From positions 1 through 41,499 of IMG/VR virus record IMGVR_UViG_3300037761_000056: 41,499 nt of DNA; one strand, 5' to 3'. This DNA is from a virus (Duplodnaviria > Caudoviricetes). Position 1 is the stretch's first letter. Every line of letters starts with the position of its first letter. Made by a program: the position numbers and the translations under genes. The notes beneath the pieces are model-generated. The model was not told the DNA's origin. It did no database searches and saw only the letters and a list, made by a program, of their open reading frames with translations. Positions 1 to 41,499 of the stretch are shown here, piece by piece.

Positions 1-266
1 ATGGTCTTGGTTGCTTGGGGAGTGAGCTCCTCGTACAACGTCCCGGCGTCGAGGGACAGATATGGTGTAGAGACTCCTAATTCATCTATGAACTTGATGT
101 CTTTCAGAGCATAGATGCGTAGCACGGTGACCCCATTCACATGCACGTAGAGTCTGTTGCTCGCATCAAATACCACTTCCACGTGCTCAGGAGCATGGAT
201 GTCGAGTAAACGTACATCAGTGAGATCAACAGTCTCCTTTACTTTTATAGGAGAGTACTCCCTCAT
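1..266 (-). CDS. hypothetical early protein, runs off left edge (MREYSPIKVKETVDL...)
   Basis: Manual translation: ATG at 266 overlaps the TGA of the upstream gene (ATGA); frame open to position 1. Confidence 0.6.
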   Translation of the reverse strand, partial: MREYSPIKVKETVDLTDVRLLDIHAPEHVEVVFDASNRLYVHVNGVTVLRIYALKDIKFIDELGVSTPYLSLDAGTLYEELTPQATKT

Positions 267-475
267 GAGCCATACCCTCCCAGTCCCTCTGCTGCATCTG
301 CACACGAGTCACATTGGTAACCCAACTCCCGGTCCCGTGCTGTGAGTCTGTTCTTTCCCCCGCAGGTTGGGCATGGCAGGTTACGAGGGTTGCGCTTGGT
401 TGCCCTGCGGAGGGCGCTACGCCCACCGGGGTCTTGAAACTCCATGTCCATGCTGTCTATCTCGTCGCTGTACAT
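263..475 (-). CDS. small zinc-ribbon protein
   Basis: CPTC...CDSC pairs; GGAG RBS upstream of the ATG. Confidence 0.7.
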   Translation of the reverse strand: MYSDEIDSMDMEFQDPGGRSALRRATKRNPRNLPCPTCGGKNRLTARDRELGYQCDSCADAAEGLGGYGS

Positions 476-499
476 CTTCGGCTCTCCATTTTGGTTAGG

Positions 500-515
500 G
501 TTGCGCTAGTGCAAC
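500..515. promoter_or_regulatory. 16-bp palindromic binding site, copy 1 (GTTGCGCTAGTGCAAC)
   Basis: Matches GTTGCRC-NN-RYGCAAC, seen 5 times; intergenic. Confidence 0.7.
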
Positions 516-565
516 AGGGAAGGTGCTTTGTTGTGGGTGGGGCTGTCAACGGCTATCGCCGTCGC

Positions 566-847
566 TCATGTGAACTCCGTTCTCGTGGTTCCCCATTGGG
601 TCTCCGTGTCCGTCACCGGAAGACACCATCTCACTTTGTCCGTGCCGCAGGTGGGACACACAGGCGCAAGCACCGTGATGGGAAACACCACTTCTCGTCC
701 CTCACGTTTGGTGCGGATGAAGATTCGTTTGCTTTCGATGTCTCCCGTTAGCAACCATTCCTTCATGCGTGGTGTGCGGAATGCATCCACCGTGAGTGGG
801 TGTCCCGCTTTGCATGTACGGGAGTGCTTGTGGGTGATCTTAGTCAT
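566..847 (-). CDS. small Cys/His (zinc-binding) hypothetical protein
   Basis: Start MTKITH at 847 overlapping the upstream stop; CKAGH and CPTC motifs. Confidence 0.65.
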   Translation of the reverse strand: MTKITHKHSRTCKAGHPLTVDAFRTPRMKEWLLTGDIESKRIFIRTKREGREVVFPITVLAPVCPTCGTDKVRWCLPVTDTETQWGTTRTEFT

Positions 848-1046
848 CTGAGTATCGTGGACGTTGGGTGGGTGATATCTCACTTTCTGCGAGCCATAAT
901 TCCTTTTGTGTTTGTGCGAGGGATTTGTACGCAAGATACAATACTACTCCACATCGTGGACAGAATGCATCTACCTGCTCTGGGTTTTTGTGTGTGCATG
1001 GGAAGTACACACGACATGACGGACAGTAATGAGAGTATTTAGCCAT
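840..1046 (-). CDS. small zinc-ribbon protein
   Basis: Start MAKYSH at 1046; CPSC and CPRC motifs; overlaps both neighbours. Confidence 0.65.
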   Translation of the reverse strand: MAKYSHYCPSCRVYFPCTHKNPEQVDAFCPRCGVVLYLAYKSLAQTQKELWLAESEISPTQRPRYSDD

Positions 1047-1284
1047 GTGGGAGGGTATGTGTAATTTGGAACTTGCCGAACGACACAGACACAACTTCCC
1101 ACGGTCCGTCAGTGCGGGTTAGATCAATTTCACCTTGCCAATCGGTGTCACCGAGTTCGTCCGGAGCAATGTCGTAATATAGCGCGATAGACGTGTCACA
1201 CGCATCACGTTTGTGGATGAGATGCAATAGCACCATTGAGATCGGCACAGCATCCCGTTTAGGAACACGAGTTGTTTTAGCCAT
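1039..1284 (-). CDS. hypothetical early protein
   Basis: 81-aa ORF, first gene after the 1327-1355 promoter. Confidence 0.65.
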   Translation of the reverse strand: MAKTTRVPKRDAVPISMVLLHLIHKRDACDTSIALYYDIAPDELGDTDWQGEIDLTRTDGPWEVVSVSFGKFQITHTLPHG

Positions 1285-1326
1285 GTTGCTTTTCCATGAG
1301 TTAGGGATCGTTTGGATCGTTTCCCC

Positions 1327-1355
1327 AATTTAATATGGTCCCCATTAGTTGTCAA
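1327..1355 (-). promoter_or_regulatory. sigma70-type promoter
   Basis: TTGACA-17 nt-TAAATT on the minus strand. Confidence 0.7.
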
Positions 1356-1394
1356 CCGTTGGTTGATCGCTCGGTGGGTGCTTCCCGTTGGATG

Positions 1395-1423
1395 TTGATA
1401 ACTAACCGTATGGGTGGTATATT
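1395..1423 (+). promoter_or_regulatory. sigma70-type promoter for the HTH gene
   Basis: TTGATA-17 nt-TATATT with extended -10 TG. Confidence 0.65.
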
Positions 1424-1457
1424 GATAGCATACCCCAACACCCACCATGAGGCTATC

Positions 1458-2066
1458 ATGTCTGACCCAACTCAACCCTACGTATGGATTCCTGGAGACT
1501 CTCTTGATCCTGAGCGCATGTGGAAATGGCTCCCTGCTGATGTGGAGCGATCCAAGTCACTCTCCTATGAGGAAGTCCTGCCGCTCGTGCGCCAATGTGT
1601 GGCAGTTAAGTGGATGGAACCAGAGCCTGCACGCGCTTGGGTTGCCTCCTTAGGCCTCGCTCCGTACCAACAGCTCGCTGTTCTCCGATCTGCTGGGACA
1701 GAGCTCACCACCTCAAGTGGTCACACATCTGCTCCTGCGCCTATGACCCAAAACTGGAATGAGCTCTCCACTCGCCGCGCAGCTCTCTGGCTCGCGGGTG
1801 GCTCTATGTCTCGCATTGCTAAGCTTGAAGGTGTCTCTGAACCCTCTGTAGTGACCGCAGTCTCTCGTGTCCTTCCGGTTCCGCGCATAAAGATTCGCAC
1901 TCAATGTTCTTGGGAGGAGCTCTCTTTCATGCGCTCCTGGTTCATGCGATATGTGGACACCTTCCGGTATCGCCAACCGGAGGATATCGCTCTCGAACTC
2001 ATCCGCCTTGCACAGGCAAACGTGGAGCAAGAAGATGAGCCGCTTGGGGATTATGGTAACCCATAG
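1458..2066 (+). CDS. helix-turn-helix DNA-binding protein (regulator)
   Basis: GAGG RBS before ATG 1458; HTH-like segment WLAGGSMSRIAKLEGVSEPSVVTAVSR; only + strand gene in the early arm. Confidence 0.6.
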   Translation: MSDPTQPYVWIPGDSLDPERMWKWLPADVERSKSLSYEEVLPLVRQCVAVKWMEPEPARAWVASLGLAPYQQLAVLRSAGTELTTSSGHTSAPAPMTQNWNELSTRRAALWLAGGSMSRIAKLEGVSEPSVVTAVSRVLPVPRIKIRTQCSWEELSFMRSWFMRYVDTFRYRQPEDIALELIRLAQANVEQEDEPLGDYGNP

Positions 2067-2069
2067 ATT

Positions 2070-2238
2070 ATAGAGGTACTATAGCGTCGCTCTAGTCCCC
2101 CCTCCGTGCGTGTTCGCACGTTGTGGTTATTGTGTATATATAGTCTATATATTTTTTTTTTAGATACATAATAACCTCTCTCAAACACGCGGACACGGGG
2201 CACCGGGGGGGACTAGAGCGGCTCTATTATACCTCTAT
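2070..2238. repeat. ~170-bp imperfect inverted repeat with AT-rich core
   Basis: Paired arms 2070-2078/2230-2238, 2088-2102/2206-2220 (15 bp perfect), 2109-2114/2184-2189, 2125-2131/2170-2176; TATA tract and T-run at centre. Confidence 0.8.
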
Positions 2239-2251
2239 GGCCTACCCCAAT

Positions 2252-2281
2252 GCCCCCCACGGTGCTCTGTGAGGGGCTTTT
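2252..2281. terminator. intrinsic terminator-like hairpin between convergent genes
   Basis: 9-bp GC stem 2252-2260/2269-2277 followed by TTTT on the + strand. Confidence 0.5.
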
Positions 2282-2340
2282 GCTCCATTAGAAGGGGTTG
2301 TGTGGGTGCCTAACGGTGGTGGTGTGTGCGTGAGGGGTGG

Positions 2341-2946
2341 TTAGTCCTCGTCCTGCTCCTCGTCCTCGTCGTCCTCCAGCAGTTCCATTGCGGCTTCCAT
2401 GTCCTCTGCGTCCGCCGCGAAGGGTGCTTCCGGGTGCACGGTATCCCATTGCTTGATCGCAATGGTGCGGGCAACGTCCACCGTGAGCCCCATCTCCGTT
2501 CCGGCCGCAATGAACAGTTGCGCCCATTCGATCGGATCGGTTCCTTCGTACCGCTCCCCATTGGGAAGTTGCATTACCACTACCGTTACCGTAATGGTAC
2601 GGGTGGCACCGGTCGCGGTTCGGAGTCCGATTATCGCACTCAATACCGCTATGCGCTTCTCGTCCACGGTCCACGGGGCGGCCTTTCCGGCCTTGACGAG
2701 TTTGCCATGCGTTCGGCAGATTCGTTCCCCTGTCACGTCCCATGACGTGCCATTGCAGCCCGCAAGGATTGGCTCGTCACCGTATGCGGCACGGAACTTG
2801 TCTGTGTCCACAAGGACCATAAGTTCTGCAGCCGGATCGACTACGATCTTTTGTGATGCATTCCGGTCGGGTTGGGAATGGACCGGCTGTTGCTTCCATG
2901 CAACACCGATGTCTTCCCATTTGGGTATGTTGTTCGTGTGTGTCAT
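2341..2946 (-). CDS. first early protein, NGTS-motif family, acidic C-terminus
   Basis: ATG 2946 (MTHTNN); tail ELLEDDEDEEQDED; shares a motif with 38609-39025. Confidence 0.75.
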   Translation of the reverse strand: MTHTNNIPKWEDIGVAWKQQPVHSQPDRNASQKIVVDPAAELMVLVDTDKFRAAYGDEPILAGCNGTSWDVTGERICRTHGKLVKAGKAAPWTVDEKRIAVLSAIIGLRTATGATRTITVTVVVMQLPNGERYEGTDPIEWAQLFIAAGTEMGLTVDVARTIAIKQWDTVHPEAPFAADAEDMEAAMELLEDDEDEEQDED

Positions 2947-2950
2947 TGTT

Positions 2951-2985
2951 AGTTGGTTGGTTGATTGTTGGTTGGTTGGTTGGTT
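2951..2985. repeat. (GGTT)n/(AACC)n tract in the translation leader of the first early gene
   Basis: agttggttggttgattgttggttggttggttggtt directly upstream of ATG 2946; no Shine-Dalgarno. Confidence 0.7.
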
Positions 2986-3220
2986 CCATGTTCGATCCCA
3001 ACGCGCGCACACACAACACCCATTAGATTTTGCCACGGACGTCCGTTCAATGTTGGCACGTATTTCGGTCGGTGACCCATACCACACACACACGTTGTTC
3101 GTAACCATGTGTTGGTATGTTCCGACCATTGCGCGTATGCGGCGCACCGATACGTCCAATGGTTGCGGACCAATATGTAACGTCGTGACGTCCGACTATG
3201 CGATCCGGTCGGACATACGT

Positions 3221-3249
3221 AATGTAACCGTGCCGTTAGTTGTTGTCAA
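3221..3249 (-). promoter_or_regulatory. sigma70-type early promoter
   Basis: TTGACA-17 nt-TACATT on the minus strand. Confidence 0.7.
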
Positions 3250-3395
3250 CCCGTTGCCAGCATGCCACAACGACAGCTCCCCCGGTCCAACCCCACGCGC
3301 GAGTCGCCAACGGCGGGGAGGTAGCCTCATTCCAAAATCTCCTCTCTAAAACGATGTGAGACGATCCAATGTGCAGACCATTCAATGTGGGGAGC

Positions 3396-3411
3396 GTTGC
3401 ACATGCGCAAC
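3396..3411. promoter_or_regulatory. 16-bp palindromic binding site, copy 2 (GTTGCACATGCGCAAC)
   Basis: Consensus match; between the divergent early and late promoters. Confidence 0.7.
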
Positions 3412-3435
3412 GCTTCGTGGAGGCTCCAGTGGGGG

Positions 3436-3475
3436 GGGGCTATTGATAAGTCCCCGGGGCTATTGACAAGTCCAG
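3436..3475 (+). repeat. 20-bp tandem repeat overlapping the -35 box
   Basis: ggggctattgataagtcccc / ggggctattgacaagtccag. Confidence 0.75.
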
Positions 3476-3491
3476 TCCCCCATATTATGGT
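3463..3491 (+). promoter_or_regulatory. sigma70-type promoter of the structural arm
   Basis: TTGACA-17 nt-TATGGT upstream of terS. Confidence 0.65.
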
Positions 3492-3526
3492 TCACGCAGA
3501 CCATTTGTAGCCCATTCCCCCGCCAA

Positions 3527-4141
3527 ATGTCCATCCGCCTCGTCAACACCACTATAGGAGTGAGCCGTAAGCGCCGGAACCCCATTCGGGTCCAGCACCG
3601 GATTACTCCCAGGGTGCGCCAGGCCATTCAATTGTATCAGAGCGGTGCAGCCCGCACACAGGCTCAGGCCGCCTCGTGGATGGGAGTGACGGAGCAAGCC
3701 ATCAGTATGGCGATGAATACCACCATAGGGAGACGCTACGTGCAGAGCTTAGATGAGTTGTTGACTCAGGAATATGCTACGGCACAGGAGGCAATTCAAG
3801 CCGCGTCCATGAGGGCGGTCCAGATTGTGGGTGGTTTGGCGGAGAACTCCCCATCGGATACGATAAAGCTCAAGGCGGCAGCGGACCTCCTAGACAGGAA
3901 TCCAGCCACCAGCAAGACACAGAGGGTAGCGGTGGAGTCCTTCACGATTGGGGCGAAGGACGCAAAGGCGATTGCGGAGTCCCTCGTCGCTGCACGAGGA
4001 CTAAGGGAGCAGTTTGCAGAAGCAGCAGAAGGTGACTACATTAGGGTGAAGGACTCAACTGCGCCATTGGCGCTCATACCAGCCGAGGGCGCAGACCACA
4101 AACTCCAAGCGCCCCAGCCTAACCACAAAGGAGTAGAATAA
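3527..4141 (+). CDS. terS: terminase small subunit (putative)
   Basis: N-terminal HTH, helical IKLKAAADLLDR segment, first late gene upstream of terL. Confidence 0.65.
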   Translation: MSIRLVNTTIGVSRKRRNPIRVQHRITPRVRQAIQLYQSGAARTQAQAASWMGVTEQAISMAMNTTIGRRYVQSLDELLTQEYATAQEAIQAASMRAVQIVGGLAENSPSDTIKLKAAADLLDRNPATSKTQRVAVESFTIGAKDAKAIAESLVAARGLREQFAEAAEGDYIRVKDSTAPLALIPAEGADHKLQAPQPNHKGVE

Positions 4142-4326
4142 TGCTCGCGTCGAGAACTATATGGGGGACAGTCCTAGCGGTGATCGGGTGGTTGACGTCA
4201 CCGGAGGTGCTAGCAGTGCTGCCGGAGAAGATTGCTGCAGTGTTGATGGGTGTGGGAGCCATTTTGGGTGCTATTGGGTTGCGTGCAGCGATTGACAAAG
4301 CGGGGACCAAGGAGATCACACAGTGA
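4141..4326 (+). CDS. small two-TM holin-like protein
   Basis: SRTIW start motif, two hydrophobic helices, AAGGAG RBS. Confidence 0.55.
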   Translation: MLASRTIWGTVLAVIGWLTSPEVLAVLPEKIAAVLMGVGAILGAIGLRAAIDKAGTKEITQ

Positions 4327-4367
4327 ATAAGACCAAACGGAAGCCCAAGAAGAAGGTGGGATACTGA
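4323..4367 (+). CDS. 14-aa basic micropeptide MNKTKRKPKKKVGY
   Basis: AAGGAG RBS, GTGA overlap upstream and TGATG overlap downstream. Confidence 0.4.
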   Translation: MNKTKRKPKKKVGY

Positions 4368-4501
4368 TGCGTTGGTTCGCCGCACTGTTGATAGCGCTTC
4401 CGATGGTGGTGGGAGCGCAGGCAATGATCTTGGACACATGCACAGTGCCGTTGGAGCAAACGCTTGGGCGCAAGTCGTTGTGGATAGTAGCCTTAAAATG
4501 A
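4367..4501 (+). CDS. 44-aa signal-peptide-like ORF (MRWFAALLIALPMVVGAQA...)
   Basis: Manual translation; translationally coupled start. Confidence 0.4.
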   Translation: MRWFAALLIALPMVVGAQAMILDTCTVPLEQTLGRKSLWIVALK

Positions 4502-4514
4502 AACCGGAGACGTT

Positions 4515-4856
4515 ATGGATCATGTAGCAAAGCTCCCACCCCTCGTGATTGATGATGGGGAGACCGCTTCCAGTCCCTTGATTTTGGAGAAGAGTAAGAA
4601 ACACTTGACGGTGTTTACGCTCCAGGCACCAGCCACCCTCACAGCGCTCCTAACGGTACAGGTGAGTGACCAGAAGGTTCCGGTTGTGTGGCGGAACTAT
4701 CAGGAGCCTCCCGGAACGGATGTGACGCTAGCTCAGGGGGATGCCATCACTATTGGGCCGCTGGGGGCTCGAGCGTTGAGGGTGCTCTCCGCAGGGGCAG
4801 AGGGCGCTGAGCGCTCCATTGCGGTTCTGTCTCCGTATGCGCTGGCGGGGGTGTGA
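4515..4856 (+). CDS. hypothetical beta-rich virion-associated protein
   Basis: 113-aa ORF with GGAG RBS in the late operon. Confidence 0.6.
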   Translation: MDHVAKLPPLVIDDGETASSPLILEKSKKHLTVFTLQAPATLTALLTVQVSDQKVPVVWRNYQEPPGTDVTLAQGDAITIGPLGARALRVLSAGAEGAERSIAVLSPYALAGV

Positions 4857-5041
4857 TGGCTGACACTATTGCTGGTGGAGAGATTAGATTTGGGGTTGGT
4901 CCGAAAGATATAATCTCCCCTGAAATTGAGAATCAACTTCGTCAAGCACTTTTAGATGCAGCTTGGTTGATTCTTCCTCCTATGAGTTTCGAGATTCAGG
5001 TTATCTTGTATCCTTCTCGTCCGACTGGATATACTCAGTGA
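4853..5041 (+). CDS. hypothetical protein
   Basis: Coupled overlaps at both ends. Confidence 0.55.
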   Translation: MMADTIAGGEIRFGVGPKDIISPEIENQLRQALLDAAWLILPPMSFEIQVILYPSRPTGYTQ

Positions 5042-6642
5042 TTGACCAAGACCTCCCTCACCTGGATGACTCTATCATCCAACTACCCAAGGATGTGAGG
5101 GAAGACCTTGCCTATGAAGCAATGGGCAACCTGTTTGTGTTTGCCCAGGTCTGTGGCTTCCATGATCTGCATATCGGCTGTCATGGTCCTGTGTGCGTGT
5201 TCCATGATCACAATCCCAAGAAGTTCAAGCTTATCTTAATGCCTCGTGATTGCCTCAAGACCTCCCTCATCGGGATTGCAGGGAACCTTAAGCGGGTTGC
5301 GGCGAATAGTGAGTCCCGCATTCTTATCATCAACGAGACCGCTGGTAACGCTGCCCACATGATGCGTGGCATTCGTCAGATTGTAGAAGGTAACAGAGTC
5401 TTCAGGTCATTGTTCTCCTCCATGATCCCTCAAGACACCAAACGCATCCGGTGGAATGACAGCGAGCTGGACTTCCCTCGCCAAGGCCATTACCCTGAGC
5501 CTACCATCACCGCGATGGGGATAGACTCCGCGGTGACCTCTCGTCACTACACCCACATCAATCCAGATGATTTGATCTCTCAGGAGGCCATTAAGTCTCC
5601 TCTGGTCATGAACAATGTCATTCAACGGATGAGTGGGTTCCTCAACCTCCTGGTGGACGAGTCTTCCACAATCACATGGGTGGGAACGCGCTGGGCGTTG
5701 TTTGATGTCTACGTGCGCATCCAACAGGTTTATGGTACTCAGCTTGCTCTTCTCATCCGTTCTATCATTGAGGACGGAGAGATTATCTGGCCCTACAATC
5801 CAGTGACGCACAAGGGCTTTACGCCTGAGCGCCTTGCGTTGCTCCGGGCGGAAATGGGAGAGTACCTCTACTCCTGCAACATGATGAACTCGCCACGGAA
5901 TGAGGAGTTGCAAGACCTCAACGTGGATGATCTGATGTGGTATCGGTGGCGCGGTGAGCGCACGGTGGAGCTGATGGCTGAGGACGGGCAGACGGTGATA
6001 GACTCATGGGACTTAATTGATCTTGACATCACCACTACAGTGGACCTTGCTCCGTCGGAGACCATCAAGGCCGACCGTAATGCTATTAGCACCGTAGGTG
6101 TGAGTCCCAAGCGCCAAGTGATTGTTCTGGATGCGTGGGCTGAGCGTGGTGATCCTGATAAGGTTATTGAGCACTTGTTCTGGCTTAAGGAGCGCTTTGC
6201 CCCTCGAGCCTTCGGCATCGAAGATGTAGGCTACCAAAAGGCCCTCAAGTGGGTTGTTCGCACAAAAGCAAAGGAACGTGAGGTTTATCTCAATGTAGTG
6301 CCTGTGAAGCCGGGAGGGCGAGGTAAGCCTCACGTTCGTGGCCTCCAGCCGATTATGGCAGCGAGGCGCATGTTTATGGACCCTGCTATGCACTTGCTCC
6401 GTAACGAAATGGCTGACTTCCCTTTGGGGAGGAACGATGATGCAGTGGATGCACTCGCGTTGCAGCTTCAGCTCCTCCGCGGAGCAATGAGTCCTCAGGA
6501 GCGCCAGCGCAACGAGGAGCGTCGCAAAGATGCTATGCGTAAGCTCCTTGGTCCACAAGGAGTAGAGGATAAAGTGGATGAGGAGCTGTTTGAGCCCAAG
6601 CCTCGGCGTAGTGGGTTGACAAGGGAGTACACCATAGCATGA
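5038..6642 (+). CDS. terL: terminase large subunit
   Basis: Walker A-like MPRDCLKTS, Walker B HINPDDLI, coupling motif VGTRW, RNase H-like TVDLA and DDAVDAL; GTG start coupled at 5038. Confidence 0.9.
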   Translation: MIDQDLPHLDDSIIQLPKDVREDLAYEAMGNLFVFAQVCGFHDLHIGCHGPVCVFHDHNPKKFKLILMPRDCLKTSLIGIAGNLKRVAANSESRILIINETAGNAAHMMRGIRQIVEGNRVFRSLFSSMIPQDTKRIRWNDSELDFPRQGHYPEPTITAMGIDSAVTSRHYTHINPDDLISQEAIKSPLVMNNVIQRMSGFLNLLVDESSTITWVGTRWALFDVYVRIQQVYGTQLALLIRSIIEDGEIIWPYNPVTHKGFTPERLALLRAEMGEYLYSCNMMNSPRNEELQDLNVDDLMWYRWRGERTVELMAEDGQTVIDSWDLIDLDITTTVDLAPSETIKADRNAISTVGVSPKRQVIVLDAWAERGDPDKVIEHLFWLKERFAPRAFGIEDVGYQKALKWVVRTKAKEREVYLNVVPVKPGGRGKPHVRGLQPIMAARRMFMDPAMHLLRNEMADFPLGRNDDAVDALALQLQLLRGAMSPQERQRNEERRKDAMRKLLGPQGVEDKVDEELFEPKPRRSGLTREYTIA

Positions 6643-6983
6643 GCATGACCGAAAGTCTCCAGGCTCGTGGGTGGTCCAACCAGATCATCGCTAGTGGTAA
6701 GGTAGTTATGGCTGTGATGGTCATAGGAGGCTTCATCCTTGGTGGGATGAGTATATTTAGTGTTACTGTTTCTGTTCCTGCTCGGTTAGGTGCGGTAGAA
6801 GTTCAACAAGTAGAAGCAAAAATAGCTGCTAGGTCTATTCGAGCGGAAGTTTCTGCTATAACTTGGTACATAGAGTTTCTTGTTCGTACTGAGTGTGCTC
6901 AACAAGATGCTAAAACTAAGGCTATCATTAGGAATGGTGGGGGTGTAGATTGTGATAACCCTAACATCAAGATTCCCAGATGA
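6639..6983 (+). CDS. single-TM membrane protein, lysis-associated candidate
   Basis: Hydrophobic helix then amphipathic region; two genes upstream of the peptidase. Confidence 0.5.
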   Translation: MSMTESLQARGWSNQIIASGKVVMAVMVIGGFILGGMSIFSVTVSVPARLGAVEVQQVEAKIAARSIRAEVSAITWYIEFLVRTECAQQDAKTKAIIRNGGGVDCDNPNIKIPR

Positions 6984-7213
6984 ATAGTGAGCTTGTTGCA
7001 CTAATTTCCGTTGGGTCTGTTTTAGTTGCAATCACTTGGTATGTATCTAAGCTTGCGACTCGTCGTGAGGTTGAGGACCTTCGCCATCGGCTGAAGAACT
7101 TTGTCCATACTGTAACAAATCATGCAGCAGAGAACAACTTTCATGCTCTCAAGGATGTGCGCTGGAAGGGTTTGGGAAACAATGGACACTATGACAAATC
7201 ATCTGATATATGA
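6980..7213 (+). CDS. small TM protein (holin-like)
   Basis: N-terminal TM helix, directly upstream of the endolysin. Confidence 0.5.
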   Translation: MNSELVALISVGSVLVAITWYVSKLATRREVEDLRHRLKNFVHTVTNHAAENNFHALKDVRWKGLGNNGHYDKSSDI

Positions 7214-7551
7214 TGACAGCTAATGATTGGGCTGGTTTGACTTTTTTTACTCCGGAGGAGTTCTCACGCCCGGAGTCGATGAATGTAGAGCTTATGAAGA
7301 TGCTTGATTCAGCGAGGAGCATAGCAGGTTTTCCATTTGTGATTACAAGTTCGTATCGTGAAGGGGATGATGGGGAGCATGGAAGAGGTCTAGCGGTGGA
7401 TTTTAGGATACGTGGGGCAGCCCAAAGAGAAATAGCTATGCTTGCTTGCCACAAAGCTGGCTTCAAGCGGCTTGGTATGTATAATAAGCACATTCATGCA
7501 GGCGTAGATCACACATTACCGCTGGGTTGGTGGTCGGGGGAATCTAAGTGA
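7210..7551 (+). CDS. peptidase M15 family endolysin
   Basis: ITSSYR...EHGRGLAVD...HIH zinc-ligand pattern. Confidence 0.8.
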   Translation: MMTANDWAGLTFFTPEEFSRPESMNVELMKMLDSARSIAGFPFVITSSYREGDDGEHGRGLAVDFRIRGAAQREIAMLACHKAGFKRLGMYNKHIHAGVDHTLPLGWWSGESK

Positions 7552-7796
7552 CAACTTCTGATCTTATTACTGCTGAAGGCTTTGATGGAACTGAGGAGGA
7601 CGCAGTTTGGTGGCTTGCTATGCTCCCGATTATTCTGCGTCAGTGGCGCGAGATGGACGGTCCACGGGTGATTCATATAGTGAAGATTCCAATCTTTCGC
7701 AACTACCATATCACAGTGGCAAAGGTTGCTGGATGGGCGTTGTTCTTGTTGGATGTCTTTGGTGTGAATGAGCCAACAGAGGAAACTCTTTCGTGA
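7548..7796 (+). CDS. hypothetical membrane protein
   Basis: GTGA overlaps at both ends; hydrophobic segments. Confidence 0.55.
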   Translation: MTTSDLITAEGFDGTEEDAVWWLAMLPIILRQWREMDGPRVIHIVKIPIFRNYHITVAKVAGWALFLLDVFGVNEPTEETLS

Positions 7797-9838
7797 CTGC
7801 TCCCTTCATTACTGAAGAAATCGAGATCGAGCTCCCTGATGAGGAGCTCCGATCGGATGCTGCTGTAGGGGGGACTCCGCGAAGCGATGCTTACCCAAAG
7901 GGCGCTGTTATCTCGCTTAGCCAAGAAAGGCGGCAGGCACTCATTAACTGGATTGATGAGTGGCTCATCGCACTGCACAACGCGCACGACCCTAAGCTAG
8001 ATGAATGGGCGCAGGAGGAGATCGACTACGAGGCTGAGCCTGAGCCGCCCAAGACCAAGCCCTACGTTGGAGCCAGCAACATTGTTGTCCCGGTGATTGC
8101 CTCCGGCGTAGACCCAACATTTGCTAGGCTAGACATGGGTCTGTTTGGTAATGAGCTCTATCAGATCAAAGCTCTCCGTAAGGCATGGTTGGATATTACG
8201 GAGTCCCTCCAGACTTTTGTGAACTATTACTTCGCAGAGCGCATTCAGTTCCGCAAGGTTGCTGGTCCCGGCTTGCTTGATCTGATTAAGCACGGTACGG
8301 TAGTGTTTAAGACTGTGTATGATTCGGTGAAGTATGATGTCAAAACCTACGATCGGGACTGGAAGCCAATTAAGCGCCCTGTGACACGGTTTGAGGGTCC
8401 TAGGGTCTTTCACATCCCTCTCCAGAACCTGTTGTTCCCTCCCTACTACCAACATCTGCAGGACTGTCCGATTGTTGCGGAGATTATCTATACCACTCCT
8501 GAGGACCTACAGATTGCGCAGCGCTCCAACAAGGTCACCAACATTGATGATGTAATCAAGTACACCACTACGGATCGCACGGTGGTAGAGGATACACAGG
8601 CTGCCAACGCGAACCACGAGGAGTCTCGTTGGGTCCACAACGAGATCAAGCTCTACGAGCTGTGGTTTCGCTATGACATTGATGGAGATGGTATCCCGGA
8701 GTCGATGGTAGCCACATACCACGCAGACACCAGCACCCTTATCCAGCTCCGCTACAACTGGTACCACCACCAGGAGCACCCTTACACTCTGATCCCTTAC
8801 ACGCTGCGCTCTGGAACGCTTTATGGGATAGGTCAGTGCAAGATGATGAAGCCATTCCAAGATGGTGTGACGGACTGGCAGCAGATGGCGATGGATAATA
8901 ACTACCTTGCCAACGTGCGAGGATGGGCAGCCCGTAAGGACTCTGGAATCGAGGATAATCTGGAGTGGTATCCTGGTAAGGTCCTCCACATGGATGATCC
9001 TATGAAGGACATTCGTGAGCTTAAGCTCTCTGACACTTACCAATCCACGTTGGGTGAACGCCAAAACCTGTTGGGATTGGGGGAGAAGCGAAGTGGTATC
9101 AGTGATTATCTCACAGGTCGCGAGAGCCCTATTGTGGGTTCGCGAGCTACGGCTACTTCGACGGTCGCGCTTATTCAGGAAGGCAAAGCACGAGTGGAGT
9201 CAGTGCTTGAGAACGTGCGTGGGGGGTTCGCGGACATACTCCACAAGTGCATTAACATCTGGATTCAGTACGGGACAGGTGATCTCGAAGACATTGTGTT
9301 TGGGCTGGATTCTACCGCTGATGACATCAAGACGTTCTTCAGTAACGTTAACGAAGTCAATGTACGTGGAGCCATTGGGATCGTGCTTGGTGCGACCGAT
9401 CCTGCGAATAACCGTACGGTGCAGCAACAGTCTGCCCTTGCAATCATTCAGATAATGATGCAGTATTTGGAGAAGCTTCTGCAGGTGGGTCAGCAAGCGC
9501 TACAGGCACAGCAACAGATGCCTCAATACACTGAGATGGCTAAGGAAGTGATGGGAGCAGCGAGGAAGCTGTTTAAGGACCTCTTGGATACTTATGAGAT
9601 ACGAAACGCTGAGGAGCTCCTACCGGAGCTGGAGAACTTTCTGAATGGAGCTGAGCAAACTCTCACAGGAGGACAGGGAGGTCCTGAGCCTTCACCTGGT
9701 GGAGCTGGAGGAGCACAGGGGGTACCAGCTGGTGGTTTTGTACCTCCAACGCCTGCTGCAAACGGCGGAGCGCCGCCTCCTTTCCCAGGATTTCCCCGAG
9801 GTCTACCGCTCCCAGGGGGAGGCCCAGGCCTTGGCTAA
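7793..9838 (+). CDS. portal protein (P22-like podovirus type)
   Basis: 681 aa after terL; YDIDGDG, YGIG and SGISDY...TAT motifs; Q-rich and G/P-rich C-terminus. Confidence 0.85.
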   Translation: MTAPFITEEIEIELPDEELRSDAAVGGTPRSDAYPKGAVISLSQERRQALINWIDEWLIALHNAHDPKLDEWAQEEIDYEAEPEPPKTKPYVGASNIVVPVIASGVDPTFARLDMGLFGNELYQIKALRKAWLDITESLQTFVNYYFAERIQFRKVAGPGLLDLIKHGTVVFKTVYDSVKYDVKTYDRDWKPIKRPVTRFEGPRVFHIPLQNLLFPPYYQHLQDCPIVAEIIYTTPEDLQIAQRSNKVTNIDDVIKYTTTDRTVVEDTQAANANHEESRWVHNEIKLYELWFRYDIDGDGIPESMVATYHADTSTLIQLRYNWYHHQEHPYTLIPYTLRSGTLYGIGQCKMMKPFQDGVTDWQQMAMDNNYLANVRGWAARKDSGIEDNLEWYPGKVLHMDDPMKDIRELKLSDTYQSTLGERQNLLGLGEKRSGISDYLTGRESPIVGSRATATSTVALIQEGKARVESVLENVRGGFADILHKCINIWIQYGTGDLEDIVFGLDSTADDIKTFFSNVNEVNVRGAIGIVLGATDPANNRTVQQQSALAIIQIMMQYLEKLLQVGQQALQAQQQMPQYTEMAKEVMGAARKLFKDLLDTYEIRNAEELLPELENFLNGAEQTLTGGQGGPEPSPGGAGGAQGVPAGGFVPPTPAANGGAPPPFPGFPRGLPLPGGGPGLG

Positions 9839-9899
9839 AGCACTTAATGCGACTGAAGAGGTTCAGCGCTTGTTGAAACACTCTAATGGAGAGCTATAA
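9645..9899 (+). CDS. small helical post-portal protein overlapping the portal C-terminus
   Basis: GGAG RBS; GYQLVVLYL...EVYRSQG pattern typical of the gene after podovirus portals. Confidence 0.65.
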   Translation: MELSKLSQEDREVLSLHLVELEEHRGYQLVVLYLQRLLQTAERRLLSQDFPEVYRSQGEAQALAKALNATEEVQRLLKHSNGEL

Positions 9900-10746
9900 C
9901 GTGGCGAATGAAGAAGATGTGGTAGAGGAAGAGCAGCAAGAGCTGCCTTTTGGAACAGTCATTACGGAACTCCCGGATGATGACCAGCTGGAGGCGCTTG
10001 ATCTCTCCACAATGGACGTGGGGGATGGAAAGACTGTTGCTGATGTGATGCGAGAGGTGGCAGCTCTGCGGGATGGGCTGAAGATGAGTGAGCAAGCGCG
10101 GTTGACGATGGAGACTGCTATGAGGCAGCCCCATGCGGAGCCTGCTCCATCAGCTCCTGTGCAGCAGACTGCTGTGGTGCCGCCTTGGGGCCGCTTGTAC
10201 ACTGACGAGGACTTTGCGAAGATCGAGGAGGACCAAGGCGCAAGGGCTGCTGCCAAGGCCATGATAATTCAGAACAACTGGCTTGCAGATCAGCATTTTG
10301 AGAGGCGCATCGCAAGCCTCCAGCTTGGTGGGCAGTCTTCTGCAGAACAGCTGGCTCGTCAACAGTACCCGGATGAGTTCGAGCTCTTTGACAAGGAGAT
10401 CAAGAAGCTTGTCGAAGACATGCCTGATAAGCGCTACATGAATACGGTTGAGGGATGGGAACAGGCTATCAGCTATATTCGAGGGCAGAAGGGTAACATC
10501 GACAAGTATGTGGAGCATCGCCAGAAGAAGAACGGTAAGCCTGCGGCAACGGTGGTTGCAGAGGCGGTGGATGTAGGATTCTCCCCTGCACCGATGCGAA
10601 GCGCGCCTAGCGCCTCGGCGCCGGGAATGCAGATGGATGCTACCACGAGGGCCATTGCTGAGTCTTTTGTTCGTGCAGGAGTCTATAAGAACGTGGCTGA
10701 ATATGCTAAGGACTACGCCCAGATGAATAAGGGAGGTGGAAGGTGA
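9886..10746 (+). CDS. capsid scaffolding protein
   Basis: Acidic and helical, between portal and capsid, C-terminal EYAK motif. Confidence 0.7.
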   Translation: MESYNVANEEDVVEEEQQELPFGTVITELPDDDQLEALDLSTMDVGDGKTVADVMREVAALRDGLKMSEQARLTMETAMRQPHAEPAPSAPVQQTAVVPPWGRLYTDEDFAKIEEDQGARAAAKAMIIQNNWLADQHFERRIASLQLGGQSSAEQLARQQYPDEFELFDKEIKKLVEDMPDKRYMNTVEGWEQAISYIRGQKGNIDKYVEHRQKKNGKPAATVVAEAVDVGFSPAPMRSAPSASAPGMQMDATTRAIAESFVRAGVYKNVAEYAKDYAQMNKGGGR

Positions 10747-11345
10747 GTAACTATGACACGAGTGCTGAGGCCGCTACAAAACAGAAGCGGTTGGGGGAAA
10801 TCCTGGCGGAGCAATCCGCACCTGCGGTGGTGACGAAGCCAGCACCAGTACCTAAGGCTGAGATTGAGCAGGCTAAGGCCGAGGCCGAGGCCATGCCTTT
10901 GTGGGAACGAAAGGTAGCTCAGGATGAGATTGCAAAGAAGCTTGACCAGATTGAACGTACAACGGGTGGCAGTGGTGCTATTCCTCGGATGCCCAAGAAT
11001 ATGGCTCTGGATGCGCGAGACGTGCAGAAGCGTAATCCAGATTTGCATATCAGGTGGGTCAATGTCAACAACACCGATAAAGCCTCTACGCATGTGGCTA
11101 ACGGTTATGAGCGCCTTCCTGCCGCCCAAGGGGGACGGCAGCACGGTAATTTGGTGCTCATGTCTATTCCCCAGAAACTCCACTTGGAACGACGCAACGA
11201 GATCAGACGACGGCTTGAAGAGTGGCTTGCCGTTGATAAGCAGCAGTATGATGCTTTTCTGCATGGCGTGGCGCGGGCCATTAGGGACAAGTATGGGATC
11301 TCAATATCACCACAACAGTTAGGAGGAATAATCCGTGGCGACTGA
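10743..11345 (+). CDS. conserved head-morphogenesis hypothetical protein
   Basis: HIRWVN...GYE motif; sits between scaffold and capsid genes. Confidence 0.6.
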   Translation: MSNYDTSAEAATKQKRLGEILAEQSAPAVVTKPAPVPKAEIEQAKAEAEAMPLWERKVAQDEIAKKLDQIERTTGGSGAIPRMPKNMALDARDVQKRNPDLHIRWVNVNNTDKASTHVANGYERLPAAQGGRQHGNLVLMSIPQKLHLERRNEIRRRLEEWLAVDKQQYDAFLHGVARAIRDKYGISISPQQLGGIIRGD

Positions 11346-11826
11346 CTTTGCCGCATATGTAGCTCGCGGACGCCGCTTCGGTCATGTTGACGAGTTCACA
11401 CCTTCAGAGGTAGCTGGGGAGACTTTCATTCCTGGGGACTTTGTGGAGCTGGACGGAGCAAATGACTGGGTGGAACGCGCAGCAGCTGATCCCACAACGA
11501 TTGTGGGTATCAGTGAAGTGGACTCGGAGGGGAACCGTACGCTTACAAGCAACGAGAAGATTCCGATCTTTGTTTTGGACTCTCGTGTAACACTGGCGAT
11601 GTCCAGTGCGACACAGTACAGTGAGGCTACGCATCGTGGAAATACCTTTGGTATAACACGCAGCGCAGCTGGACACTGGAGAGTGGATGTAGCCAAGACC
11701 GGCGGTGACGCTCGTGTGTTGGTTGTTGAAGGCGATGCACGATTGCTCCCCAATGGAGAACAGCTCAACATCTGGTATGTTATTGTGTTGGCTGCTAACC
11801 TTGCATTCGATGGAGTGGCTTCCTAA
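11335..11826 (+). CDS. capsid decoration/cement protein
   Basis: AGGAGG RBS; GDFVEL...IVGI beta pattern immediately before the MCP. Confidence 0.6.
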   Translation: MATDFAAYVARGRRFGHVDEFTPSEVAGETFIPGDFVELDGANDWVERAAADPTTIVGISEVDSEGNRTLTSNEKIPIFVLDSRVTLAMSSATQYSEATHRGNTFGITRSAAGHWRVDVAKTGGDARVLVVEGDARLLPNGEQLNIWYVIVLAANLAFDGVAS

Positions 11827-12728
11827 TGGCTAGTTTTCGCGGTGCTAATGCGAAGTCGCTCATCCCCGGTTTCTCACGGGTGTTGTTTAATGCGTGGAAG
11901 GAGCGACCGCTTGAGGGTAAGTCCCTCGTGAACATGCGTACTTCGACGAGGGCGTTTGAGGAAGACTTCGAGTTTGCAGGCTTTGGGACGCTGCAGCTCA
12001 AGCCCGAAGGTGCGGAGGTGTTGTTTGAAGACCCGAAGCAGGGGGATACCAAACGGTATGTCTGGGATACTTTTGCAAAGGGTTACACGATCACGATGGA
12101 GCTCAAGGAGGACGAGCTCTACGCGATCTTTGGTTCCAAGCTTGCTTCGGCATTGGGCCGAAGTGCAAGGAACAATTATGAGATCATCTGCCATATGCCT
12201 TACAACAACGCTTTCAACACAGCGTTTACAGGGTTTACGGCTGGTGAGAGCCTCGTAGATGACCATGTGAGCCTCAAAACTGGCCTTTCCATCAGGAATG
12301 GCCCACTCACGCCTGCTGACATCGACATCACGTCGTTGCAAGCAGGGATCGAGCACTTCAAGACCCTTGTGGATCATGTGGGAATGCCCATAGTGTTGAT
12401 TCCCAAGCTCTTGATTCACAACCCTGGGGACTACTGGATTGCAAATCAGCTCATCAAGACTGATAAGCTTCCGGGCTCCAACTTCAACGATGTCAATATG
12501 TTGAAGCAACAGGGCTTGATGCCCCACGAGAGCCACTATCTGGTGGATGATGACTCGTGGTTCTTGCAGGCTGACTGGCACGACGTCAATATGTGGGAGC
12601 GGCGCAAGTTCACGTTCCGTGGCTCGGATGACTTTGAAACAGGTGACTCCAAGTTCCGTGGTATGGCCAGACGAGGTTCAGGATTTGGCTCGTGGCGCGG
12701 AATCTATGGATCAGCTGGGGAGAGCTGA
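11826..12728 (+). CDS. major capsid protein (HK97 fold)
   Basis: STRAFEE, KPEG, DDFETGD...R and WRGIYGS motifs; 300 aa. Confidence 0.85.
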   Translation: MASFRGANAKSLIPGFSRVLFNAWKERPLEGKSLVNMRTSTRAFEEDFEFAGFGTLQLKPEGAEVLFEDPKQGDTKRYVWDTFAKGYTITMELKEDELYAIFGSKLASALGRSARNNYEIICHMPYNNAFNTAFTGFTAGESLVDDHVSLKTGLSIRNGPLTPADIDITSLQAGIEHFKTLVDHVGMPIVLIPKLLIHNPGDYWIANQLIKTDKLPGSNFNDVNMLKQQGLMPHESHYLVDDDSWFLQADWHDVNMWERRKFTFRGSDDFETGDSKFRGMARRGSGFGSWRGIYGSAGES

Positions 12729-12730
12729 CG

Positions 12731-13366
12731 ATGGGACTCCCACAAGATTACTCAGGAATGGGCTCCGTAAACCTCCGTTCAGGAAACAAGCGGAGGCGCC
12801 TCGCGCATATTGTCAAGCAAACGTGGATTGATCCCTCCACGATTGATGTGGATAAGTTTGTAGACGATCAGCTTGGTCCAGACTCAGCCACTACGGCTGA
12901 TCTGGCCCTGACTGCTACGCTTACGAATGACTTTGCGCGTAACGCTGTGGTCACAGTAACGCATAGCTCGTCGATTGTGGCTATGGATATTGTTGTGCAT
13001 GGTCTGGATGTGCATGGTAATGTGATTAGCGAGGAGTTTGAAATCACTGCTACAGGCACAACGAAGACTGTTACAGGAGTGAAGGCTTTCAAGAGCATCA
13101 CACAGGTGGAAGCCACTGTTGCAGCGGACGCCAGCGCTAACACAGTGAACATTGGAGACGGCAAAGTGCTAGGCTTGGATGTGATCTGTGACTGTGCATC
13201 ACTCATTAAGGAGTTTGAGGACACCACGCTGCGGACCAATGGGGTTGTAGTGAATGGTGCGGCTACACCAGCTGATAGGTTGGGAACTTACACTCCCAAT
13301 TCTACACTCAATGGTGCGTTGGACTTTACTGTCTGGTATCTGTCCTCGCTGCCTGAACAGTCGTAG
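12731..13366 (+). CDS. virion structural protein
   Basis: Thr/Val-rich beta protein after the MCP, GVKAFKSIT motif. Confidence 0.65.
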   Translation: MGLPQDYSGMGSVNLRSGNKRRRLAHIVKQTWIDPSTIDVDKFVDDQLGPDSATTADLALTATLTNDFARNAVVTVTHSSSIVAMDIVVHGLDVHGNVISEEFEITATGTTKTVTGVKAFKSITQVEATVAADASANTVNIGDGKVLGLDVICDCASLIKEFEDTTLRTNGVVVNGAATPADRLGTYTPNSTLNGALDFTVWYLSSLPEQS

Positions 13367-13367
13367 G

Positions 13368-13383
13368 GTTGCACGAATGCAAC
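13368..13383. promoter_or_regulatory. 16-bp palindromic binding site, copy 3 (GTTGCACGAATGCAAC)
   Basis: Consensus match at a gene junction. Confidence 0.7.
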
Positions 13384-13706
13384 AGCGTTTAGTTCTCATT
13401 GACTGCATTGGCAACCATGTCACCCCCTGGTTGGTGGTGCAGCGTGGGGACTATGCGTTGAGCATTTCTGGCTTAGGTGCGGGAGAGTTGATCCGTATAG
13501 AAACAAGACCATCAGGTATCTTGGTGGCATTTCAGAGTGGACAGCTCTCCCTACCTGCCAGTGCAACAGCATTCAGAGTGGTTAAGTGTGAGTCTAATGG
13601 GGGTTCAACTTTTGTGAGTGTACTCAATGATAGAACAAAGACGAGTGGAGCTGGCCGAGAAGGCGGCTACGATGGATCGCGCACAGTTGCGGGAAGCAGT
13701 GGTTGA
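13377..13706 (+). CDS. hypothetical protein
   Basis: Start MQQRLV at 13377. Confidence 0.55.
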   Translation: MQQRLVLIDCIGNHVTPWLVVQRGDYALSISGLGAGELIRIETRPSGILVAFQSGQLSLPASATAFRVVKCESNGGSTFVSVLNDRTKTSGAGREGGYDGSRTVAGSSG

Positions 13707-13842
13707 GTTGGCAGATGAGGTAAAGCGACTCAACAAGGAGCTTGGGGCGAAGCTTACGTATGCAGAGATTGTAGCTGACATACGTAGGTCTGTACAATCA
13801 AGTGCAAAGACAGCTTTCGGTAGTCAGGGGAAGTTTGGATGA
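13627..13842 (+). CDS. small coiled-coil protein
   Basis: Heptad pattern; coupled to the next gene. Confidence 0.55.
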   Translation: MIEQRRVELAEKAATMDRAQLREAVVELADEVKRLNKELGAKLTYAEIVADIRRSVQSSAKTAFGSQGKFG

Positions 13843-14033
13843 AGCGCCTTCTTGTACCGTTGATGGTGATAGTGGTTGGGTGTGAGCCTCAAGTTGCTTG
13901 TATTGAACTACATGTAGTTGGAATGGCAGTAAGGGACTCAAGTGGGGTTGTGTTGGACTCTGTAGGTAATCCTATTATTGTTAAAGTAATGCCAACGTTG
14001 ATTAGCCCATCGTGCCCTCTTGGCAGTATATAG
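13839..14033 (+). CDS. putative lipoprotein
   Basis: MKR + hydrophobic stretch + VVGC lipobox-like motif. Confidence 0.5.
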   Translation: MKRLLVPLMVIVVGCEPQVACIELHVVGMAVRDSSGVVLDSVGNPIIVKVMPTLISPSCPLGSI

Positions 14034-14205
14034 ATTTGTCTGGAGCCATAATAAGTCAATCATCAAGATGAATGTGTGGTTCCAGGTTGGATGGGGAAAG
14101 CGTGGTGAGTGGCATACACTGGCGCGATTGTCTTCGATGACTATTCCTCAATTTGAGGGGTTCAAGAAAGAGTTTGACAAGTACGCATTTGTGGAGAAGA
14201 AATGA
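14020..14205 (+). CDS. hypothetical protein
   Basis: 61-aa ORF, ATGA overlap with the next gene. Confidence 0.45.
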   Translation: MAVYRFVWSHNKSIIKMNVWFQVGWGKRGEWHTLARLSSMTIPQFEGFKKEFDKYAFVEKK

Positions 14206-15023
14206 CGATTGCTTTTGTTGAGGAGGTAGGAACTCCAGTAGCAGAAGATGCCAGCGCTAGTACTATTGCTCTGGTTATTGGAGCAAATGGGGTGCCCTTA
14301 CATGGCCAGTTAATAATTCATGTTGCTTCCCGAATTTTTCCAACAACTGGGACATCACAAGATATAACTGGATTTGGTCCTGGTGTAGATAATGCATTTA
14401 GTTGGTGGTTCGCTAAATGTACTGATACTAAGGGTAATTTGTATGTTTTGAGAGGATGTAATGCATCTCCAGTAAATGATTCTACTACTGGTGTAGCCAT
14501 TGGACAGTTTCATTCTCATATCCGGACTCCACTGGTTTCTGGAGATGTTGTTACGGTCCATCTGCGGTATGCTCAGATTAAGAGGGTTATTGGTGGGGCT
14601 TACTATACTGTTGATAGTGGAAACACTTTGGTTCCTCTGGCAACAACACTCTCGGGTGGTGCGGTAAGCGCTACCGTTGGGAGTGTTAGTGCATCAATCG
14701 AGACTGCAATTCCGAAGTTAATGCAGGAAACAATCGGAATCAATGGAGTAATTGCAGATACATGGACGATTGATACGTTACCTGCTATGATTGAGACTAT
14801 AACCCGAACAGCAACGGCAGGTGGTGCAGACAACACAAATACGATGATTGTGGCTCCACACTTTATGTATAGTACTGAAGGTACAACTACGTCAAGTCAC
14901 ACAATAACTAGTCGTAACCGTTCAGCCCTGGATGTGATATACGTAGAAGGTGTAGATGATCCTCCGGCTGCAACTACAACAGATGGTGCTCGGCTCGTTG
15001 GTGGTAGTCAACTCATTCAATAG
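14202..15023 (+). CDS. beta-rich tail/appendage protein
   Basis: MTIAFVEEVG start, Thr/Ser/Gly-rich, AT-richer codons. Confidence 0.55.
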   Translation: MTIAFVEEVGTPVAEDASASTIALVIGANGVPLHGQLIIHVASRIFPTTGTSQDITGFGPGVDNAFSWWFAKCTDTKGNLYVLRGCNASPVNDSTTGVAIGQFHSHIRTPLVSGDVVTVHLRYAQIKRVIGGAYYTVDSGNTLVPLATTLSGGAVSATVGSVSASIETAIPKLMQETIGINGVIADTWTIDTLPAMIETITRTATAGGADNTNTMIVAPHFMYSTEGTTTSSHTITSRNRSALDVIYVEGVDDPPAATTTDGARLVGGSQLIQ

Positions 15024-15028
15024 GAGAT

Positions 15029-15856
15029 GTGATGCTTAACTTGGGCGACTACGCACCAGGAGATGTGGTTCGAGGGTTTTTTAACTCAGCGGACTTGGGG
15101 GGTGCGCCCATTACGTTGGCTGGTGGGGTACTCAGTGCTTACAAGGACATTGATGATACGGAGACCGTTACGGGTGTGACACTAGAGCTGGATGTAGATG
15201 GGCGCACAGGATTTCATCGCTTTGCTGTAGACACTGCTGATGCATTCTATGCAGCGGGATCAAAGATTGCGGTGGTGATTACGACGGGAACAGTAGATAG
15301 TGTGAGTGTTGTGGGGAGAGTGGTTGGATACTTTACACTTGGTGCGGTGAGCGCGTTGCGTCCCACGGTTCCGACAAGAACGTTGGATGTGAGCGCAACG
15401 GGTGAAGCCGGACTGGACTGGGCTAACATTGGAGCACCCACGACGGTACAGGGGCTCAGTGGCACAACCATCAAAGATGTGACAGATGTGCTCGCGCAGA
15501 TTGCCGTTGCGCTTGGGCGCCTTCCCGCTTCACTGGTGGGTGGTCGGATGGATGCAAGCATGGGTGCTGTTGCTGGGGTGGCGGATGTGGCGATAGCGCT
15601 GTCTAAGTCTGCGGCAGGAATTATTAGGGGCTCTGCTGTAAGTGGAACATTGACAACCACACAGATGACCTCCTCACTTACTCCTGCTCCCACGTCAGTG
15701 ACTGTTCTGGCAGGCCGAAGAATTTTGTTTATCTCGGGGGCATTGTTTGGGCAGCAAGCGCTCATCTCTGCGTATGATCCTGGTGCTACGCATCTGCTTA
15801 CGTTCAGTCAGGTGGTTTCTGCTCCGGTTGCGGGGGTGGAGTTTGTGATCGTATGA
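15029..15856 (+). CDS. tail fibre-associated structural protein
   Basis: AGGAG RBS; Gly/Thr/Val-rich; GRTLDVSATGEAGLDW-type segment. Confidence 0.55.
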   Translation: MMLNLGDYAPGDVVRGFFNSADLGGAPITLAGGVLSAYKDIDDTETVTGVTLELDVDGRTGFHRFAVDTADAFYAAGSKIAVVITTGTVDSVSVVGRVVGYFTLGAVSALRPTVPTRTLDVSATGEAGLDWANIGAPTTVQGLSGTTIKDVTDVLAQIAVALGRLPASLVGGRMDASMGAVAGVADVAIALSKSAAGIIRGSAVSGTLTTTQMTSSLTPAPTSVTVLAGRRILFISGALFGQQALISAYDPGATHLLTFSQVVSAPVAGVEFVIV

Positions 15857-16647
15857 GTACTTTCCTTGGCTTGATGGCTCTGCCAGACTCTGGAGGTCAA
15901 TTTGTAGACCCCGGAGTGGTAGATTCAGGTGACATTGAGTCTCTAATCACCGAGTTGTGTGCTCCACTTGGGGTTAATGAGACGGAGATGACCCTTCTGA
16001 CCCTCCGCACGCTGCTGCGGAGGCTCGTGGGGAACCCCTCGACGGCAAATGTGCCACAGAGTGAGCTCACTCTTGTCATAAACATCGCTTTCAAGGACAT
16101 TGTAGCCAAATATCGTTTCCACAGAGCTCGCACAATCTGCTTTGTGGACACAGAAGTGGGTCAAGATCGCTATTTCATCCCAAGGGACGTAGGGATACTC
16201 AAGAAGGTGTGGAACCAAACCCTTGGGTGTGAGATCAGGAAGGCAGGAATCAAGGGAATCATCAATTCTGAGCCTACAGGGGAGCCCACACACTACCATC
16301 GTATCGGCAGGGTGCTTCATTTGCGCCCAGTCCCGGATGAGGTGTGGCGTATCAACATGTACTACCACCGGATGGTCGCGGACCTTGTGGAGGACACTGA
16401 TGTTCCAGTGATTCCTTCGGTCTGGCACATTGGATTGCTTATCTATGCTGTGTATTGGTACTGGACTTTTCGTCAGGATTATGCGAGGGCGCAGATCGCC
16501 CTGAATAATTGGAAGGTTTGGGTCTCCGACAAGCCCACGGAGGTGGATGAGGAGTTGATCGACTCTGACATTCATACAGAGCTCCCCACTCGCCCACGTC
16601 GCCGGTGGCATCGTGCAAGCATATTCACCAACTTTGACCAGGATTAG
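15853..16647 (+). CDS. head-tail adaptor (tail tubular A/gp4-like)
   Basis: GEPTHY...LRPVPD...Y and DVPVIP..WH..L motifs; alternative start near 15988. Confidence 0.7.
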   Translation: MSTFLGLMALPDSGGQFVDPGVVDSGDIESLITELCAPLGVNETEMTLLTLRTLLRRLVGNPSTANVPQSELTLVINIAFKDIVAKYRFHRARTICFVDTEVGQDRYFIPRDVGILKKVWNQTLGCEIRKAGIKGIINSEPTGEPTHYHRIGRVLHLRPVPDEVWRINMYYHRMVADLVEDTDVPVIPSVWHIGLLIYAVYWYWTFRQDYARAQIALNNWKVWVSDKPTEVDEELIDSDIHTELPTRPRRRWHRASIFTNFDQD

Positions 16648-16650
16648 ACT

Positions 16651-17241
16651 ATGGCTCGGACTAGGGTGTGGAGTGACAGCGAGCCAGTGGGTGGGAGGCC
16701 TGCGCATGAGGCTGATGATGCGATACGGGAGCTCCGATTAGAGGTTAAGGAATGCATCAACCAGTTGATTGGTCAAGCCAATCTGGCGACGATTCCAGTT
16801 GATCCACTCCCTAATTTTGGTTCTACCGTTGGTCAAGCTGTTGTAGGCTTGTGGGGGATTGATGATCTTACAATGAGTCCAGGATCAGTTATTCTTCGTC
16901 GGGGTAATATTAGCACCACAGTAGGTACTCGCGTTGTTGATTGCTGGCAGGCGCATAGAAGTGGTTCTGTTGTGTCCATGCACTGGCATTGGGGAAATGG
17001 GATAGGCACTGAACATGACCTTTATGATGTAAGAATAACAAAGAATGTATCAGGCACAACTGAGCTTGGAATTCTTATAACAGGTGCTGATGGTGATCCT
17101 ATCACTGGGAAGAGAATCACACCTCTTGGAACTCCCCTTGCATTTGTTGCAGGAGATACGATTAGTGCGTCTATGTTGATTTCAAGCAGTACTCTAAATG
17201 TACGAAGCTTTCGGCTGGAGCTTCTGGTAGAGTACTCTTGA
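16651..17241 (+). CDS. tail fibre/needle-like protein
   Basis: N-terminal DDAIRELR attachment-like motif, beta-rich C-terminus. Confidence 0.5.
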   Translation: MARTRVWSDSEPVGGRPAHEADDAIRELRLEVKECINQLIGQANLATIPVDPLPNFGSTVGQAVVGLWGIDDLTMSPGSVILRRGNISTTVGTRVVDCWQAHRSGSVVSMHWHWGNGIGTEHDLYDVRITKNVSGTTELGILITGADGDPITGKRITPLGTPLAFVAGDTISASMLISSSTLNVRSFRLELLVEYS

Positions 17242-18836
17242 TGGCTAGGCCCATGTCGATGCGCTCAGGTGGGATGGCGATGCTCACCGCACCGCCTGAT
17301 CCATCCAAGTTGGTACGGACAGTCCCTTATGGGCTCCCCCCAGGCGGTATGAACACCTCCCTGCGCCTCAACATGATGCAGCCCTCAGTGGCTAGGCTTG
17401 TGCGTAATTTGGCCATTAGGGATGAGTCGTACTTGGCTCGTCCGGGGACAAAGGTGCTTGGCGCAGCCGCGGATGAGTTCCTCTTGTATGCCACTGACAT
17501 TGCACGCCTTAATGGAACGAGGAAGCTTGTAAGGATTCACCTGGAAGGGGTGGATGTGCTTACGGGCTCAGCGTGGGTTGCTGCCGTAGGCGCGGCGCTG
17601 GGGCTGGCAGAGTCTGATGTGATCTCCACAGTGGGTTGGGCAGACACCCTCCTGTTCACGTACGGAAGAGATGGCTTGTGGGAGATCGACCTTGCGGCGG
17701 ACACTTATGCCCTGCTTGCCAATACGCCAACGGAAGCTATTCACCTGACGGCGTTTGGTGTGCGCGTGGTTGCTTCTCAACGGGATGGGATATATTGGTC
17801 AGTGAGGGCTGACTCGACGGATTGGTTAGGGATTGGGAGTGGGTTTGAGGACCTTCGGTCTGCTCCTGGTGGGGTGCAGGATCAGCAGACTGCGGTGATT
17901 CCTGTGACTGACGATACAGCGCTTGCCATCAGGACGGACTCGGTGTGGATGATGAGGACGACGGGGGACTTTGATGCTCCGTTTGGGTTCACGTTGCTCC
18001 GCAGTAGGGTTGGAGGGGAGTGGCCTCAGGCTTGCTGTGCCGTGCCGGGTGGGGCTGCATTTGTATCTCGGGACTCTGTGATTGTGATGACAGGTGGTGG
18101 AGAGATCAATGATGTAGGTGTTCCTATCCGAAGGACACTGTTCCAGTCTCGTGACCTCCAACGTCGAATGCACTTGATCTATGAGTCAGGGGAGAATGAG
18201 CTTAGGCTTTCGGTGCCTGATGGCACCACACTTGGGAAGGTCTATCGTGTGGCGTTGAGTGGAGGGAGGTGGACTGAAGACGTCTACCCATTTGCGGTAC
18301 AGAGCCTTGCCATAACGCGGTTTCAGAATGTGCTCACGATTGATGAGCTCCCCTCTGATCCTATTGATTCCTTGACGGGCTCAATGGATAGCTTGGGAAT
18401 TGAGGGGCAGCTTCCTGGCACCATTTATGCTATGCAGGGGGCTCCTAAGCTCGTGACAAGGGATCGAACGGACTTAGACACGGATGATAACACTCTGGGT
18501 GTAGCTACTCCACGTTCGTTCCGTTACGAGACTGGTTATGTGATGCCAGGCACGACGCTGGATGCGAGTATGGTCCTGCAGGTGATGATTGAGTACGAGT
18601 GCTCCTTTGCTGTTGTGTTGGATATGGAGTACTCTACGGATGGTGGAGTCACTTGGGCACCATACGCGAGTATTGACCTTCCCGCAACGCAGGGCTCGAC
18701 GATTCGTGAGTCTTATGCAGTGATTACTGCCCCCCATATCATGATTGCGCTCACATCAGATGATGCAAAGGACTTACGCATCTTGGGTGTCCCAATTCGC
18801 CTGACGGTGCCTGAGGAGATTGAGAATGCTCGTTGA
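17241..18836 (+). CDS. tail nozzle / DNA stabilisation protein (P22 gp10-like)
   Basis: GGMN start, beta-propeller-like repeats, IYWS...DW, YSTDGGVTW. Confidence 0.75.
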   Translation: MARPMSMRSGGMAMLTAPPDPSKLVRTVPYGLPPGGMNTSLRLNMMQPSVARLVRNLAIRDESYLARPGTKVLGAAADEFLLYATDIARLNGTRKLVRIHLEGVDVLTGSAWVAAVGAALGLAESDVISTVGWADTLLFTYGRDGLWEIDLAADTYALLANTPTEAIHLTAFGVRVVASQRDGIYWSVRADSTDWLGIGSGFEDLRSAPGGVQDQQTAVIPVTDDTALAIRTDSVWMMRTTGDFDAPFGFTLLRSRVGGEWPQACCAVPGGAAFVSRDSVIVMTGGGEINDVGVPIRRTLFQSRDLQRRMHLIYESGENELRLSVPDGTTLGKVYRVALSGGRWTEDVYPFAVQSLAITRFQNVLTIDELPSDPIDSLTGSMDSLGIEGQLPGTIYAMQGAPKLVTRDRTDLDTDDNTLGVATPRSFRYETGYVMPGTTLDASMVLQVMIEYECSFAVVLDMEYSTDGGVTWAPYASIDLPATQGSTIRESYAVITAPHIMIALTSDDAKDLRILGVPIRLTVPEEIENAR

Positions 18837-19122
18837 TCCAGTCATTGGCTCGGGGACCGTGCGGCAGCTCATTCAAGCGTTGGATAACCGTCTTACTATT
18901 GACCACAACTTTCAGGCTCGCTTGGTAGTGGTGGCGGATAGTGGGACAGCTGACACAGACATAGTGATTCCGCACCATTTGGGAAAGGTGCCTGTGGCAT
19001 ACTTCTGGAACATCAGCGAAGCTGGAGTGGTCTATGACGAGGATAGGGCAAATTGGACTATAACGGACATGATAGTGCGGTGCTCAGTGGCGAACGCAGC
19101 GTTGGTGCTGGTGGTTTTTTAG
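18826..19122 (+). CDS. small tail-associated protein
   Basis: LTIDHNF and IPHHLGKVP motifs. Confidence 0.6.
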   Translation: MLVDPVIGSGTVRQLIQALDNRLTIDHNFQARLVVVADSGTADTDIVIPHHLGKVPVAYFWNISEAGVVYDEDRANWTITDMIVRCSVANAALVLVVF

Positions 19123-19616
19123 TCCAGTATGATCGCTGGGTTGTGCGTGAGCTGGAGCTGACAAGGGAGAAGCTCAAGTGGTACTGGGACACATTCACCC
19201 AGTTCCGCTCCCTTGGCATCGACAAGTCGGATGAGGATGACTGTCAAGAGTTCGTTGACAGATTTCTGGGCCGTAAGTATGTGCTATGGGAGATTATGGA
19301 GGACGACAAAGTTGCGGGTCTGTGGGTGTTAGAGAACCCTGCAGGGCCGACGTGCCACTTGCATGCTTACTTCTTTGACCGGAACTTGAGTGAGAAGACT
19401 GCTCTCTCATCTTATCTTGTGAAGATGATCTTCATCTTGTTCGCTATTCATAGGTTGTGCATTACAGTCCCTACAATGTATTTCTCCACTATTCGTCTTG
19501 CACAACGGGTGGGGATGAGGAAGGAGGGTGAGCTGGTGGAGTCTGTGATGCTTAATGGTCGGTGGGCTAACCAAACTGTGCTTGGAATCTTGAGGGAGGA
19601 AGTGCTACATGCCTAA
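19053..19616 (+). CDS. GNAT/RimL-like acetyltransferase (start uncertain)
   Basis: IHRL...TIRLAQRVGMRKEGEL...LNGRW....LGILREE pattern. Confidence 0.75.
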   Translation: MDYNGHDSAVLSGERSVGAGGFLVQYDRWVVRELELTREKLKWYWDTFTQFRSLGIDKSDEDDCQEFVDRFLGRKYVLWEIMEDDKVAGLWVLENPAGPTCHLHAYFFDRNLSEKTALSSYLVKMIFILFAIHRLCITVPTMYFSTIRLAQRVGMRKEGELVESVMLNGRWANQTVLGILREEVLHA

Positions 19617-21435
19617 AGGTCAGAATACGACCACAAGTGGTGTAAACCCAGACATTCAGGGTTTACGGAATAGCATGGTGGGTTATCTGATGGGGCAGGG
19701 AAAGAATAACATGGGACCACCAGAGGCTCAGATAGCTTCGTGGGGAACAGGACAGGTGGGTGGTCAGTCTATGGATATTGGGCAGGGGATGCCCCAGCAA
19801 CAGTCTGGTCCATTGGGTGGGCAGATGATGGGTGATCCGGTGGAACGGATGCGCTCGGCGTTGCCGATGCAGGGGACACCAGAAGGTGGGGGAGGAATGT
19901 TCCAGCAGTACACTGGACCACAAGTGAATAGCCAGCAGCAAGGCGGTGGGCAGGCTCAGCAGCACCAGCAGCAGGGGCAGGCCGCTGGACAAGACATGAG
20001 CTGGATGAATCAGCCTGGGGCGGTTAGCCCACAGTATATGCAGCAAGGTGGGGACCAACCTATGGCTAGTCGTGGTGGGGATGGTCCCCAGCAGTTCATG
20101 GGCGGCATGGTAGATAGCCAGATGGGGATGCCTCAGAGTCGAGCAGGTGACCAAAAGAGAAACATGTTCGGAAGGATGCTGGGTGAGAGAAACATGTTCG
20201 GCGGAAGGACGCTGGGTGATAGACAGCATACAGCAGCTGATCCTATGAGGCAAGCCAAACAACAAGGCCAGCAAGATGCGCAGCAGGGGCAGTTTAATCA
20301 GATGATGCAACGTGGGTTTGCTCAGGAGCCAGGGTTGCCTGGCCAGGTTCAGGTAGGTGGTCCTGCAAACATCCAGCAGTTGGGTCAGGTAGGTGTGAAT
20401 GGTCAGGCACGGGATGTAGGGTTTGGGCAAGGTGCGACTGATGATTTTATGAATCAGTTTGAGCGAGTTAAATCTGGTGCAGTTCGTGGGCAGCAGATTG
20501 ATGCAGGACAGTTCCAAGACCCTAACGCACCTGGATTTGACCGCGGGCAAGTGCGGGATGTCAATGCTCAAGGCACTCAATCTGTAGATCAACTTGGTGG
20601 TGCCAATAGTGCATTCTTTCAAAATATGATGCAACAGCTCCAACCTGCATTTAATCAGCAACGTCAACTGGCTGCTGCCCAAGGCGCAGAATCTGCGGGG
20701 AACTTAACTGGAAGTGGGATGGCTAATCGACTTGGTGGTGCGCTTAACCGTTCGCTTGGGGATGAGCAGGCTCGTCTTGCAGACTATGCTACACAAGGAC
20801 TGGGGATGGAAGTGAACAGGCAGGGTCAGGATGCTGGCCGCAATTTGCAGGGCCAGATGTCTAACCAAGGTGCTGATATTTCGACTATGCAGCAGCTGAT
20901 GGGGAACCAACAGTTTGGTTCTGATCAGCGCTTGCGCGCACTTATGGCTAACCAAGGAACTGATTTGTCTGCACAGCAAGGCAATCAGCAGGCAGGACTC
21001 ACCTCGGGGATGGCTAACCAGGATGCGAGGCTTCGTGCAGCGGGGATGGGCCAACAGGGTGAACTTGCTAACATGGACGCGATGATACGCTCAGGCGGCA
21101 TGAACCAGAATGCTGACTTGGAGCGTATGCGGATGGATATGCAGGGGCAGTTGGCTAACCAGGGAACCGACCTGCAACGGTTGATGGCGAACCAGTCCAC
21201 AGCTGCTGGTCGGGCTGGTCAGCAAGCAACGATGGATCAGCAACGTAACATGGGGATTTATGGGCAGCAGAGTCAGAATGCTTCACAGAACGCACAGAAC
21301 TTCCTCCAAATGCTTATGGGAATGGGGACCACAGGAGTGGGACCACCTCAAACTAACTATCAACCAGGGTTTATGGACTTCCTCGGAGGAATAGGTGGTC
21401 AGCTCGTGGGTGGGTTGGCAGGAGGAGGGTTCTAA
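19609..21435 (+). CDS. Gln/Gly/Met-rich DNA ejection (pilot) protein
   Basis: Low complexity, repeated ANQGxDL units, position after nozzle and GNAT. Confidence 0.65.
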   Translation: MPKGQNTTTSGVNPDIQGLRNSMVGYLMGQGKNNMGPPEAQIASWGTGQVGGQSMDIGQGMPQQQSGPLGGQMMGDPVERMRSALPMQGTPEGGGGMFQQYTGPQVNSQQQGGGQAQQHQQQGQAAGQDMSWMNQPGAVSPQYMQQGGDQPMASRGGDGPQQFMGGMVDSQMGMPQSRAGDQKRNMFGRMLGERNMFGGRTLGDRQHTAADPMRQAKQQGQQDAQQGQFNQMMQRGFAQEPGLPGQVQVGGPANIQQLGQVGVNGQARDVGFGQGATDDFMNQFERVKSGAVRGQQIDAGQFQDPNAPGFDRGQVRDVNAQGTQSVDQLGGANSAFFQNMMQQLQPAFNQQRQLAAAQGAESAGNLTGSGMANRLGGALNRSLGDEQARLADYATQGLGMEVNRQGQDAGRNLQGQMSNQGADISTMQQLMGNQQFGSDQRLRALMANQGTDLSAQQGNQQAGLTSGMANQDARLRAAGMGQQGELANMDAMIRSGGMNQNADLERMRMDMQGQLANQGTDLQRLMANQSTAAGRAGQQATMDQQRNMGIYGQQSQNASQNAQNFLQMLMGMGTTGVGPPQTNYQPGFMDFLGGIGGQLVGGLAGGGF

Positions 21436-21437
21436 TA

Positions 21438-22706
21438 ATGGCCGTAGGCATACAACCAGGGTTCTTCTCCTTCCTTATGGAAGGAACCCAGAAGGGCATT
21501 GAGCAGGGACAGGCTCGGAGGCGCGAGCGCGAAGCGCAGGAGCGCTGGGAGAAGGAGCAGGAGGCTCAAGCCAAGAGGGATGAGCTTAGCCGTAAGCAAA
21601 TTGAGGCTATGCTCTTTCCTACACTTGAGAAGAATCGTATCTTGGGTGAACCTGACCGTCAGGCGAGTGCTGGGATGCCAGGGATGGATAAGATGCCAGA
21701 GGTGACGGTCTCGGGAAGGCCTGGTGGAAAGGACGTGACGTTGTTCACACCTGCCGCTCGTGCTCCCCAGCCGGGGAGGCCTGCTTCAGGGTTGAGTGCG
21801 GTAAGTGAGGAACGCCGCTTGGCGTTGGGCTTACCCACACGAACACAAGTTGCAAAGTCTGAGCAAGAGCGTAATGTGCTGGAGCTTGAGCAACGCTTCC
21901 AAGCTGGGGAGCAGTTGACGCCACAGGAGTTGGAGACCATCAAGCAGGCTACTCCAGAGGCTCGCCAGTTAGAACGAATAACGAGGTTGGAGGCACCTTT
22001 GACTAGCCTTGCAGAACGTTATGTAAAGAATATCATGACGACTACCAAGGGACGCATTAGTGCTAGTCAGTTGGAGCAAATGTCTGGGGAGGCATTTAAT
22101 TCATTTAAGAAGGATCGTCAGCTGGCTATGCTCAATATGACCCCCGATCAAGAACCATATGCCCAGACGTTCTTCTCTCAAGCCATCATGGACGCATTTA
22201 ATGCTCAGGAGGAGATGGACCTCAAGAAGGCTATTGCTGAGGCACAGAAGATTGCTAGAACAGGGCGTACACCAGCACAAATCAGCACAAGCATAAATCA
22301 ACTCACAACACGAATGCAGGCAAGGATTAACAACCTAGATCGAAATGGTATGCTTTCGACTATATCTAAGCTGGATAGTCCTGTTGTTCCTGAGATGATG
22401 CGGACAGCATGGGAAGAGTATCAGAGATTAAATCAAGGACTGAGCACTCTTATGAATGCACAAGCACAATTTAATAACGAGCAGATTAGCTCTGAGGATG
22501 TTTCAGAGCTTCTTGGAAGATTTAGTGCGCTTATGGAAGGTGGAGGTAGTGGCGCGGCGGTTGGTGGACCAGCGCGAGCGCAGGGAGCTGGTCCAGGTGC
22601 GGGTGGAGGCGGAAAGAGTGAAGCATTGCTGGCGTGGGAACAGTATGCAAAGGACTTTGGGGAGGCTGAAGCTAAGTCTGATCTTGGACCCAAGCCCCCA
22701 CGTTGA
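21438..22706 (+). CDS. internal virion/ejection protein
   Basis: Helical, charged, GGAGG RBS. Confidence 0.6.
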   Translation: MAVGIQPGFFSFLMEGTQKGIEQGQARRREREAQERWEKEQEAQAKRDELSRKQIEAMLFPTLEKNRILGEPDRQASAGMPGMDKMPEVTVSGRPGGKDVTLFTPAARAPQPGRPASGLSAVSEERRLALGLPTRTQVAKSEQERNVLELEQRFQAGEQLTPQELETIKQATPEARQLERITRLEAPLTSLAERYVKNIMTTTKGRISASQLEQMSGEAFNSFKKDRQLAMLNMTPDQEPYAQTFFSQAIMDAFNAQEEMDLKKAIAEAQKIARTGRTPAQISTSINQLTTRMQARINNLDRNGMLSTISKLDSPVVPEMMRTAWEEYQRLNQGLSTLMNAQAQFNNEQISSEDVSELLGRFSALMEGGGSGAAVGGPARAQGAGPGAGGGGKSEALLAWEQYAKDFGEAEAKSDLGPKPPR

Positions 22707-25700
22707 TGCCACAGCAAGAGACTCTAGAGCAGCGGCGTAAGAGGGAGGAACGAGAACGCCGTAAGCAGGCTTACCTGCAACAATACGGTGGAGGCACAGA
22801 TGTGGCTACGATGCCTCCACTTGTACGCGCAGCTAGTGAAACATCTGGCATATCTGGTATACAGCAGGATGTGGAACGTAAGCGCCGCAAAGAGGCTTAT
22901 CTCCAGCAATTTGGTGCAGCACAGCCTGATCTTGAGACCGGAAGGGGGAAGGCTCAGGCGGAAGCCCAAAACCTCGCAGAGCAACAGGCGAAGCTGGATA
23001 TTCTCCTTGCTCGTGCTGACATTGATCCAGACCAGCGCACAAGGTTGGAGGAGCTCAAGAAGACCTACGCACCAGCGAGCCTTCTTGGCCGCCGAAAGAC
23101 TGAGGAGCGTCCCGTTGTTGAGAACATAGGAAGGGGTGTAGGTGCTGGGGTGCCCAAGGGTGCGGCGTTTGCTTTTGGTGACCTCCCCGGAGCCATTCTT
23201 AACATTCCTGGCACTCTGGTTCCAGGTATCCCCAAGGTTGGTCAGGGTCTGCGGGACTGGAGCCAAGAAGTCAATGCTACGATGGATGAGGTGTTTGATC
23301 CCCAAGGGATTGGTGGAGCGTTGGGAGACCTGATTGGGCAGGCAGCGGGTGGCTCCATAGGTTATGGGCTGGTGAATGCGAAGGTTGCTGTGCAGATGCT
23401 CAAGGTTCTGCCGAAGGGTGCCTTAAGGACATTGGTGGAGAAGTCTGCCACCGGTAGCATTGGTCAACGAGTGGCGGGACAGGCGGTGATCTCCATCCCA
23501 CTGGATGCCTTCCAAGCGGCGACACTGGAGGACGCAGATGGTTGGCAGAAGCTCCTGCAGTTTGGTGTGGCTCAGAGTGCAGGTGCGATTGGTGCAGCTG
23601 CCATTCCTGCGCCAAAGGTGAAGCCCCCGCCTTCGGCTCGCCCTGTTGATTTGACTGCCCCCAAAGGGGAAGCTCCCTCGCAAGGCACGATGGAGACCAT
23701 CGCGGCTGGGCAAGCCCTTGCGGCGGAACGGAATATCAATGAGGCTGCTAAGGTTGCTTGGAAGAAAGCTAACCCCAAAAAGAAATGGAATGATCTGAAA
23801 AGGGAGGAGCGAGACGCAGTCTACAATGCATATCGTTCTTCGGATGATGGTGCCACCGCTGTTGCACAAATGCAACAGGGCGTGGTGGATGTCCAGAACA
23901 TGCAAATAGAGTTGGAGCTTGCTGGTAAGACTGTACCTAGTACTCCAGCCACACCGGAGGGACAGGCAACAGTCAAGAAGGGTGCTAAGCCATCACCTAC
24001 TGATCGCGATGTCCAAATGGAGTTTGACAGCATCGAGGCCAGCATCTCAAGTGTCCGCACAGCATGGATGGATGCCTTAGATGACCCCACTACAGCTGGG
24101 CGAGCGAAGATTCTCAAGACTCAGCTTGACGCCCTTATGGATTACAGGGAGGATTTGCTGGCTCATGGTGCTGTTGGCAGGAGTTCTGGAGAGCTGACTG
24201 AGGTCCGTAATAAGCAAGGAGATGTAGTGCTCCGGCCGGTCCCAGCAGGGACTCCTGAAACAGGAGCAGCATTCTTTGATCGGACGCTTAAGGAGGCATA
24301 CAAGATTGAGGACTTCGCGGAGCGTCAGGAATATCTGAGGAGTGTACAAGGGAGCGCACCTGATAACAAGTCAGCATTGAATATTACAAGGGAGATCAAT
24401 CGACTGGAGGAGAAGCGGATAGATCAGTTGGTTCAGGAGAATACGATAAGGGGGGAGGAAGTTGATGCATCAGGAAGGCTAACTCCAGAACAACAGACCA
24501 CAGCTAGGGCTGAATCTGAAAAGGTTCTTGGTCCGTTGGTAGAGCAGGCTAAGCCACAAGCAGCTGAGCCCACTACTCATGTCACTGCAGAGCCCGAGAC
24601 CAACCCTCTCCTCCAAACCGACAAGCCCCTCTCCTGGCACCAAGCAAACGCTCGCCAGATGCAAATGGATGAGCTTGATGCCATTGTAACACAGATGAAG
24701 ACGCAGGCGGGGGAGGATGCTCCTGACCACCTCCGTAACATCATTGCAGCGTATAGGGTTGAGCTCAAGCGGATGCAGCAGGGGGCTACCTCGCGTGCGA
24801 TATTGGAAAAGCATGATTTGTCAACCCGGAAATCCCCCAGGACCGCGCCGGAACCCGAAACGGGCCAGCCCCCGTCCATGGGAATTGAATCGCCCCTAGC
24901 CCCATTGCACCGCGCGCAAACGGCATCCACGGTTGAACCACCCAGCCCGACAACGTCGGGAACCGGACTCCGCACTATCCCCGGAATCAAGCCCCTCAGT
25001 GAGTTCACTCGAACCGAGGTCCGCTCCGCAGTCCAGTTAATCAAGGCTAACCTCGCCTCAACAGACGACCTGACGAGGCAGCTTGATCTTGCCCATGACC
25101 TTAAACTCCTTAAGGCTCGACGGGTGGAGCTCAAGGCTGAATCCAAAGCCGCAGGGGCTTCGCCCAAGCCCAAGGCAGTGGAGTCCGGTGACGGCACCAT
25201 GCACTTAGTAGACGAGGGTGGACAACCAATCCTTGGTGACGATGGTCTCCCTGTTCAGGTGCGTAGGGATTTCAACGACCCGGCTTCACCCACTGCTAAC
25301 ACCAAGCCTGTGCTTGGGGAATCCAAGACCACACCGAGTCTTGCTCCTGACGATGGGCGCATACCCAACCCAGAACACTACAAAGCAAAGCCTAAGGCTC
25401 TCTCTGATGCAGACCTCCAGTCCCACATTCGTGATTTGGAGGAGAAGATCGACATACTTGATCCAGTGACTGCGGAAGGGTATGTTAAGCGATTGGACGC
25501 GATGAGGGATGAGCTTATCCGTCGGCAGAATCCCCCACGAACTAATGGCACGATGCTTTACACTCCACCCGAGCTTGGTGGAGCCGTTGCGGGCTACGCC
25601 TTGGGCTTCATGGTGGCGCCTAATGATGAAGTCCGTGGGGAGTGGGCCTTAACAGGTGCGCTGCTGCTTGGTGCTGGTGGATATGGAGTGCGGAAGTATA

Positions 25701-28480
25701 AGGCTCCCAAGCGTGTTGTGGTCAACAACATCCCAGGTCAAGCGGAGATGCGCCAAGGTGTGAAGACTCAGGCGGAAATTGACGCTCTTGGGGGACGCCC
25801 TCAGTCGCTTAACTATGTTGAAAAAGCATATACTGCAACCACAAGTCCTGGCCATTTGATTGGTAAGCTGCTTGGGGATAAGGGTAAGCATCTCCCTACC
25901 CATATGCATCCAGAACGGCTCATCGAGATGTTTGGGAGGTGGACCCACCAAGCGCATGCATTCGTCTATGGTCGTCCGTTTATAGAGGGACCAGATGGTA
26001 ACCTAATCGAACTCACTTACACAAAACCAGATGGGACAGTGGTTCCCGTAAAGAACATGCAGGAAATCTATCATATGGTAGAAGGTGACTATGAGGGCTT
26101 AGGGAACCTAATGGCTGCAATGACCCATATTGAGATGTCTGGCACACCTAGAGGCTCTAACGCTCCCCTTGATCTTGGTGCTGCGCTGGCATTTGCTAGG
26201 TCGATGCCAGAGAACTATCATGTGGCGGTACGGGAAGCACGCAAGTTGAATGAAGCTCTCCTGAATGTGATGCAACAAGCGGGACTCATCTCCGTGGAAG
26301 CAAAGCTCGCGATGGCAATGGAGAACTGGTACGCGCCGATGGAGAGAGTGTTTGGTCAATCGGTGCAGCATGGTCCCATAGATGCAAAGGGGAAGGCTAT
26401 AGGAGCAGCCACTCCGGTGCATAGCCGTAAGGGGAAGTCCAAGGAGCCTGTGCGTAACCCATTTGAGTCTATGCGTTACATGATCCCTCGTATCATGAGA
26501 GGGGTAGAGGTTAATAAAGCAAAGCTAGCGTTGATTGACGTGCGTAACGCGGACCCAGACACATGGGACGCATTTGTGACACGAGCGCCACGAACTAAGA
26601 AAGCAAAGGATAACGACCCCTATATTGCGAGAGTGAAGACCATCAAGGAACTCCTCAACCTTGAGACCAAGGATGCTGAGGGCTTGGGCTCATTGTTTAT
26701 GTCTCCATTGGATGAAGTCCGAGGGGATAAGCTCTCCCCTCGTGCCTACACCATGTCTATGTACAGGGATGGGGTGATGGAGACCTATCGTCTCGATGAC
26801 TGGATAGCTTATGCTTACAAGTCCCTCAAGCCGGAGGAGTTCAGTGGACTCACTCAGTTCTTGGGGGCTCCTGCACAGCTGGCTAAGAAGGGGATCACTC
26901 GTCATCCTATGTTTGTGACTTGGATGGCGTTCTTTGATAACTTTCAGTTGTGGATGAACTCTCAAGCATCCGTTGCGGAGGGGTTCAAACCAGGGTGGAC
27001 GTTCTTTGAGGGCCTCCAGCATTCGTTTAGGCGTAGCCCTGAATATATGGAGATCATGGCTGGGGGCGGAATCCATACTCTCCCCACAGCAGGAGCACAG
27101 AAAGGTATTCATACTCGGTTGTTGGATCTCAAGACACATGAGGGCAATGCTGTTCAATCTGCGATAAACTCTGCGAAGGAACTCAACTTTGTTGAAGCAT
27201 ACCTTGAGATGCTGCGTCCGGTGGCTGAGGCTGGGAGGCTTGGTGAAGCCCTTCGGGTGCGGGGACAGGGAGGCTCGGTGGCGGATGCCGTCTACGCAGG
27301 GCGCACGATAGGAGGGAACTTCTCCCATGTCGCACCAGCCATTCGAGCACTTAACCACCAAACGATGTTTCTCAACCCAGTAGTTAAGGCTCTGGACCAA
27401 GCCGCCTTTGCAGCTGGAGTCAACCCCTTCCGGGTGCCAGATGTGGGACGTAAGCGAGCTGCGATGCGGTACGCAGGAAAAGGCTTCCTCGCCTTTGTGC
27501 TCCCCACAGCATACATCTATTCCACTTATATGCAAGATGAGCATCTCAACTCTGTCCGTAAAACGGAGCAGGGGCGTCGCTACTGGTGGTTCCGTGCTCC
27601 ATGGAGTAATGGAGGCTTTGATGGGCTCCTTAAGATTCGTAAGCCGCAGGCCGAAGGTCAGTTCTTTGCTACTGGAACGGAGATGATTCTAGACAAGATG
27701 TTCGACGATGACCCTGTTACTGCAGGGGAGTGGCTCAAATCCCTTGCCACGGAGTCCTCGGTGAGCTTGGCTCCAGTGCTCCCTGCGATTGGGATTAGCT
27801 TGTGGGCTAACAAGGACCTGCACTTTGGTTCCCCTATTGTTAGTAGGGGGAAGGAAGACTTGGAATCTGCTTCACAGTCCAGCCGAACTAGTAGTGAGCC
27901 CGCGAAGGCGGTAAGTGACTTCCTCAAGCCGGTGACGGAGACTAGTGGAGCGTTGGACTCAGAGCTGTGGCGTCGAGTGCTCAGCCCCGCTGGACTGGAC
28001 TATCTCGCAAGAGGCTTTGGTGGGATGGTAGCACAAGATGCGTTGGAGTCTGTCTCTGACGCTGTGCGGTGGAACCGGGAGCGTTTCCTCGAACCACCCT
28101 CGGAGTGGCCTATAGTGCGTCGCATCCTTGTGGACTATCCCTTTGTTGCCACCAGGGAGGTGGAACAGTTCTACGATAACCTTGGTGAGGTGGATCGTGT
28201 CTCCCGGCAGATCACTAGCTTGGCTGAGACTGATCCAGATGAGTTCATGGCTTACTGGCAGCGACACCAAGGTCAGGCTATGCAGATTGGTTCAGTAATG
28301 AAGACTCGTCAGGACATCATCGAGCTCCGTCAGGGAATGGAGAACCTTGAGCATATGATAGGTCTGCCGCCGGGTCAGAAGCGGGAGATGAGACGGCAAA
28401 TGACCTTGATGATTATTGAACAGGCTCGAATGGCTAATGCAGTGACGAAGGCGATACAAGCAGCTACGCCCCAGAAGTGA
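22706..28480 (+). CDS. large internal virion/ejection protein with LPD38-like C-terminal domain
   Basis: ~1920 aa; KIRKPQAEG and ANKDLHFGSPIV motifs; last gene of the structural arm. Confidence 0.7.
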   Translation: MPQQETLEQRRKREERERRKQAYLQQYGGGTDVATMPPLVRAASETSGISGIQQDVERKRRKEAYLQQFGAAQPDLETGRGKAQAEAQNLAEQQAKLDILLARADIDPDQRTRLEELKKTYAPASLLGRRKTEERPVVENIGRGVGAGVPKGAAFAFGDLPGAILNIPGTLVPGIPKVGQGLRDWSQEVNATMDEVFDPQGIGGALGDLIGQAAGGSIGYGLVNAKVAVQMLKVLPKGALRTLVEKSATGSIGQRVAGQAVISIPLDAFQAATLEDADGWQKLLQFGVAQSAGAIGAAAIPAPKVKPPPSARPVDLTAPKGEAPSQGTMETIAAGQALAAERNINEAAKVAWKKANPKKKWNDLKREERDAVYNAYRSSDDGATAVAQMQQGVVDVQNMQIELELAGKTVPSTPATPEGQATVKKGAKPSPTDRDVQMEFDSIEASISSVRTAWMDALDDPTTAGRAKILKTQLDALMDYREDLLAHGAVGRSSGELTEVRNKQGDVVLRPVPAGTPETGAAFFDRTLKEAYKIEDFAERQEYLRSVQGSAPDNKSALNITREINRLEEKRIDQLVQENTIRGEEVDASGRLTPEQQTTARAESEKVLGPLVEQAKPQAAEPTTHVTAEPETNPLLQTDKPLSWHQANARQMQMDELDAIVTQMKTQAGEDAPDHLRNIIAAYRVELKRMQQGATSRAILEKHDLSTRKSPRTAPEPETGQPPSMGIESPLAPLHRAQTASTVEPPSPTTSGTGLRTIPGIKPLSEFTRTEVRSAVQLIKANLASTDDLTRQLDLAHDLKLLKARRVELKAESKAAGASPKPKAVESGDGTMHLVDEGGQPILGDDGLPVQVRRDFNDPASPTANTKPVLGESKTTPSLAPDDGRIPNPEHYKAKPKALSDADLQSHIRDLEEKIDILDPVTAEGYVKRLDAMRDELIRRQNPPRTNGTMLYTPPELGGAVAGYALGFMVAPNDEVRGEWALTGALLLGAGGYGVRKYKAPKRVVVNNIPGQAEMRQGVKTQAEIDALGGRPQSLNYVEKAYTATTSPGHLIGKLLGDKGKHLPTHMHPERLIEMFGRWTHQAHAFVYGRPFIEGPDGNLIELTYTKPDGTVVPVKNMQEIYHMVEGDYEGLGNLMAAMTHIEMSGTPRGSNAPLDLGAALAFARSMPENYHVAVREARKLNEALLNVMQQAGLISVEAKLAMAMENWYAPMERVFGQSVQHGPIDAKGKAIGAATPVHSRKGKSKEPVRNPFESMRYMIPRIMRGVEVNKAKLALIDVRNADPDTWDAFVTRAPRTKKAKDNDPYIARVKTIKELLNLETKDAEGLGSLFMSPLDEVRGDKLSPRAYTMSMYRDGVMETYRLDDWIAYAYKSLKPEEFSGLTQFLGAPAQLAKKGITRHPMFVTWMAFFDNFQLWMNSQASVAEGFKPGWTFFEGLQHSFRRSPEYMEIMAGGGIHTLPTAGAQKGIHTRLLDLKTHEGNAVQSAINSAKELNFVEAYLEMLRPVAEAGRLGEALRVRGQGGSVADAVYAGRTIGGNFSHVAPAIRALNHQTMFLNPVVKALDQAAFAAGVNPFRVPDVGRKRAAMRYAGKGFLAFVLPTAYIYSTYMQDEHLNSVRKTEQGRRYWWFRAPWSNGGFDGLLKIRKPQAEGQFFATGTEMILDKMFDDDPVTAGEWLKSLATESSVSLAPVLPAIGISLWANKDLHFGSPIVSRGKEDLESASQSSRTSSEPAKAVSDFLKPVTETSGALDSELWRRVLSPAGLDYLARGFGGMVAQDALESVSDAVRWNRERFLEPPSEWPIVRRILVDYPFVATREVEQFYDNLGEVDRVSRQITSLAETDPDEFMAYWQRHQGQAMQIGSVMKTRQDIIELRQGMENLEHMIGLPPGQKREMRRQMTLMIIEQARMANAVTKAIQAATPQK
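23861..23876. promoter_or_regulatory. 16-bp palindromic binding site, copy 4 (GTTGCACAAATGCAAC), intragenic
   Basis: Consensus match inside the large ejection gene. Confidence 0.6.
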
Positions 28481-28504
28481 ATAAGCCACAACAACAAGGG
28501 GCGC

Positions 28505-29650
28505 TCATCCAAGTGGGTAATACCTCCCATTCCGTAAGGAGATGCGATTCATGGCGGTGAGGCTCTGAATGATCTCGGTCATGTCCTCTAGTTGAAGGTT
28601 GTGCTTGAACTTGTCCAGCAGTTGAGCCATAGTGGCTCCACCTTGAGGCGTGTGTTGGGCGATGGTGAAGAATACCTGCTCCTGATCGAATGCCAGGGGG
28701 TTCCGCCCTACGTGAGCAAAGACCTTAGGCATGTCCACTTCGACCTCCTCTAACAACACAAGCGCTCGTTGCATGTCCTCCAAGGTAATTACCATCTCGT
28801 TCCTGAACGAGGCAGCGATGGCCATAGAGAGCTTCATTAGATGGGTAGGCTTGCGCTCGTAATAACCAGCAAGGCGAGGGTCCACCAAATGAGTTAATCT
28901 CTCTTGGTATTCGATCCCCCATCCAGTATCCTACCACTCATAAGCCTCAGGGGTCAGCTGGTACTGCCCATTCAACGTGCTTATTTCGATGAGATCATCA
29001 TGGAGCAACTCCTTAAGCTTGGCTTGGGCGGGAGTCAACTTCGGTATCATCGGTTTGATACGAGGAGTGTCTTGATAAATACTGATGATGCGACTGGTGA
29101 GGCCTATCCCAACAGTATCAAGGGGCATTGCACTGGCGAGCCAATCTGGAGTAGTTCCCGCCAGAACGTTAAAGCAAGGAGCAATAATCTTGCGCTCACC
29201 TCCGGCCTCAGTACGATGAATCCACTCATCAGGGCTATCGAAGATGTCAGTCATGAATCCCACCATGTTCATCCCCGAGGTAGTAAAGAAGGAGGCGAAC
29301 TCGCTACTGTGTGCGGTGAGGGCGCTTTGACCGTCCTTGTGCGCCAGCACCATGTCACGAATGAGGCGCTCACGTGATGTGGAGTCCACACTGAATTGGA
29401 GGCCTGGCACCCCACGCATGATGTCCCGGCTTATACGCATGGCAGTAGACTTCCTACACCGTCCTGCAGGCGCAACCAGCAATACATACATGTTGGGGTA
29501 GTAACGGAAGTATGTTAGGTCTACCAGAACGCGGCGTTGAAGCACCCCTGCAATGGCGCTGATAGCAGTCCACTTGTGGAATAACTCAGGAGATTGTGAT
29601 TCAGCTGTGTAGACTAGGTAGGCCTCGATCCAACTGGGGAGTCGGGCCAT
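28505..29650 (-). pseudogene. DUF3987/YfjI-type P-loop ATPase (putative replicative helicase) with in-frame TAG at 28931-28933
   Basis: Walker A APAGRCRKST, SSEF, LAGTTP, GLTSR, C-terminal winged-helix-like region; two ORF-track ORFs share one frame across a single TAG. Confidence 0.7.
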
Positions 29651-29874
29651 CAAGCAAACCACCCACTGCGTATGCGATTGAACAAGCGCCGAACAACATA
29701 GGAGCGAATGAGTGACACCACGGTGAAGATTGCTCCTATGGCAAGGTTGGTGGTAAGAGGAGGGTTCCAGCCGAAGAGGGGGAACACCAGAAGCTGGCTT
29801 ATCAGTGCGATGGTGTAGCCGATGAGAACGTTGACGCAGGCCTCAATGAATGACCCACGACGAGATTGAGTCAT
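29650..29874 (-). CDS. small membrane protein (MTQSRRGSFIEA family)
   Basis: Two TM helices, SLIRSYVVRRLFN motif; coupled overlaps. Confidence 0.7.
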   Translation of the reverse strand: MTQSRRGSFIEACVNVLIGYTIALISQLLVFPLFGWNPPLTTNLAIGAIFTVVSLIRSYVVRRLFNRIRSGWFA

Positions 29875-32291
29875 GCAGCCCACTCCTTGAGTCCGTTAGG
29901 GTTGTCCTCACTTGCGTGTCCCCAGTTGCTCCCAATCTGGATGTCAACGGGAATGGTGAAGGTAATACCATTGAGGGTGATGGGAATACGCATAGCGTCA
30001 AGAATGATGGGGATAGCGATGTGGAGGTTCTCGGTAGGCACCTGGCTGAGAATGGAGTCATGCACCTGACACAACGTGCGGAGGCCAAGGGAGGGGTGTT
30101 GCTTCTCGATAGCATAAGTCCTGGCCCACGCCATGCGCCCAAGCCAGCCAACAGTGGACTGGGGGACCCAGCTGTATGCTTCACGTAGCAGTGCATCATC
30201 CATCCGCCCGTAGAAGGTACGTTGGAGGCCAAAGGGGTTGGTTAGTGTGCGGGTGCGCTTAAGCTCCCGTTCCACACCACGCCAGAAGACCTCCTTAATT
30301 TCTGGGTAGAGAAGGAAGTACTGGATTAGGAGGTGCTGTGCCTCATCAGTACTGATGCGGACTCCAGTTATGGTCGCGTCCTCATTCACTACAGCTGCAA
30401 GGCGCTTGGCTTCCATTCCGTAATTAGCTGCATGAACAACCCGTTTCGCCAGGTATCTTTCAATGGGAGAGATGCTCTCCACTGATTTTCCGAAGATTCT
30501 TGCTGCATTCTCCCTATGGACATCTCTAGAGGGGTCTGTGAAGAGTTCGATAAGCCCTTGACATCGAGCCTGCACAGCCACAACTCGCGCTTCCGCCTGA
30601 CTAAAGTCGGGATACAAGAACACGCACCCTTCATCTGGAATGTACATTCGCCGCAAGGCATCAGGCACATTCTGGAGATTACCTCCCGAACCGTAGATCG
30701 AGGCACGGCTAGCCAACCGATAGCTTCTGGTACCAGTGGGGTCAAAAGAACATCTGTATCTACCATCGCCATCAACTGGTGATACAAGGTATCGTTCGAG
30801 CATATCTCGACTTTCACGTATTCCCAGAATGTTGGAGAGCACAGGATGACTAAATCGTCCTGCAAGAGCATGAATCGCATCTTTATCAGCAGTTGGGCGG
30901 CCCGTTCCACGTTTGTACTGAGAGGGGAGTTTGAGTTTGTCATATAGAAGGTGTTGGACTTGTTGGGAGGACTTGACATTGACTGAGCCCCCCGCTAGGG
31001 CATCAAGCGAAGCTTGGAGTTGACCCGCCAGGGTGGTGTGCTGATGAGTGAGTTGCTCCCTCACCGCCATATCCACACGGAGCCCACGCCACATTGAGTG
31101 CATACACACTTCGTTATGCCGCATGGCCTCACGGAATGGTTCCATAAGCTGGCGTTCCTTCAAATCCACTTGCTGGGAGCGTTGAATCTCCATCGTTACT
31201 GCGGCGTCGAGGGCATTGTAACGGTAGAACATATCCAAGTCCTCCGTTTGCTTCCACAGCTTCCCGTCGTCCTTGTAGAAAGGTTCCTCGGTGTAAACGG
31301 AGGTCTGGAAGGCAAGGCCCTTCTGGAACACGCTCATTCGTTTCTTTCCGTGCGCCACGCTGATCTCGTCCTGTCCACTAGAGGCTTCCGCAAACAAGAT
31401 GTGGTGTGCTATCATGGTGTCCCACCAGAATGCCTTGCACTCCATCCCGTTATCACGGAGGACGGTTACGTCGAACTGTCCGTTTTGGTAAACCTTGGGG
31501 ATGGAGTTCTCACAGAGAGCCTGGATCGTGCCGAAGTCCTCGCCACTCACCACCACCGCCACCGAAGGATTAGAACTGAATGCAACGCAAGCGAGCTTCC
31601 ACGAACCGTCGTCACGTTGCCAGCACTCAATGTCAACACCAAGGACATGAGCACTATGCAGGCGATCAATCTCCTCCTGATATGTTGCTGGGCTTATGGT
31701 GTCAGTAACCCACTCTGTCCCTACCCGATGGATAGCCTTGTTGCCAGGGATGTAAAACCTACGTTTGGGATAGGTAAGTGAACCTCCCTCCCTGTGCTTT
31801 GCAACGCGCTGGAGGTCAAATCCAAGGATGGCACCAGCCTCGTACACTCGCATGCAGTAAGCAGGGTGAAAGCTGGGAATGACCTTGAAACCGGGAACTA
31901 GAGTGGAAGGAAGGATGCTCCCACGGTACTTGGTGATTCCTTTCTTCCCAGTAAGGATTTGGGTGGGGTAGGTGCCAAGGGCTACGATAACATTAGGACG
32001 CACTTCACGGATGTCTTTGGCTAGCTGGGCGATTCCTTGGAGGAGATGAATCTGGCCAGCGGCAGTGAAGAACCACTCGAATTTGTTACCTGGTGGTTGG
32101 ACGTGTGCTATGTTAGTGATAAAGCAATCCGAGCGGCTTATCCCAGCTTTGTGTAGAGTCTGGTTAAGCACCATTCCAGCACCGCCAACGAAGGGCTCAC
32201 CAGTAGCAATTTCAGTTGAGCCCTTCGTTGGCGGTGCTTCACCACAAATAAGTATGCGCGCCGACTTTGAGCCTGATTGGATGAGATTCAT
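29871..32291 (-). CDS. polA: family A DNA polymerase with N-terminal uracil-DNA glycosylase-like and 3'-5' exonuclease domains
   Basis: UDG-4 motifs GEAP..PFVG, VIVALG, FHPAY; Exo DIE, NGQFD, YNALD; Pol motifs DFSQAEAR, RYLAKRVVHAANYG, VHDS. Confidence 0.92.
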   Translation of the reverse strand: MNLIQSGSKSARILICGEAPPTKGSTEIATGEPFVGGAGMVLNQTLHKAGISRSDCFITNIAHVQPPGNKFEWFFTAAGQIHLLQGIAQLAKDIREVRPNVIVALGTYPTQILTGKKGITKYRGSILPSTLVPGFKVIPSFHPAYCMRVYEAGAILGFDLQRVAKHREGGSLTYPKRRFYIPGNKAIHRVGTEWVTDTISPATYQEEIDRLHSAHVLGVDIECWQRDDGSWKLACVAFSSNPSVAVVVSGEDFGTIQALCENSIPKVYQNGQFDVTVLRDNGMECKAFWWDTMIAHHILFAEASSGQDEISVAHGKKRMSVFQKGLAFQTSVYTEEPFYKDDGKLWKQTEDLDMFYRYNALDAAVTMEIQRSQQVDLKERQLMEPFREAMRHNEVCMHSMWRGLRVDMAVREQLTHQHTTLAGQLQASLDALAGGSVNVKSSQQVQHLLYDKLKLPSQYKRGTGRPTADKDAIHALAGRFSHPVLSNILGIRESRDMLERYLVSPVDGDGRYRCSFDPTGTRSYRLASRASIYGSGGNLQNVPDALRRMYIPDEGCVFLYPDFSQAEARVVAVQARCQGLIELFTDPSRDVHRENAARIFGKSVESISPIERYLAKRVVHAANYGMEAKRLAAVVNEDATITGVRISTDEAQHLLIQYFLLYPEIKEVFWRGVERELKRTRTLTNPFGLQRTFYGRMDDALLREAYSWVPQSTVGWLGRMAWARTYAIEKQHPSLGLRTLCQVHDSILSQVPTENLHIAIPIILDAMRIPITLNGITFTIPVDIQIGSNWGHASEDNPNGLKEWAA
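32178..32238. repeat. perfect 22-bp inverted repeat (17-nt loop) inside the UDG domain
   Basis: agcaccgccaacgaagggctca (32178-32199) / tgagcccttcgttggcggtgct (32217-32238). Confidence 0.9.
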
Positions 32292-32473
32292 TGCACAAGC
32301 TCATCAATTATCTTTTTGAGTTCAGATAAATCTGAGTTCTCTATTGTTCCTATGTATTTGCCGCTTGAGTACTCAGTGTCTTTATAGTATACCATAAGGA
32401 ACACATCCCCTGAGTAAACGCTTTTTGTTGGCCTAATTAACCACCGACCTACTTGATGTTCAGTTATCATCAC
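32288..32473 (-). CDS. hypothetical protein, AT-rich
   Basis: GAGGAG RBS, coupled overlaps. Confidence 0.55.
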   Translation of the reverse strand: MMITEHQVGRWLIRPTKSVYSGDVFLMVYYKDTEYSSGKYIGTIENSDLSELKKIIDELVQ

Positions 32474-33711
32474 TTGTTCTCCTCAGCAGTCCAGGCCTTG
32501 ATCTTCTTGATCGCAAGTGCTCGGCGCTCAGGGTCCAACTCTACGCCAAAGTAGTCCCTGTGGAGGGAGGCTGCTGCTGCGAGGCACGAACCAGAGCCCA
32601 CGAAGAAGTCCGCCACTATTTCTCCAGGAATGGTGTGGTACTGGATGAGCTTTTGGTAGAGCTCAACAGGGCGTTCCACAAGGGCTTCGCGTTCCTCTGT
32701 GGAGACAGGCGGGACTTTGATAACGTTAGACTCTGGGCGCTGTGCAAAGACTGCCTCACCCTTACGACACGACAGCGCTACATCATATCCCTTAGGATAC
32801 AGGTAGGAAGGTTGGTTCGTGAAGGTGCGCCCAGCAGACCGATCCCACATCACTGGGATTTCATCTACAGCAAAGCCTACATCACGAAACAAGGGCTTTA
32901 CATATGCATACCAACTCATCCCAAAGAACCATATCAACCATCCGTTAGGCTTGAGTACGCGATACAAGTCAGGGGCCATTGTAAGGAGCTGTGTGTAACG
33001 TTGCTTATCGTCAGTATAAGCACTCATCTCCCCAACTGTTCCTGCTATGCGCTCCCCGTAGTCCACACCGAAGGGTGGGTCCGTGATGATAGCATGGAAG
33101 GAGTGGTTAGGAATCTGCTTGATAACCTCCACGGAGTCCCCCAGCCATATCTTCTCTTCGATCTCCTGGTAGTCCGTGGGGTTGTCCTTGACGTCTTGCA
33201 CACGGAGCACTTGTTTGGACTTTTGCTCAGCCCACCTAAGGGCTTGTCCGGGGTTCTCCGCATTGGCGATCTCAGGGAACAGCTTAATGGCTTCCACCCG
33301 CTTTTTGGCTCTGCTTACGGAAGCCTTATCTGTGGCTCCCCCCACAAGGGCAGCGGTGAGGGAGTTAGTCCAGTTAGGGTCCTTAAGGCGCCGAAGGCGG
33401 TCGATCTCCACAATGGCTGTGTCACGTTCGAGCCAAGTGAATTGCTGCCTCTGGAGGTTAGTTTCCAGCTCGATCTCTCGTGCGAGCAACTCCGTTACGT
33501 TGCTTTGCTGGACAGCTTCGATCTCGGTCCAGCCGTTCAGCTGGGCAGCCGTTAGGCGACGGAAGCCATCCAGGAGCTCCCCTCTGTCATCCACCACCAC
33601 AGGGACCAACTGGTTGAATTGGATGAGGGAGGAAGCGAGTTCTTCAATGTCACCTAGTTCCTCACGAAATCGAGAACGTGTGACATGGATGGAGGAGATG
33701 GGGAGTTTCAT
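32470..33711 (-). CDS. ParB/Spo0J-HTH fused to a beta-class N6A/N4C DNA methyltransferase
   Basis: ParB LLDGFRRLTAA and ELETNLQRQ; HTH WTNSLTAALVG...SVSR; MTase GDS, ITDPPF (motif IV), ERP..L, DFFVGSGS (motif I); ATG 33711 coupled. Confidence 0.88.
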   Translation of the reverse strand: MKLPISSIHVTRSRFREELGDIEELASSLIQFNQLVPVVVDDRGELLDGFRRLTAAQLNGWTEIEAVQQSNVTELLAREIELETNLQRQQFTWLERDTAIVEIDRLRRLKDPNWTNSLTAALVGGATDKASVSRAKKRVEAIKLFPEIANAENPGQALRWAEQKSKQVLRVQDVKDNPTDYQEIEEKIWLGDSVEVIKQIPNHSFHAIITDPPFGVDYGERIAGTVGEMSAYTDDKQRYTQLLTMAPDLYRVLKPNGWLIWFFGMSWYAYVKPLFRDVGFAVDEIPVMWDRSAGRTFTNQPSYLYPKGYDVALSCRKGEAVFAQRPESNVIKVPPVSTEEREALVERPVELYQKLIQYHTIPGEIVADFFVGSGSCLAAAASLHRDYFGVELDPERRALAIKKIKAWTAEENK

Positions 33712-34148
33712 GGTGCAGAAGGCAAACCAAACGTAATCCACGGCCACTCGGACTTTTCCTTAATGGCTTGAAGACTGTCAAGTTCTTGTTCAGTAAGTGG
33801 TTCGGGTTGAGATCCTAGTTGATTACAGATTAAAGGGTTTTGTGTAGGCAAGTCCCAAATGGCAGCTAGTTGGTTCAGCTGCTGTGCCGCAGCAAGCAGG
33901 TTATTTTGCTGCTGTGCTGGTGCGTACTCTGAAGCAAGCTGAAGGTTATTTTGCGACGCACCTAGAAGTTGACCAGGGAATGGTTGTATGGGTAATAGGC
34001 TAAGAAGAAACCTAATCAGATCTTCTGGTTCTTCGCCATCAAGCCGGCGTATGTCTGCAGGAGTTAGCCTAACTATGAGAGTATCAAGGGGGACATCTAC
34101 CCCGATACTCAGTGTTGCTTTTTCTGCGTTGTACTCTACATTGATCAC
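33708..34148 (-). CDS. hypothetical protein
   Basis: GGAG RBS, 146 aa, coupled to the ParB-MTase. Confidence 0.55.
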   Translation of the reverse strand: MINVEYNAEKATLSIGVDVPLDTLIVRLTPADIRRLDGEEPEDLIRFLLSLLPIQPFPGQLLGASQNNLQLASEYAPAQQQNNLLAAAQQLNQLAAIWDLPTQNPLICNQLGSQPEPLTEQELDSLQAIKEKSEWPWITFGLPSAP

Positions 34149-34167
34149 TTAGTTCTCCGATGGGAGC

Positions 34168-34183
34168 GTTGCACGGGTGCAAC
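34168..34183. promoter_or_regulatory. 16-bp palindromic binding site, copy 5 (GTTGCACGGGTGCAAC)
   Basis: Perfect-armed copy upstream of the gene pair ending in the ParB-MTase. Confidence 0.7.
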
Positions 34184-34187
34184 CCTG

Positions 34188-34224
34188 CGGAGGGACCAAA
34201 CAGGCACTGGTCTTGGTCCCTCCG
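34188..34224 (-). terminator. stem-loop after the SSB gene (terminator or processing site)
   Basis: 12-bp perfect stem cggagggaccaa/ttggtccctccg; no U-tract. Confidence 0.45.
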
Positions 34225-34232
34225 GTTGGGGG

Positions 34233-34622
34233 TTACGGCTTGAGGTAGCTGTCCACTCCGTCACGGAGCTTTCCGTCCTTGCCTACTGACTTGTCCGTGA
34301 CTACTATTACAGTCTGGCCAAGGAATATGTCAGTATCAACTGGTGGACCCTCACCAGCCTTTATCTGGTCAGCCAGGTCGTCCTCTCCAATAGCACGGAG
34401 GAGTTGGTCAAACTTACCAGAGCCTGGGCCTTCGGTGACGACCCAGTCCTTGCGTGGACGCTGCTCGCCATTGTACTCGATGGTAAGGTCCAGCACCAGC
34501 ATGGGGGTGCCCTTCTCTTTGGAGTTGGTTGCCTCCACAGCGTTGATCTGTCCAGACTTCGGTCCAGGGTCCATGGGCGACATGTCAAGGGCTTGGGAAG
34601 TGTTAGGGTGAATTATGGGCAA
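34233..34622 (-). CDS. DUF669-like single-stranded DNA-binding protein
   Basis: SKEKGTPML and LLRAIG...FLGQTVIV pattern; next to the AAA_24 gene; GAGGA RBS with TTG start. Confidence 0.65.
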   Translation of the reverse strand: MPIIHPNTSQALDMSPMDPGPKSGQINAVEATNSKEKGTPMLVLDLTIEYNGEQRPRKDWVVTEGPGSGKFDQLLRAIGEDDLADQIKAGEGPPVDTDIFLGQTVIVVTDKSVGKDGKLRDGVDSYLKP

Positions 34623-34637
34623 GTTGGTATCCTCGGT

Positions 34638-35126
34638 TTAAGTATGTCGTTGGTGTGTTCTAATTCTGTATATTGTGCTTCTTGATACACCAAGCCGCTT
34701 ACTAATGTCTACAGGTCTCTCATCGCTAGCTCTAATCTCAGATACTAACTCAACAGAAAGTGGTGGAGCTTGAAGCATAGACTTATTAGCGTTGAAAGCA
34801 TCACGCATGTTATCGGCTTGAGTTCCAGCGTATAAGTGATCTGGATGAATGCACGCGCGATTACTGCACTTGTGAAGGACTAAGCCATTTGGGTCTCCAT
34901 TGGTTGTTATGTAAGAAAATCTATGTGCAAGAATGTACTGACCAACTGCCTTGCATAAGTTGAACCATCCATATCCTTTTGCATTTAATCGGGCAGTCCA
35001 TATCCAGCAGCCACCAGATTTGTCTACCTTAGCTCAGAATCGTGCTTGCGCTGAGGGTCGAAGAACCAGGTCCATTATGGACATTGACTCTAAGTCATCT
35101 CTATCATAGATTCTAGGTCGAGCCAT
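34638..35126 (-). pseudogene. HNH homing endonuclease with C-terminal HTH, in-frame TGA at 35034-35036
   Basis: Manual translation: RF*AKVDKSGGCWIWT...GYG...AHRFSY...VLHKCSNRACIHPDHLYAGTQADNMRD...LGVSRSTIYRI. Confidence 0.85.
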
Positions 35127-35987
35127 TTATTTCGTTTCTCCTGTTGGGTTGTTTAGGTTTACCAGTGCCTTAGTGATAGCCTCATAGGACCACTCAGTCC
35201 CATTGGGGAGGCCATAGCGGGAGCCTACTTTGATGAACTCGTCTTGAGTTACCAACACACGTTTGGAGACTCCATCTACTCGTTTGGATCGGATGGAGTA
35301 AATCTCATCGAACTTTGCGCTGATAGCTTGGACGGACTTACCGGTGACTAGTGGTACCTTTGCGGTGACCTGACCAAGGGAATTGGTGACCTCCTTCTCA
35401 TGTGCCAGCACCACAACGTTCTTGCCACTGTCTCGCACCATATCCACAAACTGCTCTACCAGCGATCTCTCCGAACCGTAGTCCTGAATCTTTGGGTAGA
35501 CCATTCCGAACTGCTTCGCCTGTGCATGAGTAGCAGACGTAGCAGAGAATTCCTTCTTCCCAAGCAAAACGATGGCCTTGTTCATTGCCAGCTCGGAAAG
35601 ACTCGTCAGGGAATCAACAACCCAAGTGTCAAACATATCTACGTTGACATCGTAGAGCTGCCCATCCGAGGTGGAACGCCACTTAATGGTCTTCTGGCTC
35701 ATGCAGGCATCAAAGTACCTGCAACAATCGTCGTAAGCATTGTGGTCAGTGATGATACCTGTTTTCTTGTTGACGTTGAGCTCTTTGAACCGCTCGAACA
35801 TTGAGGAAGGAGCCACTGGGTGGGCTTGACGCCAGGCGGATGAGCCCAGCACTGCGGTTCCCCCATCGGTGTCGATGAAGTTGGGCCGTGGAAAGGTGCC
35901 AGCTCCCCAGGTCTTTCCAGCCTTGTACATGGAGAACACAAACACCTGGAGGGTGGCACCAAGGGACCAAGGTTTAACTATCGGCAT
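35127..35987 (-). CDS. AAA_24/Sak4-like recombination ATPase
   Basis: AGKT Walker A, VVDSLT Walker B, LAHE; real start MPIVKP at 35987. Confidence 0.8.
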   Translation of the reverse strand: MPIVKPWSLGATLQVFVFSMYKAGKTWGAGTFPRPNFIDTDGGTAVLGSSAWRQAHPVAPSSMFERFKELNVNKKTGIITDHNAYDDCCRYFDACMSQKTIKWRSTSDGQLYDVNVDMFDTWVVDSLTSLSELAMNKAIVLLGKKEFSATSATHAQAKQFGMVYPKIQDYGSERSLVEQFVDMVRDSGKNVVVLAHEKEVTNSLGQVTAKVPLVTGKSVQAISAKFDEIYSIRSKRVDGVSKRVLVTQDEFIKVGSRYGLPNGTEWSYEAITKALVNLNNPTGETK

Positions 35988-36087
35988 CTTCCTCCTCGTC
36001 CTCCTCATCCTCATCCTCATCTTCGGCCCACTCATCATCTTCTTCCCAATCTGCTGGCGGGTCTTTGGGGTCTTTCTCTTCAGCCAT
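35974..36087 (-). CDS. 37-aa highly acidic peptide MAEEKDPKDPPADWEEDDEWAEDEDEDEEDEEEDADS
   Basis: Manual translation; fills the gap with overlaps at both ends. Confidence 0.55.
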   Translation of the reverse strand: MAEEKDPKDPPADWEEDDEWAEDEDEDEEDEEEDADS

Positions 36088-36412
36088 TGTGTCTGTCGAA
36101 CCTCGGGTAGGATTGTTGATCTTGTTTATACACGATTACCTTTTTTCCAACCAAGTCATTGCTGTCCATCTCAAGATCATATGGCAGGTGGCAAGCCCAC
36201 AAGAGTTTCTCCATCCCCATAATCCCACTTGTATGGACTATATGGTATGTACGGAGCTCCACTCTTGTCTTCATGCTTTGCCACCTAACCACGAACATGG
36301 GGTTCTGTGTGGTTTTGGTTGGGAGGAAGTCTACTCCAATAATGCGAGCAGGAGTGAATCCATTGGGCCATAACCCACGGGCTTCGCTGGTGTCAGGATA
36401 TACTATCGCCAC
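36080..36412 (-). CDS. second DUF669-like SSB paralog
   Basis: Colinear similarity to the 34233-34622 protein. Confidence 0.55.
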   Translation of the reverse strand: MAIVYPDTSEARGLWPNGFTPARIIGVDFLPTKTTQNPMFVVRWQSMKTRVELRTYHIVHTSGIMGMEKLLWACHLPYDLEMDSNDLVGKKVIVYKQDQQSYPRFDRHNG

Positions 36413-36815
36413 TGATCGAGCACAATTGAGTGTCCAAGGAGACTGACTCGACGGTAGAAAAGTCCATTCCCTTTAACACATTGAGGACTTCATTGGGTCT
36501 TGACTCATCACGAATGTCAGAGATGAACTTGTACAAGGCTGCTTTGCTCATCCAACTATTGGCTCCATCAAAGGCCTGGTAGACAATGCGGATGGGAATG
36601 GGAGTGTTAAGTCCCATTGCTTTCATGAGTCTCTTCTCGGCATCACGCTCAAGGTTGTAATCACTGTACGCACGAGCGAAGAAACACTCACGCCAGTTGG
36701 ATGCGCCGTCCTCGAAGGCGCTGAGTCCACGGTCGATACGCTCATCGCCCATGATGTTGAGGACTCGTCTGATCTGGTCATGGATACCGTGGTAGATTGC
36801 GTCTTGCAGTTTCAT
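36393..36815 (-). CDS. hypothetical protein
   Basis: AAGGAG RBS, 140 aa. Confidence 0.7.
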   Translation of the reverse strand: MKLQDAIYHGIHDQIRRVLNIMGDERIDRGLSAFEDGASNWRECFFARAYSDYNLERDAEKRLMKAMGLNTPIPIRIVYQAFDGANSWMSKAALYKFISDIRDESRPNEVLNVLKGMDFSTVESVSLDTQLCSISGDSIS

Positions 36816-36827
36816 TGTTGGGTCTCC

Positions 36828-37016
36828 TTAGGGGTTAATTGGGAAGTCTTCTGTAGGAACTTGAAAGTTACATCTTGCGTATGCAGACACAAAGATAACT
36901 AATTGGACCTTGCATATCTCACATTGAGTATGCCATTCTTTTGGAAGAGGGCTGTGTCGAGCATCCACTTCTACTTTGAACCTATGCAGCCCGAATCGAC
37001 AGTGTCCTTTAGTCAT
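36828..37016 (-). CDS. small Cys/His protein
   Basis: Start MTKGHC; AAGGA RBS; CEIC. Confidence 0.5.
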   Translation of the reverse strand: MTKGHCRFGLHRFKVEVDARHSPLPKEWHTQCEICKVQLVIFVSAYARCNFQVPTEDFPINP

Positions 37017-37185
37017 GGAGTATTTCCTTAATGGTGGAAGACCGTCCATATATAGTTGGATGGAAGTAAGTCTTCATGATGTAACGCATTTCAGGATCAG
37101 TCTCATTTGCAAGAAGCTTGTACATATCATCTCGCGAAAGACCTGGAAGCATCGCTATAACAGTACGTTCCTTCTCAGTCACCAT
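37009..37185 (-). CDS. hypothetical protein
   Basis: Start MVTEKE at 37185, overlaps both neighbours. Confidence 0.5.
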   Translation of the reverse strand: MVTEKERTVIAMLPGLSRDDMYKLLANETDPEMRYIMKTYFHPTIYGRSSTIKEILHD

Positions 37186-38161
37186 CTCTCGTCTCCCAAT
37201 CCCACTTCCTTTGCACATATGACTGCTCCAACATCCGCCTGCGCTCGTCCTCCGAAGCAAGGGAGTGGACCTCATAGTACTGGCAGGTGCCATACATGGT
37301 GCAAGCACGGGTACGCATTGGGAAGTAACCCATCTGCTCGTGGTGCCGCAGCTCAACGCAGCTGTGCCACAGGTTCACGAGCCACTCCCTGATGTTCGTT
37401 GCGGTTCGGGAGGTAAACTCACGAGCGAACTTTGTGGCCCCCACTTTGTAGATACCAATAGCGTTGATGAAGGCACCACCAATAGGTCTAGAGCTCAGTT
37501 GTCCTGCAGCCCACACATACCCACTGATCTGGTTGTTGGGCTTGAATTGGTAGAAGTAATAGCTCCCGAGTTGGCTGGTAGTCTTGTGGTCGGAGATGTA
37601 CAGTTGATTCCCCATTTCTACTATCAAGTCGATTACGCCGCCGTAGTCGATGGACTCCAGAATGGCCCCACAGTTGGGGCATGTGTTGTCCTCGTTTATC
37701 CCCCAGGGATTCTCAAAGTCAGGAGTACGAAGCCACTCTACAGCCTCAACTATGCTATCAGGCTTGAAGCCACAAGGATCACTTGCTCCATATCCAGTGC
37801 ATGGAAGATACATTCCTGTGGGGAGTGTGAACACTTGCTCCACCATCGGCTGCGCAGGTGCTCCCACCACCTTCCATGACTCCATTGGGTATTGCTTAAC
37901 GTAGCCCTTCATTACGTCCTTAGCCTTCTCAAGGGTCCGGTAGTCATCTACTGGCATCCCAACAGGCCACCCAGCCTCGATTGCTGCAATAGCTCCATCC
38001 AACCCGTTGCCCTTGTACCACTCCGCGAGGCCCAAATGGATCGCGCCACCCATTCCAAGTGGGGCACTTTGGTCCCTGCTTACCCACCCTTGGCGGTGGC
38101 GTAGGTCATAGAGGGAGGGGCAGCGCTGGTGGTCTTCCAAGGTAGTGTTGTCAATTCTCAA
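37175..38161 (-). CDS. PD-(D/E)XK (Cas4/RecB-like) exonuclease
   Basis: RCP..Y, G.AIH..L, GVIDL...ISDHKTT, QISGY, C-terminal C..C; TTG start after GGGAGG. Confidence 0.85.
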   Translation of the reverse strand: MRIDNTTLEDHQRCPSLYDLRHRQGWVSRDQSAPLGMGGAIHLGLAEWYKGNGLDGAIAAIEAGWPVGMPVDDYRTLEKAKDVMKGYVKQYPMESWKVVGAPAQPMVEQVFTLPTGMYLPCTGYGASDPCGFKPDSIVEAVEWLRTPDFENPWGINEDNTCPNCGAILESIDYGGVIDLIVEMGNQLYISDHKTTSQLGSYYFYQFKPNNQISGYVWAAGQLSSRPIGGAFINAIGIYKVGATKFAREFTSRTATNIREWLVNLWHSCVELRHHEQMGYFPMRTRACTMYGTCQYYEVHSLASEDERRRMLEQSYVQRKWDWETRDGD

Positions 38162-38408
38162 GGGGCACCTCCCGAGTGCCGCCCGCATAATCCTGAGCAG
38201 CTTGCCAATCTACAATTCCTTTCTCCACGAACTCATCCACAGTCCTTTGGACTTGGGCAGCAGCTACCTGCATAATCACCCGTTCGTTATCACTCAGCGT
38301 TGGGAGTTTGCTCCGTTCCATGAATACGGAGGTGGCTGCGTGGAGTGCAGCAGCGCATGCGAAATAGTTCAAGGCCAATTCGCGGTAAGCCTTAGTGTGT
38401 TCAGCCAT
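38151..38408 (-). CDS. hypothetical protein
   Basis: 85-aa ORF overlapping the nuclease start. Confidence 0.6.
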   Translation of the reverse strand: MAEHTKAYRELALNYFACAAALHAATSVFMERSKLPTLSDNERVIMQVAAAQVQRTVDEFVEKGIVDWQAAQDYAGGTREVPLEN

Positions 38409-38440
38409 AGGTTGGTCTCTTTGGTTTGGGTAACTTGGGA

Positions 38441-38520
38441 GGAGTTAATAGTGCTATTAGACATGTGGAAGCATGGCAGGTAAGTGGGGAACAATGGAAG
38501 CCACACACACTATTAACTCC
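38441..38520 (-). ncRNA. 80-nt hairpin RNA candidate
   Basis: 13-bp perfect terminal stem GGAGTTAATAGTG/CACTATTAACTCC, inner TGTGG/CCACA stem, pyrimidine-rich loop on the minus strand. Confidence 0.5.
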
Positions 38521-38524
38521 AAAA

Positions 38525-38589
38525 GCCTGGTGGAGGAATCGAACCTCCCAGCAGAATCAACGCGGGTGATCTGCCTACCCAACCCAGGC
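38525..38589 (-). ncRNA. D-armless tRNA-like RNA
   Basis: Acceptor-like GCCTGG/CCAGGC, canonical T-arm GGAGG-TTCGATT-CCTCC, extended central stem GCAGATCA/TGATTCTGC, no D-stem, no CCA. Confidence 0.65.
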
Positions 38590-38608
38590 AAGTAGCAACT
38601 CGCCGTGA

Positions 38609-39025
38609 CTACTCGCTCAGCCTTGCCAACAGCGACGGGTCTGCATCGATGCGCTCCAGGAGCTTCGTGAGTGCATCCCCATCCACCTTCTCTGCCACCG
38701 ATCGGGCAGCCTTTGCTGCACGGCCTTGTGGGGTAGTAGGTGCGATGCTCTTGGTTCCAGGCTTGAAGGCCACCTGTGCAGTTGCAATCTCATCCCAGTT
38801 CTTGCCAGCTGCAGCCATCCTGCGGGCAATCCCCTGGAAGGAGACCTTACCGCTCGTGCCGTTGACCATCAAGAGCACTCCCTGTCCATAATGAGCAAAG
38901 GCTCCATCAAGCGAATCCCACTCCAAAATGGGCTGTTCGCCAAGGGAGACGGTGCCGTTCTTGGTACGGACCTCCTCAAGGTTGAAGTGGGCCCCTTCAG
39001 GGGCATTGATTGTGAGTTCCGGCAT
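38609..39025 (-). CDS. NGTS-motif protein, paralog of 2341-2946
   Basis: AAAGGAG RBS, ATG 39025; YG...NGTS..V....I.R...AGK motif. Confidence 0.75.
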   Translation of the reverse strand: MPELTINAPEGAHFNLEEVRTKNGTVSLGEQPILEWDSLDGAFAHYGQGVLLMVNGTSGKVSFQGIARRMAAAGKNWDEIATAQVAFKPGTKSIAPTTPQGRAAKAARSVAEKVDGDALTKLLERIDADPSLLARLSE

Positions 39026-39065
39026 TTGTTTTCTCCTTTGTGGTGTGGGGGTGAAAATGTAATGC

Positions 39066-39094
39066 AATTTAACACGGTAATGGGGTCTTGTCAA
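39066..39094 (-). promoter_or_regulatory. sigma70-type promoter for the replication/recombination block
   Basis: TTGACA-17 nt-TAAATT on the minus strand. Confidence 0.7.
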
Positions 39095-39111
39095 TACGTG
39101 GTCAAGCCACT

Positions 39112-39279
39112 TCAGTCACTATCCTCCTCATCCTCCAAGTCTTCCTCCTCATCTAAAAGAGCCTGAAGGGCAAGATTCTGGTTGCGAAGCGCACGGACTG
39201 CATAAGCCATATCGTCGTGGAGAAGATGGTGGAGTAGAAACTCCAGCTTATCGAGAACTTCACTGCTGGGTTGGATCAT
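39112..39279 (-). CDS. 55-aa protein with acidic tail
   Basis: Manual translation MIQPSSEVL...DEEEDLEDEEDSD; AAGGAG upstream. Confidence 0.5.
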   Translation of the reverse strand: MIQPSSEVLDKLEFLLHHLLHDDMAYAVRALRNQNLALQALLDEEEDLEDEEDSD

Positions 39280-39574
39280 CAGATGGAATCTCCTTGTTTT
39301 TGGTTAAGGCTGCGTTTAACTCGGGGTGGTCATGGAGTTGTTCTTCAGTCAGCTGGGTGAGGTCAATGAGCTCGTAGCCATCTGGGTAGTGGTTAGTGTA
39401 GTGCTGGAGGTCAAAGAATGGTGGGGCGATTCCCATATCTCGGCGGAACCATTCAAGGGACGATGACATATGGGCCTTAAGGCTAGAACCATCCTCGGCA
39501 ATAGCATAGCCTACCACATCTGATGGATGGAGTCCAGCATTGGGGACACAGTAGATGAATATCTTTGGGGTCAT
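39260..39574 (-). CDS. hypothetical protein
   Basis: AAGGAG RBS, ATGA overlap. Confidence 0.65.
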   Translation of the reverse strand: MTPKIFIYCVPNAGLHPSDVVGYAIAEDGSSLKAHMSSSLEWFRRDMGIAPPFFDLQHYTNHYPDGYELIDLTQLTEEQLHDHPELNAALTKNKEIPSDDPTQQ

Positions 39575-39855
39575 AGGTTGATCTCCTTAGTTACGGTCCT
39601 CAGCGCTTTGTCTTTTTTCATGGAGCGGAGCCACTTGTTATACTTTGCTTCAGAGCCATATGCTCCAGTAGGCATGTTCCAGTAAATCCACTGATAGATA
39701 TGCCAGAAAGCATCCCTGTTATCGCTATCTGCATGAGCTGCTGCAGCAGCAGGGTGGCCCTTGAGGATGTCCTGGAGGAATCCCCCAGGGGGGTATGGGT
39801 GGGTGCCCTTAGCCCACCGCTTCAGCGTGTCAAGAACATCTGGTCGAATTGGCAT
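39571..39855 (-). CDS. hypothetical protein (PGGFL..IL...ADSDN family)
   Basis: AAGGAG RBS, 94 aa. Confidence 0.65.
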   Translation of the reverse strand: MPIRPDVLDTLKRWAKGTHPYPPGGFLQDILKGHPAAAAAHADSDNRDAFWHIYQWIYWNMPTGAYGSEAKYNKWLRSMKKDKALRTVTKEINL

Positions 39856-39867
39856 GAGTAGGTCTCC

Positions 39868-40284
39868 TTAGATTTTGGTGAGTGATAGAGTGGAAGCGGG
39901 AACGTAAATTAGTGGGTGTTTGTACAACCGAACTTGAGGAGCCCAGAGAGTCGCCTGTTCCTCCCATACACGCGACTTCAGTACGAAATAGTTCAGGAGG
40001 AAGTTTGGACTACGAGGCCAGCGACAGGTGTACCACTGGAAGCTGTGGCCTACTTCGTGGCACAGAGTCTCCACAGGCATCTCATCAAGGCTCTCATACT
40101 CCGTGTAGATGTCCAAGCCGAGCGTCATAGTTCGAATCTTCTCAGGCCTCGCTGTGAGCCCGTGCTTATCCATGAAGGCGATGAGGCGGGAGTCAAGGTG
40201 GAAGGTTAGGTCAAAGAACTCGAAGGGCTTGTCCACCTGACGGCGAAGCCCGAGGGCATTAGGGATAACTATATTTTGGCTCAT
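39868..40284 (-). CDS. HExxH zinc metallopeptidase-like protein
   Basis: MTLG..IY, LCHEVGHSFQ, WEEQA pattern. Confidence 0.6.
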   Translation of the reverse strand: MSQNIVIPNALGLRRQVDKPFEFFDLTFHLDSRLIAFMDKHGLTARPEKIRTMTLGLDIYTEYESLDEMPVETLCHEVGHSFQWYTCRWPRSPNFLLNYFVLKSRVWEEQATLWAPQVRLYKHPLIYVPASTLSLTKI

Positions 40285-40366
40285 GTCGCGCACCATCCAA
40301 TGGTTAAGAGTATAGCAGCTAGAGCCAGCAGTTGCAGCGCGCAGCCCGTGTCAGTCGTGGGTGTAG

Positions 40367-40609
40367 TCATTTCTCCCGATCCGGCGGGAAGGGCGTTTTG
40401 ACCTGCGGGAGTTGGGGCTGAAGTGGCTGACCGAAGTTGCACTGTCGCAGCCAGATCACGCCACCGAGGAGCACCGCAAGACGCTCACGCCATGTGAGCT
40501 GCCATCGGCTGATCGTCTCCCGGTCGTTCCGGTACGCGGGAAGTGGGAGGTACTCGGGCTGATCCTTGGCGAAAACGACGTTACTCTGCGGAAAACTCGA
40601 CGGTTTCAT
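40367..40609 (-). CDS. hypothetical protein (QPEYLPLPA family)
   Basis: GGAGG RBS, ATG 40609 coupled. Confidence 0.65.
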   Translation of the reverse strand: MKPSSFPQSNVVFAKDQPEYLPLPAYRNDRETISRWQLTWRERLAVLLGGVIWLRQCNFGQPLQPQLPQVKTPFPPDREK

Positions 40610-40806
40610 TTCTTCAGCTCCTCCCAGAGCGCAACCACGGCACGCAGCGAGAAGCCGCTGCTGGCGTACAGGTCCATCGTAAGCGCCTCGATTCTGCGTC
40701 CCCGCTCGCACTCGTCGGCCAGCGTTTCGAGCATGTCTTCGGTTTCGGGCCGATGTTCCGCGCGGTGCCACGCTGCCATCTTGCGGACGGTGGTGAGGTC
40801 AATCAT
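40606..40806 (-). CDS. hypothetical protein
   Basis: GAGGT RBS, overlaps neighbours. Confidence 0.55.
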   Translation of the reverse strand: MIDLTTVRKMAAWHRAEHRPETEDMLETLADECERGRRIEALTMDLYASSGFSLRAVVALWEELKK

Positions 40807-40987
40807 CGGACCACCTCGGAAAAGCAGTTTCGGCTGCCGTTGTTCGTCCGTCGCGCAATGCCTCTATCTCACCGGCGGCTTGTCTCAGCAGCTCCGCCAG
40901 CTCCAGCGAGTCCACAGGGCAGAGTCGCCGGTTGCCCGAGGCTGCGACCAACCTGGCGATGTCTCGCATCCGCTCGATGTCAGTCAT
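40799..40987 (-). CDS. hypothetical protein
   Basis: ATGA-coupled small ORF. Confidence 0.5.
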   Translation of the reverse strand: MTDIERMRDIARLVAASGNRRLCPVDSLELAELLRQAAGEIEALRDGRTTAAETAFPRWSDD

Positions 40988-41181
40988 CGGCCCTGCCTTA
41001 GAAGGACATCCATCGCAATTACCCTGAAGTCATGCACCACGTCGTCATCGTCGGAACCATCTCTGCGCCGCAGCACCATACCTCCGTTGTGAATTGCATT
41101 GAGCAGCGCAAACGCCGTGTGCTCCGCATTCTCTTGGGTGATCCTGTCCGCCTGTTCTTTGAGTCGTTGATACTCAGTCAT
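40984..41181 (-). CDS. hypothetical protein
   Basis: GAGGAG RBS, start MTEYQR at 41181. Confidence 0.55.
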   Translation of the reverse strand: MTEYQRLKEQADRITQENAEHTAFALLNAIHNGGMVLRRRDGSDDDDVVHDFRVIAMDVLLRQGR

Positions 41182-41499
41182 TCTCTTTCTCCTCTGGTAT
41201 TGCTTCGATTGCTTCAAGCAGCGTGGTCCCAGACGCGGTATGGTCTCTGTAATTTCCAGAATCACTTGAGCGCATCCGGAGCCAAATATCAGGCACAGAT
41301 TCTTCAATGCTGCGCCGAATAATCTCGAACCTTGCATTGCGCTCTAGGCAGATGGCGATTTTATCCAGCGCGGCGGCCTTTCGTTCCAGCTCAACGGCGC
41401 GTTCGAGGAAGCGGCGAACGACGTGGCGCTCCTCTCCATGTGCGTCGGGCGCATCTATGTGCCACCAACGGAATGCAGCAATCGCCTCGGCAGCCGTCA
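41174..41499 (-). CDS. hypothetical protein, start codon cut by the right edge
   Basis: Manual translation (n)TG-TAAEAIAAFRWW...EEKEND*. Confidence 0.5.
   Translation of the reverse strand, partial: TAAEAIAAFRWWHIDAPDAHGEERHVVRRFLERAVELERKAAALDKIAICLERNARFEIIRRSIEESVPDIWLRMRSSDSGNYRDHTASGTTLLEAIEAIPEEKEND

Follow-up and report, generated by a model that had tools for sequence, protein, structure and literature searches.

Dispersed palindromes as probable docking sites of a ParB-HTH-methyltransferase fusion in a tailed phage and its relatives

Fusions of a ParB-type domain to a DNA methyltransferase are among the commonest ParB fusions of phages, and their function is described as open (PMC12704722). 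The domain pairing considered here is that of the known phage ParB-N6/N4-methyltransferase fusions and ParB-terminase loci (PMC12704722, PMC6536676, PMC4738411; PHROG 67 and 498), and the steering of a modifying enzyme to specific sites has been put forward in print as a suggestion for phage ParB (PMC6536676). In the accessible text of these three papers, we found neither cognate DNA sites nor a recognition rule for the fusion, whereas the fusion itself is described. ParB clamps spread over up to 15 kb (PMC10676424). Here we analyze a stretch of 41,499 nucleotides (hereafter, the window) from a Caudoviricetes record of IMG/VR (IMGVR_UViG_3300037761_000056), for which an earlier note, made from the sequence alone, had proposed a link between recurrent palindromes and such a fusion.

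The palindromes and the fusion in the window and in related phages

The five palindromes reported in the earlier note (sites 1 and 3 to 6 in the table; eight strand matches at five places) are all present, including the one inside a coding region, and in 100 dinucleotide shuffles the consensus of that note had a mean of 0.00 and a maximum of 0 occurrences. This consensus, GTTGCRC-NN-RYGCAAC, matches all five places but is asymmetric, so that sites 4 and 5 match on the plus strand only; made symmetric, it reads GTTGCR-N4-YGCAAC. A sixth copy, overlooked earlier (site 2), has the flanking dinucleotides that are characteristic of the clade. A palindrome scan free of prior assumptions ranked the same family first in the window (6 sites vs 0.20 expected, corrected P 0.004), the best P among 20 block-shuffled control genomes being 0.35. 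A role as RNA hairpins, judged by eye, is unlikely because the two halves of a site change independently of each other and mismatches unable to pair occur whichever strand is considered.

Coordinates of the palindromic sites and associated features in the window
Feature	Position	Strand	Remarks
Site 1	500..515	.	16-bp core, ~20 bp with flanks; 25 bp upstream of ORF 263-475 (-)
Site 2	2889..2904	.	one mismatch; in or at the 5' end of a conserved ORF ending at 2341 (-)
Site 3	3396..3411	.	early/late divergence; position kept across the clade
Site 4	13368..13383	.	junction after post-capsid gene 12731-13366; overlaps ATG at 13377
Site 5	23861..23876	.	within the 1925-aa LPD38 (putative ejection) gene, aa 386-391, start of variable linker
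Site 6	34168..34183	.	20 bp upstream of ORF 33708-34148, itself directly before the fusion gene; candidate autoregulatory site
HTH-like protein, proposed rival binder	1458..2066	+	not supported
Giant LPD38 gene	22706..28480	+	linker carries a site in 8/12 close genomes
ParB-HTH-N6/N4 DNA methyltransferase fusion	32470..33711	-	413 aa; directly upstream of UDG-PolA polymerase module
Beta-class amino-methyltransferase domain	32512..33096	-	aa 206-400; DPPF 211-214, FxGxG 370-374
Helix-turn-helix	33280..33375	-	aa 113-144; K129 codon 33325-33327
ParB nucleotide-binding domain	33424..33711	-	aa 1-96; R16, S28, G49-x-x-R52, N85, R88 kept

The domain assignment of the fusion likewise stands: the protein matches ParB_N (E 6e-4, under the Pfam cut-off) and N6_N4_Mtase, and profile alignment with solved ParB and Noc structures confirms both the ParB fold and the HTH (best E 2e-15). 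The protein begins at the ParB fold, without an N-terminal arm, and has a methyltransferase in place of the ParB C-terminal domain. The nucleotide-binding residues of Boxes I-III are present, G33 being replaced by N in the window but conserved in 115 of the 118 fusion sequences; R52, S28 and G49, as well as the methylase residues DPPF and G372/G374, are invariant (118/118), and N85 and R88 are each found in 117. In contrast, the canonical CTP-hydrolysis residues (reference positions Q52/E93 of M. xanthus and E78/E111 of B. subtilis) are replaced in the protein from the window by R14, F50 and T84: the equivalent of Q52 is R in 118/118 sequences, that of E78 is E in just 10/118, and that of E111 is T in the window. 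Which nucleotide a ParB-type protein uses cannot be predicted from its sequence (PMC12704722). The accessible text of that study names no N6/N4-methylase fusion among 11 NTP binders, though such fusions were among the 50 proteins chosen, and its supplements list a bacterial ParB-N6N4 construct; in another study, a T-dioxygenase-activating ParB of a phage is described as tolerating mutations in its NTP site (PMC13229309).

The methylase domain shows the beta-class motif order, with motif IV (DPP[YF]) ahead of motif I (FxGxG), and a matching fold (E 3e-14). A homodimer formed through methylase residues 265-332 is predicted with a score of 0.79 (best of 3 controls, 0.00), above a mark that 20 of 30 solved homodimers attain, compared to 1 of 23 monomers; the runs have no less than 66% of their contacts in common, with pLDDT at least 76. 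This outcome may reflect resemblance to solved dimers of beta-class methylases.

A single-sequence search of IMG/VR found no relatives, and a search with the alignment of 118 sequences found them; among cultured phages, there was no close relative, full-length matches being 22-26% identical. All 12 near-complete close phages combine the fusion with a 16-20-bp palindrome family, the sequence of which depends on the lineage. Such a family was detected in 29 of the 39 fusion-bearing records of at least 37 kb, with none found by the scan in the remaining 10, and none of 5 fusion-less records passed the same scan. The extended motif of the window yielded mostly single matches in IMG/VR, among the matches listed (41 of 64 parts); two such records were examined and treated as chance because they contain neither the fusion nor the polymerase. 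GTDB yielded a single contig of 2 kb, binned as Actinomycetota, which is too weak a lead for naming a host.

An observation that, according to the earlier note, would speak against its proposal, namely the motif in relatives lacking the fusion, was made once, in a species from a distant subclade. Its apparently complete genome G029 has 5 sites at the usual places without any ParB domain or fusion, and a strain that is 96-98% identical (G069) and equally lacks them has 4. Of 100 site bases compared between the two, 2 are different, a rate close to that of the whole genome; a recent loss of the fusion would agree with this but is not proven by it. Another record with sites and no fusion (G056) was not counted as a counter-example because its whole replication arm is missing.

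Residue-base covariation and the probable binding protein

The sequence of the sites shifts in step with one HTH residue, which suggests that the palindromes are docking sites of the fusion. When each locus is left out in turn, residue 129 predicts site base 2 correctly for 35 of 36, making it the best of 409 alignment columns (next best, 28/36); the pairs are Q:A (20), R:G (11), K:T (2), P:T (2) and H:G (1). The adjacent residue 130 (A130 in the window) predicts base 4 better than any other column (25/33). Residue 129 aligns with R173 of ParB and Q158 of Noc (the R of the ParB 'GKSR'/'KERS'), for which R173:G and Q158:A contacts have been seen in crystals (PMC7383237). Three loci outside the count (L081, L091 and L110) obey the rule, no upstream site was found in 4 loci with 700 bp of upstream sequence, and the sole candidate site in L092 contradicts the rule. 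On a tree of the methyltransferase domain alone, residue 129 and base 2 each change 7 times and all independent pairs agree; well-supported branches leave 3 independent pairs (sign test P 0.25), a number with which significance is unreachable. The covariation thus strongly supports the assignment of the sites to the fusion, and we consider it very probable, on these comparative grounds, that the fusion binds the palindromes.

Binding by another protein, be it the HTH-like protein at 1458-2066 that the earlier note offered as the alternative, the small terminase or a host factor, would account for the sites that G029 and G069 retain without the fusion, and homologs of the HTH-like protein are found in 8 of 11 close relatives. 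Nevertheless, we regard this explanation as very improbable. The best column of the HTH-like family reaches 8/12 compared to 10/11 for residue 129, and that of the small terminase 8/11 compared to 9/11, in the same genomes in each case, with the misses of residue 129 all involving singleton residues. Furthermore, no homolog of the HTH-like protein was found in the site-bearing records G009 (91% complete) and G012 (81% complete), and that in the complete G008 is doubtful. A host factor is disfavored because a host protein would not covary with a phage residue.

The combination of ParB fold, HTH and 16-bp palindromes is also what a ParABS partition system of a plasmid-like prophage would show. 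This possibility appears exceedingly remote: neither ParA (PF13614) nor integrase (PF00589) was detected in any of 12 records (controls 14/14), the protein lacks the N-terminal arm, the phage has its own polymerase and helicase, and the sites, rather than forming a centromere-like cluster, are dispersed and more even than random. The sites of Noc are dispersed too.

Site distribution, gene context and possible functions

The ~10-kb periodicity claimed in the earlier note is rejected: only 7 of 95 internal gaps in 13 records including the window fall between 9.5 and 11 kb, the median being 5.0 kb. The window gaps of 9972, 10493 and 10307 bp are confirmed and resemble each other to an unusual degree (post hoc P 0.002), but the 10727-bp gap that would complete near-equal quarters of a circle skips sites 1 and 2 and presumes closure, the record being classed as linear and 82% complete, without a terminal repeat and with the last ORF open at the end; complete relatives have genomes of 44-50.5 kb. 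What survives of the claim is genome-wide coverage in the form of an even spread. Relatives have 6-12 sites each, and in the six complete genomes, to which these statistics apply, the largest gap is below chance under both a uniform null (Fisher P 2.5e-5) and a gene-junction null (Fisher P 2.9e-6). For the window alone, treated as linear, evenness is not significant (P 0.08), and coverage in G016 is uneven under the site rule used (24.5-kb gap). No point in the inter-site stretches of the window is more than 5.3 kb from a site.

Taken together, these observations incline us towards a scenario, drawn from sequence comparison, in which the fusion would load at the sites as a nucleotide-gated clamp, slide for a few kb and methylate phage DNA in cis. 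The dimer would very probably read each half-site with its recognition helix, like ParB and Noc. The methyltransferase domains would then probably dimerize in place of the ParB C-terminal domain, with the ParB domains closing on CTP or another NTP and the ring leaving the site; unloading would be slow because the usual catalytic residues are lost. Since no point is far from a site, an m6A or m4C mark may well be set on the entire phage genome but not on that of the host. The site before the fusion's own operon likely adds autoregulation. Speaking against this scenario are the replacement of the canonical hydrolysis residues, the presence of sites in the fusion-less G029/G069 and the avoidance of restriction sites by fusion-bearing phages (see below).

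The gene context is also compatible with a different role, in which the fusion binds the sites mainly as a transcription regulator similar to KorB and BisD, through autorepression, an early/late switch or road-blocks, and methylation would be secondary, local or independent of the sites. Among 108 sites, 71 are intergenic, against 7% of non-coding DNA, and several occupy conserved regulatory-looking places. In the window and 9 of its 11 close relatives, a site precedes either the fusion or the small lead gene, and 11 of 12 genomes have one ahead of the small terminase; in the window, site 3 is separated by 52 bp from a downstream sigma70-like promoter (3463-3491) that precedes the putative small terminase. 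The position of site 4 is kept in most of the clade. KorB silences at distances that range from 4 bp to over 1 kb (PMC11790492), and BisD activates promoters over ~50 kb (PMC12409273). However, over 72 oriented sites, there is no fixed overlap with -35/-10 boxes (best offset for -10 elements, 7/72), and the TTGACA-like matches (15/72) fall within the site arm itself; within operons, many sites occupy the narrow space that separates one stop codon from the start of the following gene. The in-gene linker sites (8 of the 12 genomes) lie at different residues and in all three frames, far from gene starts, and operators require neither such independent in-gene sites nor an even spread. The methylase motifs are invariant. 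We therefore view regulation as the principal function as a possible but rather less probable explanation.

It is unlikely that the fusion binds without sliding, so as to methylate the site and its near flanks or to bridge sites and so organize the genome for replication or packaging, a role put forward for ParB-terminase loci. The non-canonical catalytic residues and the conserved site ahead of the terminase genes agree with this possibility, as do the NTP-independent action of another phage ParB (PMC13229309) and the published idea that modification is guided by phage ParB while the DNA is being packaged (PMC6536676); yet the nucleotide-binding residues are invariant, the fusion gene belongs to the replication module by the polymerase rather than to the terminase region, and sites that fill gaps would be superfluous for a point mark.

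The putative mark is less likely to serve general anti-restriction, the purpose given as an example in the earlier note, given that fusion-bearing phages still purge restriction sites (GATC, CATG, GGCC, AATT, ATCGAT and others). The word-avoidance analysis yielded no methylation target; the loss of GATC in the fusion-less G029 was rejected as a clue because it is shared by the fusion-bearing G028, G030 and G064. The mark is more readily explained by one particular host nuclease or as a label of self DNA in replication or packaging. The earlier observations are confirmed for the sites and the fusion domains and fail on periodicity, and of the interpretation, the fusion-site assignment and even coverage are retained, the alternative binder is not supported and the anti-restriction purpose is weakened.

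More tentatively, the fusion could be an addressed methylase, in which a lineage-specific loading code read by the ParB clamp, not the target sequence alone, picks the DNA to be marked. Each lineage would perhaps tile its genome with its own address, with at least 7 joint switches of residue and base, such that only self DNA is marked; host DNA and co-infecting phages with another address might be excluded. Under this speculative scheme, G029/G069 could be a cheater that kept the address and borrows the enzyme. The named sites, the one-residue recognition rule and the natural variants make ParB-directed modification testable with one protein and one 20-mer. If sliding is true, self and non-self DNA would be told apart in a new way, by marking any molecule that bears the address, and such phages would supply orthogonal clamp-site pairs with which to label loci or to target methylation over kilobases.

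Comparison with known systems

As described in the accessible parts of the cited sources, chromosomal ParB-parS and Noc-NBS (PMC7383237; PDB 6sdk, 7o0n, 1vz0 and 7ng0) share with the fusion a nucleotide domain followed by an HTH, a 16-bp palindromic core, and the same specificity position with the same R:G and Q:A code, here by covariation. The fusion differs in having a DNA methyltransferase for a C-terminal domain, no ParA and no canonical hydrolysis residues, and the phage site has a 6-4-6 layout with a free spacer and varies among phage lineages. KorB-OB of RK2 (PMC11790492) and BisD-bisS of ICEclc (PMC12409273) are likewise ParB-family clamps of mobile elements that act distally, a property predicted here, with loading palindromes both near and far from promoters; the cargo of the fusion is a DNA-acting enzyme rather than a transcription domain, and the phage is apparently lytic. 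VirB of Shigella (PMC10676424) is a ParB-type clamp without the acidic hydrolysis residues E78/E111 and with slow CTPase activity, but is an anti-silencer without enzymatic cargo. Unlike the published phage ParB-N6/N4-methyltransferase fusions and ParB-terminase (ParB-Tls) loci, the fusion has a full HTH, and its gene lies by the polymerase, not the terminase, in the window and in relatives. ParB-dependent T-dioxygenases of phages (PMC13229309) similarly couple a phage ParB to post-replicative DNA modification, but consist of separate proteins, and their ParBs have no DNA-binding domain and are tolerant of mutations in the NTP site. Finally, M1.HpyAVI, M.BceJIV, CcrM and M.MboIIA resemble the methylase part in fold and in the order of DPPF, variable region and FxGxG, and these beta-class enzymes differ from the fusion in having no loading module.

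Phage layout and placement of the sites

The window phage is podovirus-like (record class linear, completeness 82%), and searches of this genome and of 11 close relatives found no integrase or ParA gene. A family A polymerase with an N-terminal uracil-DNA-glycosylase (UDG)-like domain is common to the whole phage group, and the gene for the ParB-HTH-methyltransferase fusion always adjoins it. A perfect inverted repeat lies within the polymerase gene, at its 5' end and immediately downstream of the fusion operon; an imperfect one, separating the convergent HTH-like gene and an ORF ending at 2341, may be a terminator pair or an origin-like element. The helicase/primase gene is interrupted by a single in-frame stop, probably an assembly error or a minor variant, because the gene is one ORF in relatives and contigs from two runs show a different letter at this position.

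Features of the window and of related IMG/VR records
Feature	Record	Position	Strand	Remark
Terminase, SU10-type portal and adaptor, capsid, putative ejection genes	window		+
Helicase/primase, UDG-PolA polymerase, ParB-methyltransferase, Sak4-like, exonuclease genes	window		-
Palindromes GTTGCR-N4-YGCAAC (starts)	window	500, 2889, 3396, 13368, 23861, 34168		2889: one mismatch
HTH-like protein gene	window	1458-2066	+
Inverted repeat	window	2070-2238		33 bp, 88%
Giant LPD38 gene	window	22706-28480	+	1925 aa
Helicase/primase gene	window	28505-29650	-	stop at 28931
Polymerase gene	window	29871-32291	-
Inverted repeat	window	32178-32238		22 bp, 17-nt loop
Fusion gene	window	32470-33711	-	413 aa
Fusion genes with methylase insertion	G001; G015	5850-7217; 12766-14166
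Fusion slot without fusion	G029; G069	38041-42472; 23756-26925
Stand-alone ParB-like gene	G071	21602-22267

The five palindromes described in the earlier note are exact matches in the window, with none in 100 shuffles, and there is a sixth, imperfect site. Their supposed division of the genome into near-equal quarters does not hold: three gaps of about 10 kb exist, but the fourth skips two sites and presumes a circle. Across 13 records, gaps of 9.5-11 kb make up just 7 of the 95; thus, the period is a peculiarity of the window record, not of the system. The sites are real and a true period is absent. What stands of the proposed genome-wide coverage is an even spread in complete relatives: in 6 complete genomes, with G016 as the exception, the largest gap is below chance, even against a gene-junction null (P 2.9e-6, the genomes not being fully independent).

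With gene positions from a simple custom gene caller, the 108 sites divide into 71 between genes, 12 at gene edges and 25 within genes, in genomes that are 93% coding. Conserved places are found before the small terminase gene (11 of 12 genomes), after the post-capsid gene, and ahead of the fusion gene or the lead gene of its operon (the window and 9 of 11 relatives). In 8 of 12 genomes, a site falls in the variable linker of the LPD38 gene (residues 386-748), in all three frames. This placement suggests coverage in which sites occupy stretches with little sequence constraint, a few further copies being close to promoters. No fixed spacing relative to -10 boxes was found.

Fusion and palindromes among relatives

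The fusion family is large (416 matches from 7996 scored candidates, the best 120 of which have 50-69% identity). The fusion is present in all 16 IMG/VR contigs whose polymerase is at least 43% identical and in 24 of 28 broader relatives of at least 90% completeness. A de novo palindrome scan (arms of 6 bp with 1 mismatch or none, spacers 0-12, corrected), run without a motif given in advance, detected a dispersed family in all 12 near-complete close genomes. Of 39 fusion-bearing records, 29 showed such a family and 10 did not; none of 20 shuffles did. The geometry is fixed within the close clade, a 6-4-6 core that with its flanks reaches about 20 bp, whereas the half-site varies by lineage: GTTGCR, TTTCCA, TATCCA, TATTCA, GATTCA, TGTCCA, TGTACA and TATCAA. 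Spacings differ for distant fusions; four such records (G036, with 16 copies, G046, G024 and G049) have geometries unlike those of the close clade and offer material to extend the recognition code.

None of 5 fusion-less records passed the scan, but this figure overstates the contrast because G029, of a distant subclade, failed it (P 0.93) and yet carries the motif of its relatives in 5 perfect copies; 4 show no family and 1 has it. Seven other records of this subclade (G018, G026, G028, G030, G038, G064 and G074) have both fusion and motif, whereas G029 and its strain G069 have the motif in the usual places and no ParB, which counts against the proposal. These two may have lost the fusion recently, may depend on the enzyme of a helper, or may have another protein that binds the sites. 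The slot of the fusion contains other ORFs, in G029 only including a C5-methylase-like gene, and the sites are intact. The ParB-like gene of G071, a record of 32 kb that lacks the polymerase of the group, holds a single perfect copy of the subclade's motif.

The probable reader of the sites

Covariation was analyzed in 36 of 54 loci, after removal of 8 duplicates and 10 loci without a site call (upstream sequence shorter than 250 bp in 6 and of 700 bp in 4). Where a locus was partial, half-site bases 2 and 4 were unconstrained in the site rule, whose remaining terms were derived from the same data. Fusion residue 129, in the HTH, predicts base 2 in 35 of 36 loci, the top among 409 columns, the sole miss being a singleton His; the best column for base 4 is residue 130. 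On the methyltransferase-domain tree, residue 129 and base 2 each change 7 times, and all independent pairs agree, although just 3 of them lie on branches with strong support, a number that cannot reach significance. In alignment, residue 129 corresponds to the recognition-helix arginine of ParB; according to PMC7383237, R173 of ParB contacts guanine in parS, and Q158 of Noc contacts adenine in NBS, which matches the pairing seen here for base 2. Among the left-out loci, L081, L091 and L110 have sites at other places consistent with the rule (L110, with Pro-Ala, has window-like TTGCA...TGCAA), and the sole candidate site of L092 contradicts it. The HTH-like protein, the alternative binder in the earlier note, is not supported, its best column predicting 8 of 12 at most; for the small terminase, the maximum is 8 of 11. 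Judging by this covariation, the sites are very probably bound by the fusion.

Proposed action and related systems

The AlphaFold2 model of the fusion (mean pLDDT 90.5) matches beta-class methylases and Noc in Foldseek searches. Conservation extends to the nucleotide-binding residues and to both methylase motifs, but not to the canonical hydrolysis residues of ParB; these are also missing in VirB, a slow CTPase according to PMC10676424. The nucleotide used by ParB-type proteins is not predictable (PMC12704722). A homodimer is predicted through the methylase, scoring 0.79 against 0.00 for the best control and passing a mark that 20 of 30 known dimers attain but just 1 of 23 monomers; contacts agree to 66% or more between runs, with a pLDDT of 76 or higher, and the pass may come from likeness to solved dimers. 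In such a dimer, the methylase domain would occupy the place of the ring-closing domain of ParB. Two fusions share the site of an in-frame insertion, some 46-48 aa at residue 270 of the methylase domain.

We lean slightly toward site-loaded, sliding methylation in cis by the fusion; it appears rather unlikely that the fusion is primarily a regulator. The suggestion that this methylation protects generally against restriction is weakened: fusion-bearing phages still avoid restriction sites, which speaks against broad protection by such a mark. ATCGAT, CCATGG and TTCGAA are strongly avoided throughout the close clade; AATT and TTAA are almost missing in G013, and AATT is depleted in G002.

The fusion class has been described, and guidance of modification by ParB has been suggested, in earlier publications (PMC12704722, PMC6536676, PMC13229309, PMC4738411); we found no report of cognate sites for a ParB-methyltransferase fusion in the literature searched, mostly outside subscription journals. 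A ParABS system was rejected, as no ParA was found in the window or its 11 close relatives and the sites are dispersed, and a ParB-terminase locus was also rejected. Site recognition by the fusion would resemble that of ParB and Noc, and the fusion probably acts at a distance, as KorB, BisD and VirB do.
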